Below, one piece after another: positions 1 through 64,000 of a DNA stretch of 64,000 nt. How positions within the stretch are numbered: the first letter of the stretch is position 1; each line of letters starts with the position of its first letter. The notes under the pieces were generated by a model, which was given only the letters and a program-made list of their open reading frames with translations, made no database searches and was not told the DNA's origin. The stretch is from Candidatus Latescibacterota bacterium. GTDB lineage: Bacteria > Latescibacterota > UBA2968 > GCA-2709665. The position numbers and the translations under genes were made by a program. The stretch covers positions 384,001 through 448,000 of the forward strand of contig OZ242358.1 of the NCBI GenBank assembly GCA_965208835.1, given 5' to 3'.

Positions 1-1
1 G

Positions 2-115
2 GGCTCCACGGAAGTCGTCCGACTCCTGGACCGGACCGCGGAGGCTTACGTGGCGGGTGGCAAGGCGGGTATCTTCACGCCGTTGTACTGTTTCCTGGCC
101 CGCAAGCCTCTTTAG
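2..115 (+). CDS. 3' end of a sterol C24-methyltransferase (SMT/ERG6-like), partial at window edge
   Basis: Manual translation GSTEVVRLLDRTAEAYVAGGKAGIFTPLYCFLARKPL-stop matches the typical SMT C-terminus GG..GIFTPMY..ARKP; absent from ORF track. Confidence 0.8.
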   Translation, partial: GSTEVVRLLDRTAEAYVAGGKAGIFTPLYCFLARKPL

Positions 116-314
116 GCCCGCCAGAAGCGCCTGCACGCAGGACCCTCAGGCCTGGGCTCTCCTGAACCGCCAGCCGTACATGATGCGCCAGTAATAGTTG
201 AAGGAGTAACTTGCCGCGGCATCCTCGAAGTGGCAGTCCGTCCGGGAGATGAATCGTTGCGTGTGAGCCTGTCGGTACACGTCTGACAGGTTCTATTTTT
301 ATATCAGCGTCGAT

Positions 315-339
315 GTAGGGGCAACCCTTGTGGTTGCCC
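315..339 (+). repeat. GTAG-family REP-like palindrome
   Basis: GTAGGGGCAACCCTTGTGGTTGCCC; near-identical copy at 4461-4485. Confidence 0.8.
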
Positions 340-388
340 TCCCGCCATGCAGACAACAACACGACAGCGAAACGGATAAAGGGTACCT

Positions 389-1768
389 GTGACGGAGAAA
401 ACCATGCCGCGGCGTATCGCCATTGTCGGCGGAGGGATTTCAGGACTGGGGGCCGCCTGGGCGCTGCATCATCATCCGGACCGGTTTGATTTTCGCCTGT
501 TCGAGGCCCAGGACCGGATTGGAGGGAATGCGGTAACGGCCGATATGCCGCAGAACGACGGCAGCTCCATTCCCTTCGACATTTCCGTCACGGCCTGTAT
601 TCCGTCGGTATATCGGCACGTGATGTTGATGATGGAAACGTTCGGCATCGAACTGATCGATACCCGGTTCAGCTATAGCGTGAAGTACCGCGGCCGTGTC
701 TATGCCCACGATTTCGACTCGGATATCCGGGACCAGCTGCAACTCGAGATTGGGAAGTTTCAACGGGTCTTGAAGCGTCTGCATCGGTTCGGTTGGCTGA
801 CCCGTTCCGAGTCAAAGTTTCTGAACGCCCTCAATCCGTTCAACTACATCAGCATGCGGACGGTTCTGAATCTCGGCGGTTTTTCCGCGGACTTCAGGTA
901 CAAGGTACTGAAGCCCATGTTTGTCAACTTTCTGATGGCGACGAACGTATTCGACATGCCCGCGGCGCTCTTCGGGAGGTATCTCGAATTTTTCGACATC
1001 GAAACCGCCACGCCCATGCAGACGTGGGACCGGGGAACACGACGCATCTATGAGAACCTGTCAGCCGACTTCAGAGAAAGGATATACTTCAACCGTCCTG
1101 TCCAAAAGGTGTACCGTCGAACCGAAAATGTGGTGATCGAGGACGAGGACGGGGTAAGGGAGACGTTCGACGAGGTGATCTTCGCGTGCAATGCGAACCA
1201 GACACTGATGATGCTGGATAAACCCACATTGCTGGAACGGTACATACTCTCGTCCATACGTTACGAAAGCGAACTCCACAACCACACGATTGTCCACTCC
1301 GACGCTTCAGTCCTTCCTGACAATGAAGTGAAACCCCTGACCACGCGAAGCAATCACATCGAACAATACGGCGTCAGACCGGACAATTATGAAATCACGT
1401 ACATCATGCACAACCAGCAGCCGTGGGCGAAACGGTCTGACAGGCCCTGTCTGGTGACCTACAACCCGATCAGCCGGATCGATGAAAAAAAGATCATCGG
1501 AAGGTGGTGGTTCCAGCACATTGTGCACGACGTGCGCCACGTTGCCCTGCTCGTTCCACTGTTCCGCTTCATTCAGGGCAGGAAACGGACCTGGCACTGC
1601 GGGGCGCACACGCTGATCAACAGCCAGGAGACATGTTTCGTCAGCGGGCTTGCCGCAGCAACGCAGATCGGCGCGGACTATCCCTTCGAAGATCACGAAG
1701 CAAGACGGTCGTTCAACTACTATGGGAGCATCCTGTATGGGTGGGGGTTCAGGAAGGCGAGGGGCTGA
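389..1768 (+). CDS. FAD-dependent oxidoreductase (amine oxidase-like, COG2907-type)
   Basis: N-terminal IAIVGGGISGL dinucleotide-binding motif, RIGGN, C-terminal TWHCGA...QETCFVSGLAAA. Confidence 0.8.
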   Translation: MTEKTMPRRIAIVGGGISGLGAAWALHHHPDRFDFRLFEAQDRIGGNAVTADMPQNDGSSIPFDISVTACIPSVYRHVMLMMETFGIELIDTRFSYSVKYRGRVYAHDFDSDIRDQLQLEIGKFQRVLKRLHRFGWLTRSESKFLNALNPFNYISMRTVLNLGGFSADFRYKVLKPMFVNFLMATNVFDMPAALFGRYLEFFDIETATPMQTWDRGTRRIYENLSADFRERIYFNRPVQKVYRRTENVVIEDEDGVRETFDEVIFACNANQTLMMLDKPTLLERYILSSIRYESELHNHTIVHSDASVLPDNEVKPLTTRSNHIEQYGVRPDNYEITYIMHNQQPWAKRSDRPCLVTYNPISRIDEKKIIGRWWFQHIVHDVRHVALLVPLFRFIQGRKRTWHCGAHTLINSQETCFVSGLAAATQIGADYPFEDHEARRSFNYYGSILYGWGFRKARG

Positions 1769-1816
1769 AGGCGTCCGACGATATTTGGGAACGGACAATC
1801 GCCCGCGCGGCGTCGA

Positions 1817-2887
1817 TCAGGCCTTTGGAGGTTCCGGATAGAACTGCCGGCAATATCGGCGGTAGGTGCCGATGGGGCCGTCTGCCCGACAGAGCCTTGG
1901 GGGCGACCGATGCCGTTTCTTTTCCCAGATCACGACGTCCTGCAGCACATCCCGTTTCTGCTGCAAAAGCAGAATGTGATTCATCAGCCGCTGGCGCAGC
2001 TTCATGGGTAAGAAACCGAGACCCGTGATGAACCGCCCGGGCTTTCGGAACTCCCGCAGTTGGCTGACCAGGACAAGATCGATGAGGGTGCCATCGATGG
2101 GCGTAGGAAGTACCCACAATCTCGCGCGCATATCGATGGTCTTCTCGTGGATTTCGACGAAGGAGTAGCCGAGTCCATGGATGTGGGTAATGGCGGAGAT
2201 TTCGTACACGAGGTCTATCATACCCAGGATGCCGCGGACGCGTCTGAAGTCGAAGCAACTCTTCAGGTAGGCGCCGTCCACGGTAACCGAACCCACCGGA
2301 TTCACCTTGTCGTAGCCGTGTACATACCGAAGGTGTCCCAGATCCACTGAGTTTTCGGCCGTTTCCTGGGGATGGCTGCGGAATCGGAGACGTCGGAATC
2401 CCAGTTTACTCCACTCGGCGCCGGTGGGCGGCTCACCCGGAAGATCCCAGTGCGCGGGCCTGTTGCCGTTCCCGTACCACGCGAAGACGAGGCCAAAGAT
2501 CTCTCTGGTTTCGTAGACCTTGAGTTTCGCGGCTCTGGGCGCCGGGGCGTTCGGTGTCGCCACGCATTGGCCGGTTGCATCGAACTCGAATCCGTGAAAT
2601 GGACAGACCAGGCGTCCGTCGCAAACCCTCCCGCCAACGTCCGGCCCCAGCGATGAGCCCAGGTGGGGGCAAATAGAGTCGGCCACGCAAACACGGCCCT
2701 CCTCGTCGCACCAGGCAACGATTTTTTCTCCCATCCAGGTCTTCTCTACCAGCTTCTCTCGCAGAAGGGACTCCCGCGTCTCTACCAGATACCAACCTTC
2801 GGGGAACGGGGGCAGATGATCAGCACCGGCCGCGCCCGGTTCTCTGGCCAACCTTTCCTGTGTCTCTGGCGATCCTGTTGAAGCCAT
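1817..2887 (-). CDS. Rieske 2Fe-2S oxygenase/desaturase, KshA/Neverland (cholesterol 7-desaturase)-like
   Basis: FPEGWY, CPHLG...CPFHG Rieske ligands, ENSVDLGHLRYVH mononuclear-iron motif; ATG 2887 with GGAGG RBS. Confidence 0.8.
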   Translation of the reverse strand: MASTGSPETQERLAREPGAAGADHLPPFPEGWYLVETRESLLREKLVEKTWMGEKIVAWCDEEGRVCVADSICPHLGSSLGPDVGGRVCDGRLVCPFHGFEFDATGQCVATPNAPAPRAAKLKVYETREIFGLVFAWYGNGNRPAHWDLPGEPPTGAEWSKLGFRRLRFRSHPQETAENSVDLGHLRYVHGYDKVNPVGSVTVDGAYLKSCFDFRRVRGILGMIDLVYEISAITHIHGLGYSFVEIHEKTIDMRARLWVLPTPIDGTLIDLVLVSQLREFRKPGRFITGLGFLPMKLRQRLMNHILLLQQKRDVLQDVVIWEKKRHRSPPRLCRADGPIGTYRRYCRQFYPEPPKA

Positions 2888-2916
2888 GCGAGCCCGATCC
2901 TCCTGATCCCGCGCTA

Positions 2917-4200
2917 CTACCACGCCTTCAGCGCATCCCTGAACAGCGCTGCCAGGTCCTCTCTTCCGGCGGGCCTCGGCGACAGCTTGGTCACGCGGTG
3001 CTGGGGCAGCGTGCCCTCCACCAACGCCGGCACGTCGGCTTCCGTAAACCCGATCGCGGAAAGTCCGTTGGGCATTTCGAGACGCTTCATCAGCACGACG
3101 ATGCGGTCGGCGAGGATCCCTCCCGCCTCCGTCTCAGGGTCCTTCACCCCGGAAATGTCCGCGCCCAGCAGTTGCGCGGCCTTGAGATGGCGTTCCGGGC
3201 ATGCAGGACCGGTAAACCGGAAGGAGGCCGGCGCGTTCAGGAAAACCGACATCCCATGGGGCACGATGGGATGGTCGCTTACCATCCCATCCGGCCGGTA
3301 ATCCTGCACCATCCCCGAGACGGGATAGGACATCCCGTGAGGGAGATGAACGCCCGCGTTGCCGAAGCCCATCCCAGCCATGCTCGATGCCAGAATCATA
3401 TTCGACCTCGCCTCGTCATCATCCGGATCCGCAACCGCGCGCACGATGTTTTCCGCGACGAGTTCGATGGCCCGGATCGCCCACATGTCGCTGATGGGAT
3501 TGGTGCCCTGGTAAGCCGGCCGCAGAATCGGCCGTTCGGGCAATGGCCGCTGGTCGTAAGGAATCGCCGTATAAGACTCCAGCGCGTGGCAGAGCACATC
3601 CAGGCCCGTCGAGGCCGCAACAACGGGCGGCATGGTTCGCGTATTCTCAGGATCCACAATGCCCAGCGACGGTTTCAGGCGGCGGTGGGCGATGCCGGTC
3701 TTGACGTGTTTTGCGGAAATATCGAATATCGTGACACCCGTGGTCTCGCTGCCGGTTCCGGCGGTCGTCGGAATCGCGATCAGCGGCTTGAGCGCGCCGG
3801 GAACCGGCTTGCCGCTGCCGATCGGGGCGTTCACGTACGCGTAGAAATCATCGGGAAAGGTGGAATAGAGATTCGCGGCTTTTGCCGTATCGATGGAGGA
3901 ACCGCCGCCCACGGCAACGAACGCATCGAAGTTTCCATCCAGCGCAAAGTCGATGGCTTCCTGAAACGAAACGTCCGTGGGTTCGACCCTAACACGGTCA
4001 TAAAGCGCGTAATCGACCCCCTCGCTCTTGAGGGATTCGACCGCCGTCCGCACAGGCGGCAGGTCCACGAGATTGGGGTCCGTTAACAGCATCACCCGCC
4101 TGGCGCCCAGTTCGGACAGATCCATGCCCACTTCCCTTGTCGCGCCCGGTCCGAACCGCAAGTTCGAAGTTCCCATCTCAAACGCGAAATCGGTCTGCAT
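2917..4200 (-). CDS. Hydroxyacid-oxoacid transhydrogenase (iron-containing alcohol dehydrogenase family)
   Basis: GGGSSIDTAKAANL, PTTAGTGSE, DVLCHALESYT, GVHLPHGMSYP, VPHG; RPAYQG segment typical of HOT/ADHFE1. Confidence 0.88.
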   Translation of the reverse strand: MQTDFAFEMGTSNLRFGPGATREVGMDLSELGARRVMLLTDPNLVDLPPVRTAVESLKSEGVDYALYDRVRVEPTDVSFQEAIDFALDGNFDAFVAVGGGSSIDTAKAANLYSTFPDDFYAYVNAPIGSGKPVPGALKPLIAIPTTAGTGSETTGVTIFDISAKHVKTGIAHRRLKPSLGIVDPENTRTMPPVVAASTGLDVLCHALESYTAIPYDQRPLPERPILRPAYQGTNPISDMWAIRAIELVAENIVRAVADPDDDEARSNMILASSMAGMGFGNAGVHLPHGMSYPVSGMVQDYRPDGMVSDHPIVPHGMSVFLNAPASFRFTGPACPERHLKAAQLLGADISGVKDPETEAGGILADRIVVLMKRLEMPNGLSAIGFTEADVPALVEGTLPQHRVTKLSPRPAGREDLAALFRDALKAW

Positions 4201-4460
4201 TCGTTCTCCTGTTGCCGGAATAGGTAAGAATCCGGTCAGAAATGACGTGTCGCCTTACATCCCGCCCGACACGGGGGCTTGTAATTTTAAGAAAATGCGC
4301 GGGTGGAGGCAAGGATTACGGGGAAAAGACCGGTTCGGGCGAAGCCAAGCGGCATATCGGCAATAGCAGATCGCTAAAGGCGGGCGGTTCGCGATGCTCT
4401 CTACAAGAACCCGACATTCGTCGTATTGATATAGCGGTCTGACGTGACGCCCTTTCATTT

Positions 4461-4485
4461 GTAGGGGCAACCCTTGTGGTTACCC
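4461..4485 (+). repeat. GTAG-family REP-like palindrome
   Basis: GTAGGGGCAACCCTTGTGGTTACCC, one mismatch to 315-339. Confidence 0.75.
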
Positions 4486-4738
4486 AACCTGAAGCTTTTT
4501 TGACTCATCCTTTGTGTATTCGTCTCTTTGTGTGAGCCCGGATTTCTTGCCTTTCTCCCCCTTTCCTTCAGGAGAGGGGGTTGGGGGGAGAGGTCTGGCG
4601 CCGTCGTCAGAACCGACGTTTACGCCTGCCCCGCTGCAGGACTTTCTCGCAGGCATGACGACTTTTGTTTATCATGAAGTGTGTACCACCCCAGCACGTC
4701 GTTTGTCTCACGCCACCCGCTATTGGAACGATCATCCT

Positions 4739-6709
4739 GTGTCTCCTGAAGATCCCTCAAGAATACGCAATCTTGGTATCCTCGCACACGTCGATGCCGG
4801 CAAGACGACCGTGACTGAGAATCTGCTGTTCCAGAGCGGTGCCATCCGCATGGCCGGAAATGTCGACAAGGGGACAAGCCTCTCCGACACGCTCGACGTG
4901 GAGAGGCGGCGAGGGATCTCGGTCCGGGCATCGGCGATGTCATTTGAGTGGGAGGGCGTGAGGATCAACCTGATCGACACGCCGGGTCACGTCGATTTTT
5001 CCGCCGAAGTCGAACGGTCTCTTCGGGTGCTGGACTGCGCCGTTCTCGTTCTTTCGGCGGTCGAAGGCATCCAGGCCCAGACCGAGTCGATATGGGCCGC
5101 GCTGGAAGCGCTGAACGTACCCGTCATCGTGTTCGTGAACAAACTGGATCGGACCGGCGCGGATACGGCGAGGGTCGTCGATGATCTGAAGCGTCGATTT
5201 TCACGCGACGTGATTCTGGTCAATCAGCCGGAGAAGGAAGGCGAACCGGACGCGCGTATGACCGATCTTGACCCGGACGGCCAGACCGCCCTGGCAGAGA
5301 CCGTCGCCGCGAAGGACGACGCGCTCCTGGAGCGATTTCTGAACGAGGAGCCAATTTCACGAGCAGAGATCGAGAAAGTGATTGCGGCTTGCACGGCCAG
5401 GAGAGAACTGTTTCCCATACTCTGCGGTGTGGCCAAGAACATGATTGGAACGGAGGAACTGCTGGGGAAGATCGTGGCCTGGTTCCCCGATGCGAATGTC
5501 GATGACTCACGTCCACCCTCCGGCGTGGTGTTCAAGCTCGACCACGATCCGAAACTTGGGCGCATCGCCGGCGTTCGTCTCTTTGCAGGACGACTCCAAA
5601 ACAGAGATATCATCCGGAATGTTACGGCTGATCGCGACGAGAAGATTACGCAGATCAAGAAATCCTATCTCAATCGATACGAGGACACGGGCGCCCTCTC
5701 CGCCGGCGACATCGGTTTCTTCTGCGGGATGCCGGAGGCTAAGATTGGCGACGTCCTGGGCGACCCGGGTCCCATCCCCGGGTCCTGCGAACTCGGAGAG
5801 CCGCTGCTGTCGGTACAGGCAATCCCGGAACATGAGGCGGATCACGCTCTGCTGGCCGGGGCGCTGCAACAGTTGTCGAGCGAAGACCCACACCTCAACT
5901 TCACGTGGTTCGAGGATGAGCGCGAACTGCAGGTGAAGATCATGGGCCCGGTTCAGGCGGAGATTCTGACCGAGATGCTCGATGCGCGATTTGGCATAAA
6001 AGCGCGGTTTAGTGACCCAGCGGTCATTTACAAGGAGACACCTGCTTCGGTCGGCTTCGGCATCGAGCGCTACACGATGCCGAAACCGTGTTGGGCCATC
6101 GTGAAATATCGGATCGAACCGGGCGAGCCGGGAAGTGGTGTCGTTTATTCGTCACAGGTCGGCGTCAACGACATCAAGGCACGATATCAGAAAGAGATTG
6201 AAAGATCGATCGAGGGCGCGCTCAGGCAGGGAATCAAGGGATGGGAAGTCACGGATCTGAAGATTACCCTGGTGGAGGGGAGCGATCACGTTCTGCACAG
6301 CCGTGCGGGCAATTTCAAACTCGCGACGAATATCGCGGTGTTGAAAGGGCTGACCGAGACCGGGTCGATTCTGCTCGAACCGATACTGGCGTTCAAAATC
6401 ACGGTGGCCGAGACCTACGTTGGCAGGATCACGTCGGACATCATCAACGCGCGCGGCACCTTCGATCCCGTTGAGGCAGACGGAGGTGCGTTATCGGTTA
6501 CGGGACGATTACCCCTGGCGACTTCGATGGACTATCCCATCCGGCTGAACTCGTTGACGGGCGGAACGGCGAAATTCTCCTTTAAGTACGACGGATATGA
6601 GCCGTGCCCGCCGGGCGAGGGCGTCGTGCGGCCCTACAAGGGGATATCGCCGCTGGATCGGGCGAAGTACATCCTGGCGATGCGCGGGGCGGTAACGGAA
6701 GCCGTTTGA
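4739..6709 (+). CDS. TetM/TetO/OtrA-like translational GTPase (ribosome-protection-protein-like EF-G paralog)
   Basis: NLGILAHVDAGKTT, ERRRGIS, DTPGHVDF, NKLD; about 650 aa; OtrA-like C-terminal tail SPLDRAKYIL; GTG start at 4739 inferred. Confidence 0.82.
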   Translation: MSPEDPSRIRNLGILAHVDAGKTTVTENLLFQSGAIRMAGNVDKGTSLSDTLDVERRRGISVRASAMSFEWEGVRINLIDTPGHVDFSAEVERSLRVLDCAVLVLSAVEGIQAQTESIWAALEALNVPVIVFVNKLDRTGADTARVVDDLKRRFSRDVILVNQPEKEGEPDARMTDLDPDGQTALAETVAAKDDALLERFLNEEPISRAEIEKVIAACTARRELFPILCGVAKNMIGTEELLGKIVAWFPDANVDDSRPPSGVVFKLDHDPKLGRIAGVRLFAGRLQNRDIIRNVTADRDEKITQIKKSYLNRYEDTGALSAGDIGFFCGMPEAKIGDVLGDPGPIPGSCELGEPLLSVQAIPEHEADHALLAGALQQLSSEDPHLNFTWFEDERELQVKIMGPVQAEILTEMLDARFGIKARFSDPAVIYKETPASVGFGIERYTMPKPCWAIVKYRIEPGEPGSGVVYSSQVGVNDIKARYQKEIERSIEGALRQGIKGWEVTDLKITLVEGSDHVLHSRAGNFKLATNIAVLKGLTETGSILLEPILAFKITVAETYVGRITSDIINARGTFDPVEADGGALSVTGRLPLATSMDYPIRLNSLTGGTAKFSFKYDGYEPCPPGEGVVRPYKGISPLDRAKYILAMRGAVTEAV

Positions 6710-6761
6710 ATCCAATGTCAAGTCACGGCGCCGAACGCAGATCGACGCACGGTATGTGTCA

Positions 6762-6785
6762 GGGCGACCGGCCGGTCGCCCCTAC
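6762..6785 (-). repeat. GTAG-family REP-like palindrome
   Basis: Reverse strand GTAGGGGCGACCGGCCGGTCGCCC. Confidence 0.7.
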
Positions 6786-7033
6786 ACAAGCAGGCATCCG
6801 CGAATTGAGTTCGCCAGGCCGTATCGACGTCCTATGGGCAGGGTCTGGTCCTCTTTCTTCTTCCTTTTTCCCTCTTCCTTCACGCCAGAAATCCCTTGTC
6901 CCGTCTCTCGAAATCGAATATACTCCCGGTCGTCATCCTGGCGTTTCCAACCAGCCGCAACGCGCCCATCTCGTTGGGCTCGGATCTATTGCCCTCGTTC
7001 CACGCGCTATTGCGGCGTTCTTTATTCCAGTCG

Positions 7034-7822
7034 ATGCAAAACCCGCCCATCATCACCGTTGAGAACGCGTGCAAGACCTTTGCCGGAGACCGCGGGGAGG
7101 TCCAGGCGCTGGACGGCTTCGACATGGCCGTGCGGGAAGGCGAACTGGTGTCGATCGTCGGTCCGAGCGGCTGCGGAAAGAGCACGCTGCTCTGGGCTAT
7201 GGCGGCGCTCTGGCCGCTCACCGAGGGGAAAATTACGGTAAACGGAAAGCAGGTCGTGGAACCCCGGCGGGAGATCGGCATGGTTTTCCAGACCTCCAAT
7301 CTGCTGCCATGGCGAAACCTGCTGCAGAATATCCGTTTTCCATTCGAAATCATGAGGGAAGACCACGGGGAATACCGGGAACGTATCGACGACCTGATCG
7401 AGATCACGGCCCTGAAAGGCTTCGAACGTCACTATCCGGGCGAACTTTCGGGAGGCATGCAGCAACGGGCGTCCATCGTCCGGGCGCTGGCGTACGACCC
7501 GCGGGTCCTGCTGATGGATGAACCGTTCGGCGCCCTGGATGCCTTCACTCGGGACGAAATGAACCTGATGCTCCTCAACATCTGGGAACGGTCCCGCAAG
7601 ACCATTGTCTTCGTCACCCACCAGATCCCCGAAGCCGTCTATCTCTCCGACCGGGTTTACGTGATGACGCCCCGTCCGGGCAGGAACTCGAAGATCTACG
7701 ACATCGATCTGCCCCGCCCGCGTCCGCTTTCCGTAACCGCCGAACCCCATTTCTTCGAAATCGTCGCCGAAATCAAACAGACCATCTTTCAGGACGTGCA
7801 GAACGATGCCGCATCAAGTTGA
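7034..7822 (+). CDS. ABC transporter ATP-binding protein (SsuB/TauB type)
   Basis: GPSGCGKST, LSGGMQQR, LLMDEPFGALD, VTH; ATG 7034. Confidence 0.92.
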   Translation: MQNPPIITVENACKTFAGDRGEVQALDGFDMAVREGELVSIVGPSGCGKSTLLWAMAALWPLTEGKITVNGKQVVEPRREIGMVFQTSNLLPWRNLLQNIRFPFEIMREDHGEYRERIDDLIEITALKGFERHYPGELSGGMQQRASIVRALAYDPRVLLMDEPFGALDAFTRDEMNLMLLNIWERSRKTIVFVTHQIPEAVYLSDRVYVMTPRPGRNSKIYDIDLPRPRPLSVTAEPHFFEIVAEIKQTIFQDVQNDAASS

Positions 7823-7865
7823 ACATTGACGCCAGCATGCGACGCTGTGTAGAAGTCGCTAAAAG

Positions 7866-7996
7866 GCGGGGAGACGGTAGAGGGAAGAGGGTAGATGAAA
7901 TCCTTGCCCGCTATATCCTTTCTTGTCGCCTCCGGCATGAGAAGAATCCTTACAGGGCGGGCAATCTCTCCCTTCTACCGGCTTACGTCTACCCGC
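7866..7996 (+). repeat. Heptamer-armed ~130-bp dispersed element, copy A
   Basis: Arms of GGTAGAG/GGAAGAG-type heptamers and their complements around core CCTTGCC...GGCATGAGAAGAATCC. Confidence 0.8.
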
Positions 7997-8045
7997 TTTT
8001 TGCTTTTGGCTGACAGCTGACCACCGATAGCTGATAGTTCTATCC

Positions 8046-8846
8046 ATGTCCGCTAAAGACGAAAAACAACCCATCAACTGGTCCGCGCTGACGTCCGTCA
8101 GCTTCGCCGGCGTGCAGGTTGCGGTAATCGCCGGTGTGGCGGTGGCTGTCGTTGGGGCTTCCGAACTCGTGGTCCGCGCGTGGGACATCCCGTCCTATGT
8201 CTTCCCGCTTCCGAGCGAGATCGCATCCGCGCTCTACCGGTCCTTCCCGTTACTCTGGCCCCACCTGCTGGTTACGCTTCAGGAACTGGGTCTGGGATAC
8301 GCGATCGGCGCCGTCGCGGGTATTCTCCTGGCCGCGCTGATTACGCAGTTTCCCTTTGCGGAAAAGATCGTCACGCCCTATATCCTGATTCTGGTCACCA
8401 CGCCGATGCTCGCCCTCGTGCCGCTGCTGATCCTCAAATTCGGGTTCGGTCAGACGCCCCGGGTCATCGCGGTCGCACTCGCGGTGGGTCCGATGGTCAT
8501 GATCAACGCCGCCACAGGTTTCCGCAGGACCGACCTTGCGAAAATCGCTCTGGCCCGCTCATACGGCGCCTCGACGCTTCAGATCTTCTACAAGGTCCGC
8601 TTTCCACTCGCGCTGCCCATGATCATCGTCGGACTCATGGTCGGCGGCATTTTCGGACTGCTGACGGCGATCGGCGCCGAGATGGTGGGTGGCGGGTCCG
8701 GCCTGGGCAATCGCCTGGTCTATTATTCGTCCCTCGCGCGCATGTCCAGTTTTTTCGCCGTGATCATACTCATTGCGGCGATTGGAATCGGTTTGTACGT
8801 CGCTTTTTACCTGATCGGCAAGAAATGGGCGAACTGGGAGAATTAA
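8046..8846 (+). CDS. ABC transporter permease (SsuC/TauC type)
   Basis: Multiple TM segments, EAA-like loop ALARSYGAS...KVRFP, AEMVGG..GLG. Confidence 0.9.
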   Translation: MSAKDEKQPINWSALTSVSFAGVQVAVIAGVAVAVVGASELVVRAWDIPSYVFPLPSEIASALYRSFPLLWPHLLVTLQELGLGYAIGAVAGILLAALITQFPFAEKIVTPYILILVTTPMLALVPLLILKFGFGQTPRVIAVALAVGPMVMINAATGFRRTDLAKIALARSYGASTLQIFYKVRFPLALPMIIVGLMVGGIFGLLTAIGAEMVGGGSGLGNRLVYYSSLARMSSFFAVIILIAAIGIGLYVAFYLIGKKWANWEN

Positions 8847-8850
8847 AAAA

Positions 8851-8980
8851 GCGGGGAGACGTTAGAGGTGAGACGTGAGAAGAAGCCCCTGCCGACTTGC
8901 ACTTCCTACTTGCCTTCAGCCTGAGAAGAAACCCTTTACGGCATGCTATCTCTACCCTCTCCCGTCTTACGTCTTCCCGC
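8851..8980 (+). repeat. Heptamer-armed element, copy B
   Basis: GCGGGGAGAC GTTAGAG GTGAGAC ... GTCTTCCCGC. Confidence 0.8.
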
Positions 8981-9050
8981 GGTTTAGGGGGTTGGAGGAG
9001 AGGTGACGACGCTTTCGCCAACCGGCAAGATTCAAACCGGAGGAAATGAA

Positions 9051-10163
9051 ATGAAAAAAGACACCCTTACCCGCCGCGAATTTCTGGGGTATTCATCGGC
9101 CATGGGCGTCATGCTATGTATTCCCGCCAACCCGCTCAATGCGGCCGAAGCCGACAAAGTCGTCTGGGTCTCTCCCCGCGGAAACCTGGAGGTGATGGAC
9201 GACTTCAACCTCTGGGTCGCCCACGAAATGGGCTACTTCAAGGAGATGAACCTGGACGTGGTGCTGCAACCCGGTCCCACGGAAGCATTGGCGGTAACCA
9301 AACTGGTCGGTCAGAAACAGGCAGATATGGGTTTTCCGTCTCCCGGCGTCCTGCTTTCCAGCATCGACGCGGGGATCCCGGTGGTCCTCGTGTGGGAGAT
9401 GGTGATGAAACAGGTCTTTGACTTCGCGTTGCCCGAAGACAGTCCGATCACCAAAGTCCAGGACCTGGCTGGAAAGAAGATCGCCGTCGCGTCGGAAGGA
9501 TGGCGCGTGATCATCGATCCCATCCTCGTGGAAGCCGGACTGGACCCCAAATCTGTCACCTACCTGAATGGCGGCCCTCAGTGGGGGCAGATGGTCGCGC
9601 TCGGACGCGCGGACGCGGGGCTTGCATGGCGCGGGCTGGCCGCCCAGTGGAAGGCCCTGGGGATGAAGCTCAAGTTTCTCGTCGGGATGGAGTTCTCAAA
9701 TCATCCGTCCAACGGTTACGCCATCCACCGCGATGACCTGAAGGACGAAAACCGCGTGGACATCTGGACGCGCTTCTTCAAGGCCAATTGCCTGGCCTAC
9801 GAATTCACGCGGGCCAATCCGCGTGCGGCCGGCCAGATTACCTACGGCCGTTTTCCGGCCCTGCGCGAGCAGATGGCGCCGCAACTCGCGCTGGATTCCA
9901 TGCTCGAACTGGGCACCATCTACTTTGACGGCGACCGCATCGGAAAAGGCTACGGGTACAGCGACCTGGAGTCCTGGCAGGCCTATATCGACACCGTCCA
10001 CAAACTCGGGCAGATTCAGAATCACTACAAGGCGGACGACGTTGTCAGCAACGCCTTCGTCAAGGACGCCAACGATGTTGACAAGGACCGCGCCCGCGCG
10101 GAAGGGAAAGCGTACGAGCTGAACGATGACTTTAAGGATCTGAAGATTAATTATCCCGTGTAG
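9051..10163 (+). CDS. ABC substrate-binding protein (NMT1/THI5/SsuA-like) with Tat signal
   Basis: TRREFLG twin-arginine motif, GYFKEMNLDV, DLAGKKIAV; GGAGG RBS. Confidence 0.88.
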   Translation: MKKDTLTRREFLGYSSAMGVMLCIPANPLNAAEADKVVWVSPRGNLEVMDDFNLWVAHEMGYFKEMNLDVVLQPGPTEALAVTKLVGQKQADMGFPSPGVLLSSIDAGIPVVLVWEMVMKQVFDFALPEDSPITKVQDLAGKKIAVASEGWRVIIDPILVEAGLDPKSVTYLNGGPQWGQMVALGRADAGLAWRGLAAQWKALGMKLKFLVGMEFSNHPSNGYAIHRDDLKDENRVDIWTRFFKANCLAYEFTRANPRAAGQITYGRFPALREQMAPQLALDSMLELGTIYFDGDRIGKGYGYSDLESWQAYIDTVHKLGQIQNHYKADDVVSNAFVKDANDVDKDRARAEGKAYELNDDFKDLKINYPV

Positions 10164-10188
10164 GAGAAAGAAGGAAGAAGGATGAAAG

Positions 10189-10318
10189 GTGGGGAGACGC
10201 AAGAGGGTAGACGGGAGAAGAAGTCCTTGCCGATTTGTTCCTCCGGCTCGCTTGCGGCATGAGAAGAAACCTTATACGGCATGCGATCTCTACCCTCTCA
10301 CGTCTTTCGTCTCCCCGC
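10189..10318 (+). repeat. Heptamer-armed element, copy C
   Basis: Same arms; core CCTTGCCGATTTGTTCC. Confidence 0.8.
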
Positions 10319-10476
10319 TCTTGAGGAACACGCCGTAGGCAGGGAATTTGGGGAGATGTGGATTTTGAATTTGGATTGCGCCTTTGGCTGATAACTTATA
10401 GCTCCGCACTCACGGGGAACCGTTTTAAAAACGCTTGAAGTGCCTTTTGAGAGGACTTTCAAAGGAGACACTGAAG

Positions 10477-11658
10477 ATGACACACGAGGTTCCACCAATG
10501 TACTCCGGTATCAGGATCACCGCAGTGGACACCTTCCTGGTGGAAGGGAACTGCTGTTTCGTGAAGATCAGCACGAACGAGGGGATCACCGGACTCGGCG
10601 AGGGTTCGATCAGCGACAACAAGGTGGGTACCATCGCCCAGTGCGTCAAGGACTTCGAAGGCCACCTCATCGGCAGGAATCCAACGGATATCGAACATCT
10701 CTGGCAGGGGCTTTTCAGGTGGAACCGGTGGCACGTGGGCGTGCTGTTCACCACCGCTCTGAGCGCAATCGATATCGCCCTGTGGGATATTCTGGGAAAG
10801 ATCGCGGGTCTGCCCATCTACAAACTTCTCGGAGGCGCCGCGCGGGACCGGGTCCGCATCTACGCCGGCGGCGGGGGAAAAGCGGGCGTGCAGCGCGCCC
10901 GGGCCATGGGATGCAATGCCGTCAAGACGGGACCCCCGGTGACCAGGGTCGGCGATCCACTCACGGTGCCCATGCCCTGGGACCTGAAGCGTGCGGTTGC
11001 TCAGATCGAGGAAATGCGCATTGAAGGAGGCGATGACTTCGATATCCTCATCGACGCCCACGGCCGGCTGACGCCGACCATGGCCCTGGAGTACTGCAAG
11101 GCCGTCGAACCCTACCGACCCTTCTGGGTGGAGGAGCCGATTCAGGTGGAAGGATCCAACGACGCACTCGAGTGGCTGAGCGTCCGCACCACGGTGCCTC
11201 TGTGCATGGGCGAACGGAATTTCACCAAGTGGGGCTTCCAGGACATCATCGCCAAACGCCTGGTGAGCTACCTCAATCCGGACATCGTCCATTGCGGCGG
11301 CATCTCGGAGTTCAAGAAGATTGCGGCCATGGCGGAGGCGCAGTACATCCAGGTCTCACCACACATCACCTACAGCCGGGTGGGCGTGGCCGCCGAGATC
11401 CACATGGGCCTGAACTGCCCGAACAGCGTGATCCAGGAAATGGCTTCCTATGCAGACGACTCCACCAGAGAAAAGACCGACTGGCGGGACGACCTGTTCT
11501 ACGGGCACCGGTTCCAGGTCGAGGACGGCTTCGTGACGTTGCCGGACACGCCCGGTCTCGGCCTCGAGCTGAACGAGGGGGTCGCCCGGGCGCATCCCTA
11601 CAAACAGCAACTCCGCGAGGAACTCAGGTACGAGGACGGATCGGTGGAGGACAACTGA
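10477..11658 (+). CDS. Mandelate racemase/galactonate dehydratase-family enolase
   Basis: SAIDIALWDILGK, LIDAHG, WVEEP, GER, CGGISE, PGLGLE. Confidence 0.9.
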   Translation: MTHEVPPMYSGIRITAVDTFLVEGNCCFVKISTNEGITGLGEGSISDNKVGTIAQCVKDFEGHLIGRNPTDIEHLWQGLFRWNRWHVGVLFTTALSAIDIALWDILGKIAGLPIYKLLGGAARDRVRIYAGGGGKAGVQRARAMGCNAVKTGPPVTRVGDPLTVPMPWDLKRAVAQIEEMRIEGGDDFDILIDAHGRLTPTMALEYCKAVEPYRPFWVEEPIQVEGSNDALEWLSVRTTVPLCMGERNFTKWGFQDIIAKRLVSYLNPDIVHCGGISEFKKIAAMAEAQYIQVSPHITYSRVGVAAEIHMGLNCPNSVIQEMASYADDSTREKTDWRDDLFYGHRFQVEDGFVTLPDTPGLGLELNEGVARAHPYKQQLREELRYEDGSVEDN

Positions 11659-11690
11659 AGAGCAAGAAGTCAACCCGCGATTGCTGTCTG

Positions 11691-13850
11691 TCAGGTATTC
11701 ATCACGACCGCCGCGTGGCTTTCCGGCCCGCAAACCCCCGCGCTGTTGCGCACCTTGAGCCGCAGTTTGTTCAGGCCTTCGCGCAGCCTCCACTCCAGCG
11801 AGGGGGTTGTTTGTTCCCTCCATTCGGCTCTGTCGATTTTCACCAGAAACGCGTCAAAGCAAGGCGTTTCGGTATCCACATCCACGCGCAGGACATCCGG
11901 CTCGGTGGTTTCGCTCAAAAAGAGTTCCGTCTGGTTTAGAGGGGGACTGAAATCCTGCCAGCGCCTGGTGTGTTGGGGGTATTCACGTTTGCGGGGGAAC
12001 ACATCGCTGTAGAAACAATAGAAGAGATCGCTCCCCCAGTTGCTGGAGAGTCGCCACGGCAGCGGCCATGGCCGGCTGGCGAAGTCGTTGCGCCGAACCA
12101 TTTGCAGGTGTCCCTTGAGCATCAGATGCTCGGGTCCTCCGCTCAGGTCGTCAATTGAAAACGCATTGTCGCCCTGGCGATAGGCAACGCGAGCGGCACG
12201 GAGCATTTCGAGGTCCGGCAGGCGCCACTGGATGGGATATTCCCAGGTTGCCGGCCCGGGCATGATTTCGGCCAGGCGCCCGCTGATTTCCACCAGACTC
12301 AGGGGAATTCCCGTGTTGGGATCGTAAATGTAGTAATCGCGCGTCGCATCCAGGAAAATCCACTTGTCGTATTCGTTGGACCATACTTCCGCCACTTCGT
12401 GCCCGTAAGTGTGTTTAGTCGAGATGTTGACCCAGCGGGCTGGAAAGCCCATGGCCAGACAGGCGGCGATCAAGGTCAGGTTACAGTAGAGGCAGTGGCC
12501 GTCTCGCCGGCGCATCCGGTAGTCGCCGAGCAGGGTGGGGCGTCCGCTTGCATCCCTTTCGAGTTGAGGCAGATCGAAGTAATTCCATTGGTACGCGTCC
12601 AGGCGACCGAGCGGCACTTTGTAGGCCCAGTGCATGAGTTTCAGCTGGGCTTCGAATTCGGTCGCCGCGTCAGAGATCACCGCGTCCAGTTCAAACCGGT
12701 GGCGCAGTTCGTTCAGGCGGGCGAAATCTTCGTGGAGGTAGGGCAGGGAAGGGCGGATCACGCGACCGTTTCGGAACCGGTGAAGGTGGTAGCATCTTTT
12801 TGGCCGGTGTTTGTGCTCGCTGCACTTCACTTCCACGGAAATACCCTTGAACACCGGCGTCACCAGCGGATTGCGGGCGTGCATGACAATCCTGAACTGC
12901 AAGTAGCGTCCGGCCCGTTCGCACCACGTCCTCGAAAAATTCGATACGGACTCGAAAGAGGACCATGTGGCGGCACCTGGCACTGGATTATCGCCCAGAC
13001 GTGCCTCTATTTCCACCTGGCTTCCCTCGGGCACATCCAACTCCCATCCTACTTCGCACGCTTCTATTTCGAGCAGTTTCCCGATTCCCTTGGGGTCTCC
13101 TCCTTTAGCCAGGTCGATCACGGATGAGACAAAGGTGCCCTGCGGTACGCTGCGATCCAGACTGAGACGGATGGCGTACTCCCCGTCGATTTCATCTTTA
13201 CAGCCCAGGTGCTCAAAGTCCCAGATGCGGCCGCCGTCCCGGCTCTTGGCGCTGCGGTTTGGGTGGCAGAGTCGCGTTTCGGAGCCACGCTTATATTCTC
13301 CATCGGCGGCCAACATGATTTCCCAACTGGTCTCCTCCGAATCGGTCCACAGGACGAATTCATTGGTACCCTGCCGCAGGGTTTCCACCGGCACGGGTAC
13401 CTCGAACCAGTTGTCGAAGTGCGAGCCGCCCCAGTCGCTGGTATAGTATTGGCGAGCGGTTGGGTGGGCAATCTTGCTCGGTGGTCGGATTATGTGGTGA
13501 CCATTGATGGAGATGTGGAGCGCATGGTCATTGTCGTCCATCTCCCGTCCGTTGAAGATCAGATAGGCAGCTTTGGCGCGAGGATCGTCCAGGACCAGGT
13601 CTTTGCGGATCATCACGCCTGCCTGCAATATCTCAAACCACGACCGGTCCTCAGCGCCCTCGGGGCGGCCGATGGCCGGCGCATCGTCTTCGAACAGGAG
13701 CATATCATTGAGGACGATCGCCTCTTTCAGCTCGCAGTATTGGAGTTGATCGAACTGGCCCCGCGCTTCGAGCGCAGCGGCATCGAGCGCAAAACAGAAA
13801 TCGCTCTCCGTCGACATATTTTGATACTCCTCTGACTCGTTCCAGGTCAT
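11691..13850 (-). CDS. Large transglutaminase-like domain protein
   Basis: GHCLYC...GHEVAEVWSNEYDKWIFLDAT Cys-His-Asp triad; ATG 13850 overlaps upstream stop (ATGA). Confidence 0.72.
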   Translation of the reverse strand: MTWNESEEYQNMSTESDFCFALDAAALEARGQFDQLQYCELKEAIVLNDMLLFEDDAPAIGRPEGAEDRSWFEILQAGVMIRKDLVLDDPRAKAAYLIFNGREMDDNDHALHISINGHHIIRPPSKIAHPTARQYYTSDWGGSHFDNWFEVPVPVETLRQGTNEFVLWTDSEETSWEIMLAADGEYKRGSETRLCHPNRSAKSRDGGRIWDFEHLGCKDEIDGEYAIRLSLDRSVPQGTFVSSVIDLAKGGDPKGIGKLLEIEACEVGWELDVPEGSQVEIEARLGDNPVPGAATWSSFESVSNFSRTWCERAGRYLQFRIVMHARNPLVTPVFKGISVEVKCSEHKHRPKRCYHLHRFRNGRVIRPSLPYLHEDFARLNELRHRFELDAVISDAATEFEAQLKLMHWAYKVPLGRLDAYQWNYFDLPQLERDASGRPTLLGDYRMRRRDGHCLYCNLTLIAACLAMGFPARWVNISTKHTYGHEVAEVWSNEYDKWIFLDATRDYYIYDPNTGIPLSLVEISGRLAEIMPGPATWEYPIQWRLPDLEMLRAARVAYRQGDNAFSIDDLSGGPEHLMLKGHLQMVRRNDFASRPWPLPWRLSSNWGSDLFYCFYSDVFPRKREYPQHTRRWQDFSPPLNQTELFLSETTEPDVLRVDVDTETPCFDAFLVKIDRAEWREQTTPSLEWRLREGLNKLRLKVRNSAGVCGPESHAAVVMNT

Positions 13851-14902
13851 CTCCACGCCGCGCGCAGCAGGCGGAGCCAGTTTTCGTGCATGACGTCGGC
13901 AACGGCGGCCTGCGAGTAACCGCGCCCTTCGAGGATGGCGGGAATCTTCCGCAGGTCGGCGATCGTGTCGAGATCGGACGGGCACTGCTCCTTGCCGAAG
14001 CCGCCGTCCAGGTCGGTGCCGATGGCGGCGTGGCGCGAGTTCCCGGTCAGCTGGCAGACATGGTCGATGTGGTCCACCACGGTCTCCAGCGTGATGCCCG
14101 TGTTGTCCATGGCGGCCGGGTCCCACAAGGGAGAGATCATCCAGACGTCCATGGCTGTGCCAATGACGCCCCCGCGCTGCGCCAGCGTCTTGATCTGTCG
14201 ATCGTCGAGCTGGCGGTCGTGGTCGCACAGGGTCCGGCAGCAGTTGTGCGTGGCCACCACGGGACCGCTGAAGACCTCCAGGGCTTCCCAGAATGCCTGC
14301 TCGGCCAGGTGGCTCACATCGAGGATGATCCCGGCAGCCTCCAGGGTTTCGAGCATGGGGCGGCCTCTGGCCGTCAGGCCGCCGGGAGCCTGGGTCCCGT
14401 GTGAGTAGGCGCTGACCCCGTAGTGACACAGGCTCACGATCCTCAGGCCTTCATCCCACCACTCCGGTACCTGTTTCGGTGTCACAATACCGTCCGCCCC
14501 TTCCATGCTGAGGACGAACCCCAGCGGGGTTGTCTGCGGATCGTTATGCCACTCGGCAAGATGGGCGTCGAGTCCGGCGCGATCGCTTATCTGGCGCAAG
14601 ACACCCCTGGCCTCCATCAGGCGGTAGTAGGCTAACTCGCCCTTGCATCTGGCGTAGGCGATGTCCTGCGTGCGTACCCCGGGAAAGCGCTTGCCCATCG
14701 AGGCGAGCCGGGAGTGCACCGTCACGAAGAACAGGCCGATCCCGCCGCGCCGCAGTTCGGCGAAATTCACTGCGTTCAGGCCGCGGCCCTTCTGCGTCAT
14801 TCCGGCTTCGGCCTCGCGTATTCCGGCGATGGGCCGAAGCAGGTCCCGGTCCCATTCGAGCGCGTTGTGGGCGATATCCAGGTGAGAATCGACGATCAGC
14901 AT
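13847..14902 (-). CDS. Membrane dipeptidase (peptidase M19)
   Basis: IVDSHLD, SMEGAD, LDVSHL, THN, IGTDLDGG, ENWLR. Confidence 0.9.
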   Translation of the reverse strand: MLIVDSHLDIAHNALEWDRDLLRPIAGIREAEAGMTQKGRGLNAVNFAELRRGGIGLFFVTVHSRLASMGKRFPGVRTQDIAYARCKGELAYYRLMEARGVLRQISDRAGLDAHLAEWHNDPQTTPLGFVLSMEGADGIVTPKQVPEWWDEGLRIVSLCHYGVSAYSHGTQAPGGLTARGRPMLETLEAAGIILDVSHLAEQAFWEALEVFSGPVVATHNCCRTLCDHDRQLDDRQIKTLAQRGGVIGTAMDVWMISPLWDPAAMDNTGITLETVVDHIDHVCQLTGNSRHAAIGTDLDGGFGKEQCPSDLDTIADLRKIPAILEGRGYSQAAVADVMHENWLRLLRAAWR

Positions 14903-14970
14903 GGAGGTTCTCCCATCGGAAATGTCATAAGGCGATCGATCCTCTTTCACGGCATGATCTGCAAGTATCC

Positions 14971-15121
14971 GGAGCGAGGGCATCCCTGCCCTCGAACTTC
15001 GAGAAACCGACGAATCTCCACATCAATGGCCAATTGCTTCTCTTCCATCCGAAACCACATCTGGAATGACGGCACAAAGATCTCTTATGTTCGCCGTCGA
15101 GGGCAGGGATGCCCTCGCTCC
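14971..15121. repeat. Inverted pair of GGAG-type REP-like palindromes (REPIN-like)
   Basis: GGAGCGAGGGCATCCCTGCCCTCG at 14971-14994 and its exact reverse complement at 15098-15121. Confidence 0.8.
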
Positions 15122-15290
15122 CGGGAAAGGCAATCGTGGCCATTTCGCCATTATAATCTGCTCGCCGTCGATCGCGACCTTCTAATGACCTCCCGCGGGT
15201 GTGCGGCTTTTGGTTCCTCAGGTCACTTTGTTCTTGGACAGCAGTGCTTGCGGCTGATAGCTGACGGCTTTATTTCCTGTTGACGATGTA

Positions 15291-16784
15291 TCACTTTTCA
15301 ATTCTCTCAAACAGCGCCTCGACCTCCGCCTCCTTTTCCTCACTGCGTCTGGAGATATAACCCTCTCCGAAGTAGATGACCAGCGCGACCAGGATCTCCA
15401 CACCCGTGTATATCTCGAACCTGTCCGTGTATTGAATCGCGATGAAGTAGGTGATGACGCCACCGATAAACGACAGGATCGCACCACGCGCCGTCGGGCG
15501 CTTCCATATCATCCCGAACATCAACGGGATCGCGATGGGCGACAGGAGGCCGCCGAACAGCTTTACCGTGAGGCCGAACACCTTGTTCATGCCCTGGCTC
15601 TGGGAGATCACGATTGCGGTCACCAGAACCGCGAGCCCGAAGATCGCCGTTATCGTCATGCCCGCCCTGAACAGCGCCCTGTCGTCGATCTCGCGCCTGA
15701 AGTTCCGCTGGTAGAAGTCTTTGGTGAATACCGCGGCCAACGCGTTGATATCGCTGTCGATCATCGACATCGTCGCGGCAAACATCGAGCATACCAGCAG
15801 TCCGATCAGCCCCGGCGCCAGAGCGGAGAGGATCTTCTGGGTTACGAGGATATACGTCTGGTCCAGGTCGAAACCGGCGATTGGCAGAAGTGTCTGAGGA
15901 TCGAAGTACTCGGGGATCAACAGCGGCGCCGCCCAGGCGGGGACGAAGATGACGATGGGATAGAACAGATAGAGAATCGCCGACAAGAGGGCCGCCTTCT
16001 GGGCATCCCTCGGCTTGTCCACCGACACGAATCGCTGCGCCAGACCCCAGGTCCCTCCGTTGTAACTGAAGATGATCACAACCACGTAGACCAGCCAGAA
16101 GCTCACACCGATACCGCCCGACGCGTTGAAAAAGCCGGCACGCTCCCGTGGCAGACTGTCCCACATCGCGTTCCAGCCCCCCACCATGTCCAGCGCGATA
16201 AACAGCACGGCCAGACTCATGACGAGCTGGACAACGAACTGTACCAGGTCCGTAAGTACCGTCGCCCACAAGCCGCCGATGAACACGTACGCGATGGTGA
16301 TCAGACCCGAAACGACGATCACGGGAAGCACCGCCCAGCCGGTAACCACGTGAACCACGATCGAGATCGCAAACAGCTTGATGCCCAGGTCGATAAACTT
16401 GATGAGGATACCCGACACCGCGATCAGGCCCCTCACGGAATTGCCGTAACGCGCTTCCAGGTATTCCACCGGCGTGAGCACTTTCAGCCTGGACCATCGC
16501 GGCGCCCACACGAGGCATCCGATCACCAGCGCCACGAACACCCCGAGCGAAAACAGGGTCCACATGCTGAATCCCGTCACCGCCGCGCGGCCGGCAAATC
16601 CCACGAATGCAACCGCGCTGTATCCCGAAACATGGTGCGAGATGGCCGCCATCCACCAGGGCAACCCGTGCCCCGCCACGAAGTACTGTTCCACGTTGGC
16701 GGACTTCCGCTTCGCCAGGATTCCTATCCAGGCCATCAAAACCGCGTAGACCGCGATAACGCCATAATCGATTTGTGTGAGCAT
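15291..16784 (-). CDS. Sodium:solute symporter
   Basis: YFVAGHGLPWW, TPVEYLEARYG, GGLWATVLTD, AQRF, AATMS..DS; RBS before ATG 16784. Confidence 0.92.
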   Translation of the reverse strand: MLTQIDYGVIAVYAVLMAWIGILAKRKSANVEQYFVAGHGLPWWMAAISHHVSGYSAVAFVGFAGRAAVTGFSMWTLFSLGVFVALVIGCLVWAPRWSRLKVLTPVEYLEARYGNSVRGLIAVSGILIKFIDLGIKLFAISIVVHVVTGWAVLPVIVVSGLITIAYVFIGGLWATVLTDLVQFVVQLVMSLAVLFIALDMVGGWNAMWDSLPRERAGFFNASGGIGVSFWLVYVVVIIFSYNGGTWGLAQRFVSVDKPRDAQKAALLSAILYLFYPIVIFVPAWAAPLLIPEYFDPQTLLPIAGFDLDQTYILVTQKILSALAPGLIGLLVCSMFAATMSMIDSDINALAAVFTKDFYQRNFRREIDDRALFRAGMTITAIFGLAVLVTAIVISQSQGMNKVFGLTVKLFGGLLSPIAIPLMFGMIWKRPTARGAILSFIGGVITYFIAIQYTDRFEIYTGVEILVALVIYFGEGYISRRSEEKEAEVEALFERIEK

Positions 16785-17044
16785 ATAACCTTTCTGTAAA
16801 GACATCCTGTTAACAAGCCGTCAGGTATGCGCGGTGATCTCGCCCCCCGGCCTCCTACAACAGAGCCATCAGCCATCAGCCAGAAGCAGAAACCGAATCA
16901 GTTGACATCAGCGCAATTATGTGGACGATCGCGAAGGGCGCAGACCTCTCCCCCCAGCCCCCTCTCCCAAGGGAGTGGGGGAGTAGAAGCAGGGGTTGAC
17001 CCAATGTCTCTTCTTTATCGCAAGTCAGCGATGGGCGGATAGAT

Positions 17045-18781
17045 TCACCATCCGATAGCGTACGACGTTGAGCGAGGGTCCGCGCCGCCGGCGCGCGTCC
17101 CAGTTTCCGGATCGACCGTAATGGCGCACACCCGGCTGACTCCGGAGCTCCATTCGTCATTATCGTCGACGATGTGCCCTCGATCTCGCAGATCTTCGCG
17201 GACGTGCGGGGCGATGCGGGCTTCGACCGTTACCTCGCCGGGCAATGATCCGTGGGGCCAGAACGAATTCGGAAAGCTGTGGCTGATGACGCGCGGTGCG
17301 TCTATCGCTTCCTGAGGTTCCATACCAAACTCGATGATATTGAGGAACACCTGCAGCATCCCCTGGACCTGCGCATCGCCGCCGGGACAACCAAAGGGCA
17401 TAAACGGCCTGCCATCCTTCAGGACCAGCGCGGGATTCGGGGTGAGGCGCGGACGCTTCCACGGCTGCAGACATGAGGGATGCGCCGGATCGAGCCACGT
17501 CTGCGTGCCGCGTCCCGAGACTGGAAAACCCAGGCCCGGCACGACAGGGGTCCAACCGACCACGTCGGACGGGGTCGAAGAAAAGGCGTTGCCCTGTTCG
17601 TCCACCACGCAGAGGTAACTGGTGTCGCTTTCCCAATGAGACAGTCGCTCCGGTTGCGGGCGGTCCGGATCCAGCGTCGGGAAGGGACCGTTTTCCCCCC
17701 GCTGTTCCGGATGGAACGGCCACGGATCGCCGGCGCGCGGCATGTCGGCCGCGGCACGATCCGGATCAATGGCGTTCCGTCTTCCAGCGGCATAGCGCTC
17801 ATCAAGTAAACCCGCCAGCGGCACCTGCACGAAATCGGGGTCGCCGAAGTACGCCTCGCGATCGGCAAACACCAGTTTGATCCCCTCGATAATCGCATGG
17901 AGATAGTCCGTGGATTCGTGCCCAATTCTCCGCAGGTCAATTCCTTCGAGGATCTTCAGCGCCATGTTCAACGTTGGCCCCTGGCACCAGGGACCGCAGG
18001 TATAGACGTCATAGCCCTTGTAGGTGATGTGTGCGGGGGGTTCGACCCGGGCTGAGAATGCCGCAAGATCCTCGTACGTGAGCAGGCCCCCTTCCCGCGC
18101 GTAGAATTCGGCAATTTCCCGTGCGATTTCACCCTTGTAGATCAGATCGCGCGCGGCCCTGATTCCCGTTACCCGATCGCCGCGTGCCCCCCGTTCGGCA
18201 TCGATCATCCGCCGGAAAGTGTTCGCCAGGTCCTTCTGGCAGAAAACTTCCCCGATCTGTGGAATGTGTCCCCCGGGATTGAAAACGGCAGTTGTCGACG
18301 GCGCATCTCCCAGTGCTCCGCTGGCGAAGGCGTGGAACTGATCGTCGACCGGGAGTCCGTTCTCGGCGAGGTCCAGCGCGGGCTGAATGACCTGCTCGAA
18401 GCTCATGGTGCCGAACCGCGCCAGCGCCGTCAACCACGCATCAGGCGATGCCGGCGTAACGGTTCGCAGGATACCGGGGGGCAGGTCGCCGCCGTGATAT
18501 TCCTGAAAGGTGTCGATGCTTGCGGCCCGGGGCCAGCGTCCGAGGCCGCTGATGGTTTCAACTGGCGCGCCCGTTCCCGGGCAATAGATAATCGGCGCGA
18601 CGCCGCCGAAATGAGTGGACCCGGGTTGAAGCACGTTGATGCAGATCCCGGTGGCGACGCCGGCATCGGCAGCATTGCCGCCGTTTTCGAGAATCCGGAC
18701 CCCGCCCATGGTTGCAAGATAGTGCAGCGACGAGACCACATACCGTTTCCCGCGGACCGAAGGGCGATGACTTCCCGGCAT
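17045..18781 (-). CDS. Gamma-glutamyltransferase family (Ntn hydrolase)
   Basis: GGNAADA, DREAYFGDP, nucleophile segment DTSYLCVVDEQGN, KRPRLT, PGGDAQ, GGADPR. Confidence 0.9.
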   Translation of the reverse strand: MPGSHRPSVRGKRYVVSSLHYLATMGGVRILENGGNAADAGVATGICINVLQPGSTHFGGVAPIIYCPGTGAPVETISGLGRWPRAASIDTFQEYHGGDLPPGILRTVTPASPDAWLTALARFGTMSFEQVIQPALDLAENGLPVDDQFHAFASGALGDAPSTTAVFNPGGHIPQIGEVFCQKDLANTFRRMIDAERGARGDRVTGIRAARDLIYKGEIAREIAEFYAREGGLLTYEDLAAFSARVEPPAHITYKGYDVYTCGPWCQGPTLNMALKILEGIDLRRIGHESTDYLHAIIEGIKLVFADREAYFGDPDFVQVPLAGLLDERYAAGRRNAIDPDRAAADMPRAGDPWPFHPEQRGENGPFPTLDPDRPQPERLSHWESDTSYLCVVDEQGNAFSSTPSDVVGWTPVVPGLGFPVSGRGTQTWLDPAHPSCLQPWKRPRLTPNPALVLKDGRPFMPFGCPGGDAQVQGMLQVFLNIIEFGMEPQEAIDAPRVISHSFPNSFWPHGSLPGEVTVEARIAPHVREDLRDRGHIVDDNDEWSSGVSRVCAITVDPETGTRAGGADPRSTSYAIGW

Positions 18782-18921
18782 TCTGATTCGTCCTTCCAAG
18801 GGGCATTACTCAACAAGGCCCGCGATGGTACGGGGCCGAGTACCTGCGCGCGAGGCCATCGGTCATTCCACGGGCGAAAGATACCTGGACGGAACCCGCC
18901 GCGCCGGCATTCGCGACCTGC

Positions 18922-19680
18922 TCAGAACACGCCCGGGATGAGGGCACGGCGGCTGGGCGGGTAGTCCGTGAAGCGTTCCTGGTACCAGCGGTGATTGCTG
19001 CGGGCCCGGGGGACCAGATTGGCGATCGTATAGACGCAGAACGCGAGCCCGCCGGGCGACCACGTGGCGATCGCCCAACCCGTCCATTCCAGAATCTCGC
19101 CGAGGTAGTTCGGGCTGGAGACGTACCGGAAGGCGCCGCGGTCCGGGACGACGTAACCTGCGCCTCCCTGTTTCCGCAGGCCGCGCAGGATGCCGTCGCT
19201 CTGCACATTCAGAACGATGCCACCGGCGAAAACTGCCGCTCCGATCAGGAAACACGGGTTGGTCAGCCATGAAACAGGGTACTCGCCGAGGTGGGAGACG
19301 AACCGGGCATTGACGTAAGCATTCAGCATATTGAAGAAGAACCCCGATCCGGCGACGACAAGCGGCATTCTTCGGCCGGTCCGCATCCGGAACGGGTAGA
19401 TGAGCGTCCGGTTCAGGTAATGGCCCTGCCACATTGCCAGGAAAACCAGCGACAAGAGGTTGCCCCTCAAGCTCCCTTGCAGATAAACGAACAGGAAGAA
19501 GAAGACCGCCGGAGACTCCATGCCGATCCAGCCCGCCCTGCTGGAGACGGCAGGCCCCCAACCGGAGCCCGGAAAGTGGCGGCCGTAAGGCGCCGGTCTC
19601 CGAAGCAAATACAGGAAAGTCACGCCGGCCAGGCCGAATATGACCCATACCAGCAGGCGGTAGATGTCCGGCTCAGTCAT
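18922..19680 (-). CDS. 3-oxo-5-alpha-steroid 4-dehydrogenase (steroid 5-alpha-reductase, SRD5A/DET2-like)
   Basis: APYGRH, WIGMESPA, HYLNRTLIYP, SDGILRGLRK, YVSSPNYLGEILEW, NLVPRARSNHRWY, RRALIP. Confidence 0.9.
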   Translation of the reverse strand: MTEPDIYRLLVWVIFGLAGVTFLYLLRRPAPYGRHFPGSGWGPAVSSRAGWIGMESPAVFFFLFVYLQGSLRGNLLSLVFLAMWQGHYLNRTLIYPFRMRTGRRMPLVVAGSGFFFNMLNAYVNARFVSHLGEYPVSWLTNPCFLIGAAVFAGGIVLNVQSDGILRGLRKQGGAGYVVPDRGAFRYVSSPNYLGEILEWTGWAIATWSPGGLAFCVYTIANLVPRARSNHRWYQERFTDYPPSRRALIPGVF

Positions 19681-19681
19681 A

Positions 19682-19978
19682 TCAGCAGTCACGATCGCAG
19701 AGATCCAGCCTGTGCGCTGTGATGTTGTTCTCGCTGGCGTCGATCTTTCGAAGTTCGTCCTTCAGCGACGATTCCATTTGAGGCACATTGCGCGCGCAGG
19801 TCGCTACGACCGTCGCACCCCAGCCTGCCAGGATCCTCGCGGTTTCGAACCCGAGGGAATTCGGCGACGCCCCGGTTGCGATCACGTGGCGGCCAGTCAT
19901 ATCGACCGGCGTCGCCAACGGTTTACGGCCGCACAGGTGAATCAGATGTTTGGCGAATTTGGAAAGGGCTTGCGGCAT
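19682..19978 (-). pseudogene. Truncated short-chain dehydrogenase (retinol dehydrogenase/WWOX-like)
   Basis: VIATGASPNSLGFETARILA...LDLCD Rossmann start, ends after 98 aa with no YxxxK. Confidence 0.75.
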
Positions 19979-20066
19979 GTCCCCATGAAGGTCGAAGTGG
20001 CTCTCGCGATTACGTGCGATTATCTACAATCCCACGTAAGTCACTTGATATGATTCGCCACGCGAG

Positions 20067-21281
20067 TTACTCTGGTGGGACCTCTACGACATAAATATCA
20101 AAAGTCGTCTCGGGGTCAGAGAGAAAGGCGATTTTCCTGCCATCGGGCGACCAGGCCGGAAAATACTCCGCATTCTCGCGATTCGTTAAGCGTTTGACAT
20201 CTGTACCGTCGGCGTTCATTACATAGAGTGGGCCGTCTCCCTCAGCCGAGTAAACCACTTGAGTGCCGTCCGGTGACCATACGGCACCTACCCACAAATC
20301 ATCCCAGATATCCTGATAGGTGAGGCGAGTAACCTCGCTGCCGTCAGCATTCATCACATACATATCGCCATAGTTTGGACGGGCATTGTCGCGCCTTGAC
20401 CAGAAGGTAATTCTTGTTCCGTCAGGCGACCACACGGGCAGCATACTTCCTTCGTCATCCGCAGTGAGTTGCGTAACCGTTGCCGACTCGACATCCACCA
20501 AGGAAATCACAGCGAACCTGTTCTCATTGGAGTCAGTACCTATAGACGTGAATGCAAGTTGCTTACTGTCGGGCGACCAGACCGGAAGCCAATCGTGGGC
20601 ATTACTATTCGTCAGCCGTGTGAGATCCGAGCCCTCCGGATTCACCACGTAGATTTCAAAGTTCCCGTCCTGGTTGGACGAAAAGGCGATCCTGGCGCCG
20701 TCAGGCGACCAGGAAGGATAAATATCTTCCGCGTCATTATTGGTAAGACGAGTGAGACCTTCACCATTGGCGCCTACCCTATAAATCTCTGAATTCCCAT
20801 CCCGAACAGAGGAAAAAGCGATGTGCTGACCGTCCGGCGACCAGGTCAGCGTCGTGTACAATTCGGTATCGACTGCAATCGAAGTGGCCAATCTCATTGA
20901 ATCACCACCATCCGCATTCATCACCCACAATTCCGGATCTTCATGTCCGGATAGATATGCAATTTTCTGGCCGTCCGGCGGTGACCACGTGGGATGTAAT
21001 TCGATGGTCTCGCTATTCGTCAAACGGGTGAGTTCGGCAACACAAGGTGTACCAAACAACTTCGCGAAGGCCTGAAAGTCGGCCAGATCAATCGAGCCGT
21101 TGGCATCCAGATCCATTGCGGCGTTATAACCCGCTTCCCCCTGCCGGGCCCCGAATACAACGGCGAAGTCAAGAAAATCGGCGAAGTCAATCTGCCTGTT
21201 GTTGTCGAAGTCACCGGGACAACCGTAAGCCTGGGCTGTGAGAACCAGAACCGTGAACAGGACAACCGACCTGAAGAACAT
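20067..21281 (-). CDS. Secreted TolB-like (PD40 repeat) beta-propeller with N-terminal EF-hand/dockerin-like domain
   Basis: Signal peptide, GDFDNNRQIDFADF and DLDANGSIDLADF, seven WSPDG-type repeats. Confidence 0.85.
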   Translation of the reverse strand: MFFRSVVLFTVLVLTAQAYGCPGDFDNNRQIDFADFLDFAVVFGARQGEAGYNAAMDLDANGSIDLADFQAFAKLFGTPCVAELTRLTNSETIELHPTWSPPDGQKIAYLSGHEDPELWVMNADGGDSMRLATSIAVDTELYTTLTWSPDGQHIAFSSVRDGNSEIYRVGANGEGLTRLTNNDAEDIYPSWSPDGARIAFSSNQDGNFEIYVVNPEGSDLTRLTNSNAHDWLPVWSPDSKQLAFTSIGTDSNENRFAVISLVDVESATVTQLTADDEGSMLPVWSPDGTRITFWSRRDNARPNYGDMYVMNADGSEVTRLTYQDIWDDLWVGAVWSPDGTQVVYSAEGDGPLYVMNADGTDVKRLTNRENAEYFPAWSPDGRKIAFLSDPETTFDIYVVEVPPE

Positions 21282-21527
21282 AAATGCCCCCGCAGCAGAA
21301 AATCAGATACCTGTCAATCATAGTCTGAATTAGAAATAAAAAAGGTAGTTTGCTTACACAAGTCATTGTATTATATCAGGGTTATCCCAATAACTAAACA
21401 ACAATGATCTTGGAAGAAACTACATCGGAAGGTCAAGATAAACATCAAGGGGCGTGTTTCGCAAGTGTTTCAGGCCAGCAGTTGGAAGCCGCCTTCGACG
21501 GGGGGCTGCCAGGGATCAGGAGGCGTG

Positions 21528-21734
21528 ATGCCAATGGTTGAAAAGTACCGACACGGAACGCCGTGTTGTGTTGATCTTGCGACAACTGATTTGGCTGGGG
21601 CGAGGGTGTTCTACGCGGGACTGTTCGGTCGGGAGTATGTGGATGAAGAGTTGGGGCAGGTGGACATCGGTGTCTATTCGATGGCGATGCTGGGCGGATC
21701 GGCGGCGGCGGGGATTGACGAATGTCTAAAATAG
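21528..21734 (+). pseudogene. N-terminal fragment of two-domain VOC/glyoxalase (CFP32/Rv0577-like) gene
   Basis: AGGAGG RBS, MPMVEKYRHGTPCCVDLATTD...FYAGLFG; stops just after a 33-bp segment repeated at 23192. Confidence 0.75.
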
Positions 21735-21901
21735 CAAACGACAATCGTCTGTTAATCCTTCTCGCCAGGGTGATTTCGGCTATCGGGATCTGCAAATAGG
21801 CCTCAGGCAGCTCGTCGTAGCCGCGCGAACATTGTAACTCCGTTTCATTGGAGTTAATTTGTGATCCTGCTGAATTGGGATTATATTTGCACGCAGGGTT
21901 A

Positions 21902-22056
21902 GTGTCCTGTCCCAGAAATTCCTCCCCATTCGACCGCCGATTCATCCCGTCTCGCTACGTTCCCCTCGCTCGCCGACCGTACGAAGGTTGGAGGCGCCTT
22001 GCGAGCCGGGCGACTCAGCGGCCGAATTCAGGCAACTAATTTCCGGGACAGTACAC
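21902..22056. mobile_element. MITE-like element, family B
   Basis: Terminal IR GTGTCCTGTCCCAGAAATT / AATTTCCGGGACAGTACAC; related copy at 24832-25105. Confidence 0.7.
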
Positions 22057-22181
22057 CAGGCCACCAGGTGATCCGCGTCAGGGTCCTCTGTGAATGGCTC
22101 GATTTCGCTGGTTCGACAAGCCGTCTCCCGAGTCCCTGAGCACAACAGCCGGCGGTCGCGGCGGCCGGAAAGGAAGCTGAT

Positions 22182-23096
22182 TTGACAGTACCTCCAGCCA
22201 ACTGGGAGATACCCGCGCCACTGTCCACTGACAGCGTGAAGGTGGACGACGATGCCGTCATCGTCCTGAGACGCCACGGGAATCCGGCGGGTCCCCGGCT
22301 TGTCCTCAGTCACGGGAATGGCCTCGCCATCGACCTCTACTACCCGTTCTGGTCGTTGCTGGCCGCTGGCTTCGACCTGGTGGTCCATGACCTCAGGAAC
22401 CACGGCTGGAACGAAGTCAGAGCCCTGGAGAACCACCGTTTCGATGCGTTTTCCCGCGACCACGACAGCATCTTCGAAGCGATCGAAAGGCTCTACGGCG
22501 CGAAACCCACGGTGGGCGTCTTCCACTCCATTTCTGCCCTGGCCGCCATGCACACGCCTTCGAGAGGCAGTCACTACTCCGCGATGGTACTGTTCGCGCC
22601 GCCTCTGTGCAACACGGGCCCGAGATACAGGGAGTTCGAGCTGCGGGCGGTGCGAACGGGTGACATGCTCAGTTGGAGGGCGCCGTGGTTCAGGGCCCGG
22701 GAAGAGCTCGCCGAACTTCATACCAACCTCCATTACTTCCAGCACGCTGTGCCGGGCGTCCTGGATCTCGTTGCCAGGACGACCCTCAGGGAGTCCGGGA
22801 CGGGACAGGGTTTCGAGCTCCGATGCCCTCGCGAGTACGAAGCGCAAATCTGGTATGAAGCCTCTCAACCTGCGGTGTCTGTGGACTTCGGCTCCCTGCG
22901 ATGTCCCACCATGATCGTCGGGTCAGATCCCGCCCTGGATCCGAATCGTCCGAAGTTCGACTACAGCGCCGCCGCAGGCGTCGACCACGAGTTCGTGCCC
23001 GGAACGACACACTTTCTGCAGCTCGAGAAACCGGAGGAGTGCGCGGCGGTGATGCTGGACTTCCTGAGCCGGCAGGGTTTTGTCGAGAGTCCGTGA
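22182..23096 (+). CDS. Alpha/beta hydrolase
   Basis: SHGNG oxyanion motif, DLRNHG, GVFHSISA nucleophile elbow, THFLQLEKP. Confidence 0.85.
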   Translation: MTVPPANWEIPAPLSTDSVKVDDDAVIVLRRHGNPAGPRLVLSHGNGLAIDLYYPFWSLLAAGFDLVVHDLRNHGWNEVRALENHRFDAFSRDHDSIFEAIERLYGAKPTVGVFHSISALAAMHTPSRGSHYSAMVLFAPPLCNTGPRYREFELRAVRTGDMLSWRAPWFRAREELAELHTNLHYFQHAVPGVLDLVARTTLRESGTGQGFELRCPREYEAQIWYEASQPAVSVDFGSLRCPTMIVGSDPALDPNRPKFDYSAAAGVDHEFVPGTTHFLQLEKPEECAAVMLDFLSRQGFVESP

Positions 23097-23191
23097 TTGA
23101 CTGCGGGACACGCGCCGATGTGACGCAAAACGACCATTGCCGAATGATCGGCGGATACGCAGGAGGCGGTGTTCGGTGTAGGTGAGGTGGG

Positions 23192-23841
23192 CGATGGCGA
23201 TGCTGGGCGGATCGGCGGCGGCGGCGATTTATGAATCGGGGCCCGGGCAGATTCGTCCGGACGGTACAGCGAAGTGGAACCTCTACCTCTCGGTGGACAA
23301 TGTCGACGCCGTGGTCGGGCGGGTGGCAGCGAATGGCGGGTCTGTGCTGGCGGGTTCGAGAGACGTCGATCGCGCGGGTCGGGTGGCGGTGATCGCGGAT
23401 CCGACGGGCTGTGTGACGACGCTGTGGGAGCCCGGTGAGTTCGTGGGATGTGGCGTTATGGCCAAGGCAGGCGCGTTTGCCTGGTCGGAGCATCTGAGTA
23501 CGGATCGCGCGGCATCGGTACGGTTTTACGAGGAGGTTGTCGGTGTCGAGACCGAGACGGCTGGCGAGGAACATCCGGTGCAGTACTCGACCGTGCTGGT
23601 GGGAGACAAGGCGGTCAGCGGGATCATGCAGATGCCGGACCGGATGATCGAAGAAGGGGTCGCGTCCGAGTGGTACGTGTATTTTCAGGTTGCGGATTTT
23701 GACGAATCAGCGGGCTATGTGCAGAAGCACGGAGGGCGATTGATGGCTGAGCCGGACGACATTACCGGGTTCGGTCGAATGGTGGTCGCCCGGGACCCGC
23801 AAGGCGCCGACTTCTGCATCGTCCAGCCGGAGACGGGGTAG
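23192..23841 (+). pseudogene. C-terminal part of the split VOC/glyoxalase gene (may still be translated)
   Basis: WNLYLSVDNVD, GRVAVIADPTG, WYVYFQVAD, GRMVVARDPQGA; lacks the N-terminus found at 21528. Confidence 0.72.
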
Positions 23842-23872
23842 TCAAGCTGCCTGAACGATACAGTGCGTGAGC

Positions 23873-24610
23873 TCACGCGTTTCCGCCTGTCAGAATCGAC
23901 ACCACCTGTGGGACGGCCTCCTCCACGCATTCATCCACTTTTTCGCCTCTCATGGGTGCAGCGTGCACGCGCAGTTCGATATTCCTGTAGCCTGCGACGC
24001 CGTCAAGGGTGCTCGACCACGCGCCGGCTCCCGAAGGCCTGAACCTGGCCTCCAGTTCCTTTTGTGGATACTCCCATCGCAGGTCCATGCCGCGGTAGCG
24101 GACACGGTCCCCCTCCTTCACATCGTACATCCTCATTCTGCGGTGTACTCCGAAGTGAATCAACCTGCGATGCACGTTGTCCGGCTGCGGTCCGGCTTCC
24201 GCCCATCCTTCGACCAGGTAGTTTCCTGTCAGATGCGACAGCTTGAACCCATCACCATCGCGTTCGATCATTGGCACCCTGCCCGCGGCCGTGATGTAGG
24301 CGGTGGGGATGCCTCTCAACTCGAACTCCAGCATATCGTGCAAACTGCACGAACTGGCGCCGCATCAGTCCACGACCCCCATGACAAGCCCGTCGCACTG
24401 CGGAACGATTTCCTCCACAAGCTTCTTCGTGCAGACTCGGTAGGGCGATGACTTTTTCCAGGGTCCCACCACATTCGCGTCGTACTCCGCCGCAAGCCGT
24501 TCACCGACGCCATTGAGAACGGCCCCCGCTGTACGCTTTCCGGGATCCAGAAGTCCGATCCTGGCGCCGCTCAGACGGGTCAATCGTGATGCGGGTTCGA
24601 TTCTTGACAC
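23873..24610 (-). CDS. Candidate selenoprotein, UGSC-family-like, Sec82 from UGA at 24365-24367 (245 aa)
   Basis: ORFs 24365..24610 and 23873..24343 are in one frame: GVVD-TGA-CGASSCSLHD...RGIPT; AGGAG RBS; downstream hairpin. Confidence 0.8.
24336..24352 (-). promoter_or_regulatory. SECIS-like hairpin
   Basis: TCGTGCA-GTT-TGCACGA perfect 7-bp stem starting 12 nt after the UGA. Confidence 0.72.
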
Positions 24611-24831
24611 GGGTCATCTCCTTTCTGATCTTACCTTTCAGTTGCGGTCGGAATTTTCAGCGAGTAGGAAGAGTCACCGGCCGGATCGTGTTCGAGCGCT
24701 CCTGCCCTTGACTCCCGGCGAAATATAGCCAAAGAATGATCCTGTGTCTCGTACGAATTGGCATGATCATCCCCGGACGGGTACCCACGGCGCCGGTCGC
24801 CTTCGGGTGGCCGACGTTGCCTAGCGAACCA

Positions 24832-25105
24832 CTGTATTGTCCCATAAATACCTCACCATTCTCCCGACGATTCATCCCGTCTCGCTGAAACGTGGTCATT
24901 GAGCTTGTCGAAATGCCCGCGTTTCAATACCAGTCGATGGCCAATCAATATCCCTTCGCCGACCCTTCGACAAGCTCAGGGAGCGGCTCAGGGCTTGCCC
25001 GCCGATTCCTGAGCCTGTCGAGGGCGCTGCCCTGCGCCTGTCGCAGATTGCGAGCTAGGCGACTCGGCGGTTGAATTCAGGCAACTTATTTCCAGGACAA
25101 TACCA
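24832..25105. mobile_element. MITE-like element family B carrying a nested CTTCGACAAGCTCA-type repeat pair
   Basis: Shares CGATTCATCCCGTCTCGCT and GAATTCAGGCAACT with 21902-22056; insert about 24891-24993. Confidence 0.68.
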
Positions 25106-25119
25106 TTGAGGAGGTCTCA

Positions 25120-25857
25120 ATGTTGACTGACGAACAGGTGGGGCAGTTTCGGAAAGACGGCTATCTCGTCTTCGAATCCCTGATACAGGGCGAGCGATTG
25201 GCCTATTACAAGCGGGTGTTTGATGAACTGGTCGCAAAGGGGAGCAAATTAACCGGGCAAACGCCGCACTGGGCGCTGGAACTGGACGAAAGCGGCAACC
25301 CCCGGGCGGGTCTGCTGCACAAGGTTCAGGGCGTTTGCGTGGTGGATGCCCGCGTTCTGGAACTGGCGCGCGAACCGGCGATTCTGGACCGCGTGGCCGT
25401 ATTGACGGGCGAAAATATCGATGTGTTCGGCACCAAGTTTTTTCCGAAGCTACCCAACGGCGGCACGTCAACGAGCTGGCATCAGGACAATTTCTATTTT
25501 GGCACCGATACGAATCGCATCATCAGTTGTGGGATATACCTGGAAGATTCAGACGTGGAGAACGGATGTCTGCGCGTGGTGCCCGGCAGCCACCGGATGG
25601 GCGAGATTGTCGAGCACCGCAGAAATCCGGGCAGGCATGGCAGCTGGACGGAGGTCGATGAATCGCGGGCTGTGGATCTGGTCGTTCCCGCCGGCACGGT
25701 CGTTCTGTTTTCCGCCAATCTCCTGCACGGTGCCTATGATAACCACAGCAATCGCACGCGTTACAGTACGGCCTGGCATTATATGCCGGAGGAACTCAAT
25801 CCGGATAGGTTTCCAAAGGGAGTGTACGAAGATCGACACGTGGCGCGTACACATTGA
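25120..25857 (+). CDS. Phytanoyl-CoA dioxygenase (PhyH) family
   Basis: WHQD, NGCLRVVPGSH, LLHG...R. Confidence 0.9.
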   Translation: MLTDEQVGQFRKDGYLVFESLIQGERLAYYKRVFDELVAKGSKLTGQTPHWALELDESGNPRAGLLHKVQGVCVVDARVLELAREPAILDRVAVLTGENIDVFGTKFFPKLPNGGTSTSWHQDNFYFGTDTNRIISCGIYLEDSDVENGCLRVVPGSHRMGEIVEHRRNPGRHGSWTEVDESRAVDLVVPAGTVVLFSANLLHGAYDNHSNRTRYSTAWHYMPEELNPDRFPKGVYEDRHVARTH

Positions 25858-25899
25858 GAAGCGTGGCCGACCGATGCGCCGGGAAGAGTCCTATCTGGG

Positions 25900-26703
25900 T
25901 CAGAGCATTTCCGCGATTTCGTCGAGATACTCTTTAAGGGACAATCCGTGGCTTCTTGCCAAAATCGCCAGCGTGTCGATTCTCGTCCGTTCCCCTTTTT
26001 CAATCCTTCGCACATGGCGTTCAGAAAGCCCTCGTATATCGGCCTGTATAAGCCCGCACTTCTTGCGGAATTCGGCAACGGCCTCACCAAATCGGAGGTC
26101 GTACATCAGTCTTTCCCGATCCTTTTTTTTGCGCCATGTTTCGTCTTTCAGGTAGCGAACAGCATCCAGGTCAATGTGTACATCGGCCTCAGGCCAGTGT
26201 ATATAACTGCCTTCACTGGAGATGGTAAATGAAGAACGCTGTTGGGATGGAATCCGCTCCAGGGCGGGCATTTCGGCAAAACCCGCTCTGAATAAGGTAT
26301 GATCACACGCCATGACAAAGAGCTCCTCACCTACGACCTGTGCATCGGCAATGAGTTGATCGGGGCATCCAAGGCTCCAAGCCGTAAGCACACGCTTTGG
26401 AACATCCTTCGTCGAATGCACGATAATGTGTCGGCTGCTTTTGAGTTTTGCCTCGTAAAGCATCTGCGGCAAAAACTGAGCGTTGCCGTCTTCGCGGACG
26501 AATAGGGTTCGAAGATGGTTCCGCTGATTGGCAGCACGGACAAAATCACTTACCGTTGGAAGATCGGCAACAGAAGTTAATACGAAAATATACCGAGCGT
26601 TAACCGCGCTTTCATCCGATCTAAAAACGGTGAAAGTGGGCGGAATGACGTCATAGCTAAATTGATCTTGAGCCCAGACGATCATTTCAGCAGTCCTTGC
26701 CAT
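25900..26703 (-). CDS. DUF2442-like protein with C-terminal XRE HTH (putative antitoxin)
   Basis: GSYIHWPEADVHID segment; RKKCGLIQADIRGLSERHVRRIEKGE HTH; directly follows a DUF4160-like gene. Confidence 0.68.
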   Translation of the reverse strand: MARTAEMIVWAQDQFSYDVIPPTFTVFRSDESAVNARYIFVLTSVADLPTVSDFVRAANQRNHLRTLFVREDGNAQFLPQMLYEAKLKSSRHIIVHSTKDVPKRVLTAWSLGCPDQLIADAQVVGEELFVMACDHTLFRAGFAEMPALERIPSQQRSSFTISSEGSYIHWPEADVHIDLDAVRYLKDETWRKKKDRERLMYDLRFGEAVAEFRKKCGLIQADIRGLSERHVRRIEKGERTRIDTLAILARSHGLSLKEYLDEIAEML

Positions 26704-26713
26704 TTTTGGCTCC

Positions 26714-26983
26714 TTATATCACTTTGGTTTCCCACTCGGCATAAAGGGCGTCTCTATGCTGAAGCACCAGACTCAACAGTTCTCTCAGCTCTTTGCTCGA
26801 AGGGCCTGATCCCGAAGGGGGAAACTTCACATTAAAAGCTAGATTCCTGGGTTTGCACGCGCGAAAAAAGACGCGTATCTCCCATTTGTCCGGTTTGCGA
26901 GCGTGAAAATGAGGAGGTTCGTGATCTGAGGAATTGAACCATAATTCCAGGCCTGCCAATTGAAAGCATTCCAACCTTCCCAA
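26714..26983 (-). CDS. DUF4160-like small protein (putative toxin partner)
   Basis: FNSSDHEPPHFHA motif, C-terminal LYAEW; TTG start with AGGAG RBS. Confidence 0.75.
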   Translation of the reverse strand: MGRLECFQLAGLELWFNSSDHEPPHFHARKPDKWEIRVFFRACKPRNLAFNVKFPPSGSGPSSKELRELLSLVLQHRDALYAEWETKVI

Positions 26984-27168
26984 AAGATGGCTCCTTGCTC
27001 TCTACCAGAGAACATATCCAAAACCGGACAAAAAATCAATTATACACTAAATAAACAATGTCCGCCATCTGGCCGCAATGATTCAGTTTGACGGTAGCTG
27101 ATCGGCTGCCATTATAGTCACTGATTCTCAGGTTATCGTTCAGTCCAGAACCATGCCGCCGCGGATGT

Positions 27169-28062
27169 TTATGGTCTGGCCGTGCCCGTGTCGCGAAGGC
27201 CCGGAGGACGCCACCGCTCGGTGAGCCTCGGCGCGTGCGAGCGTACTGCGATTGAGAGCCGCTCCAGCCCGTCGACTTCGACGTCGACGCTGTCCCCGTC
27301 GTTGATGTTGCAGAGGCCTCCGTGGTGCGTGCCGCACGCGATCACGTCGCCGGGCATGAGGGTAATGTACCGGCTGAGCCAGGCGATCTGCTCGGCGATC
27401 GGGTACGCCATTGCCGACGTGCTGTAGTCCTGCTGAAGTTCCTCGTTCAGCCACAGGCGCACGCGTACGTCCTGCGGGTTGGCGATCTCGTCTCTGGTCA
27501 CGAGTGCAGGGCCCATCGGCGCCCAGTCGTCGATCCCTTTGGAGAGGAATGTGGTGCGCCGCGCCTGCAGCCCCCGGCAGGACACGTCGATGAAGTTGAC
27601 GTACCCGAAGACGTGGTCCATCGCGTCTTTTCCGGACACATGCCGCGCCTGCCTGCCGATCACGTATGCGATCTCCGGCTCCGGCTGATAGGCCACTGCG
27701 CCTTCCAGGCTTGGTACCTCAATCGTCGTTCCCGTTCCGACGATGCTCGTCGCGCCCTTGTAGAAGAAATCGAGGGCGCCTCTTGTCGCACCCTCCCGTT
27801 CCAGGTAGTTCGAGAACGCGCAGAGCAGGTGGCGCGGCCTCGGCAGCGGCGCCAGAATCCGCACGGAATCCTTGGGTACACCCCTCTCGCTTTCTGCCAA
27901 CTGCTCGAACCGTGGGCGGTACTCATCGAAGGCTTCGATCACCGCTTCCATGCGCCATTGCGCGGGCTGCTCAGCCAGGCTGCCGAGTGCCGGGCTGAGG
28001 TCCACGATCCGGCCATCGAGGAGCAGGCCGGTCCTGCCGTTGTCGTACAGGACGAGCTTCAT
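27169..28062 (-). CDS. Fumarylacetoacetate hydrolase family protein
   Basis: EPEIAYVIG, DVSCR, SKG, PMGP, TLMPGDVIACGT. Confidence 0.9.
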   Translation of the reverse strand: MKLVLYDNGRTGLLLDGRIVDLSPALGSLAEQPAQWRMEAVIEAFDEYRPRFEQLAESERGVPKDSVRILAPLPRPRHLLCAFSNYLEREGATRGALDFFYKGATSIVGTGTTIEVPSLEGAVAYQPEPEIAYVIGRQARHVSGKDAMDHVFGYVNFIDVSCRGLQARRTTFLSKGIDDWAPMGPALVTRDEIANPQDVRVRLWLNEELQQDYSTSAMAYPIAEQIAWLSRYITLMPGDVIACGTHHGGLCNINDGDSVDVEVDGLERLSIAVRSHAPRLTERWRPPGLRDTGTARP

Positions 28063-28098
28063 CCGTTTCCTTCTCCCGCGACGATCTCCTTCGCGGCC

Positions 28099-29871
28099 TT
28101 AATGCTTCCGCCGCGACAATGTCCGGATCGAGACCGGCGAGGGGCTCTCTCCCGTCGTCTCTAACGTCATGAGCTGGATGATATCGTTGCTGGTGACCGC
28201 GCCTAAAAACGCCTCCGAATCCCGTTCCACGACGGGTATGATGGAAAGAGAATTTTCTGACATACGCTGCAGCACGTCTTCGACAGGCTCATCAGGCCAG
28301 GCCAATGGCGTTTGGCGGCGTACCACAGCGTCGAGCCGGGTCTCGTCCCAGGCGTCCTTGGGCAGGTAGCGGAGCATCTCCAGGGACACGATCCCGACCA
28401 GCGCGTCATTATCTGCCACGACGTAGTGGTGCTGGTGCGGAACGATCCACTGCTCCGTGAAATCACGTACTGTGACCGAAGGCGAAGGGTGTCGACGCGA
28501 GCGGTTCAGAATGTCATCAATCGTGATGTCTTCCAGCGCGAAGCGGTATATTCCCAACGGAATGTCGTCAAGTTGCGTTGGCAGGTCCGGCCTGCGGCTG
28601 GCCCGGCTTACCGCGAAGTTGATCACCCCCGGCATGAACAGGATATAACAGAACATCACCAGCACCAGGAACGAGAAGACCACCTCGTCAATGGTTCCGG
28701 AATTCCACATAACCAGCAGCAGCGCGATTTCAGCTACTCCCTTGCCCATCAGCCCGGTGGCTACGGCGTAGGGAACGGCGAGGCGGGACACGTAAGCGCC
28801 GATGAATGCACCGGTGAAGTTGCCGAGCAATGGGATCAGCGCCAGCCCCGCCATGGCCCACAGCGGCAGGGTTACGAAGGTAAAGCTGAAGCTCAATCCG
28901 GCGGAAGCAAAGAAGAGGGGGACGAAAAACCCCTCGGCCACGCTGCGAATCCCCGGGAGGATCTCCTGCCGCACCTGGTAAGGAAGGTTCGACAGCGACG
29001 CCCCGAACAGCAAGGCACCCAGCGAGCCGTGGAGTCCCACTGCCTCCGCGCCGTACACGATCAGCAAGAGCATGCCAAGCAGCAAACCCAGGGAGAGCTG
29101 CGGTACCTGGATCACCCGCTGCAAAACCGCCACCAACGGCGGCAGCACCCTCGACGACATGACCCAGGTCACCACCGAAAAACCGGCAACTTTGCCCAGC
29201 AGAATCAGCATGCCGACAGGCGAAACCTGGTGGGCGTGTTCGCCGATGCTGAAGCCGATCAGCAGCAGGGCAATCAACTCGGCGATGATCACTACCGTGA
29301 AAATTTGCAGTCCAACCGGCTGTTTCAGGTATCCACCGTCCGTCAGCACTTTGGCCACGATGCCCAGGCTGGTCATCGACAGCACGCCGGCCAGCGCCAG
29401 CGACTCCGTGAAATTAAGCTTCAGTCCGAAATCGAAAACCAGATCGGTGGTGACCAGCATCGAAACGCCCAGTGACACGGTCACGGACAATACGGCCGCA
29501 AGGAAGTAATGACCCTTGAGGGACGACATGAAACTGGAAATATCCACTTCGTCGAGGCCGATGAGGAAGAAGAATACGAACACACCCAGCGTCAGAACCA
29601 GCTCGAGGTGCAGCGTAGACTCAATCCACCAGATGCCGGTCAGCTCCAGGACCGGTCCGAGAAACATGCCCGTGGCCGCATAGGCGATGATGGCGTTCAA
29701 CCGCAGCCTGCGAAAAACGCCCTCGGCCAACTTGGCAACGATGATGAGCATCCCGAGAGTCAACAGGGATTGGTGTAGTTCATGCGTGTGCTCAGCGAAT
29801 CTGAACAGATCCGCTATATCCTGGAGAGAGAAGCCTGCCGCGGACATCTTGAGGTTCTCCGTAGGTGTCAT
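28099..29871 (-). CDS. Cation:proton antiporter (CPA2) with C-terminal CBS pair
   Basis: FFLIGLDE, SMTSLGIV, GFFVPLFFASAG, many TMs, CBS-like tail. Confidence 0.85.
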   Translation of the reverse strand: MTPTENLKMSAAGFSLQDIADLFRFAEHTHELHQSLLTLGMLIIVAKLAEGVFRRLRLNAIIAYAATGMFLGPVLELTGIWWIESTLHLELVLTLGVFVFFFLIGLDEVDISSFMSSLKGHYFLAAVLSVTVSLGVSMLVTTDLVFDFGLKLNFTESLALAGVLSMTSLGIVAKVLTDGGYLKQPVGLQIFTVVIIAELIALLLIGFSIGEHAHQVSPVGMLILLGKVAGFSVVTWVMSSRVLPPLVAVLQRVIQVPQLSLGLLLGMLLLIVYGAEAVGLHGSLGALLFGASLSNLPYQVRQEILPGIRSVAEGFFVPLFFASAGLSFSFTFVTLPLWAMAGLALIPLLGNFTGAFIGAYVSRLAVPYAVATGLMGKGVAEIALLLVMWNSGTIDEVVFSFLVLVMFCYILFMPGVINFAVSRASRRPDLPTQLDDIPLGIYRFALEDITIDDILNRSRRHPSPSVTVRDFTEQWIVPHQHHYVVADNDALVGIVSLEMLRYLPKDAWDETRLDAVVRRQTPLAWPDEPVEDVLQRMSENSLSIIPVVERDSEAFLGAVTSNDIIQLMTLETTGESPSPVSIRTLSRRKH

Positions 29872-29882
29872 TTAGGGCGTCA

Positions 29883-30104
29883 TTATTGCGGGCGCTTGAG
29901 CTTTTCGACCCCGTGGTATTGACCGTTCGTACCAATTACGGTCAGGAACACGGCGTCGGATCCCTGGTTGTCGCCCGACCCGTATTTGAGCGGCATGCCG
30001 TCGGTTTCCTGGTAGTACGATGCCCGGACGTTGAGCACGTTGTTCAACTCCGGGTCACGCAAGAACTCGGCCCCGGTGAACGGAGCCAGGAAGGGTACGC
30101 CGGC
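29883..30104 (-). pseudogene. Remnant of periplasmic-binding-protein type 1 (branched-chain amino acid ABC SBP-like) gene with internal deletion
   Basis: VPFLAPFTGAEFLRDP..NVLNVRASYYQET joined directly to C-terminal-type YGSGDNQGSDAVFLTVI; 5' end abuts a repeat. Confidence 0.62.
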
Positions 30105-30251
30105 AATTCGAAGAAAGATAACCGTTAAATTGGCCACAAAAAGCACAAAAGGTATCGGTACCAAACGGCGTGTGCAGTAACGCCGTGACCTTGCGGTAAT
30201 TTCCGGCGATACACCCTGTAACAGAATCGCTGTTTTTGTGCCTCTTGTGGC
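30105..30251. repeat. GCCACAAAAAGCACAAAA-type inverted repeat element
   Basis: GCCACAAAAAGCACAAAA ... TTTTGTGCCTCTTGTGGC; related ends at 45991-46031 and 62503-62543. Confidence 0.62.
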
Positions 30252-30327
30252 AACTCGCCCTGAATCGAAAAATCCGGCAAGCCGACACCGCGGCGAAAAA
30301 TTCCGAAACGGAGCGGACGTCTGACGA

Positions 30328-31242
30328 TCATTCAGCGGTGTCGTCCTGCACAGCCCATCCCGGATCAGGGTCGCCGGCCATCGCCTTCCGAACGTCGGGG
30401 CCGGGCGCCCCTGCCGTGCCCCAGAGGTCAGCCGTTTCCGGCACCCGTCTCCACACCGCGGGTTTGTGCGTTGCTTCGTCTTCGATGAACGCTATGTCGC
30501 TCGAGAATTCGTTCACATATCCAGCCGGATCCCTGTAGTAACAGAAGATGTTGTTGCCCGGTCCGTGACGCCCCGGTCCCCAGTCGGGTTCCTGCCCCCG
30601 GGCACGCAGGTTGGAGACCCCTTTCATCACGTCGTCCACATTCGCCATCACATACGCAATATGGTTGACCGACGCGTAGTCTGCGCGACTGAAGACAATG
30701 ACGTGATGTCTCCGGCCGCAACGCAGGAAGGCCAACCGGTCCTCAATCCGGTCCGAGACCCGAAACCCGAGAATATCCGTGTAGAACGCCACGGTCTGCT
30801 CGAACCGCGGCGTGTTGAGACCCACGTGGCACAGCCGGCGTGGGGCGACTTTTCCGGTTGACCCGCCGCTCAGGTGTACGTCCACGTCGGCCGACAACTC
30901 GATGCAGCGGTTCTCCGGGTCAAGAAACCGCAGCCCGTATCCGCCGCCGGGTTCGTCCAGGTCGTCCGGCTGCGCGACGAGGGGGGTTCCCCGCCGTTCG
31001 AGTTCGGCTGCCGCCGCGTCGACTGCTTCGCATCCGTCAAGGCCGAAGGCCAGGTGGTGGAGCCCGGTCCGGCCGGCCGGATGCAGGCTGAGAACGTGGT
31101 GCCCGGTTGACGAGGCGCGGAGATATCGTGCGTGTCGGTGTTCTCCTGCCGACTGGAGTCCCCAGTCCTCGAGATAGTATCTGGTGTGGGCCGCGATCGC
31201 CGGCGACAACAACCCCACGTGGCGGATGTCCCGAATCTTCAT
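30328..31242 (-). CDS. VOC-family extradiol dioxygenase-like protein
   Basis: IRHVGL, LHHLAF, CHVGLN, FLRCGRRHH, NHIAY, GPGRHGPGNNIFCYYRDPAG..E. Confidence 0.85.
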   Translation of the reverse strand: MKIRDIRHVGLLSPAIAAHTRYYLEDWGLQSAGEHRHARYLRASSTGHHVLSLHPAGRTGLHHLAFGLDGCEAVDAAAAELERRGTPLVAQPDDLDEPGGGYGLRFLDPENRCIELSADVDVHLSGGSTGKVAPRRLCHVGLNTPRFEQTVAFYTDILGFRVSDRIEDRLAFLRCGRRHHVIVFSRADYASVNHIAYVMANVDDVMKGVSNLRARGQEPDWGPGRHGPGNNIFCYYRDPAGYVNEFSSDIAFIEDEATHKPAVWRRVPETADLWGTAGAPGPDVRKAMAGDPDPGWAVQDDTAE

Positions 31243-31958
31243 AAGTGGGGTTCTCTTAATGGTCGCCTGGCGGGTTTTCCTCCCGATCTCCTCCGGGTCA
31301 ACTCGATCTTCAAGTCCCGTCGAATGTAGATTTCGATGAACTCGCGCAGCCACACTTCCTTCGCAAGCGTGAATCGCTCGATCAGTTTCTGCTCGGGTCT
31401 GTGAGTGAGATAAACGATTCGCCACAGGTTGAGGGGTCGCAATTCGTCACCATCGACCGAATGCTCAACGTGAAAGAGCGGCTGTCCTTCGCCCGCTCGC
31501 AGCAGGATCCCGTCCTGGTCGAGGAGTTCCGATGCCCCGATGAAAGTGGCACTCTGCCGAGCAGGGTTGAGGAATACCTGCTCAAGGACCAATCCGTTCT
31601 CCGAGGGCTCAAGCCAGAGGCGCTGCCGCGAGCATCGCACGAAGGATTCGGCGCCGCCGGCCGCCGCCTGCCGGCGCCAATAGCGGGAGCTTTCCTCCGA
31701 TACGACCGAAGGGATATACAGGTCGGGCCGGAACGCCTTTTTCACCTCCATGTCCCATAACATGGACCGGGTGAACTTGAGCGGCTTGTTCGTGCGGTAA
31801 TGCCTGGAGAGCGCCAGATTGATGTCCACCGGAGACAACTCGATTCGTGTGTTGTCCGGGTCGGCCCAGGCCCGCTCGAACGCCTCTTCATGCCTCAGTT
31901 GGGCGACCGGCTTCGATGCCTGCTTCCTAGGGCTGGCATCTTCCGCTTCGCGTCTCAC
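31239..31958 (-). CDS. Hypothetical protein, weak resemblance to DUF1857/AtaL SRPBCC fold
   Basis: FTRSMLWDMEVKKAFRPDLYIP motif; stop overlaps next start; GTG start inferred. Confidence 0.55.
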   Translation of the reverse strand: MRREAEDASPRKQASKPVAQLRHEEAFERAWADPDNTRIELSPVDINLALSRHYRTNKPLKFTRSMLWDMEVKKAFRPDLYIPSVVSEESSRYWRRQAAAGGAESFVRCSRQRLWLEPSENGLVLEQVFLNPARQSATFIGASELLDQDGILLRAGEGQPLFHVEHSVDGDELRPLNLWRIVYLTHRPEQKLIERFTLAKEVWLREFIEIYIRRDLKIELTRRRSGGKPARRPLREPHL

Positions 31959-32154
31959 GACTAACCTTGATTCGTAAGTCTTCGGGGACGTTAATTCGAA
32001 TATGTGCTTGTAAATAAAGGCGATTAAACGGCGGATTACCAGGATACACCAGGTCACTGGACGTGAAGGGAAAAAACGTCATTCTATACGTCGATATCGC
32101 CCCGTTTCGGAGGGTTTTATCGTGTCGCCGCGTTGCTGTTTTTTCGGATTGAGG

Positions 32155-33924
32155 CTAACTCTCCCGGCTCTTCCCTTGGCCAATCTCCGGGACTTTCACG
32201 TGAACGGTTACGATTTCCGTGTCGTGGAACTGCTGGTGGCGAACGGAAGACGCGATGTGCCGCAACAGCCGCAGCGAGACCTCCCGCTCCATCAGTACCT
32301 CGTCAGGGGTCTCGGTGAGCAGGGCGATCCTGTTCTGAAGGTTATCCTCGCCGGACGCTGCTACGAACTCGAGGACGGCCCCGTCGGCTTCCTTGCGCGC
32401 CTGCAGGAGCAGACGCCGACCCTCGCGTTTCTCGTGGTCCTCATCCTCCCCGATCAGTGTCAGCAACGTCTCCTCGCTGGCGGCGTCGAGACGGTCGACC
32501 ATTTTCGCACCCCAGCCGCTGCGGGATGCGAACGTATCGAGGAACTCCCTGATCTTCGGAAGCACGGACAGGTCGAGCGCCGTTTCGATCCGGCTGCGGC
32601 GCTGCGCCGTCAATTCCAGAAACAGGGTCATGAGGATCGCCATGATACCGCCGGCCGTGATGCCGTTGCTCAGCAGGCCGCCCCCCAGCTCCGCGAGAAG
32701 TTCGGGGAACAGGAGGTCGTTCTGGCAGCCCACGCCGACCCAGAAGGCGACACCTGTGATCAGGGCCTTGCGATGGTCGATTCCGCCCTGCACCACCTCC
32801 GTCATCCCCCTGACGAAGGTCATTGCCAGCACGACGGTCAGATAAGCGACGACGACCGGGCTGGGTATCGCCAGTATCATGGCAAGGACCTTGGGCAGGA
32901 ACGCAAGTACGACCAGCACGCCAGCCGCAACGATTCCAACGCGGCGTGCTGCGACGCCCGTCAGCTCGACCGTCGGGACGCTGACTCCGATGGTCTGAGT
33001 CGGCACGATTCCCGCGATGCCTGACAGCAGTTTACCGATGCCGTCCGCCGTTACTGCACCCTCCACCGCCCGGTAGTCCACGGCCCGCGGCTGGCGCCAC
33101 GACACGCGCTGGATGGCGACCGCACCGGTGATCGTCTGGATAGCGCCGATGAGGGAAACGAACGCGAAGGCAGGCAGGAGTTCCACAAAGGCCGGGCCGA
33201 GGTCGAGCCCGATTCCCGGCCAGCCGCCCTGGGGCAAACCGATCCACGGAGCCCGGGCAATCAGATCGAAGTCATAGAGCCCCATCGATCCGCCAATAAC
33301 CGAGCCCGCTATTACCCCGATGAGCGGCGCCCACAGACGCAACGTTGCCCCGGCCTTCAGGGAGATGCCGCCGATGACCAGCCCCGTCGCCACGGCGGTG
33401 AGCGGCGCACTGAGCGCCGTCTCGGGCGGCGCGTCGGCCAGGCGACTGAATACGACCGGCAGCACGGTCGCAGGTATCAGCATGTTCACCGTGCCGACGA
33501 TGGTCGGTGTCAGAAGCCGCCTGAACAGGGCCAACCGCATCGAGATCACGATCGGGACGAGCGACGATGCGACGACCAGGGTGGCGAGAAGCGGCGGACC
33601 GCCCTCGTTGAGGGCGCTGACGCAGACCCCTATGAAGGCTCCGGCGGGGCCCATGAAGAGCAGGTATCCTGCTCCGACGCGGCTCAGCCTGACCGCTTGC
33701 AGAGCCGTGCAGACGCCACTCACGGCGACTGCGCCGAACACGGCCCAGGACAGGTACGCATCGGTTCCGCCGCTGACCCGGATGATAATCGTGGGGATAA
33801 AGATGATGCTGGTTATGCCGAGAACGACGAGCTGGAGGCCGCTGCCCAGAGACACAAGCGCCGGAGGATTCTCGTGGGGTTCGTATTGAACGCTGGAAGC
33901 GCTTTGCTCGTCACGGCTGCTCAC
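32155..33924 (-). CDS. NCS2 (xanthine/uracil) family permease with C-terminal soluble domain
   Basis: YEPHENPP, GLQ, TALQ..R..VGAG, ADGIG, TGVAARRVG, PKV; about 150-aa extension. Confidence 0.85.
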   Translation of the reverse strand: MSSRDEQSASSVQYEPHENPPALVSLGSGLQLVVLGITSIIFIPTIIIRVSGGTDAYLSWAVFGAVAVSGVCTALQAVRLSRVGAGYLLFMGPAGAFIGVCVSALNEGGPPLLATLVVASSLVPIVISMRLALFRRLLTPTIVGTVNMLIPATVLPVVFSRLADAPPETALSAPLTAVATGLVIGGISLKAGATLRLWAPLIGVIAGSVIGGSMGLYDFDLIARAPWIGLPQGGWPGIGLDLGPAFVELLPAFAFVSLIGAIQTITGAVAIQRVSWRQPRAVDYRAVEGAVTADGIGKLLSGIAGIVPTQTIGVSVPTVELTGVAARRVGIVAAGVLVVLAFLPKVLAMILAIPSPVVVAYLTVVLAMTFVRGMTEVVQGGIDHRKALITGVAFWVGVGCQNDLLFPELLAELGGGLLSNGITAGGIMAILMTLFLELTAQRRSRIETALDLSVLPKIREFLDTFASRSGWGAKMVDRLDAASEETLLTLIGEDEDHEKREGRRLLLQARKEADGAVLEFVAASGEDNLQNRIALLTETPDEVLMEREVSLRLLRHIASSVRHQQFHDTEIVTVHVKVPEIGQGKSRES

Positions 33925-33961
33925 GAGTCTACCCTGCAGGATTGGGCGGTCCGGAACGGGC

Positions 33962-34261
33962 TCAGGCAGGCCGCCCCGTCAACCAGTTCCATGGTCGGAT
34001 GTGAGACTCGGCGAAGATGCCCGCCTGGGCATAGGGACTGCCGGCGACAAAGGCCTGAGCCACCTCGAGCGAGGGCGCTTCGAGTACGAGGACCAGACCG
34101 GTGACTGACTCGCCACTCTCGCTGAGCGTCTGCCCGCCGTGATGAACGGACACATCGGGATGTTGGGCATGATCGTGAAGGTACGCGGCGAATGCATCCT
34201 GCAATCCGGCCCTTTCCTGTCCCTTTTCCGCCTTGTGAGTTGCGAAGACGACGAAATACAT
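33962..34261 (-). CDS. YciI-family protein
   Basis: 99 aa, TGLVLVLEAPSLEVAQAFVAGSPYAQAGIF...IRPW. Confidence 0.8.
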   Translation of the reverse strand: MYFVVFATHKAEKGQERAGLQDAFAAYLHDHAQHPDVSVHHGGQTLSESGESVTGLVLVLEAPSLEVAQAFVAGSPYAQAGIFAESHIRPWNWLTGRPA

Positions 34262-34592
34262 ATGGCACCCTCCGTTTGCTGCCGGGATGCTCGCAAGACC
34301 ACGTCAGTTTGAGGAAACGCGTGCAACCGGCAGTCGATCACTTGAGTTGCGGGAACGTACGGATTCTCCACGTTTCGACACCCGCTTGTCGCAATAGCGT
34401 AGGTGACGCCACCGAAACTAGACGAAGTGTCGATAAAGGTGGTTTCGTATTAAATAGTATAATGGAATCGGTACCGATGGCAACCCTGCGAGGCAGCCCG
34501 GTATGACACGGCAGGGTACACGGGAGGCCTTTCAGGAAGCCTCAAAATGCGGCATCACAGGCGTTCCTGGAAGGCTGATGGACACCCACTGA

Positions 34593-35492
34593 TTACCTCA
34601 ATCCATTGATGTCATATCTTGATACAAAATTCCAGATCAGCGCGCTCGTATTGGCGCCGTCGCAGTTGATATCGAACCAGACGTGCCCTCCGTTGACCAC
34701 CTTGTAATGTTCAACGGAGGTATTTTTGTCTCCATTCGACCAGGAATGGCGTTCAATCGTCGTCGCGCCGTCGGCGATGCGGTTCACCGTGGGAGTTGCG
34801 CCGGTATTGTTGAAATCCGTCCAATAATCGAGCACGTCGTCGATTGACTTCAGTCCCGAACCTCCGCCATACGGGACAACAGCGTCTGATGTGCCATGGA
34901 TATTGATCATGGCGGTGGGGCGCGACGGGCTGCAGTTGTTAAAGGTCTCCACCATCATCGTTCCGGCAACGGAACCGATGGCCGCTATTTTGTTACTGTG
35001 GTAGCAGGCGAGCGCATACGTAAAAAACGCGCCATTCGAGTAGCCGCAGGAATAGACTCTTGCCGGGTCGATCCTGTAATTGGCTGAGATCTCACCGATC
35101 AGCGCTTCCACGAAGCCGAAGTCATCCGCATCGCTCTTGTTGGTATCCGATTCCAGACCGGCATTCCAGTGCGGGTTTCCATCCAGCAGGGTGCCTTGAG
35201 GATAGACCAGAATGAAATTTTCTGAATCCGCCAATGACCGCATATCCGCGAATCTCAGATACCGGGCCGCGTTCTGGCCGAATCCGTGAAAGTTGAACAT
35301 CAGCGGGACATTTGAAGTCTCATCATAGGAATCCGGCACATAGAGAGTGTATGTTCTGGTTACGCCGTTATGGGAAAGTGTTTGTGTAAACTGACCCGAT
35401 GAATCAGGCGCATCGAGCGGGATATCATCATTGCCTGAACAGGAAATCAGACCTGTAAGCGTCACGGCAGAAATGAAAAAAAGCCTTGTCAT
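34593..35492 (-). CDS. PHB depolymerase/LpqC-like esterase, probable lipoprotein
   Basis: LISC lipobox, NFHG, VYPQG, GYSNG, IHGTSD, GGHVW. Confidence 0.85.
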   Translation of the reverse strand: MTRLFFISAVTLTGLISCSGNDDIPLDAPDSSGQFTQTLSHNGVTRTYTLYVPDSYDETSNVPLMFNFHGFGQNAARYLRFADMRSLADSENFILVYPQGTLLDGNPHWNAGLESDTNKSDADDFGFVEALIGEISANYRIDPARVYSCGYSNGAFFTYALACYHSNKIAAIGSVAGTMMVETFNNCSPSRPTAMINIHGTSDAVVPYGGGSGLKSIDDVLDYWTDFNNTGATPTVNRIADGATTIERHSWSNGDKNTSVEHYKVVNGGHVWFDINCDGANTSALIWNFVSRYDINGLR

Positions 35493-35509
35493 CAAGGCAG
35501 TCCCCAGAT

Positions 35510-35726
35510 GCGGTGAGACGGTAGAGGTGAGACGGTAGAAGAAATGCGGGTAGAGGGAAGAGGGTAGACGGTAGAAGAAGCCCTTGCCGATTTGTTCCTA
35601 CGACTTGCCTGCGGCAAAAAAGAATCCCTTTACGGCATCCGATCTCTCCCGTCTAACGTCTCCCCTCTCACCGAGTGGTGGCGCGGGGTGTGGTCCTCTC
35701 CCCTCTTCCGTCTTGCATCTACCCGC
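35510..35726 (+). repeat. Heptamer-armed element, copy D (nested, doubled arms)
   Basis: Two left arms, core, two right arms separated by GGTGG...GTGTGGTC. Confidence 0.78.
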
Positions 35727-35766
35727 TTTTGAGGGGCCGGGGGGAGAGGTCAGGCTGACAGCTGTT

Positions 35767-36906
35767 TCAATATAGGCCGGGGAAGATCCGATACTTCACG
35801 CGCGCCTGATACTCCGCCCACTTATCGGGGCCGTATTTCTCCGCGCAGTAGATGTCGTCATCGTGTTGACGCCAACTGAACATCGCGATGATGAAGGCAA
35901 AGTAGGTCCAGACCCAGGGATTCGTGAAGTAGCCGAAAACCAGGGCGATCGACAGGGCGAGGATCCCTTCGCCCATGTAGTTGAAGTGGCGTGCGACACC
36001 CCATAGCCCGCTGCACAGGATCTTTCGGTCTCCGGCCTCGATGTACTCGGGTTCGATAAGGCCGAGAAACTTGCGTTCGGGCCATCGCTTGAACGAGTAT
36101 TTCTGCAGGTTGGCGCCGCGCGAGATACCCCACCCGAACAGGAACAGCGCGCCCGCGCCGATGAGCCAGACATACGTCCACGTCGGCGAGAATCCCGGAT
36201 CCGGGTAGGCCGCCATACCCCACAACGGAAGGATGAACAGCCATCCGTAGACGACGAGGCAGCCCCAAAGCAACTTGAAGCCGAGCCTTTCATGGATCAG
36301 ATCGAAGGTATATAGCTGGACGCGCTCGAAAACGCAGTAGTCCAGAATGTAGAACGCGAAGAACGCCGCGTAAAGGAAGACGCCCGGATTGGAATCTTCG
36401 CCAAAGAGCTTGTAGTGATAGGCGGCCCCGGACAGGGCGTTGAGTGCCAGCATCGCCCCACCCACGACATACAGATACATCTTCACGTCAATGCGGTTGT
36501 TGAAGAACGACAATTCACGGGCCCGCCCGAACCACAGCGCCAGAAGCGGATTCTTTACCTCGCCACGCGGCTGACTGAACACCGCGACGATTGTAAAGAT
36601 CATGGCGAAGACCGTTCCGCCGGTCACAGAATAGATGGAGGTCCGGTAAAACCAGTCCAGGGGGATGCCGGTGAGTTCGAATGCCCATACGATCAGCGCG
36701 ATTGCATACACCAGCAGCCCGTTCAGCCGGTAACTGCGGGGCTGACCCGTTTCCGGATTGATAACGTAGCCCGGGACCCGTCTTCCCGGTAATATAAGCT
36801 GCGCCAGGAAGAACGCGACGAAGATCGCCAGCGGGGCGAAAAATCCCGCAATTGCTTCCGTGTGGGAAAGCTCGAACAGGTGGCCGATACCAAGCCATTC
36901 AATCAC
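35767..36906 (-). CDS. Sterol reductase, ERG4/ERG24/DHCR7 family
   Basis: YRLNGL, GRARE, DLIHERLGFKLLWGCL, ANLQK..F, SGLWGVARHFNYMGE, DD..CAEKYG..W..Y...VKYRIFPGLY. Confidence 0.88.
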   Translation of the reverse strand: MIEWLGIGHLFELSHTEAIAGFFAPLAIFVAFFLAQLILPGRRVPGYVINPETGQPRSYRLNGLLVYAIALIVWAFELTGIPLDWFYRTSIYSVTGGTVFAMIFTIVAVFSQPRGEVKNPLLALWFGRARELSFFNNRIDVKMYLYVVGGAMLALNALSGAAYHYKLFGEDSNPGVFLYAAFFAFYILDYCVFERVQLYTFDLIHERLGFKLLWGCLVVYGWLFILPLWGMAAYPDPGFSPTWTYVWLIGAGALFLFGWGISRGANLQKYSFKRWPERKFLGLIEPEYIEAGDRKILCSGLWGVARHFNYMGEGILALSIALVFGYFTNPWVWTYFAFIIAMFSWRQHDDDIYCAEKYGPDKWAEYQARVKYRIFPGLY

Positions 36907-37076
36907 GGTCGAATTCCCCTTTCTCCAGTGACTCCGTCATTCACGTTGATCGTCTCTGTCAGCGTGCCATCGCGAGTCGGCGCCGGCCTCGGCAGGCTCG
37001 TGATACCGCGATTCATCCCGGCCACCAGGAAGAGGACCGGACATCGTGCGAGACGCTTGAGCGGTTGTCCGAAACT

Positions 37077-37565
37077 TCATTCAGACGTCCCCTGGGGCGC
37101 CGGAAAACCGTGCTGAAGGATGGCCTCGGTCGAGGTCAGCAACGTCTTCCAACCCTGCTCTGCCCGCTCCGTGTACACCGCGAAGGTCGACGGCATCCTG
37201 TGGGTGAGCCTCGCCGAGCAACCGCCCGCCCGGGGAGCGATCTCGATCCTCACAATCGATGATCCCTCCCGCTCTGACAGCTCCCTCGTAAACCAGGTGC
37301 ACTGGATGACCGAGGGGCGCTCCAGGGTCAGGTAGGTGCCCCAATGGCGCATCTCTTCGCCATCACGCATGTCGCTGAACATGAAGGCGCCGCCGGGACG
37401 AGGATCGGTCTCGATTCGAACGATGTTTCCCGGAAGGCCGAACTTTAACAGGGCATGGCTCATCCACCTCCGGATGTCCTGAGGGTTGAGCCATGCATCG
37501 AAGACTTCGTCCGCCGTTGCATGCCGGAACCGATGCTCCACGCTGACTTCGAACACCTCACTCAT
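37077..37565 (-). CDS. SRPBCC/AHSA1 domain protein
   Basis: EVFDAWLNP..IRRW, DPRPGG, GTYLTLERP, QGW. Confidence 0.82.
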   Translation of the reverse strand: MSEVFEVSVEHRFRHATADEVFDAWLNPQDIRRWMSHALLKFGLPGNIVRIETDPRPGGAFMFSDMRDGEEMRHWGTYLTLERPSVIQCTWFTRELSEREGSSIVRIEIAPRAGGCSARLTHRMPSTFAVYTERAEQGWKTLLTSTEAILQHGFPAPQGTSE

Positions 37566-37773
37566 TTCGTCATTCCTTCCCCTGGTCTTTCCAGACGGGG
37601 AGCGCAGCTTCGAAGGCAGAGATCCGTTCCCGCAGAACGTCGTCGCTGTCGGCCTCTATGGTCTTCTCGAACCGGCTGGCGCGCAACTCGTCCCCGGAAT
37701 CCGTCCACATCGACGGACCGCTTCAGTCCGGTAGACGGGCGCGGACGTCTCACCAGGATCAGCGGCAACGCGG

Positions 37774-38232
37774 CTAATGGGAAACGTGGGCTTCCGGATT
37801 GCGATCCGCCACCAGATCCAGGGCAATTCCGTGTTCCAACCAGGCCTTGAGCGCGGCGAGGACGAGAGAGAAACCCCCCATGGAGTCCAGTGCCATGGCG
37901 ACGACCTCCTCCCCGGTCCCCCGGAACCCCGTGTTCGAGATCTCAACGAGGGTCGCTTCCGCGCCACGAGAGGTGAACCGCCACTCGACGGTCGTCGACG
38001 GCTCGTCCCATTCGATGAGAATCCTGGAGGGCGTCTCGATGGTCTTGACGTGGACGTCCGCGGAGGCTCCGTACATCTCCCACTCCCACGTAACCCCAGC
38101 GCCCGGCGCCAGCCTGCCGCTGCTCCTGGTGAACCAGAATCGGGTGGTGACGGCAGGATCGACGAACGCGTTGAACACTTCGTCGACTGGCCGACGGACC
38201 AGCATCTGTGCCTGAACAACAGGATCGATCAC
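37774..38232 (-). CDS. SRPBCC/AHSA1 domain protein
   Basis: VFNAFVDPAVTTRFWFT, GGFSLVLAALKAWLEHGI. Confidence 0.85.
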   Translation of the reverse strand: MIDPVVQAQMLVRRPVDEVFNAFVDPAVTTRFWFTRSSGRLAPGAGVTWEWEMYGASADVHVKTIETPSRILIEWDEPSTTVEWRFTSRGAEATLVEISNTGFRGTGEEVVAMALDSMGGFSLVLAALKAWLEHGIALDLVADRNPEAHVSH

Positions 38233-38244
38233 ATTTGCACCCTA

Positions 38245-38406
38245 CCAGCCCGTTGAAAAAGCCCATCCGGGCTGCGGCCGGCCCTTGCGGTCGAAATACG
38301 GCGTTGCGCGCCCTCGCCGAATCGCAGGATGGGACTCGGTTGCGCGCCTTGTCTTCGGCCACAATGGCTCAGCCTCGCCTGCAGAGCGACTTTATCAACG
38401 GACTGT
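38245..38406. mobile_element. MITE-like element family A, copy 1 (162 bp, TA-flanked)
   Basis: IR CAGCCCGTTGAAAAAG / CTTTATCAACGGACTG. Confidence 0.78.
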
Positions 38407-38431
38407 TACGGTTGCCAAACAGGGTAGAGCA

Positions 38432-38905
38432 TTAACCGGACTCGCGCAGCGCCTTGATTACAGCCCCGCCGTGCCCGGCAGCCCGGGCACGTTTCCAGAC
38501 TTTGGTCAGAACTCCGTCCGGGCCGATGATGAACGTCGACCGCGTCATTCCCTCGAAGCGACGGCCGTAGAGGACTTTCTCACCCCAGGCGCCATAGCGG
38601 GTGGAGACGGTTGCATCGGCATCCACCAGCAGCGGAAACGGCAGCCGCTGGCTTTCCCGGAAACCCCGGTGCGAATCGGCATCGTCTCTCGAAACGCCGA
38701 GCACGACTGCGTCCTCATCCACGATTTCGGCGTGATTATCCCGCAATGAGCAGGCCTGAATCGTACAGCCGGGTGTGTTATCGCGTGGATAGAAATAGAG
38801 TACGACCGTCCTGCCCCTGTATCCGGCCAGCGAATGGACGTTGCCGTCCTGATCGGCAAGTTCGAAATCCGGGGCCGCATCCCCTGCCGCCAGCGTGATT
38901 GCCAT
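38432..38905 (-). CDS. bcp: Thioredoxin-dependent thiol peroxidase (BCP/PrxQ)
   Basis: LYFYPRDNTPGCTIQAC, GVSRD, RSTFIIG. Confidence 0.92.
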   Translation of the reverse strand: MAITLAAGDAAPDFELADQDGNVHSLAGYRGRTVVLYFYPRDNTPGCTIQACSLRDNHAEIVDEDAVVLGVSRDDADSHRGFRESQRLPFPLLVDADATVSTRYGAWGEKVLYGRRFEGMTRSTFIIGPDGVLTKVWKRARAAGHGGAVIKALRESG

Positions 38906-38930
38906 CGTCGTTCCTTTCTCCACTACCGTA

Positions 38931-39115
38931 GCAGCCCGTTGAAAAAATCCATCCGGTCTGCGGGTGGCCCTTGCGGTCGAAATACTGCGTTGCGCTCCCT
39001 CGCCGAATCGCTCGATTCGACTCGGTTACGCGCCTTGTCTTCGGCCACAATGGCGACATATTTCAGGGACGGGACACCATACCTCGCCTGCAGAGCGACT
39101 TTATCAACGGACTGC
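38931..39115. mobile_element. MITE-like element family A, copy 2 (with short internal insertion)
   Basis: Same IRs and body as 38245-38406; TA flanks. Confidence 0.78.
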
Positions 39116-39145
39116 TAACGACGCTGTCGAGAGCGCCAGTTGAGA

Positions 39146-41314
<2,169 letters not shown>

Positions 41315-41317
41315 CTA

Positions 41318-41479
41318 ACAGCCCGTTGAAAAAGCCCATCCGGGCTACGGCCGGCCCTTGCGGTCGAAATACTGCGTTGCGCGCCATCGCCGAATCGCTG
41401 GATGGGACTCGGTCGTGCGCCTTGTCTTCGGCCACAATGGCTCGGCCTCGCCTGCAGAGCGACTCTATCAACGGACTGC
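41318..41479. mobile_element. MITE-like element family A, copy 3 (162 bp)
   Basis: Same IRs and body; TA flanks. Confidence 0.78.
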
Positions 41480-41628
41480 TAACCGTTGCAGGCTTGGTGT
41501 ATTGTTGGCGTAGACGGATAAAATAAGGCGTTCGCAGGTTCACAGGCAAGCGGAATCTGGCTTACGCAATGGCGGACTGCCCGTTGCCGATATCTCCGCC
41601 TGATTTGGGTATACATACTGCATTGATC

Positions 41629-42768
41629 CTACACTTCGGCCAATGCCTTTGCGAAGTCCGCGCACAGATCCTCGGCTGCCTCGATGCCGCACGCCACACG
41701 GACGAGGCCATCGGTTATTCCCAAATCCGACCGATCTACCGGGCTCATGCCGCTGTGCGAGGTGGCGGCCGGACGCGTAATGAGGGTTTCGACGCCTCCG
41801 AGACTGGGGGCCGTTACCGGCAACGTCAGCCCGGACAGCAGTTGCCCGGCCGCCGCCACGCCCCCCTCCAATTCAAAGCTCAACACCCCGCCCGCTCCGG
41901 CAAACAACCGATGCGCCCGCTCGTATTGCGGGTGGCCCTCCAGCCCCGGATAGTTCACCCGGGCCACCTGCTCCTGGCCGGTTAAAAAGCGCGCCAGAGT
42001 CAGACCGTTCTCATTGTGCTGGCGCATTCTGAGCGCCAACGTATTCAGGCCCCGCTGCAGAAGAAAACAGGCGTGTGTATCCAGCGAACCGCCCAGATGA
42101 TTCAGCTTGTGCCGGATCGCCTCGACGTGTTCGGAGGACCCAAGTATCGTGCCGGCGACCAGGTCGGAGTGACCGTTCAGGTACTTGGTCGCGCTGTGCA
42201 GTTCGATGTCGAAACCGATTTCCAGCGGGCGGAAATTGCAGGGTGAGGCAAAGGTATTGTCGATCAGGGAGACCAGCCCGTGTTCGCGGGCGAATTCCAC
42301 AACGGCCTCGAGATCGGCGACCTCCAGTAGCGGATTGGTCATGGTCTCCACGTAAATCGCCCGGGTCTCCGGACGGAGCTTGTCCGCCCACGTGTCCGGC
42401 GTGTTCCCGGCGATAAAGTCGAAATCAATCCCCATGCGCGGCGCATCCTGCGTCACGAAACTGTGCGTGCCCCCGTAGAGACAGTCCTGGATCAGCAGAT
42501 GATCACCGCTGTTGAGCACGGTAATCAATGCCGTGGTGATCGCGGCCATCCCGGAGCCGGTTACGAGCGCGTCTTCACCGCCGCAGACAGCGGCCAGCTT
42601 GGCATGCAGTGCGCGGTGATTGGGTGTGTTGTTCAGGCGGAGATAGCGAATGTCGTTGTAGTCCTGCTCGTCCTGTGAAACAAAGGTCGAACTCTGGAAG
42701 ATCGGCAGCACCACGGCGCCCTCGATTCGCTCCTCGCCGGCGTGAACGAGACGGGTTTGGATATCCAT
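41629..42768 (-). CDS. Cys/Met metabolism PLP-dependent enzyme (cystathionine or methionine gamma-lyase family)
   Basis: SGMAAI, YGGT, ETMTNP, DNTF, HSATKYLNGHSD, SLGGVETL. Confidence 0.92.
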   Translation of the reverse strand: MDIQTRLVHAGEERIEGAVVLPIFQSSTFVSQDEQDYNDIRYLRLNNTPNHRALHAKLAAVCGGEDALVTGSGMAAITTALITVLNSGDHLLIQDCLYGGTHSFVTQDAPRMGIDFDFIAGNTPDTWADKLRPETRAIYVETMTNPLLEVADLEAVVEFAREHGLVSLIDNTFASPCNFRPLEIGFDIELHSATKYLNGHSDLVAGTILGSSEHVEAIRHKLNHLGGSLDTHACFLLQRGLNTLALRMRQHNENGLTLARFLTGQEQVARVNYPGLEGHPQYERAHRLFAGAGGVLSFELEGGVAAAGQLLSGLTLPVTAPSLGGVETLITRPAATSHSGMSPVDRSDLGITDGLVRVACGIEAAEDLCADFAKALAEV

Positions 42769-42936
42769 AGTACTTTTCCTCGGGAAATTACAGCGTGACT
42801 TCTGCGCAAAATGGATGCATATATCTTGAATAATACATTAAACATGGATAGACAGGATGAACAGGATACAGAACACCAGCAGGAAGACCCGAAAACTTGG
42901 ATTATTTCAAATTCAATTACATTGAAGCGACAAGGC

Positions 42937-43041
42937 GGGCGCCCACAAGGGACGCCCCTACGAATTCAACGCCGGCGCGAAACCCGGATCGTTCAATTCG
43001 TAGAATTCTGGTTTTTGTAGGGGCGTCCCTTGTGGGCGCCC
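42937..43041. repeat. Inverted pair of GTAG-family REP-like palindromes
   Basis: GGGCGCCCACAAGGGACGCCCCTAC (42937-42961) and exact reverse complement (43017-43041). Confidence 0.82.
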
Positions 43042-43250
43042 CGCAGTCGTACCCGTTCGTCGATATTTAGTATAACTTCGATAATTCGAAAACGCGAGCC
43101 GTCACAGGTGAACATTACGAACAGGACGAAGACCCGATAGCCCGATAACCGCCCCGATTCGACGTCCACACTAGCCGACGTGACTCTTCGGCCTGTCCTT
43201 CATCGAACCCATTGTACCCTTAAACGCCTTCGGCGCAAAAAGGAAAAACC

Positions 43251-44669
43251 ATGCCCGAAAAAAACCAACTTAAGGCCGGAGCGGCGACGGTTGACATCAC
43301 GCCGCCGTTGGGGACGCACCTGGCCGGAAGCGGCGCCGGCGAGCACCGGCCGGCCGAGACCGTTCTGGATCCGCTCTCTGCAAGAGCCATTGTCTTCGAA
43401 GCCGGCCGGCGGCGTGTGTGCTTGGTGATCCTGGATCTGACGATTGTCACGCAGGACTACACGGACCGGATTCGCGCCGCTATCGCGGAGCGTACGGGCA
43501 TCCCTCCGGAGGTGATCATGGTCCAGGCCACCCAGACGCACTCCGCGCCGAGCCTGGGCTACTTCATGCTGGATCAGGATTTTCGCCTGGAGACCAGCGA
43601 GCAGACGGAGTACCTGCGCGGGGCCGAACGCGCCTACGGCGACCGGGCTGCCCCCGCCGCGGTCGAGGCCGCAGTCGAAGCGGCGGACAGGCTGCAACCC
43701 GCACGTATCGGCCTGGGGCGCGGCGTGTTGGGAGACCTGGCGTTCAATCGCCGCGGCATCCGGCGGGACGGAACCGTCATCATGCCCACCCGTCCGGGCC
43801 GGGAAGAAAGGCCGTTCGGAAACACGGATATCTGCTATCTCGAAGGACCCATGGACCCGGAAGTCGGCGTGTGCTGCGTCCAGGACCTGGATGAGCGACC
43901 GCTGGCATTTCTCCTGCACTACACCTGTCACCCGGTCAATGCGTTCAGTCATCGCGACACCTACCGGGGCGTGTCGGCGGATTGGCCCGGCGCATGGACG
44001 CGGGAGATGGAACAGCGTTTCGGCTCCGAAGCGGTGCCGCTTGTCGTCAACGGCTGCTGCGGAAATATCAACCCCAGGCATCCATTCGATTCGGACTACC
44101 GGCCTGACCACCGGCGAATGGGGCGCGAACTGGCCCGGATGACCGAACGAATCGTTCACAGCCTGGCGTTTGTCGACGACCCCTCTCCGCTGGCATTCAC
44201 CGTCGAAAACGTACGGCTTCCGTTCCGCGATATTCCAGCCGGGTGCCTGCGCGAGGTCGAAGCGATCCTGTCCGAGAATCCCCAACCGCCGCGCGGCGCA
44301 AACGGACAAGTGGACCCTCAGTGGTTCCGGGCCGCTTCGACCCGCAGCGTCGAACTGTGCCGGGAACGGGACGACGAATTCTCCTATGAAATCCAGGCGT
44401 TCCGCATCGGCGACCTGTGTGTTATCGGCCTTCCCGGTGAACCCTTTGTGGAAGGACAACTCGCACTAAAGACGAACTCGGCAGCGCCGTTTCTCTTTCC
44501 GGCGCACCTCACGACGCAATACGTTGGCTACCTGCCCACGCGGGAAGCATACAACCGTGGGGGACACGAGGCCAACGAAGACGTGACCTACTGGGCCAAA
44601 CTCGCGCCGGGCAGCCTCGAAACCGTAGTGGAAAGGGCTCGCGAACTGATAAACGGTCTGTTTGCGTGA
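43251..44669 (+). CDS. Neutral/alkaline ceramidase-like hydrolase
   Basis: VDITPP, DPLSARA, ATQTHSAP, NRR, HYTCHP, SADWPG, LPGEPF, YVGYLPT. Confidence 0.75.
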   Translation: MPEKNQLKAGAATVDITPPLGTHLAGSGAGEHRPAETVLDPLSARAIVFEAGRRRVCLVILDLTIVTQDYTDRIRAAIAERTGIPPEVIMVQATQTHSAPSLGYFMLDQDFRLETSEQTEYLRGAERAYGDRAAPAAVEAAVEAADRLQPARIGLGRGVLGDLAFNRRGIRRDGTVIMPTRPGREERPFGNTDICYLEGPMDPEVGVCCVQDLDERPLAFLLHYTCHPVNAFSHRDTYRGVSADWPGAWTREMEQRFGSEAVPLVVNGCCGNINPRHPFDSDYRPDHRRMGRELARMTERIVHSLAFVDDPSPLAFTVENVRLPFRDIPAGCLREVEAILSENPQPPRGANGQVDPQWFRAASTRSVELCRERDDEFSYEIQAFRIGDLCVIGLPGEPFVEGQLALKTNSAAPFLFPAHLTTQYVGYLPTREAYNRGGHEANEDVTYWAKLAPGSLETVVERARELINGLFA

Positions 44670-44826
44670 GCGACGAATCAGGGACCCTGCCGGACCATTG
44701 TGTACTCATTTTGCCAATTGCACATTGCAGACATCTGCCTGGTTTTTCCCGTTCTGTCCGGAATCCTGCAGGAAGATCGAATTATCGACGGCGTACACAT
44801 TCAATCTGAACAGTGGAGAATGTCCC

Positions 44827-45303
44827 GTGCAGAAAATCGTCACCAATCTGTGGTTTGACGGCCGGGTGGAGGAAGTGCTCGAACTCTACACGTCGTGTTT
44901 CGAAGACGCACGCGTTTCAAACGTTACGCGTTATACCGAAGCCGGCATGGGCAACGCCGGCGATATCATGACTGCCGAATTTGAACTGGCGGGACAGGGG
45001 TTCTGCATCATCAACGGCGGTCCCATGTACACACACAGCCCGGCGATGTCGCTGTCCGTAAATTGTGACGATCAGAACGAGGTGGACGCACTATGGGAAC
45101 GCCTGACAGCCGATGGCGGCGAAGAAGGCCGATGCGGCTGGCTCACCGACCGCTTCGGCGTTTCCTGGCAAATCGTGCCCACCGCGCTGGGAGAAATGAT
45201 GGCCAGCGACGACACGGCGGCGGTCGAACGCGTCACCGCCGCAATTATGAAGATGAACAAGCTGGATATCGCCGGGATGGAGAAGGCGTTCCGCAATGAG
45301 TAA
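44827..45303 (+). CDS. VOC/PhnB-like (3-demethylubiquinone-9 3-methyltransferase domain) protein
   Basis: QKIVTNLWFD, NGGP, CGWLTDRFGVSWQIVP; GTG 44827 with GGAG RBS. Confidence 0.88.
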   Translation: MQKIVTNLWFDGRVEEVLELYTSCFEDARVSNVTRYTEAGMGNAGDIMTAEFELAGQGFCIINGGPMYTHSPAMSLSVNCDDQNEVDALWERLTADGGEEGRCGWLTDRFGVSWQIVPTALGEMMASDDTAAVERVTAAIMKMNKLDIAGMEKAFRNE

Positions 45304-45389
45304 GCATCACGCGCCGATGGACGCCTTCCCCGGCTCGCAGCGGTCGCCGATCCAGTCAAGATTTCAATCGACAACAATGGGGAGGATTT

Positions 45390-45773
45390 ATGACCGAGAG
45401 TGACCGCTACGAAGCAGGCCGCAGGGTTCTTTCGTCGATGCTCGGAGAGGCCGCTGCAAAGGACTCCGCCGAAAAGATGCGCAAACTTCATCCGGAGTTC
45501 GAGCGGCTCGTGATGGAGCAGGTGATGCATGACCTGTACGGACGGGACGGGCTGGACATCAAAACCCGTCTGCTGTGCACGATCGCGGCCTTGACGGTTC
45601 TCGGCAGACCGCAACAACTTGCTGTTCACATTGACCGGGCTCTTGGTTGTGGCTCGACGACGACGGAGATAGAGGAGGTCATGCTGCAGATGAGCGCCTT
45701 CGGCGGATTTCCGGCGACTTGGGATGCGCTGACTGTTCTCCAGGGACAGAAACGGGTAGACGGTAGACGGTAG
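45390..45773 (+). CDS. Carboxymuconolactone decarboxylase family protein
   Basis: YGRDGLDIKTRLLCTIAAL, QLAVH, GFP; stop codon lies inside repeat copy E. Confidence 0.85.
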   Translation: MTESDRYEAGRRVLSSMLGEAAAKDSAEKMRKLHPEFERLVMEQVMHDLYGRDGLDIKTRLLCTIAALTVLGRPQQLAVHIDRALGCGSTTTEIEEVMLQMSAFGGFPATWDALTVLQGQKRVDGRR

Positions 45774-45963
45774 ACGGGAGAAAAAAGGCGGGTAGAGGTA
45801 AGAAGGTAGACGGTAGATGATATCCTTGCCCGGTGTGTTTTTCCTTTCTGCCTCCGGCACGAGAAGAATCCTTACAAGGCTGGAAATCTCTCCCGTCTCA
45901 CGTCTTGCGTCTCACCAGGTGGTGGGGCGGCGTGTGGTCCTCTACCGGCTACCGTCTCACCGC
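45753..45963 (+). repeat. Heptamer-armed element, copy E (nested, doubled arms)
   Basis: (GGTAGAC)n arms; same nested layout as 35510-35726. Confidence 0.78.
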
Positions 45964-46035
45964 TCTTGGTCTACACTATACCCGCATTCAGGCTTTTTGT
46001 GGCTAATTTGACTGGTGTCTTTTTTGGAATTGAGG

Positions 46036-47583
46036 TTAATCCCGGTCGAAAAGATGCGCCTGGGTATTGTTCGCAAGCGCCAATTCGTAGCAAACGGCCT
46101 CGCTATCCGTGCGCACCAGCAGATAGGGTGCGGCAAAGGACGGGGGATTCCAGGTTTTGCCCGCGAAGGCTGTCATGCGCGCCAGTTCGACGTGGCGGTC
46201 GGGTCGGGCCTCGACCAGTACCACGTCGCCCGATTCGCTCATGATCAGCAGGACATCACCTATCAGGATGAGCTGGCCGTGGCCGTAGCGCCCGCGCTTC
46301 CAGCGGCGCTTGCCGTCTTGCGGATCGAGGCAGACCAGCACCCCGTCGTCGAGGCCATAGACAAAACCATCGCGATGGACCATGTTGGCGAATTTTGCCT
46401 TGAGTCGAGGGCTTTTCCAGACGATATCGCTTGTTAAGTTGCCGCCGGGCGCGGCGTTTACCTGATACAGCCTGGCGCCAATGCCGTAGCCGGTGGAGGC
46501 CAGAACCCGGTTCCCGGGCAAGGGCAGGGGGTTGGCAACGCATTGGACCTGTTCCCAGGGCTGACGCCAGAGGGGAACTCCGCTGTTCGGATCGTGTGCG
46601 ACGACGCTATGGCTGTTGAAAATCAGAATCTGCTCGCGTCCGGCCAGCGTGACCAGACGCGGCGAGCTGTAGCCGGCCCTGTCCGTGCCCCCGCCCCAGA
46701 CAAACGCGCCGGTCTGGCGGTGATAGGCAACCAGCGAGCGCTCATCCGGGCCGCCAGCACTGACCACAACGAGCGTGTCGAGGACCAGCGGCGAACAGCT
46801 GATGCCCCACACATTGGCCTCAGCCCGGTTGTCGGCGAGGATGTCCCTCGACCAGACTAGCGCCCCGGTGGCCAGATCCAGGCAATTGAGGATGCCTGTA
46901 GCGCCCAGGGTGAAGATCCGGTCTCCAGCGATGGCAGGCGTGGCGCGCGGACCGATGCCGGCGACGGCGGACTCGTAGCGAGTCGAGTCGGCGTGTTGCC
47001 AGAGCTTGCGGCCCGTTGCCAGGTCGTAGCAGACAACCTGCTCTTCGGGGCCGTGTTGCTCCTGAGTTACGGCCCGGCCTCCGGCAACGGCAAATGAAGA
47101 CCATGCGGCGCCGACGGGCCGACGCCAGATTTCGCGCGGCGGGCGCCTGGTCCAGTCGCGCTCGAGGTGGACGCCTCGGAGGCGGTTGTCGCGCTCGGGG
47201 CCGAGAAATTGCGGCCAATCGCGGGCGTCGAGCGCGGTGGCGTCCCCGCCTTCCGCGACGGCGGCCTCGTCCTCAGCGTTCCAACGCCATTCGAGGACCG
47301 GTACGAAGTCGCCGCTCAACCCCTTGATGCGAAAAAACCCGATGCCAAGCGCAATGGCGAAGACGATGCCGCCGAAATAGCGCAGGCGCTGCCTCCAGGC
47401 CAGCCGGGACGCAAAGAGCAGCCAGAGCAAAGCAAGGATAACGGCGAGTATAAAGATGCCCATGGTGCGCATGACCTGTTGCTGGCGATGGAGGGATTCG
47501 GGCAACCAGATCAGCAGGAGCGCCAGAACAACGATGCCTCCGAGAAAATAGAGAGGCCATAAGCGAGGGCCGGTCGTGGACAT
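46036..47583 (-). CDS. Membrane-anchored PQQ-binding-like beta-propeller protein
   Basis: Three N-terminal TMs, DWPQFLGPERD, GPRATP, repeated LD..TG...W blades. Confidence 0.85.
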   Translation of the reverse strand: MSTTGPRLWPLYFLGGIVVLALLLIWLPESLHRQQQVMRTMGIFILAVILALLWLLFASRLAWRQRLRYFGGIVFAIALGIGFFRIKGLSGDFVPVLEWRWNAEDEAAVAEGGDATALDARDWPQFLGPERDNRLRGVHLERDWTRRPPREIWRRPVGAAWSSFAVAGGRAVTQEQHGPEEQVVCYDLATGRKLWQHADSTRYESAVAGIGPRATPAIAGDRIFTLGATGILNCLDLATGALVWSRDILADNRAEANVWGISCSPLVLDTLVVVSAGGPDERSLVAYHRQTGAFVWGGGTDRAGYSSPRLVTLAGREQILIFNSHSVVAHDPNSGVPLWRQPWEQVQCVANPLPLPGNRVLASTGYGIGARLYQVNAAPGGNLTSDIVWKSPRLKAKFANMVHRDGFVYGLDDGVLVCLDPQDGKRRWKRGRYGHGQLILIGDVLLIMSESGDVVLVEARPDRHVELARMTAFAGKTWNPPSFAAPYLLVRTDSEAVCYELALANNTQAHLFDRD

Positions 47584-47689
47584 GGGTACTATTCGCCTCC
47601 GGTGACGGTCTCCAGGCGGACGCAATCACCGCCGGTGACCGAGAGAGTAAGGGGGCCGCTGCGAAACACGCCAATGGACAGGCTATGGT

Positions 47690-48061
47690 TCAGTCGATGG
47701 CGTAGGCTTCGATCTCGACGACCAGATGCGGTTTGAGCAGCGCGGCTACGACAACCAGGGTCGAGGCCGGCAAAATCTCGCCAAACACCTCGTGGTGAGC
47801 ACGGGTGACGCCATCAGCATGGGCTACATCCGTGATGTACACGACCGTTCGCACCACGTCTTCGAGGCTTGCACCGGTCTCGTCGAGCGCCGTGGCGATG
47901 ATTCCCAATGCGCTCCGTGCCTGCTCGTAGGCATCGGCACGGTCATGCGGCGGCTGGGCGCAGGTACCGGCGACATGGATATGACGGTCCGCACGCACGG
48001 CGCGTGAATAACCAAACTCCGCGCCAAATGGACTGCTGGTCGGTATATGTTTGCGTTTCAT
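47690..48061 (-). CDS. RidA/YjgF family protein
   Basis: GYSRAV, VAGT, DVVRT, PASTLV, VEIEA. Confidence 0.9.
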   Translation of the reverse strand: MKRKHIPTSSPFGAEFGYSRAVRADRHIHVAGTCAQPPHDRADAYEQARSALGIIATALDETGASLEDVVRTVVYITDVAHADGVTRAHHEVFGEILPASTLVVVAALLKPHLVVEIEAYAID

Positions 48062-48079
48062 GGTTTCCCTTTATCATAA

Positions 48080-48267
48080 GAAGCTGTCCTAAAATCCCCA
48101 GCGGTCTTCGCGCGGCTGCAAAAGCGCCGGTCGGCGTTGGTCAAATCCACCCAAGAGTGGCGAGGGGCGCGCAGCCACGATACATTGGATATGGGCGGAT
48201 TTTCCCGCCTTGACCGCCACTTTTTCGCTCGCGCTCGGGAACTCACCGGGAATTTTAAAACAGCTTC
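48080..48267. mobile_element. MITE-like element flanked by TAA direct repeats
   Basis: TAA-GAAGCTGTCCTAAAATCCC ... GGGAATTTTAAAACAGCTTC-TAA. Confidence 0.65.
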
Positions 48268-48427
48268 TAAAGGTTTCTTCGACCGGCGCCCACTCCTCCA
48301 ACAGGGCCGCCTGACCCTTGCAAACGTCTTCGGCGAATTGCATATTGCCGATATCGTTGCGACACAACCCGGTGCGTACGCGGTGGACCATCAGAAGAAA
48401 CAGCATCCATGAGTTATGCCCTAGTGT

Positions 48428-49186
48428 TCACTCCGCGTCGAGGATGTAGCGCGCGAGCGGCGAGATCCGACGGGCGGTTTCGGGCCGCAGGTACTCGCGC
48501 TGGTTGGTCTGCTGCGGGTGCTCGCGGGCGATAAAGGCGCAATGCAGGGTGCGGCGAGGGGCGTCGCTGAGGTTACGGTACGAGCTGTGAAAGAGGCTCC
48601 CGTTGAAGATAGCGACCGAGCCGGCGCATCCAATCAGTTGTACCTGGTCCGGGTGATCGACCATGCCATCGGTTACGTGGTCGCGTATACCGCCAGGCTT
48701 GCGGTGGCTTCCCGGTACACAGCGGGTCGCGCCGTTGACCCGGGTAAAGTCGTCGAGCATCCACATCGAATTGACGACGTGATAGGGCCCGCCGGGCACG
48801 ATGGGTTGCCCCCAGTCCGCGTGCAGGCCCTGTAAGCCGCTTCCGGGCAGCGGATCGTGTCCGTTGAGCGAGTGCAGCTTGAACGGCCGCCGCAGGACGT
48901 GCCAGACCGCCGAGAGAAGTGTCGGCTGCAGGTACACATTGTCGAAGACCGCTCCCTTGTTGACCAGGTCGGCGAGGCGGCGCACGCCCTCCATCTGGGC
49001 GACTTCAGCGCCGGCTTTGTCGCCTTCGCTGGTGAAGATCTCGTCGAAAGCACGCCGCAGAGCGGCCAGCCAGTCGGGTGCGATGACGTCTTCAAGAATG
49101 ACGAAACCGTCGGCATCCAGCGCGTGGCATTGCGGCGGCGTCAGCGGCCCGGGGACAAAACCCCGATTCAACAATTCGCTGTCCAT
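48428..49186 (-). CDS. Phytanoyl-CoA dioxygenase (PhyH) family
   Basis: LHAD, NGATRCVPGSH, LFHS...RR. Confidence 0.9.
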   Translation of the reverse strand: MDSELLNRGFVPGPLTPPQCHALDADGFVILEDVIAPDWLAALRRAFDEIFTSEGDKAGAEVAQMEGVRRLADLVNKGAVFDNVYLQPTLLSAVWHVLRRPFKLHSLNGHDPLPGSGLQGLHADWGQPIVPGGPYHVVNSMWMLDDFTRVNGATRCVPGSHRKPGGIRDHVTDGMVDHPDQVQLIGCAGSVAIFNGSLFHSSYRNLSDAPRRTLHCAFIAREHPQQTNQREYLRPETARRISPLARYILDAE

Positions 49187-49213
49187 TGTGGATGATCCTC
49201 AGAAAAGTGCACG

Positions 49214-49804
49214 ATGCCACGTAGAAGCAGAGTCCTCGGCGTTGGCGATACAGCCCCCTTGTTTACCCTCCCCTCGCACCAGCAACGAGACGTGTCGCTG
49301 GCATCGTATCGGGAAAAGGAAAACGTCGTTCTGACGTTTTTCCGGGGGACCTGGTGACGCAGAAGCCGTCGTCAGTTGGCGATCGTACAGGAACATGTCG
49401 AAGCGTACGCAGAATGGAACGCGATGTCGATTGCCATCGGCGCAGGACAGCCGCCGGGCGAAATGCGCGAATACGCCGAAAGCAACGGCATCACCTTTCC
49501 GCTTCTGGCGGACGAAGACTGGAGCGTCATCAGAAGTTACGGGGTACGCCACTGGTTCGCCCTGGCGATGCACAACGTCGTCTACACCATCGTCCGCCCC
49601 GCGACGTTCGTCATCGACAAACTCGGCTTTGCGTTACATGAATGGACCGGCCTGGCGAATCACGGCCTGAGCAACAGCATTGCCCGACCAGCGACGTTTA
49701 TCATCGACAGACGCGGCGTGATCAGATATACGTACATCGGATCGAGTCAGTTCGATCTGCCCGAACAGCAGGAAATACTCGAACACCTGGAATCGCTGGC
49801 GTAG
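49214..49804 (+). CDS. Candidate selenoprotein, AhpC/TSA (peroxiredoxin-like) family, Sec48 from UGA at 49355-49357 (196 aa)
   Basis: Manual translation MPRRSRVLGVGDTAPLFTLP...VVLTFFRGTW-TGA-RRSRRQL continues in frame into ORF 49376..49804 (FPLLAD, RPATFIID..GVIRY). Confidence 0.8.
49367..49385 (+). promoter_or_regulatory. SECIS-like hairpin
   Basis: CG-TCGTC-AGTT-GGCGA-T-CG; upper stem starts 11 nt after the UGA. Confidence 0.6.
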
Positions 49805-49847
49805 CGATTTAATCAAGGCAGGAGTTCTAGCCCGGCCCCTTAGAATC

Positions 49848-49969
49848 GAGTAGACGGAAGAGGGGAGAGATTACCTGCCTTGTGAGGCTTCTTTTCGTGC
49901 CGAAGGCAAAAAAGTACAAAATAGCGGGCAAGGATTTCTTCTACCGTCTTGCCTCTACCCTCTCACCGC
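49848..49969 (-). repeat. Heptamer-armed element, copy F (reverse orientation)
   Basis: Core GTGCCGAAGGCAAAAAAGTAC..AATAGCGGGCAAGGATTTC as in 57277 and 57603 copies. Confidence 0.8.
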
Positions 49970-50082
49970 CTTGAACACGTCGCGACGTTCGAATAGCGTG
50001 GGTCTGCCAGGAAATCAACCAAGGGTCCATTGTCGGCGGCTTGATCTTCCCGCCAATGATTCAATCCATTCAGGAGACGCTC

Positions 50083-50853
50083 ATGCTTTCGCAAGCACAG
50101 TTGGCGCAATATGACCGGGACGGGTACGTGATGGTGTCGGGGCTGATTCCGGAAAAGACAATCGCCGCCGCGGAGGCGGCGATGTGGTCTGTCCTCGGCA
50201 TGGATCGGGACGATCCGGCTTCGTGGTCTCCTTTACCGGACAATGCCGATGGCGTAACGACGGTGGCCAGCCAGGGGGTGGTTGAACATTTCGGGCTCAA
50301 GGACCCTGAGTTGCTGGCGTGTTGTACTCCCGCGTTTTACGACGTGCAGAGCCAGCTTGCCCGCAAGAATGAGGCGGCGTTTCGCTGCCAGAGACCTCAG
50401 CCCGAGGCGGTGTGGACGCGCAGCGTATTTCCGGTGTCGGGAAGCTGGAGTCACCACAGCGGGCATGCCGATGGCGTACATCGACCGTTCAGCATCTTTC
50501 CCGGATCATTCCGCGTTTCGTCGCTGACGTATCTCGATTCCGGTGTCGCGCAGGGTGGCGGAACGGCAGTCTGGCCGGGTTCGCATCGCACGCTCAGAGA
50601 TGGGGCGGTGCGGGATCCCGACAGGTTTCGCATGCTGCCGGATTTACAGAACCCAACCCAAAAGTTCGATCTGAGCGCGCCGATCGAGTTAACGCCGTCC
50701 CGGGGCGACGTCCTGTTCTTTCATTACCTGCTGGTACACGCCGGGTCGCTCAATACCGGCAGCAAACCGCGTTTCGCAATCCGATGGATGTGTACCTGCG
50801 ACCCCTGCCGCATCTGGGAAAAGCACGGCAGATGGAATATCTGGATGCCGTGA
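50083..50853 (+). CDS. Phytanoyl-CoA dioxygenase (PhyH) family
   Basis: GHADG, GGGTAVWPGSH, GDVLFFHYLLVHAG...PRF; AGGAG RBS. Confidence 0.85.
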   Translation: MLSQAQLAQYDRDGYVMVSGLIPEKTIAAAEAAMWSVLGMDRDDPASWSPLPDNADGVTTVASQGVVEHFGLKDPELLACCTPAFYDVQSQLARKNEAAFRCQRPQPEAVWTRSVFPVSGSWSHHSGHADGVHRPFSIFPGSFRVSSLTYLDSGVAQGGGTAVWPGSHRTLRDGAVRDPDRFRMLPDLQNPTQKFDLSAPIELTPSRGDVLFFHYLLVHAGSLNTGSKPRFAIRWMCTCDPCRIWEKHGRWNIWMP

Positions 50854-50869
50854 AACTTGATGTCCTGTC

Positions 50870-51748
50870 CTACCCCTTCTCTTCCATAAACGCCTCGTAC
50901 AACGCCAGCGGCTGCGTCATCGATTCGTCGATTTCGGTGACGGCGAACCGCACCTGCACGGTCCGTTCATCCCCAACGCGGAAGTCATCTCCGAACAGCG
51001 AGAGGTAGAGCGGATTCTGGTCCCTGAACGGGTCCTTCATGTTCTCGCTCTGGTACCCGCTGATGACCGCGTAACAGTCCTGAGGCCTGGACATCAGTAC
51101 GCCTGCAACGCCCGTTTCCAGGTTCGCGCTCATGATCACCGGCGATTCGAAAAACCGTTGAGGGTTCCACTGGTAGAGGCCCCAGATCCGGTCCCATCGT
51201 CCATCGGTAGACCGGCGCGCGGCGTGCTGGTCCCTCGAGAATACCAGTCCCGTGCCCACGAAAACGTCATTCACTTCAGGCGCGATCCATCGCGCCTGAT
51301 CGGCCGGAATATCGAACGGACTGCCCTGGACATACACGTACGGCCGCAGGGACAGGTCGAAATAGTTGGAAAGGAACACTTCATAAGCCGGGTACGGCCA
51401 GTTCGACTTCACGGTAATGGACAGGTCCACCGCGTTGGGTTCCACAACCTCGTACCTGGCGGTCATCTCCGCTTTGTGATTGTCCGTGGGCGCCCAGTGT
51501 ACGCCGATCGCATTGCCCTCGGCCGTAATGCTGCGTTCGTTCTCCCGGGCCTGCCCCATGCAGTGATTCTGTGAAAACATGAAGAACAGATTCAGGAGGT
51601 CGTACTTCGGATGTACGACCTGCGCGCCCGTCGGCTTGTGCGTCAACTCCTTGATCCCATGCCGGTCCCCGTCCGGCTGGATGTAGCCCGCCATCTGCTC
51701 CGTCTCGAAGTGCCAGACGTCCTGTCCGGCATCGTGCCTCAGCGCCAT
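50870..51748 (-). CDS. Hypothetical protein
   Basis: 292-aa ORF with GGAGG RBS, co-oriented with upstream gene; no motif recognised. Confidence 0.7.
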   Translation of the reverse strand: MALRHDAGQDVWHFETEQMAGYIQPDGDRHGIKELTHKPTGAQVVHPKYDLLNLFFMFSQNHCMGQARENERSITAEGNAIGVHWAPTDNHKAEMTARYEVVEPNAVDLSITVKSNWPYPAYEVFLSNYFDLSLRPYVYVQGSPFDIPADQARWIAPEVNDVFVGTGLVFSRDQHAARRSTDGRWDRIWGLYQWNPQRFFESPVIMSANLETGVAGVLMSRPQDCYAVISGYQSENMKDPFRDQNPLYLSLFGDDFRVGDERTVQVRFAVTEIDESMTQPLALYEAFMEEKG

Positions 51749-51797
51749 TTCAACGCCTCCCTTCTGAATGACAATCCTGTTTCAGTTGCGCGCCGCC

Positions 51798-54332
51798 TCA
51801 TCTGATCTCGATACATCTGGAAAATCCGTACGGATGGACCGGGAGCAGGGGGCCGGGCATCGGCGGCGAATCCCGGACAATCGTCTGCCTGGCAGGCGCC
51901 TCGTACCCGGCGATCCAGGCCTTTACCGTCAGTGCATCCAGGTCGTCGCCGGTAAGATCCACCGTTACCGATGACCATCCGCTGTCGTGAATGTTGAAGA
52001 GATAGTCGTCACGTTCCCTCGGGCCCACGGGCGGCAGGAACCTGGCCGAGCCGTGGCTGCTTCGGCCCTGCCGGTGGATGCGCTGGGTCACGTACGAATA
52101 TCTCGAAGGCACACCCTTGTACCGCGACCCGCCGGCGCGCACTTCCACGCCGTCCAGCACTTCCTCCGGTCCGAGCAGGACAACCTGCAGTTCCGGACGC
52201 TCGAACCGGTGCCCCACCGCGACGTACCACTGCATCCTGTGGGTCCCTTCGTTGCGTTCATCGCAGGTTGTTTCGGCGGAGAGACCGGGGATCTGCATAT
52301 CCGGATGCACCGCGGGCCCCACGTCGCCCGTGAGACGACGGTCCCCTGGAAACAGGTATTCACATCCTCCATCGCGCAACCGCGCCATGAACGGCGCGTC
52401 CGGTATGGGCGAGACGTCCTCCTGTCCGTCGGCATAGATCTTCAGCAAGCGGACTTCGTTCCCCAGCAAGGTAACGGAACCATCAAGGTCTTGCCAGAAG
52501 GGATAGACCTGCCGAATGGTTTCCGGCGCATACCCCAATCCGAGGTCCGCCCGAAGATCCACCGTCTGGGGCTCAACCGATGGATTGCGTAGCAGCAGCC
52601 AGGCGTTTCCGTCCGAAGGATGCAGGAAGCCATAGGCCTCGCCGAAGGCCGGATTCCCCAGCACCATCCGCGTTTCCCTGGTGCCCAGTCCGTCGGCGTT
52701 GAAACGCATCCAGTCCATCATCGCCTGCAGTTGTTCCGCCCGGTTCTCTCTGAGGCTTTCGGGATTTATCGGCATCGGCATATAGGTGGTGCCGCGGCAG
52801 GACGCCAGCACGAGATTGTCCAGCCACGTATGGTCCGGATCGCCGAACGCGTTGGTCAATGCCTGCACGAATTCGTGATTGTCGTACCCGTCGAAGAAGA
52901 TGGGTGTCTCGGCTTTGCGCATGATCTGATAGTAGACCGTGTCCCGGTGCGTCAGGGCCCGGTCGCGCTGGGTGCGGGACGGCCACGACGCGAATTCGCA
53001 ATCTCCGGAATGTATCAGCCAGGTGTGGTTCGCCAGGCACAACCACCACGGGCTGGGCCACCACCCGTTCCGTGTCACCAGCCCGGGATTGATCGCCCGC
53101 AGCCGGCGGTCGATCCGATTGAACGCGTTGATCGAGGCCTCGCGCATGTGATGTGGCGTGGGTAGACGTTCCTGGAAATCGGGATGGGTGGCGCACTCGT
53201 TGTCCCAATCGATCTTCAGATGCACCGTCCCTACGTCCCTCACCAGCCGCTCCCAGCGCTGAGCCACGGCCTCTTCGAAGGACGGTTGCGCCATGACGAC
53301 AAACGTTCCGCTTCCGTAGGAGCCGGGCCCCTCCCCAACCCGCCAACCCTGTTCCTGAATCCAGTCGGTGTCGAAACCCACCGGACCGTTGTGCGTCACC
53401 CACAATGCCAGCGAAAATCCCTTCTGTTTCAAGTCATCCGCAAACGCGATGAGCCGCGAATCCTCCTCATCGTCACCCTTGTGCCTGTAGATGGACTTCC
53501 TGTCGAACCAGCCCGCGTCAAACGCGAGCGAGTCCGGCTTCAGGCCCAGTTCCGATACTGCATCCGCATAGGCCTGGTTCATATCGAACGAGTCGAGATA
53601 CTCCCGGTTGCCCAGATAACGTACCGACCATCCTACGGAGAGATGGAAAATCGGCTTCGACAGCCTGGGGAGACGGATCTGCCACAGATAGTCCATGAAC
53701 GCGTCTCGCACCTCTTCATGACGCTCTGCCGCGCCGTAGACCGCGGTGTAGCTTTCAATGCGCCGTTCGTCGTCCCACACAGGGTGGTGGAAGAGCTCCA
53801 GCCTGTCTCCAGGAACCACAAACCCTACCGGATGCTCGAGCCCGACAAACCAGTCTCCGGCCCACACCGGATACCCGCAGCCCGGTACCGGCGGAGCGTA
53901 CGAGTTGAGCCCGGTCTGTTCTTCCGCGTCAGGCCCGCCCCGGACGCCGTATCCAACCCGTCGAACCGGCCCCGGAGGACGTTCCTGTAAATCTACCCAG
54001 AGCCTGTCCGGGGTGGGCGCGCTCGGACTTTCCGGGGCCTCGAGCGTCAACTGCTTCCTGAACCAGGGATCCTCTCCTTCGATCCAGTACCGAACCCGGG
54101 CCCGAATGCCGGTCGTTTCGTGCCGATAGTCGAACGCCACCTCGTCCGTACTGGCCTGCATGCCGGTCTGTACGAAGAGGGCCGCCGGAATCTCCACTTC
54201 GCCCAGCCGGATCATGAAGGCCGGAAAGTCGAAGGTGCGGCGGAGACCCGAGCGTCGATTCTCCACCTGGAGACTTTCCCCATCCCATTTGAGGGAAAGG
54301 GCGCTGTTTTGAAGAAGAAGATGATCGTTCAC
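51798..54332 (-). CDS. Large hypothetical protein, possible GH36/clan-D-like glycoside hydrolase
   Basis: AFDAGWF, ALW, HLKIDWD resemble the DDGW / KxD motifs of alpha-galactosidase TIM barrels; GAGGAG RBS. Confidence 0.55.
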   Translation of the reverse strand: MNDHLLLQNSALSLKWDGESLQVENRRSGLRRTFDFPAFMIRLGEVEIPAALFVQTGMQASTDEVAFDYRHETTGIRARVRYWIEGEDPWFRKQLTLEAPESPSAPTPDRLWVDLQERPPGPVRRVGYGVRGGPDAEEQTGLNSYAPPVPGCGYPVWAGDWFVGLEHPVGFVVPGDRLELFHHPVWDDERRIESYTAVYGAAERHEEVRDAFMDYLWQIRLPRLSKPIFHLSVGWSVRYLGNREYLDSFDMNQAYADAVSELGLKPDSLAFDAGWFDRKSIYRHKGDDEEDSRLIAFADDLKQKGFSLALWVTHNGPVGFDTDWIQEQGWRVGEGPGSYGSGTFVVMAQPSFEEAVAQRWERLVRDVGTVHLKIDWDNECATHPDFQERLPTPHHMREASINAFNRIDRRLRAINPGLVTRNGWWPSPWWLCLANHTWLIHSGDCEFASWPSRTQRDRALTHRDTVYYQIMRKAETPIFFDGYDNHEFVQALTNAFGDPDHTWLDNLVLASCRGTTYMPMPINPESLRENRAEQLQAMMDWMRFNADGLGTRETRMVLGNPAFGEAYGFLHPSDGNAWLLLRNPSVEPQTVDLRADLGLGYAPETIRQVYPFWQDLDGSVTLLGNEVRLLKIYADGQEDVSPIPDAPFMARLRDGGCEYLFPGDRRLTGDVGPAVHPDMQIPGLSAETTCDERNEGTHRMQWYVAVGHRFERPELQVVLLGPEEVLDGVEVRAGGSRYKGVPSRYSYVTQRIHRQGRSSHGSARFLPPVGPRERDDYLFNIHDSGWSSVTVDLTGDDLDALTVKAWIAGYEAPARQTIVRDSPPMPGPLLPVHPYGFSRCIEIR

Positions 54333-54395
54333 GGAGATGTCTCCTCGTAATTTCGATATCCAGGGGAAACCGTGCGGCCTATTCGCGCTTGTCCT

Positions 54396-54481
54396 TAGCC
54401 GTTCCCTGAGCTTGTCGAAGGGCCGGCGTAGGCTGTCGAAGGGAACCGAATCGCGGGCATTTCGACAAGCTCAATGAACGC
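54396..54481. repeat. CTTCGACAAGCTCA-type inverted repeat pair
   Basis: CCCTGAGCTTGTCGAAGGG ... CATTTCGACAAGCTCAATG; reverse of insert at 24891-24993. Confidence 0.72.
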
Positions 54482-54825
54482 GATTCGACGACTTCGTTTC
54501 GAGCGGCTCGACGTAAACAACGCAAGCAGCACAGGCAACTCGCTCAATGTCGGAATTTCTGTCAGCCGTTGAAATCCCACCACCGCATCAGCCGTCGCCG
54601 GTTTCTACAGGCTGCGCGACCGCAGGCTAAGGACAAACCTGAGGACCGGCTTGGCTTCTGCGACTCCCCCTCAAGGGGGGAGTGATGCGGATCTGATGTC
54701 AGGTCGACTGGAACAGATGACGCTCGGGCTGGTCATCATCCGACAGACTATACGCTGCATTATCAGTCTCGCTGTTCGTCTTTGTTGCGGTTGCGCGTAG
54801 CGAGTCCGCGCGAGGCGACTCACGA

Positions 54826-57237
54826 TCAAATTCGTAGCGTTTCCCCTGCGCCGATCGTCAGTTTCGCCTCGGTATCCGCCCCGATTGCAACTTCGACGTT
54901 CAAATGATCGGGGCCCGTGTTCGTCACATAGATCCCGCCGTCCGGCACGGTGTCGGCCCGCAGGCTTCCAACCACGCGCAGCGAGTGCGTCGCGGCCAGA
55001 AGGCAGGCGCTCCCGCTGTTGAGCGGTACGTCATACCGTACGGTATCTCCATTCGCAACGACCGTAGCGCCCGCGTAGACCACGATTTCTTCAGACCTGG
55101 CCCGAGCGAACCCGCACATTCTGCGGTTGCCGGCGAAGTTGGCGGCCGCGAGGTAGCCGTCGGTAACCAGGCACGCGCTCTGTTCCGGACCTGTCAGGAC
55201 GTCGAGACGACTGGAAGACGTGTCCTCGTGGGCCTGCTCGGGAATCACCAACGCCGCCAGGGTGCCGGCATCGTCGCCGGCTCGCAGCGACCCTTCATGT
55301 TCCTGGTGCGACAGCGTGAGATCATCCGCGATCGCGCGATAGGGCTTGTAATAGTGTCGATTGAGATAAACCGCGTCGCCCGTACCCGAAAACACGATAC
55401 CCAGCCGGTCGTCGATATTCAGCCAGGCCGGACCGCCCAGGCGATCTTCGATATCGTCCTCTTCGCGATCGCCCAGCCAGCCCCGGTAGTCGGTCGACCC
55501 GTCGGGCCGGTAGAGTGTGCGGGCGCCGCGGCAGTTCGGTTCGAGTCGCGGGAAGTGTTCATTGGTAATCCGCAGAAATCCCTGGTCGAGGGACTCCACC
55601 GTCAGGTCTTCGAGGGCCGTGAACCGCTCGAATGAAAGGGCCCGTCCATCGGGCAGACTGGCGAACAACACCTCCTGTCGGAGGGACTCCTGGCACCGGT
55701 CCATGACCATCGCCGCGGCAAACCCGTCGTCACAGTCGGTCACCCGCACCCGCTTCAGCCGATGGCTGTCCGGCCGCCCCTTCACCACCGGCCTTCCCAG
55801 CCAGCTATCGGAGCAGGGTGCGATCGTATAGATCCCCTCCCGGCTCAGCGGCATTGCCATCACGGAATTCCGCCACGAAAATGAAGTCTGCCCCTTCGGG
55901 TGCCGGTGGTGGACGAAACCCGCGTGAGGGTATTCTCTGACACCGGCCAGTCGTCGTTCGAGTTCATGTTCCGGGGTGGGCTGCGGCCCCGGCCCGAACA
56001 TCCGGTGAAACACGTACTGGTGTGCAACCGCGCCGATGGTGACTTCCCGCATGATCATGGGGTCCTGCTGGTCGTGCGCCCGTTCCGCGAAATCCCTGTC
56101 GTACATCCGCCCTCCGTTCCCTTCCTGCCGCAGTTCGGCATTCCGGAGCCCTCTGCGCAGAAGCGCGGCGGCGTCCGGGTCGTCAAAGAACACGGCGGCA
56201 GCCGAATGCGGGGTCTCGCTTCCGGTGGTAGGCAGATAGTGCCAGTCCATCCCCTGCACGGCCTGGGCGTATCCCGATCCATCGGTCATGGCCTTCAGGT
56301 TTTCGTACACCCTGCGCCGGTTCCAGAGCAACTCCGGCGGCAGTTCCCGTCCCCACAGCTTCAAATGCACACCGGCTACCATGAGCGGGCGGACGCCCGA
56401 CGAGGTGTAGTTGGGATGCACCATTCCGTGGTTTTCCGCCCAGTAATCCGGCAGCGCCGTAAAGGTCTTCCCCGCCAGCGACCCCGCCGTCCTCCCACCG
56501 ACTGCGCCGTGGTCCTTCGCGTCCTGGGGCGACGCGCACGTGGAATACATCCAACGCCTGCAGGTTGCCTCCCATTCGGCGGCGTTTTCGTGGCGCTCAA
56601 GGAACAAGTGACACGACGTCAATCCGTAGGACGTCCAGGCATTCTCTTCCATCTGAGTATCCACGTAGATGCCGCTCTTAGGCGCCATATTGCCGAACCT
56701 GTCGGCGTAGTCCGCGTGTACTCGCGCGAGCAGCATCCAGGTCTCGTCGTCAATCCGGTCCCGCAGCAACAGGCTGACACGGCCCATTGCCGAGATTGGT
56801 CCGCCGCACTGGCTTTCCCTGAAGAACCCCAACCCGCGTTCGCCCCATTTCGTACCGCAGATTTCGGGCCGACCCATGCCCTCGCTGGGACGTACGCAGT
56901 CCGGCGGCCCGGAGTCGTGCGTGAAACACAGGTACCGCAACCCCATGATGGCCATACGCTGCAGGTCGTTCCGGGAGACGCCGACCCCTTTCTCATCGTA
57001 TTCCGGAGAGATGCTGGCCAGGGCGAAGGTCTCCATGGGCGGCACCGTTTCGCCGCCATACCAGTGACACCCGCCGAAGAAATGCCCGCAGTTCGGCCTG
57101 TCCGGCCATTCCTGAAAATACTCGACGCCCACCGGAATCCACTTCTCGATCATCCGCAGGTAGCGCCGGCTGAGTTCATTCTCCTCCACAGGCAGGAAAG
57201 GCGTTTTCAATTCCGTTGTGTCTGACATTCGGACCAT
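54826..57237 (-). CDS. Large hypothetical protein, possible polysaccharide-lyase-like fold; paralog of 62591-64000
   Basis: ENHGMVHPNY motif; shared PH.GFVHHRH.KGQ.S.SWRN.VMA.P and P.WLN.DD.LGIVF.G.G; AGGAG RBS. Confidence 0.65.
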   Translation of the reverse strand: MVRMSDTTELKTPFLPVEENELSRRYLRMIEKWIPVGVEYFQEWPDRPNCGHFFGGCHWYGGETVPPMETFALASISPEYDEKGVGVSRNDLQRMAIMGLRYLCFTHDSGPPDCVRPSEGMGRPEICGTKWGERGLGFFRESQCGGPISAMGRVSLLLRDRIDDETWMLLARVHADYADRFGNMAPKSGIYVDTQMEENAWTSYGLTSCHLFLERHENAAEWEATCRRWMYSTCASPQDAKDHGAVGGRTAGSLAGKTFTALPDYWAENHGMVHPNYTSSGVRPLMVAGVHLKLWGRELPPELLWNRRRVYENLKAMTDGSGYAQAVQGMDWHYLPTTGSETPHSAAAVFFDDPDAAALLRRGLRNAELRQEGNGGRMYDRDFAERAHDQQDPMIMREVTIGAVAHQYVFHRMFGPGPQPTPEHELERRLAGVREYPHAGFVHHRHPKGQTSFSWRNSVMAMPLSREGIYTIAPCSDSWLGRPVVKGRPDSHRLKRVRVTDCDDGFAAAMVMDRCQESLRQEVLFASLPDGRALSFERFTALEDLTVESLDQGFLRITNEHFPRLEPNCRGARTLYRPDGSTDYRGWLGDREEDDIEDRLGGPAWLNIDDRLGIVFSGTGDAVYLNRHYYKPYRAIADDLTLSHQEHEGSLRAGDDAGTLAALVIPEQAHEDTSSSRLDVLTGPEQSACLVTDGYLAAANFAGNRRMCGFARARSEEIVVYAGATVVANGDTVRYDVPLNSGSACLLAATHSLRVVGSLRADTVPDGGIYVTNTGPDHLNVEVAIGADTEAKLTIGAGETLRI

Positions 57238-57276
57238 GTCGAAATCTCCTTGCATCAAGAGAGCTATCGACTAAAT

Positions 57277-58058
57277 GCGGGTAGACGTAAGAGGGAAGAG
57301 GGTAGAGATTGCCTGCCTTGTCGGGATTCTGTTCGTGCCGAAGGCAAAAAAGTACATAATAGCGGGCAAGGATTTCTTCTACCGTCTTCCCTCTACCCTC
57401 TCACCGCATTTTTGCGACCTCTCTCCCCAGCCCTCTCTCCTACCAGGAGAGAGGGAGAAAAAACCAGGTTTCGCGTGCCGGTCATCGACAGACACTTTGA
57501 TCAAAAGGAAGTCGCCACCCGGCACATTCGTATGCCCAGGACATCAACCCACCGCCGTTCCCCCTTCCTCACAGGAAGGGGGTTAGGGGGAAGGTCTCAG
57601 AAGCGGGTAAACGGAAGACGGAAGAGGGTAGAGGTTGTCTGCCTTGTCGGGATTCTTTTCGTGCCGAAGGCAAAAAAGTACATAATAGCGGGCAAGGATT
57701 TCTTCTACCGTCTTCCCTCTACCCTCTCACCGCATTTTTGCGACCTCTCTCCCCAGCCCTCTCTCCTGCCAGGAGAGAGGGAGAAAAAAACAGGTTTCGC
57801 GTGCCGGTCATCGACAGACACTTTGATCGAAAGGAAGTCGCCACCCGGCACACTCGTATGCCCAGGACATCAACCCATCGCCGTTCCCCCTTCCTCACAG
57901 GAAGGGGGTTAGGGGGAAGGTCTCAGAGGCGGGTAGACGTGAGACGTTAGACGGTAGAAATTACCTGCCCTGTGAGGATTCTTCTCATGCCGCAGGCAAG
58001 TCGGAGGAACAAATCGGCAGGGGCTTCTTCTCCCGTCTACCCTCTTCCCTCTACCCGC
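57277..58058. repeat. 326-bp tandem duplication (2 full units) plus a third diverged heptamer-armed element
   Basis: Units start at 57277, 57603, 57929; first two near-identical. Confidence 0.9.
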
Positions 58059-58086
58059 TTTTTAGCGACCTCTCACCCCGGCTTCC

Positions 58087-60816
58087 TCAACGAGCCGGCA
58101 TGAGTCGATGCCTCACGTCCATGATCTCATATCGATTCTCTCCGGTCCAGGACCGGCGCGGGAAATAGACATGGCGGCTCGTCCCGTCCGGAGCAATTTC
58201 GAATCCGGGATCGTCTGTCAGTACGAGTACTGTCCGGCTGTCGCTTCGGGTGACGTCCTCCAGACGAAGTCCCAGCGTAAATCCCGCGCCGTCTTTGACC
58301 ACGACCGTCAGATCCTTCAACCGGTCACCCTCGGGAACATCGCCGTCCACAATCAGCCCGTCGACGGCCGAACCACTTTCCTTTCGCAAAACACCCAGGA
58401 TCGCGCCTTCGAAGATTCCTTCTCCCGTGAGTCTAAAGTTTCCCTTTTGCAGCAGCGACCCGCCGACCAGGGTCATCCTCTCCACGGCGCCATCCCGCTC
58501 GCGCACGAACCCGATCCGACCCTCCAGCACCGCGTCTCCCACAACCATTCGTCTTCCGTCCGGGCTATGGAACAGAAAGTCCGTATGATCACTGCCTTCA
58601 ATCTTCAACGCCACACCGTCCAAGTCATCGTCCAGTCGCTCCACCGAGTGCAGAAACGGCGCTTCACCGAACGGCTCGAGCACATTCACGAATTCGCTGG
58701 AGAGGTCCTTCCCCTCACGGCGGTGGATCAACGCGGGCATGGTATAGTCATCCAGCCGGCCTTCGCTCTCCTCCGCCCGCCTGACCGATGGCATGCTCCC
58801 GAATAGCAGATCCCCGTCGATTGCGGAAACCCCGTGAATACGTACCCCGCCCTCCGGTTCGCCCTCGCTGGTAAAGACAACCTTCCACGGCGCGGAGATT
58901 CCAGCCCGGAGCACATCCCTCACGTACGCATAGGCGAAATTGTGTCCCTCCGCATATCCGGGTACGGTCTCGCCGCTGGGCAGGACGACCTTCACCCCGG
59001 GCGGCAGCAGCGTCTCACCGTAGGGCGATGGATCCAGTTCCGTCTCGATTGATCCGTCGTTATTCGCGTCTCCCACCAGCACGAAGTCGTGCCGCTCTCC
59101 ACCGTCAACCTGAAACACATCCACCAGGTACGCATCCTGCGCCGAGACGCCGATCATCACCAGCAGACGAGTGTAGTCCCGTACGACCCCCGGATACGCC
59201 CGATTACCCTGCGCCGCCACCGCCTGGAACACGCTGTCTCCAGGTACGAACAACAGCAGGTTGCCGTCGGAGGGGTTATTCTCACCGCCGCGCGCCTGAT
59301 CCTCCCCGTCTACAACGACGGTGCTGTGCGAAAGCGTGCTCGACGCCCACTGCCGCTGGTGGGTCCAGGTATAGCCGATATCGGACAGACGCTCCTGCCC
59401 GTGTGCAAACAGGGTGATGCTCAACAGGTCCGCGTGCGCATGTCCGTATGCTCCCGAAAAGTGCAGGTGCGCCTGCATCTGATTCGCGCCCCTGCCGCGC
59501 CCCAGCCATGCGTGTCCCGAGGCGCCAAGAAGCCAGGGGCTGGAGCATTCGGTTGGCGCACGATGCTCCCGCGCCCACGTGTCGTGCACTGCAACAACCC
59601 GGCCGTTCGGGTATCGCAATAGATCCGGAATCCGCATGGCTCTTTCGAAGAGCGGAAACCGGTCCGACAGAACCAGATTCTCGTATCGCGCGCCGCTTTC
59701 CGGATGGACATATCCCTTCGGATCGCTATGTCCTTTCAGCAGGTCCATGACGTCGGCCAGTCCATGCACCGTCTGATTATGGTACGAGACCGCCGTTTCC
59801 CGCCACATCCCGTCGACGAAGAACTGCTTCCGGATCAGGTCGCCGATCCACTGCACGGCCTCGTGCACGTACGCCGGCTCGGCGAGGACCCGCCCGGCGG
59901 AAATCAGACCCTGAAGGATCGCAGGGTCCATATTGCTCAGCGTAATCGGATACGACCGCACAAAGGAAACGCTGCCGCGAATCAGATCGTCCTCGATTCG
60001 CCGGCGCATTGCGTCGTCCACCTGGCCGCTGTCTCGAACGAGATCGTAGGCGAAGATCAGGTTATAGGGTATATCGCCATACGCCCAGTAGTCCCACTTC
60101 GCCGCCAGATACGGCGACACCGGAAAGGGAAAGGAGCGATCCCCCTCGAAAATCACCTTCTGGCGGAACGCGGGATCGAACCTGGCGCAATACCCAGGGT
60201 AAACCCGGGCGAACCGGTCCAGGATCAGTGCCGCTCTTCGCGCAAACGAAGGATTCCCGGTCAGATAATACAGTTTCCCGAGGTGATTCGCCGCATCGGA
60301 GAAATATTCCCGGGCGACGTACCATCCCTTGGCCCGGAAAAAGTGACGGTACTTCGTATCGGGTTCGATATGAGAAAGCGATCCTGGCAGTTGCGCAGGT
60401 GGCGGAAACGGCGCCTCCCAGTACGGATACTCCTGGATCTCGCCCCGCGGATTGGTCACCCGCTTCACGCCGTTTTCCGGGTAGACCTCGCTGGGAAACC
60501 GCATACCGCAGAACAGGCAGAAGACCCGGTCGGGTTCTTCAATGGACCACGACAGCTGATTCTCCTCGGCGCCTCCCTCGCAATTCGGACAGTCCACAAA
60601 CCGGAAACCGGAACGGTCCGGAATCAACCGCGCCAGTTCGTCTTCGGACAGCGCCATAACGGACGCAAGGTTTTCCTCCAGACCCGCAACGTGACTCTCG
60701 TCGACCTGCGGTCGAAACACCGGCTGCGCGTGAAGCCGATCGGGCATCAACATCAACATCAACAATAGCGCCAGGGCAAGCGCCATACAGACCAACATCA
60801 TCATAGGGTCCATCAC
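58087..60816 (-). CDS. Heparinase II/III-like protein with signal peptide
   Basis: DGMWRETAVSYH, GHAHADLLSITLF, DIGY, STLSHSTVVVDG; N-terminal CxxC pairs. Confidence 0.82.
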   Translation of the reverse strand: MMDPMMMLVCMALALALLLMLMLMPDRLHAQPVFRPQVDESHVAGLEENLASVMALSEDELARLIPDRSGFRFVDCPNCEGGAEENQLSWSIEEPDRVFCLFCGMRFPSEVYPENGVKRVTNPRGEIQEYPYWEAPFPPPAQLPGSLSHIEPDTKYRHFFRAKGWYVAREYFSDAANHLGKLYYLTGNPSFARRAALILDRFARVYPGYCARFDPAFRQKVIFEGDRSFPFPVSPYLAAKWDYWAYGDIPYNLIFAYDLVRDSGQVDDAMRRRIEDDLIRGSVSFVRSYPITLSNMDPAILQGLISAGRVLAEPAYVHEAVQWIGDLIRKQFFVDGMWRETAVSYHNQTVHGLADVMDLLKGHSDPKGYVHPESGARYENLVLSDRFPLFERAMRIPDLLRYPNGRVVAVHDTWAREHRAPTECSSPWLLGASGHAWLGRGRGANQMQAHLHFSGAYGHAHADLLSITLFAHGQERLSDIGYTWTHQRQWASSTLSHSTVVVDGEDQARGGENNPSDGNLLLFVPGDSVFQAVAAQGNRAYPGVVRDYTRLLVMIGVSAQDAYLVDVFQVDGGERHDFVLVGDANNDGSIETELDPSPYGETLLPPGVKVVLPSGETVPGYAEGHNFAYAYVRDVLRAGISAPWKVVFTSEGEPEGGVRIHGVSAIDGDLLFGSMPSVRRAEESEGRLDDYTMPALIHRREGKDLSSEFVNVLEPFGEAPFLHSVERLDDDLDGVALKIEGSDHTDFLFHSPDGRRMVVGDAVLEGRIGFVRERDGAVERMTLVGGSLLQKGNFRLTGEGIFEGAILGVLRKESGSAVDGLIVDGDVPEGDRLKDLTVVVKDGAGFTLGLRLEDVTRSDSRTVLVLTDDPGFEIAPDGTSRHVYFPRRSWTGENRYEIMDVRHRLMPAR

Positions 60817-62216
60817 GCTGTGAATACGACGTCCTCGTCCAGTGGAAACACCGGCCGCCGGATCCTTTCATAGGGAAGCGTCTCCAGAGCCAGGGTCGTA
60901 TATCCGGGACTGACCGCCATCAACGCCGTTCCGGCTATTTCCCGGAGTTCCGGTGCGAGGTATCCATGTTTCACAACCACGATCTCGTGTTCCGTTGGGT
61001 TCACGTTTGCCTCTTCAAAGGCCCTCAGGTCCAGAAACGGCATGCGGTCAGCCGTTAAAACCACCGTTACGCCCTCCACCTGGAACACGACGATCCTCGG
61101 CGGATTCATCGATACGACCCGGCCGGTCACCTCCAGCGGCGATCCGTTGACCCTGTCGAGGTTTCCGCCCACCGACAGCGTCAGCTCGGCTCCGACACCG
61201 GCGTCGAAACAACGCTCGACCGCCCCGACGTCCGCAATCCCGGCGACAACCGCGTCTCCGGCGCCGTTGTCGAGCAGCGTCTTCAGGACGAGGGGGACAT
61301 CGCCGGCCGCGCCCGCCGTGACATTGTCGCCGGAATCGGAAATGAACACGGGATGCCGGGTCTCCCGCATCGCGCGTTGAACGACGTCTTCCGCCGGCAG
61401 CGTTAATACATCCGGAGCGAATTCATGGCGTCGCCGCCAGATTTCCGTCGCCATGCGTTCCGCGTGTTCTCCGGCTGCCTTCCTGTTCTCCGAAACCACG
61501 ATAGCGGCCACGGACGTAAACGGCGAATCGGTCCACGCGCACCCGATCATGATCGACGCATCCATAATCTCCGGCTGAGTTTCTACCTCCTTGAGTCCTG
61601 CATACAGGGACCGGGCGGGCTCCACGCCGGTAGCCGCGTGTTCGCCGGGAAGCAGCATGGGCAGCCTCACGATGGCATTTGCCGGGCGGATGTCTTCATT
61701 CACGCAACGAACGAGGTGTCCGATCGCGCGCGCCTGCGTCTCTCGCCGGTCCACGTGAGGCGCAGTCCGCAGTGCGGTGAGCACACTGGTCTTCTCCACC
61801 ACCTCGGGCGCGAGATTGCCGTGCAGGTCCAGGCTGGCGACGATCGGTATTTCATCGCCAACCGCCTCGCGCACGCGGCATACCAGGTCGCGTTCCCCGT
61901 CGCCCAGGCCCTCCACCTCCATCGCGCCGTGCAGATCCAGGTACACGCCGTCCACCGGAGATGCCTGGTGCAGACGTTCCACCATTTCTGCTGCCATGGA
62001 CTCGTAAGCGTCCATGAGGACCAGCCCGTGCGGCTGTGCCTTTGAGACCAGCGTGGGCGCCCATTCGACGTTGGCCACGGCCCGCCAGGGTCCGTCGGCG
62101 AGTATTTCCTCCCCGCGCAGGACGTCAAAATCCTCGATGCCCGCGCGCAACGGGGAGAAGGTGTTCGTTTCATGCCTGATCCCGCAAATCGCCAGCCGCA
62201 TCTTACTATTTCCCAT
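60813..62216 (-). CDS. M81 family metallopeptidase (MlrC-like)
   Basis: HETNTFS, LDLHGAM, DLHGN, RTAPHVD, SDSGDNVTAG, RRPVFPLD. Confidence 0.9.
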   Translation of the reverse strand: MGNSKMRLAICGIRHETNTFSPLRAGIEDFDVLRGEEILADGPWRAVANVEWAPTLVSKAQPHGLVLMDAYESMAAEMVERLHQASPVDGVYLDLHGAMEVEGLGDGERDLVCRVREAVGDEIPIVASLDLHGNLAPEVVEKTSVLTALRTAPHVDRRETQARAIGHLVRCVNEDIRPANAIVRLPMLLPGEHAATGVEPARSLYAGLKEVETQPEIMDASIMIGCAWTDSPFTSVAAIVVSENRKAAGEHAERMATEIWRRRHEFAPDVLTLPAEDVVQRAMRETRHPVFISDSGDNVTAGAAGDVPLVLKTLLDNGAGDAVVAGIADVGAVERCFDAGVGAELTLSVGGNLDRVNGSPLEVTGRVVSMNPPRIVVFQVEGVTVVLTADRMPFLDLRAFEEANVNPTEHEIVVVKHGYLAPELREIAGTALMAVSPGYTTLALETLPYERIRRPVFPLDEDVVFTA

Positions 62217-62366
62217 TCAATGACTCGTGATTGACATTGATTCGTCGTTTCAGGGGGACCTAAAATCGTTAACACATAGAAAAACGAAAGCGAATTGACG
62301 TCGAAGTTCCGGGTCGCCTAAGGTCACTGGACGTGTTCGGGATCTTTCCCCCTGGCCCCCTAAGAA

Positions 62367-62499
62367 GCGGGTAGACGGGAGACGGTAGAGGGGAGAGATT
62401 TCCTGCCTTGTGGAGTTTCTTCTCCTGCCAGAGGCAAGAAGAAATAGAGTAGCGGGCAAGGGTTTCTTCTACCGTCTACCCTCTACCCTCTACCCTCAC
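62367..62499 (-). repeat. Heptamer-armed element, copy J (reverse orientation)
   Basis: GCGGGTAGAC GGGAGAC GGTAGAG ... TAGCGGGCAAGG ... CTCTACC repeats. Confidence 0.8.
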
Positions 62500-62590
62500 T
62501 CAGGCTCTTTGTGGCCAATTCAAAGGTAATCTTTCTTCGAATTGCGCGATGAACACCATCGACTGACTCGACTGAGTCCCTATCCGGACA

Positions 62591-64000
62591 TCAGATGCGC
62601 GTCATCTGTGCCGCTTCCATCCCCAGGTCCCGTACTTTCCCGTCTTTCAGAATATTCACATCCACCCTTCGCCCCGCTTCATTGGTGATGTACGCGTCCC
62701 CGCCGGGAACGACTTCGATGCGAATATCCCCGTCGCACCGGACCTTCATGACTTCCTTCGCGTAAACTGCCTCGCCGCCCTCGATGGGCGTCGAATACTC
62801 GACGCGCCGTCCGGAAACGCGCGTAATGCTTCCAAAAACCGGTACCGGATGCTCAATCTCAGTTGCAAACGCGAATACACTCCGCTCCGCCCCGAAGTTA
62901 CCTGCGCAGAGATAGTCGTCTACGAGTACACAGACGGTATCTTCGGACGACTCGGTGACCGTTAGAAACTGGTCCGGCGTTTCGTCGTGCGGCTGCTCGG
63001 GGCAGATCAGTATGGCGAGCGCGCCAACCTGCGCCCTGGCCCGGTATTCCTTCGCCGTTTCTTCCAGGCTGAGGAACAGATCGTCCGCGACCGCCCTGAA
63101 GCTGAAAGGCGGGAAATGGTGACGGTTCACATAGCGGGTCCCGCCCGTCCCCGTGAACACGATCCCTAGTTGATCGTCCACGTTAAGCCAGCCCGGGTCG
63201 CGCAGGTCGAACACGACATCGTCGTCGGGGTCTTTGCTCGGAAACCCGGGAAACGTCTCCGTTCCGTCGGGGTGATACAGAATACGCTTGCCGTCGCACG
63301 CGCCGCCGACCAGGGGGAAGTCTTCGTTGACCACCCTGATGAATCCCTGGTCCAACCTCTCCACCGTACAATCTCGAAGCGCCACGAGCCGTTCGCTGCA
63401 CACCATCCGTCCATCCGGAAGCGAGCAGCACAGCACGCGCTGCCGGATCGTGTCCTGGGCCCGGTCGTTTTCCATGAGCGCCGCGAACCCGTCGTCCTTT
63501 TGGTTGATCCGCATAACGCGAAGATTCTGGCTTCCCGGCCGGTCCCTCACCGTGACGTTGGCCAGCAGGCTCCAACGGCTGGGCCCTACCGTGTGCACGC
63601 CGTCGCGCGTGAACGGCAGCGCCATCACGTAGTTTCGCCAGGACAGGGAATTCTGGCCCTTCGTGTGTCGATGATGCACGAACCCGGAATGAGGGAAAAC
63701 CCGGACGCCGTTGAACTTCGCCGCAATCTCCGCTTCTGACGCGGGCGCCGGCGCCTCCGCATCCATAATCCGGTGCAGGAGGTAGGGTTTGACGATACCG
63801 GCAATCATCTCGGATTCCTTGATTTCCATCGGATCTTCCACCTCATGGCATGTGTCGGCAATTACGGAATCGATCAACCGCCCTCCGTTCCCTTCCTGTT
63901 TCTTTTCTCTGAGCGCGAGCGAGACCTCCTCGAAATACCCTGCATCCGGGTCTTTCAGAAACAGATATGCCGATGCGTGCAGCACGTGTTGTTCTCCCAG
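62591..64000 (-). CDS. Partial (5' end outside window) paralog of 54826-57237 hypothetical protein
   Basis: Frame open to window edge; FPHSGFVHHRHTKGQNSLSWRNYVMALP, DGFAALM..DR.Q. Confidence 0.75.
   Translation of the reverse strand: MGEQHVLHASAYLFLKDPDAGYFEEVSLALREKKQEGNGGRLIDSVIADTCHEVEDPMEIKESEMIAGIVKPYLLHRIMDAEAPAPASEAEIAAKFNGVRVFPHSGFVHHRHTKGQNSLSWRNYVMALPFTRDGVHTVGPSRWSLLANVTVRDRPGSQNLRVMRINQKDDGFAALMENDRAQDTIRQRVLCCSLPDGRMVCSERLVALRDCTVERLDQGFIRVVNEDFPLVGGACDGKRILYHPDGTETFPGFPSKDPDDDVVFDLRDPGWLNVDDQLGIVFTGTGGTRYVNRHHFPPFSFRAVADDLFLSLEETAKEYRARAQVGALAILICPEQPHDETPDQFLTVTESSEDTVCVLVDDYLCAGNFGAERSVFAFATEIEHPVPVFGSITRVSGRRVEYSTPIEGGEAVYAKEVMKVRCDGDIRIEVVPGGDAYITNEAGRRVDVNILKDGKVRDLGMEAAQMTRI

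Follow-up and report, generated by a model that had tools for sequence, protein, structure and literature searches.

The DNA stretch analysed here raises the question of why a bacterium carries several genes for eukaryote-like sterol enzymes close together, and whether it makes sterols or modifies those of others. The window, the whole stretch of 64,000 nucleotides, covers positions 384,001-448,000 of contig OZ242358.1 in the genome under study (G000; 5.18 Mb, one contig, completeness 97.8%). Gene boundaries were set by our own longest-ORF and GC3 heuristic, without a gene caller. The initial annotation had named four genes within 37 kb: the tail of a sterol methyltransferase (SMT), a KshA-like Rieske enzyme, a steroid 5-alpha-reductase and an ERG4/ERG24/DHCR7-family reductase. 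All four proved to be real, at the positions claimed, and to belong to steroid enzyme families. Whole-genome copy numbers were one each for PF01222, PF02544 and PF19298 and two for PF08498. As the window holds the sole ERG4/24, 5-alpha-reductase and KshA-type genes of G000 and one of its two SMTs, their closeness is not due to chance; for four given single genes inside 37 kb of a 5.18 Mb genome, the rough chance is 1.4e-6.

The set had been described as dispersed, which holds only in part, since the SMT and the Rieske gene are members of a single compact mobile cassette. That description missed the main structure, in which an RND pump and a GPP34::P450 fusion are also encoded and whose start lies outside the window, on its upstream side. 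The cassette is a 12.3 kb insertion (G000 374590-386916) that begins 9.4 kb upstream of the window and ends at window base 2916. It encodes an OMF-MFP-RND efflux pump, the GPP34::P450 fusion, an SMT (SMT1), a FAD oxidoreductase (FADox) and the Rieske oxygenase. The congener G008 has an empty site, where an SSF symporter gene, 155 bp and an iron-dependent alcohol dehydrogenase gene (Fe-ADH) follow each other and the 12.3 kb block is absent. The Fe-ADH gene (2917..4200, minus strand, 146.9 bits) forms the right-hand flank of the insertion in G000. It was rejected as a cassette member, as it adjoins the SSF gene in G008 and was found in just 4 of 80 SMT1 loci.

Outside the window, upstream, lie the genes for OMF (G000 374965-376572), MFP (376579-377790) and RND (377787-380981; ACR_tran 534 bits) and for the 675-aa fusion protein (381013-383040; GPP34 104.8 bits, p450 124.6 bits). 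The fusion gene is followed after 4 bases, in the same orientation, by SMT1 (383045-384115, 356 aa), which starts 955 bases before the window and has its 3' end at window 1..115 on the plus strand. The reading frame of 2-115 closes with a stop codon, and the reported tail is indeed the C-terminus of a protein that matches Sterol_MT_C (61.1 bits) and Methyltransf_11 (65.3 bits). FADox (389..1768, plus strand) is an FAD-dependent oxidoreductase of the amine-oxidase/CrtI fold (Amino_oxidase 54.9 bits), with LkcE (95 bits) and the 'putative aminooxidase' 2B9W (38 bits) as its best solved relatives. The KshA-type Rieske non-haem-iron oxygenase gene (1817..2887, minus strand; Rieske 61 bits, KshA_C 74.8 bits) encodes the motifs CPH...CPFH and ENSVDLGHLRYVH. 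Its ORF extends to 2923, and the start is probably at 2887 because homologues have 356 aa. No ferredoxin or reductase partner was identified for the P450 or the Rieske enzyme, which counts against the reading that we prefer below.

KshA was the top PDB match of the Rieske enzyme (80 bits), as would suit growth on host sterols by 9-alpha-hydroxylation and ring opening. The 5-alpha-reductase family, moreover, also runs in reverse, as the Pfam name 3-oxosteroid 4-dehydrogenase indicates. However, G000 has a single KshA_C gene, a degradative operon is no place for a methyltransferase and an efflux pump, and no ring-cleavage genes were seen among the cassette and the annotated window genes. We consider steroid catabolism very improbable.

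Conservation of the cassette was counted in the best 80 SMT1 loci of species-representative genomes, with relatives taken at an identity of at least 50%. GPP34::P450 was present in 65 of the 80 loci (56 of 68 where at least 4 kb flanked both sides) and, in 59 of these 65, was no more than 300 bp away from the SMT. A Rieske relative was likewise found in 65 loci, the RND gene in 38 and FADox in 36. Among 80 metagenome SMT1 loci, most of them short, 28 had the P450 (16/36 with full flanks). SMT1 relatives with 72-91% identity came from MAGs carrying 12 phylum labels, and the median end branch of the tree with these 12 labels was 0.057. The labels are those of the submitters and some conflict, same-genus relatives being titled both Gemmatimonadota and Latescibacterota. 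In five genomes HemB was 52-59% identical to that of G000, yet SMT1 was 77-83% identical, and in three of the five ERG4/24 was 81-84% identical. These comparisons indicate horizontal acquisition of the cassette genes, which sponge-associated bacteria from many phyla have in common; the relatives that carry them are MAGs whose titles name many different phyla. Sponge association was borne out by runs labelled sponge metagenome from three studies, which contain the window DNA at a share of 0.22-0.66.

A different role has been proposed for the fusion protein. Proteins joining GPP34 and P450 (GPP34_L) are, in the text cited, reported only from sponge symbionts and proposed to be secreted PI4P-binding effectors against phagosome maturation, and the flank analysis described there concerns the short form only (PMC11706023, Microbiome 2025). 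If the cassette fusion bound host PI4P in this way, its neighbours would be unrelated passengers. The GPP34 domain match and the reported restriction to sponge symbionts agree with such a role, as do ten class C paralogues (33-36% identity), which had no sterol-type neighbours with the query set used. Against it stand the position of the fusion gene next to the SMT under many phylum labels and, in other variants, beside SdmB-like, 5-alpha-reductase or ERG4/24 genes. Judged by eye, the fusion has an acidic, polar N-terminus in which no hydrophobic stretch of the signal-peptide kind is obvious. In an alignment with human GOLPH3 the Trp matches, but Val replaces the Arg of 'GLRG', which we take to be needed for PI4P binding. 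We give an effector with passenger neighbours little credence, and it does not fully exclude sterol tailoring.

Two further pieces lie deeper in the window. The 5-alpha-reductase gene (18922..19680, minus strand, 252 aa) was confirmed with 164 bits to Steroid_dh, 239 bits to PDB 7C83 (PbSRD5A) and 137 bits to human SRD5A2 (7BW1); its ORF reaches 19692 and the real start is the ATG at 19680. It is found at the same site in G007, G008 and G009. Beside it the SDR remnant noted initially is real (19682..19978, minus strand): about 97 N-terminal codons are left, with NCBIfam SDR matches, and 82 of 97 residues (85%, BLASTP) are identical to the N-terminus of an intact 333-aa SDR in G008 (L186:4655-5656), which precedes the reductase at the same position. 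The other piece is a 1.6 kb island (35507..37111), delimited by blastn against the congener G009, which has 828 bp of unrelated DNA in its place; with G000 418400-421700 against L178 of G009, the flanks alone aligned. The island carries the ERG4/ERG24/DHCR7-family gene (35767..36906, minus strand, 379 aa), whose assignment stands with 108.8 bits to ERG4_ERG24 over profile positions 78-432 of 432 and 118 bits to MaSR1 (4QUV). Of 36 cassette genomes from other lineages, 21 have a full-length relative with 67-84% identity, and the gene represents a divergent subfamily that is shared horizontally. A role as the C14 reductase is improbable, because G074 and G083 have, alongside this type, a canonical ERG24 located in a cluster (250 bits to Pfam, 33% identical).

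In most lineages the cassette moves without these two reductases, each being absent within 10 kb in 79-80 of the 80 SMT1 loci. In the genus of G000, full-length ERG4/24 was found in 7/8 genomes with a class A cassette (the SMT type), 0/4 with class B (the SDR-bearing variant) and 1/3 without cassette; the other two cassette-less members have fragments only, G008 keeping a C-terminal one. In the sister genus g6, eight SMT1 holders lack this ERG4/24 and a strong 5-alpha-reductase, and the expected co-occurrence of the four genes across related genomes as a set was not found.

Variant cassettes bring the same families together. In class B an SdmB/HpnA-like dehydrogenase takes the place of the SMT, and in two genomes the 5-alpha-reductase then follows: G002 and G028 have RND, GPP34::P450 (52-57% identity), SDR and 5-alpha-reductase in this order, the SDR scoring 200-207 bits against both SdmB and HpnA. 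G009 and G013 have the P450 with the same SdmB/HpnA-like SDR. The fusion gene lies 1.1 kb from an ERG4/24 gene in G068, whereas in G084 ERG4/24 lies 7.5 kb from the P450 gene and about 9.5 kb from the SMT. In the Nitrospirales genome G074 the module is clustered with ERG24, a 500-aa P450, an SE::OSC fusion and an MMPL protein with a sterol-sensing domain, and thus sits inside a de novo sterol cluster. The variants and this cluster appear to follow a steroid logic, and we counted them in favour of sterol tailoring.

The genome itself does not appear equipped for sterol synthesis. The initial annotation had seen no squalene epoxidase or oxidosqualene cyclase in the window, and since profile searches were negative genome-wide, this holds for the whole 97.8% complete genome. 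No OSC/SHC cyclase was above cut-off in G000 (best 24.9 bits, on a 296-aa frame), and neither squalene epoxidase nor a CYP51-type P450 was found in it. Cyclases are also absent from 28 of 36 cassette genomes outside the genus. Sterols could still be made de novo by a cyclase that the profiles missed or that lies in the roughly 2% of the genome possibly missing, completeness being below 100%; a conserved 280-296-aa protein with a weak cyclase-repeat match (21-25 bits) occurs throughout the genus. This protein of about 290 aa is, however, far shorter than the 657-669-aa cyclase frames of the relatives G017 and G050. The G000 assembly is one contig, squalene epoxidase and CYP51 are missing too, and a full-length cyclase was found in 0/15 genomes of the genus, including the single-contig G002, G008, G009, G010 and G000. 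We regard de novo synthesis as exceedingly improbable.

Endogenous squalene is available, since G000 has HpnC (319 bits), HpnD (313 bits) and HpnE (390 bits), all above cut-offs. A non-sterol substrate therefore remains conceivable, either this squalene or a polyprenyl or carotenoid chain. SMT1 would then methylate the terminal isopropylidene double bond, and the chain would be oxidised by the P450, the flavoenzyme and the Rieske oxygenase and leave the cell through the pump. Methylation of the terminal isopropylidene double bond is the reaction of the SMT-like triterpene methyltransferases of Botryococcus. FADox belongs to the CrtI/HpnE fold family, and SMT1 departs from the signature of sterol-active SMTs. 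In Region I, SMT1 and its whole family (154 loci) read F-M-V-[W/Y/F]-G-W-[G/S/N]-E-S-L-H-F, with Leu at 89, Ser/Asn/Gly at 78 and Met-Val at 81-82. In the report of Brown and Welander 2025 (10.64898/2025.12.19.695621), 84GWGxxFHF91 and T78 occur in every SMT that methylates desmosterol or 24-methylenecholesterol; the SMT1 clade lacks F89 and T78 of that 25-residue functional-SMT signature. The usual SMT substrates may not fit SMT1 for this reason. The second SMT of G000, outside the window, fits the signature. SQS_PSY genes were present in 36/36 cassette genomes, which says little because they were also present in 8/14 control genomes. The steroid 5-alpha-reductase and the SdmB/HpnA-like SDR of the variant cassettes, the module inside the OSC-CYP51-ERG24 cluster of Nitrospirales and the KshA type of the Rieske enzyme likewise speak against an acyclic isoprenoid, which we hold to be an unlikely substrate.

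The presence of steroid-family enzymes shared among lineages and of the DNA in sponge runs, and the lack of OSC/SHC, squalene epoxidase and CYP51, make tailoring without synthesis the best reading. We think it probable, though by no means certain, that G000 cannot cyclise squalene or oxidosqualene and tailors exogenous sterols with a kit whose three pieces, all gained horizontally, lie within about 46 kb: the 12.3 kb insertion, the pair of truncated SDR and 5-alpha-reductase, and the ERG4/24 island. Gene content, synteny, the empty site, the modular variants, the spread over phylum labels and the missing cyclase, squalene epoxidase and CYP51 are observed here; what the kit acts on, in which sequence its enzymes work, what the GPP34 domain does and which way the pump transports, we infer as follows. 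Sterols of the host, its food or sterol-making neighbours would partition into the cell envelope. There the GPP34 domain would hold the P450 to the membrane, doing the work of the usual N-terminal anchor. The sterol would be hydroxylated or desaturated by the P450, the Rieske oxygenase and the flavoenzyme, SMT1 would methylate the resulting olefin, the ERG4/24-like enzyme would reduce the new double bond, and the AcrB-type pump would expel the products. The core of these genes is a compact mobile cassette spread across sponge-associated bacteria of many phyla. The earlier picture of a symbiont that modifies host or dietary sterols rather than making them is thus kept, whereas dispersal, four-gene co-occurrence and 24-alkyl stanols are not. 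Such stanols are too specific as a product, with SMT1 off-signature and the SDR partner of the 5-alpha-reductase truncated.

Among known systems, PbSRD5A (7C83) and the delta-14 sterol reductase MaSR1 (4QUV) share folds and families with the window reductases, but the window ERG4/24 is shorter and of a divergent subfamily, covering profile positions 78-432. The Methylococcus-type SdmA/SdmB pair resembles class B cassettes in combining a Rieske oxygenase with an extended SDR. The class B SDR aligns with SdmB end to end, but its 200-207 bits are below the cut-off of 600 and HpnA scores equal; the Rieske enzymes reach 35-52 bits against SdmA (window gene 40; cut-off 600) and are not at equivalog level. 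G000 lacks the SdmB-like SDR of class B, its best match being 26-29% identical.

Kelly et al. 2022 (PMC9531527) describe ERG24-CYP51-LSS steroid clusters in Ircinia symbiont MAGs. According to that text, sterol genes are horizontally spread among sponge symbionts of about ten phyla and SMT is enriched, resembling the present case, and in the Nitrospirales cluster of G074 this core adjoins the cassette genes. Those clusters are, however, cyclase-centred and imply de novo synthesis, unlike G000 and the cassette genomes without a cyclase. The SMTs from sponge and other metagenomes (PMC10070321; 10.64898/2025.12.19.695621), as described, are like SMT1 SAM methyltransferases with Sterol_MT_C from uncultured, largely sponge-associated bacteria. 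For a Chlamydiae MAG with SMTs and no other sterol genes, Brown et al. 2023 (PMC10070321) had already suggested a possible methylation of host sterols. SMT1 differs in its link to a GPP34::P450 gene and an RND pump; neither 'P450' nor 'transporter' appears in the main text of that paper. We found no paper linking GPP34::P450 to sterols, and the main text of PMC11706023 contains none of the words sterol, methyltransferase, efflux, operon and lipid. GPP34_L as described there has the same two-domain architecture and sponge-associated, multi-phylum distribution as the G000 fusion, but in contrast to that effector reading, the sterol-type cassette of G000 is centred on its fusion gene.

The Latescibacterota genome studied here (G000) is assembled as one contig of 5,180,620 bases and is 97.8% complete. 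The window corresponds to G000:C1:384001-448000, and gene limits were set with a longest-ORF and GC3 heuristic. Profile matches and translation confirmed that the four genes which the initial annotation had read as a sterol toolkit are all real. They are the C-terminus of a sterol-methyltransferase-family gene, SMT1 (window 2-115; 356-aa protein; Methyltransf_11 65.3 bits, Sterol_MT_C 61.1 bits against a cut-off of 21.7), a KshA-type Rieske gene (1817-2923, minus strand; Rieske 61 bits, KshA_C 74.8 bits), a steroid 5-alpha-reductase gene (18922-19692, minus strand; Steroid_dh 164 bits) and an ERG4/24 gene (35767-36906, minus strand; ERG4_ERG24 108.8 bits over profile positions 78-432 of 432). 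The SDR remnant beside the 5-alpha-reductase (19682-19978, minus strand) was also borne out, as over its 97 residues it shares 85% identity with the N-terminal part of an intact 333-aa SDR found ahead of the 5-alpha-reductase in the congener G008. In G009, another congener, no such intact SDR precedes the reductase; an unrelated 279-aa gene is found there. Across the whole genome PF01222, PF02544 and PF19298 (KshA_C) each matched once and PF08498 twice. For four given genes in a 5.18 Mb genome, the chance of lying within 37 kb is roughly 1.4e-6, and the clustering of these sterol-type genes is not due to chance.

The window boundary was found to cut a larger unit. Upstream of SMT1 and on the same strand lie genes for an outer-membrane factor (NodT family, 259 bits), a membrane-fusion protein, an AcrB-type RND permease (ACR_tran 534 bits) and a 675-aa protein that joins a GPP34 domain (residues 15-215, 104.8 bits) to a P450 domain (249-663, 124.6 bits) in one ORF ending 4 bases before the SMT1 start. 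Downstream of SMT1 follows a gene for an oxidoreductase of the FAD amine-oxidase fold (FADox, window 389-1768), and then the Rieske gene in convergent orientation. The description of the toolkit as dispersed thus holds for the two reductases, which stand apart, and not for the SMT and Rieske genes, which belong to one cassette reaching upstream of the window. In G008 the genes for a sodium:solute symporter and an Fe-ADH are 155 bp apart, whereas G000 has a 12.3 kb block (374590-386916) between them, so the genus is polymorphic for the cassette block, by insertion or by deletion. Its G+C content is 60.5% against 59.5% for the genome, a comparison that gave no compositional signal of foreignness. 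Directly left of the symporter is a heparinase II/III-like gene, one of several scattered in the genome (G000:C1:370162-372489 and 701683-704487; L183:9486-11936), which would fit the use of host-type glycosaminoglycans as food.

Ordinary genes separate the cassette from the two reductases and encode an ABC transporter, an enolase-superfamily enzyme, gamma-glutamyltranspeptidase, a PD40 protein, PhyH, an FAA hydrolase and a Na/H exchanger. The PhyH (phytanoyl-CoA dioxygenase) family gene (window 25120-25857, plus strand, 116.8 bits) has a counterpart at L006:16832-17611 (125.5 bits), about 5 kb from a second SMT gene of the genome, and these genes may be linked to the chemistry of isoprenoids or of sterol side chains. 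The window also encodes a 731-aa EF-G-like GTPase (4514-6709, plus strand) with an N-terminal extension of about 80 aa, which scores 550.9 bits with the tetracycline ribosomal-protection model NF012153 (cut-off 775), above any EF-G model, and has congener counterparts of 90-97% identity that also adjoin the cassette site. The annotated genes of the window and the cassette included none for ring degradation (kstD, hsa, ipd), and the sequencing runs listed as containing the stretch included none of RNA. The ERG4/24 gene occupies a 1.6 kb island (G000 419507-421111), in place of which G009 has 828 bp of unrelated DNA; in G008 only the part of the gene for residues 234-379 survives. A different Rieske (KshA_C 79.5 bits) and SMT (Sterol_MT_C 81.3 bits, Region I YEYGWG) gene pair was observed in G009 (L178:5845-7999), between homologues of the peroxidase (window 39146-41308) and AhpC (window 38432-38923) genes. 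This pair lies about 2 kb from the position of the ERG4/24 site of G000, and sterol-type genes have landed repeatedly in this 50 kb region.

When species-representative genomes were scanned with SMT1, at least 599 stretches were returned, at least 557 of them encoding a relative. Neighbours were counted at 50% identity or more in the best 80 of these loci, which share 72-91% identity with SMT1 and come from MAGs whose titles carry 12 phylum labels. The GPP34::P450 gene was a neighbour in 65 of the 80 (56/68 where at least 4 kb was available on both flanks), within 300 bp of the SMT in 59 of these 65. Rieske genes were as frequent (65/80), followed by RND (38/80) and FADox genes (36/80); ERG4/24 was a neighbour once and the 5-alpha-reductase never. 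Among metagenome SMT1 loci, many of them short, the P450 was found in 28/80. Five genomes that share 52-59% identity with G000 in HemB share 77-83% in SMT1, which is too high for vertical descent, and mis-binning does not explain the sharing, since many records are titled complete chromosomes. The SMT1 tree showed 18 changes of phylum label (minimum 11), with labels clustering more than when shuffled; the tree alone is therefore no proof of many transfers, and some labels are unreliable.

The cassette also varies in its parts. Seven of the 14 congeners have a GPP34::P450 gene close to that of G000 (class A, 71-85% identity), four a more distant one (class B, 51-52%) and three none. The class A cassette lacks the SMT in G007 and G010. 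In class B the SMT slot is filled by an extended SDR that aligns end-to-end with SdmB and HpnA at 200-207 bits each (cut-offs 600 and 368), and in G002 and G028, the latter from another family, a 5-alpha-reductase gene directly follows this SDR slot. ERG4/24 lies 1.1 kb from the fusion gene in G068, and in G084 it lies 7.5 kb from the P450 gene and about 9.5 kb from the SMT. These modular variants point to steroids. A third type of the fusion gene (class C, 33-36% identity; L188-L197, ten loci in G000's genus and its sister genus) had no sterol-type neighbours from the query set, and one of the ten loci had an RND gene at 40% identity. A stand-alone short GPP34 gene (G000:C1:5021211-5021819), 39% identical to the N-terminal domain of the fusion, is present in G000 and in 14/14 congeners, with or without the cassette.

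The initial annotation had noted that the window holds neither squalene epoxidase nor a cyclase, and this extends to the whole single-contig genome: the best cyclase match (PF13243) reached 24.9 bits, below the cut-off, and PF08491 gave no match. Without oxidosqualene cyclase and squalene epoxidase, G000 is predicted to lack de novo sterol biosynthesis. Among 61 related genomes a full-length cyclase was detected only in G017 and G050 (201-207 bits), with none in the 15 genomes of the genus; in G017 an SMT and two ERG4/24 genes are no more than about 80 kb away from it. The 36 cassette genomes of other lineages, mostly closed, had a full-length cyclase in eight cases and none in 28. Five of the eight are Nitrospirales (cyclase 475-487 bits), three of which also have an SE::OSC fusion. 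One of the Nitrospirales, G074, has the GPP34::P450 gene, SMT1, FADox and a second SMT beside ERG24 (250 bits), a separate 500-aa P450, an SE::cyclase and an MMPL gene. The SE::cyclase (L202:4559-8128) is a single 1189-aa frame combining squalene epoxidase (SE 89 bits) with both cyclase domains (174.5 and 189.6 bits); similar frames of 1164-1269 aa are present in G073 and G083. The nearby MMPL protein (764 aa) has a sterol-sensing-domain match of 31.4 bits. Besides the fusion gene, 3/5 Nitrospirales genomes have a separate P450 of 500-501 aa adjoining ERG24 and SE::OSC. As the de novo cluster of G074 contains its own 500-aa P450, a role of GPP34::P450 as C14 demethylase is ruled out, and the fusion P450 is an extra tailoring enzyme.

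Full-length relatives of the window's ERG4/24 (67-84% identity) occur at unlinked places in 21 of the 36 cassette genomes, so that this gene is itself horizontally shared; relatives of the 5-alpha-reductase (57-63%) occur in 8/36. Within the genus, full-length ERG4/24 and the 5-alpha-reductase were present in seven and five of the eight class A holders, in none and four of the four class B holders, and in one (plus two fragments) and one of the three genomes without the cassette; these counts come from non-independent kin and are only suggestive. In the sister genus eight SMT1 holders have neither reductase. The four genes therefore do not form an obligate set; the unit is the cassette, to which the two reductases are optional additions.

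The single enzymes were assigned to families as follows. Sterol_MT_C (PF08498), present in SMT1, had 0/14 matches in control genomes. ERG4/24 matched PF01222 (108.8 bits, cut-off 27), including the C-terminal NADPH-binding half, and the solved structure 4QUV (118 bits, residues 27-379). It does not group as an ERG24 (C14 reductase) orthologue, as it shares 32-33% identity with the reductases that lie beside CYP51 and OSC in the clusters of G073, G074 and G083; G074 and G083 encode an 81% relative of it elsewhere in the genome besides the cluster-borne one. The 5-alpha-reductase is a predicted SRD5A-type enzyme (PF02544 164 bits; 7C83 239 bits, residues 8-255; human SRD5A2 137 bits). The Rieske enzyme has the CPH-x17-CPFH and D-x2-H-x4-H motifs and KshA as its best PDB match (80 bits); at 40 bits, against 600 required, with NF052579 it is not SdmA, the bacterial C4-methyl sterol oxidase. 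Its homologues among the matches listed (n=120) were all close family (at least 65% identity) with generic names, and the ESM Atlas returned only clusters named ring-hydroxylating oxygenase or cholesterol 7-desaturase. The fusion protein has its N-terminal GPP34 and P450 domains in one frame, as in the GPP34_L type. Its P450 domain carries the haem cysteine motif YGLGTHMCLG and has no strong full-length likeness to CYP51, its best solved relatives being CYP120 (80 bits) and then CYP51 (70 bits); the ESM Atlas yielded only generic P450 clusters for it. When its GPP34 domain was aligned with human GOLPH3, the Trp was matched and a Val stood at the Arg of the 'GLRG' motif, an Arg that presumably takes part in PI4P binding. 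The only other P450 of G000 (G000:C1:3849209-3850480; L203:8855-10537) is closest to 7WZL (239 bits), CYP97 carotenoid hydroxylases (193 bits) and the cholesterol 24-hydroxylase CYP46A1 (151 bits), and not to CYP51 (142 bits).

The main text of Brown and Welander 2025 gives the residues kept in every SMT that methylates desmosterol or 24-methylenecholesterol, among them 84GWGxxFHF91, 125DxGxGxxGP133, Y74 and T78. When its residues were mapped to these positions by motif, SMT1 kept Y74, GWG, HF, E195, G217 and the C-terminal F357-x-P359, and had S78, M81, V82, W83, L89 and A132. Across all 154 members of the SMT1 family L89 and a non-Thr residue at 78 are shared, A132 is found in 6/154 only, and the Region I consensus is F-M-V-[W/Y/F]-G-W-[G/S/N]-E-S-L-H-F. 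By this residue mapping SMT1 fails the signature of SMTs active on these two substrates; therefore no SMT1-type enzyme is among the SMTs so far proven active. The contig series JGIcombinedJ30088, LXNI and MKWU occur among the SMT1 matches, and none of the contig names printed in the main texts of PMC10070321 and Brown and Welander 2025 does. The second SMT of G000 (G000:C1:704522-705547, minus strand; L006:10522-11547; 341 aa, 42% identity to SMT1) lies in an unrelated neighbourhood of heparinase-like, GFO oxidoreductase and ApbE genes. [quoted passage not shown]

It is possible that the cassette uses squalene or another isoprenoid instead of a sterol, since HpnC, HpnD and HpnE are above cut-offs in G000 and SQS_PSY genes are present in 36/36 cassette genomes. 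The hpnC-hpnD-hpnE squalene-synthesis operon is complete (G000:C1:2438495-2441603; L183:5495-8603), all three genes being over the NCBIfam cut-offs, in a genome without squalene or oxidosqualene cyclase. The 24-alkyl stanols suggested in the initial annotation are not established as the product. Its more general proposal of a sterol-modifying symbiont is partly supported, as tailoring without synthesis, and a non-sterol isoprenoid is a possible substrate. Judged from the genes, the best reading is a sponge-associated bacterium that would tailor sterols not of its own making, with a mobile cassette of RND, GPP34::P450, SMT, flavoenzyme and Rieske genes and with optional reductases.

Unconventional sterols are known from sponges, including sterols with 26-methyl, 24-isopropyl or other alkylations of the side chain, stanols and forms with modified rings. 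We consider it improbable that the cassette is the machinery converting host or dietary sterols into such sponge-type sterols. SMT1, with a Region I unlike that of every SMT so far proven active, would then carry out a non-canonical methylation of an olefin made by the partner oxidases, and the GPP34 domain would tether a sterol P450 to membranes or lipids, instead of serving as a phagosome effector. Side-chain-alkylated sterane fossils are used to date early animals, and the makers of their precursors in sponges are disputed; if the scheme were true, a horizontally mobile bacterial cassette working on eukaryotic sterols would be the source of some 'sponge' sterane biomarkers. The locus is a compact, horizontally mobile set of an SMT-family enzyme, three oxidoreductases and an efflux pump in bacteria mostly unable to make sterols, and it makes directly testable the hypothesis that symbionts remodel sterols from the host or neighbouring bacteria. 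It also offers a candidate biochemical role for GPP34::P450, for which a possible function as phagosome effector has been the sole interpretation to date, and flags the whole SMT1-type clade for its substrate question.

Bacterial SMTs are described in the main text of PMC10070321, where it was suggested that a Chlamydiae MAG with SMTs and without other sterol genes might methylate host sterols. The sterol clusters of Ircinia symbionts, as treated in the text of PMC9531527, are cyclase-centred. The fusion of GPP34 and P450 is presented in the main text of PMC11706023 as exclusive to sponge symbionts and was proposed to be a secreted PI4P-binding effector; the words sterol, methyltransferase, efflux, operon and lipid are absent from that main text. 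A link of GPP34::P450 to sterol genes was not found in the searched full texts, and figures and supplements might show such neighbours. The novelty lies not in the gene families, which are known, but in the cassette with its modular variants, in its occurrence mainly in cyclase-less genomes and in its connection to the GPP34::P450 fusion.

Follow-up and report, generated by a model that had tools for sequence, protein, structure and literature searches.

A conserved in-frame TGA predicts a UxxS selenoprotein of the AhpC/TSA superfamily in Candidatus Latescibacterota and Poribacteria

Results

An intact gene interrupted by a single in-frame TGA

We analyzed a 64-kb window of contig OZ242358.1 from Candidatus Latescibacterota bacterium (the window being the whole of this stretch of DNA) and found that positions 49214-49804, judged by their sequence, very probably constitute one intact selenoprotein gene of the AhpC/TSA superfamily, peroxiredoxin-like and with a thioredoxin fold. 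Our analysis demonstrated that the gene is intact and its TGA conserved, established a Sec/Cys pair, the family and the fold, and revealed a constraint on the RNA; the actual insertion of selenium is what we infer. Starting from the ATG, 47 sense codons, the last six of which encode F-F-R-G-T-W, lead to the TGA at 49355-49357; R-R-S-R-R-Q-L follows without a change of frame, and no further stop occurs until the TAG at 49802-49804. Under translation table 11 the gene is split into a 47-aa ORF (49214-49357) and a 142-aa ORF with TTG 49376 as its start. This layout reproduces the coordinates given in a preliminary description of the same DNA, and the 196-aa read-through protein has a Cys count of zero, which bears out the earlier statement that it lacks cysteine and thus a resolving Cys. 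The assignment to an AhpC/TSA-like selenoprotein, also proposed there, was supported by the Pfam family AhpC-TSA (PF00578), which matched residues 10-172 of the read-through protein, across the TGA (E=1.7e-26; score 93 bits, cut-off 26), and by the recurrence of this TGA in 79 of 80 related loci, always at the corresponding codon, which places the read-through beyond chance. The Pfam family Redoxin matched the same protein with E=2.3e-17. Coordinates of the features are collected in Table 1.

Table 1. Features of the predicted selenoprotein gene and of a second gene with an in-frame TGA (positions in the window)
Feature	Position	Strand	Remarks
Complete predicted selenoprotein gene	49214..49804	+	196 codons including one putative Sec codon, then TAG stop
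In-frame TGA predicted to be read as Sec (U48)	49355..49357	+	TGA in 79/80 loci; aligns with the first Cys of CxxC
Active-site motif U-R-R-S (U48-S51)	49355..49366	+	At the N-terminus of helix 49-60 in the model
SECIS-like hairpin	49364..49387	+	Lower stem of 2 bp and upper stem of 6 bp on either side of a 1x1 mismatch; loop AGUU (49374-49377)
TTG (Leu55), gene callers' start for the 142-aa ORF	49376..49378	+	Inside the hairpin loop and closing pair
Lineage-specific insert, residues 116-153	49559..49672	+	Partial copy of the RPATF[VI]ID block
I-A-R-P-A-T-F-I-I-D block (residues 156-165)	49679..49708	+	Arg158 adjoins the peroxiredoxin active-site Arg position
UGSC-family gene, separate from the target	23873..24613	-	In-frame TGA at 24365-24367; Pfam and NCBIfam matches span the TGA

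Conservation of the TGA in related loci

A scan of one genome per species returned 487 related loci, the best 80 of which were examined; with the window they make up the 81 sequences referred to below. All 80 come from MAGs of Poribacteria and of Latescibacterota/'Gemmatimonadota', at 50-93% protein identity. Among these best 80 of 487 loci, the only departure from TGA at codon 48 was a TGT (Cys) in one Poribacteria locus, L029, where the gene forms a single uninterrupted ORF, and TGG was found at the DNA level in none of the 80. In most of the loci the N-terminal part comprises exactly 47 codons and starts with M-P-R-K/R. The N- and C-terminal pieces always share a frame and are separated by the TGA and six codons only. 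Orthologues were intact in 78 of the 80 loci. The other two look damaged: in L006 a second TGA replaces the near-invariant Trp114, and the N-terminus of L023 is degenerate. An alignment for correspondence between Cys and TGA, suggested in the preliminary description, thus yielded the TGT of L029 as well as the more distant sense-codon relatives, which carry Cys at this position.

Decoding of UGA in the host

We considered whether a standard amino acid is inserted at the UGA, either by reassignment to Trp or Gly or by a near-cognate tRNA with the hairpin described below stimulating read-through. Such decoding would account for three database relatives (P0033, P0038 and P0044) in which Trp is printed at the site, and it would agree with the window itself, where no selA, selB, selD or tRNA-Sec was found within the 64 kb and no tRNA of any kind is present. 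The three Trp records lie on contigs of 794-1449 nt, and since TGG is absent at the DNA level they most likely stem from an annotation pipeline's choice of a translation table in which TGA encodes Trp. Against this reading, TGA is the main stop codon of the host, ending 17 of the 28 Pfam-confirmed genes of the window, and it is the terminal stop in 34 of the 81 family genes, which excludes a genome-wide reassignment. Moreover, the sole sense codon seen at the site encodes Cys, TGG occurs in 0/80 loci, the distant relatives also have Cys, and the same window contains a second gene with an in-frame TGA that belongs to a named (seleno)protein family. We therefore regard a standard amino acid at this position as highly improbable.

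The second gene, unrelated to the target, belongs to the UGSC family, and UGSC-containing proteins are a major bacterial selenoprotein family, as listed in Table 2 of PMC2398784. Its read-through product matched Pfam PF24696 over residues 6-109 (E=4.7e-25) and NCBIfam NF041046, a '(seleno)protein' family, with E=1.8e-17 and 63.7 bits, below the cut-off of 125 bits; both matches span the putative Sec, U83, which lies in the motif D-U-C-G-A-S-S-C. A perfect 7-bp hairpin with a G-U-U loop is located 19 nt past this UGA (-18.5 kcal/mol over 47 nt), and its top, C-A-G-U-U-U-G, is much like the C-A-G-U-U-G of the target gene. All 27 database relatives of the UGSC gene cover the post-TGA part only. 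The two genes with in-frame TGA codons give indirect, sequence-level support to the view that the organism of the window decodes Sec. For Poribacteria, Sec-containing hydrogenase variants have been reported from MAGs (PMC13582414).

The UGSC gene was found by ranking the 417 in-frame TGAs of the window by codon usage, a ranking of poor discrimination that placed the target 13th and was used for candidate choice only. When the 15 top-ranked candidates were compared with Pfam, a domain extended across the TGA in the UGSC gene only. The two PhyH and ceramidase matches end before their TGA, and the read-throughs at 37656-38405(-) and 23744-24451(+) were rejected as Arg/Ser/Pro-rich off-frame translation.

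A constrained hairpin downstream of the TGA

The codons that follow the TGA, A-G-Y C-G-Y C-G-Y C-A-G T-T-G, are almost frozen across the family. Gln is CAG and Leu is TTG in 81/81 sequences, compared with 63% of Gln codons and 18% of Leu codons in the same genes overall. The candidate hairpin is small; it begins 6 nt past the UGA and its upper stem 10 nt past it. RNAalifold, run unguided, recovered five of the hairpin pairs, and the named hairpin structure had 83.7% of cells paired as opposed to 16-75.5% when the partners were slid. The covariation score was 0.211 against a shuffled mean of 0.173 and was reached in none of 500 shuffles. Natural sequences had a mean hairpin energy of -7.3 kcal/mol, compared with +1.2 kcal/mol for synonymous recodings, and the natural sequence was lower in 81 of 81 cases. 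When the 91 nt surrounding the TGA were folded as a single sequence, stability did not exceed that of shuffles (z=+1.41); the hairpin signal is therefore visible in the comparative and synonymous-recoding tests only.

At the level of individual pairs, columns 15-28 are C-G in 34 sequences, U-A in 22 and U-G in 19, and as the switch from C-G to U-A tracks the two clades of the family (see below), it may be a single event. Only two hairpin pairs changed on both sides, a count equalled in 154 of 500 shuffles, and columns 16-27 are broken in 22 of 79 distinct rows. An outermost A-N pair (columns 10-33) was discarded as not real, being unpaired in 74 of 79 rows.

The bSECIS criteria in the legend to Fig. 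2 of PMC13188914 comprise a loop of 3-9 nt, an upper stem of 4-16 bp, a distance of 16-37 nt between UGA and loop, a G at loop position 1 or 2 with a G or U after it, and an energy of -7.5 kcal/mol or lower. A SECIS prediction had been named in the preliminary description as a check on its proposal, and its outcome was favorable for loop size (4 nt), the loop G followed by U, the upper stem (6 bp) and the spacing (16 nt, the lower limit), so that four of the five criteria fit. The free energy was marginal: the 37 nt past the UGA have an MFE of -7.4 kcal/mol, and the named hairpin has -6.1 kcal/mol. Of the 81 family sequences, 67 pass -7.5 kcal/mol when the MFE is used and 49 when the energy of the named hairpin is used.

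The invariant TTG within this hairpin could alternatively be conserved as an internal start codon, and we weighed the possibility that the functional product is the 142-aa protein that starts at TTG 49376, with the 47 codons as a separate small ORF or leader. The TTG, present in 81/81 sequences, is indeed the start chosen by gene callers in many assemblies, and the 47-aa N-terminal pieces are sometimes annotated alone (P0176 and others). Nevertheless, in the structural model strands 1-3 of the thioredoxin fold and its active-site turn fall outside a 142-aa protein, and the Pfam match needs residues 10-172. The constant frame of the two pieces, only the TGA and six codons apart, and the uninterrupted ORF of the Cys variant L029 also argue against it, and a start codon offers no explanation for the equally frozen state of the adjacent CAG and CGY codons. 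A shorter functional product is, in our judgment, less probable still than a standard amino acid at the UGA.

Selection on both sides of the TGA

Selection was analyzed as pN/pS over the 46 codons upstream and the 21 codons downstream of the TGA, with L023 dropped as N-truncated. For the sequences with a URRS-type motif (24 sequences, 276 pairs), the upstream value was 0.115/0.449 = 0.255 and the downstream value 0.200; for those with a UPNS-type motif (56 sequences, 1540 pairs), the respective values were 0.114/0.651 = 0.175 and 0.278. In comparisons between the two groups, pN/pS was 0.231 upstream and 0.391 downstream. At the sequence level, purifying selection acts on both flanks of the TGA, with pN/pS of 0.18-0.39. 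The preliminary description had named further frameshifts or relaxed selection in close homologs as signs of a pseudogene; the purifying selection and the 78 intact loci out of 80 favor a real gene.

A pseudogene, in which a TGY to TGA nonsense mutation had inactivated a CxxC redoxin and left the 142-aa ORF as a remnant, would fit the split under table 11, the public annotations that keep the C-terminal piece only and the extra damage in L006 and L023, but it is scarcely credible given a TGA shared by 79/80 loci that span 50-93% protein identity, an upstream pN/pS (0.18-0.26) as low as that downstream, the coordinated presence of Ser or Thr in place of the second Cys in 81/81 sequences and the RNA constraint directly after the TGA. 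The region before the TGA is translated and constrained like the region after it, which excludes a pseudogene, and copies of one recent mobile pseudogene are excluded by the synonymous divergence (pS 0.45-0.76).

The active-site motif and its cysteine-containing relatives

Full-length relatives with a sense codon, at 38-41% identity, read FFRGTW-C-x-x-C-R-x-Q-L, in the variants CQHC, CPNC, CPSC and CPTC. The motif is CxxC in P0129, P0133, P0135, P0136 and P0137 and CPHA in P0131, with Cys at the aligned position in all of them. These proteins share the M-P-R-x-N-K start and the I-A-R-P-A-T-F-I-I-D and G-S-x-Q-F-D blocks with the Sec clade, and P0133 and P0136 have CPNC at the site where Poribacteria have UPNS. 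The 79 sequences of the Sec clade that were placed in a tree comprise 18 with URRS (including the window), four with UKRS, one with URRT, 54 with UPNS, one with URNS and one with CPNS (L029); L006 and L023, outside the tree, also have URRS. The residue at +3 from position 48 is Ser or Thr in 81/81 sequences. The sequences indicate that Sec substitutes for the first Cys of CxxC and Ser/Thr for the second, in line with the UxxS-for-CxxC replacement proposed in the preliminary description. The absence of the usual Pro, likewise noted there, holds for the lineage of the window (URRS) and not across the clade, as the Poribacteria orthologues read UPNS.

Whether Sec occupies the catalytic position, as had been claimed, depends on the reference family. 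The claim stands for CxxC-type redoxins, in which it takes the place of the first Cys, and fails for peroxiredoxins proper. In an alignment with AhpE, a 1-Cys peroxiredoxin, the Thr of T-x-x-C corresponds to Sec48, the peroxidatic Cys to Ser51 and the Pro to Arg44; the peroxiredoxin signature P-x-x-x-T/S-x-x-C, with the peroxidatic Cys or Sec at its last position, is thus absent from the protein of the window, which has a peroxiredoxin fold without a peroxiredoxin active site. Arg158 is invariant among 55 close relatives and is offset by one residue from the active-site Arg in the AhpE alignment.

Predicted structure and family placement

A structure was modeled with AlphaFold from a 91-row alignment of 79 read-through orthologues and 12 CxxC-type relatives. 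The model had a mean pLDDT of 80.4 and a pTM of 0.76, with the core above 90 and residues 116-153 below 50 in pLDDT, and it placed U48 immediately before helix 49-60. A motif of the W-C-x-x-C type at the start of helix 1 is seen as FFRGTW-CxxC in the relatives and as W-U-x-x-S in the Sec clade. The nearest solved folds were Bcp4, AhpE and PrxQ (TM on target 0.83-0.90; 0.85-0.90 for AhpE and Bcp4), followed by ResA, and the best PDB sequence matches of the read-through protein were peroxiredoxins proper. The only end-to-end family match was NCBIfam NF040769, 'SelL-related redox protein' (profile positions 2-172 of 173), at 46 bits against a cut-off of 120. The GPx profile (PF00255) was not among the four Pfam families reported at E<=0.01.

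Residues 116-153 form an insert that is present only in the lineage of the window and absent from the Poribacteria orthologues. It contains a partial copy of the R-P-A-T-F-[VI]-I-D-x-x-G block, with 27 of 33 bases identical when compared by eye. The pN/pS of the insert is 0.50, compared with 0.24-0.27 for the core (190 pairs), indicating faster evolution yet some constraint.

Phylogeny, hosts and gene neighborhood

In a quick tree with SH-aLRT support, from which L006 and L023 were left out, the 79 Sec-clade sequences grouped together (SH-aLRT 99), surrounded by CxxC relatives on long branches. The group splits into a URRS-type clade of 23 sequences (support 96) and a UPNS-type clade of 56 (support 91). 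The placement of L029 within the Poribacteria clade is tentative, and the direction of the change, Sec to Cys or the reverse, would follow from parsimony only. Sequences labeled Gemmatimonadota are mixed in the tree with those labeled Latescibacterota, and the genes beside them are 83-97% identical to those of the window; both labels denote a single lineage. The gene is thus spread over two lineages, that of the window and Poribacteria, both of which, judging by record titles, consist mostly of sponge-associated MAGs. PhyH genes flank the target only in the close lineage (upstream in 11 and downstream in 7 of 80 loci), and Poribacteria have ribD and ribE downstream instead (5/5 loci sampled out of 56). 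As no neighbor is common to both lineages, synteny permits no functional inference.

Representation in public databases

A protein search yielded 87 closest clusters (E<=4.7e-22), 84 of which start just past the TGA and cover 57-72% of the query. These truncated relatives begin with M-A-I/T-V-Q-E. A missed Sec codon typically leaves such a set of post-TGA-only clusters. Only three of the 87 clusters are full-length, and they are the three Trp-bearing records mentioned above.

Discussion

Proposed mechanism

Reasoning by analogy, we tentatively propose a single-selenol redox enzyme that is recycled externally as the most likely mechanism, the substrate and the reductant being conjectural, and we hold it with somewhat less than even confidence. 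The ancestor was very probably a CxxC redoxin in which Sec took over from the first, nucleophilic Cys and Ser from the second, giving UxxS, and the hairpin within the coding sequence, with its AGUU apical loop, is predicted to direct the decoding of UGA as Sec. In the proposed mechanism the nucleophile would be the selenolate, which lies at the N-terminus of helix 1 and could attack either an oxidant (peroxide), with a selenenic acid as the product, or a disulfide, with a selenenylsulfide as the product. Recycling would be carried out by an external thiol, which may be a small thiol, thioredoxin or glutaredoxin, since the protein has no resolving residue of its own. The proposed cycle resembles that of UxxT glutathione peroxidases and monothiol CxxS enzymes, which are recycled by an external thiol or by a partner of the thioredoxin/glutaredoxin type. 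Alternatively, instead of acting as a peroxidase, the protein may reduce disulfides or mixed disulfides.

Comparison with known selenoproteins

A UxxS selenoprotein of the AhpC/TSA, cd02970 type is tabulated in a 2026 review (PMC13188914) that cites Zhang and Gladyshev 2007 (PMC1976440), and the kind of protein described here is therefore already known; the description of its single-Sec site as unusual was overstated. The catalogued protein, compared by description only, is of the same superfamily and likewise has a single Sec in a UxxS motif, and its PRX-like-2 type is consistent with the sub-threshold NF040769 match of our protein. The same table lists UxxS for an arsenate reductase and for a form of rhodanese. 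The main text of PMC1976440 does not name an AhpC/TSA UxxS family, and no description of the insert or of the URRS variant was found in the available text of PMC13188914 or PMC1976440.

Several other groups resemble the protein in part. Prx-like 1, 2 and 3 from marine metagenomes (PMC2398784) share a marine origin with it and also have a thioredoxin/Prx-like fold and Sec as the first residue of a CxxC-derived motif; however, they keep the second Cys (UxxC, rarely UxxU), where the protein of the window has Ser and no Cys. AhpE and BCP/PrxQ have in common with it the overall fold and the C-terminal R-x-x-T-F-I-D block, but their signature is P-x-x-x-T-x-x-C in place of Arg44, Sec48 and Ser51. 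In Sec-Prx (TxxU; Table 2 of PMC2398784; NCBIfam peroxi_PrxU), the Sec is peroxidatic and is located three residues later than here. GPx-like selenoproteins (UxxT, PMC13188914) likewise combine a thioredoxin fold with Sec as the first residue of the CxxC-equivalent turn and a hydroxyl residue at +3; they have no sequence-family relationship with our protein, and the likeness is one of motif and presumed chemistry only. SelL and SelL-related proteins (NF040769) have the same domain architecture, at a score (46 bits) far below the 120-bit cut-off. The motif of SelL is UxxU.

A more far-reaching reading would be that the genes represent a distinct, unpublished selenoprotein family of two unrelated sponge-symbiont lineages (Poribacteria and Latescibacterota/'Gemmatimonadota'), in which the reactive center moved three residues upstream, all Cys were lost and the scaffold of a peroxiredoxin arrived by convergence at the chemistry of GPx (U-x-x-S/T); transfer of the gene among lineages within sponges may have spread it. 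Among the publications found, judged by titles and the openings of abstracts, none reported use of Sec in Gemmatimonadota or Latescibacterota; for Poribacteria, one passing mention, of hydrogenases, was found in the available text of PMC13582414. The Sec clade was not found described in this literature, and the family matches of the protein search included no full-length NCBI match. We consider such a distinct family rather unlikely; if it were true, hundreds of public genomes would annotate an antioxidant enzyme as a fragment.

Implications

As a predicted selenoprotein of a known kind, the protein of the window would offer a clean natural case of a Cys-free thioredoxin fold with a single Sec, useful for the study of Sec chemistry without a resolving residue. 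The gene is systematically mis-annotated in many sponge-symbiont genomes, with 84 of the 87 closest public clusters keeping only the inactive C-terminal piece. Owing to this truncation, counts of redox and selenium functions in these uncultured lineages are probably too low.

Gene neighbourhood of the selenoprotein gene

The start of the AhpC/TSA-like selenoprotein gene is separated by only 27 bp (49187-49213) from a divergent PhyH-family gene, so that, as read from the sequence, the promoters of both genes must overlap coding sequence. This divergent arrangement was retained in 11 of the best 80 of 487 related loci. In the sampled Poribacteria loci (L026, L033, L044, L060 and L072; about 3560-5350), ribD lies 53-190 bp downstream of the selenoprotein gene on the same strand, followed in four of the five by riboflavin synthase (ribE); ribD alone was detected in the scan of L072.

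Coordinates of features in the window
Feature	Position	Strand	Basis
38-residue insert, in which part of the selenoprotein's RPATF[VI]ID strand recurs as an internal duplication	49559-49672	+	sequence and model
PhyH-family gene, divergent from the selenoprotein gene	48428-49186	-	family match
PrxQ/BCP peroxiredoxin and adjoining catalase-peroxidase-like gene	38432-41308	-	NCBIfam, Pfam
Unannotated selenoprotein gene, UGSC family	23873-24613 (TGA 24365-24367)	-	PF24696, E=4.7e-25; NF041046

About 8 kb away from the selenoprotein gene, we observed a peroxiredoxin of the ordinary, Cys-containing type (motif T-P-G-C-T; NF006960 match of 150 bits vs a cut-off of 140) together with a catalase-peroxidase-like gene encoding a Pfam peroxidase of 720 aa. 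A 187-aa ORF at 37656-38219 (-) had no family match and its translation is rich in Arg, Ser and Pro; it is probably not a gene.

The UGSC-family gene carries a strong hairpin downstream of its UGA, and the table-11 ORF facing it on the opposite strand, 23867-24451 (+), is probably spurious. As the product of the UGSC-family gene continues for ~137 residues past the end of the family profile, it may possess an extra C-terminal domain.

Lineage, gene copies and database records

Across loci L001-L023 and L031, MAGs that bear the label Gemmatimonadota intermingle in the gene tree with those labelled Latescibacterota, and the neighbouring genes of these loci share 83-97% protein identity with those of the window; judged from these sequences, the MAGs look like a single lineage carrying two phylum labels. 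The 38-residue insert, which has a model pLDDT below 50 and a pN/pS of 0.50, is confined to the window's lineage, and the database relatives P0045 and P0047 carry a still longer insert at the same place. One Latescibacterota MAG contains three copies of the selenoprotein gene (L006, L010 and L012), two of them ~7 kb apart. The near-invariant Trp114 is replaced by a second TGA in the L006 copy, and the N-terminus is degenerate in L023, from another genome; some copies may be decaying.

Three further database relatives (P0033, P0038 and P0044), public records from very short contigs, have Trp where the Sec codon lies; the translation table applied to them apparently read TGA as Trp. These residues are a trap in searches for sense-codon homologues of the selenoprotein.
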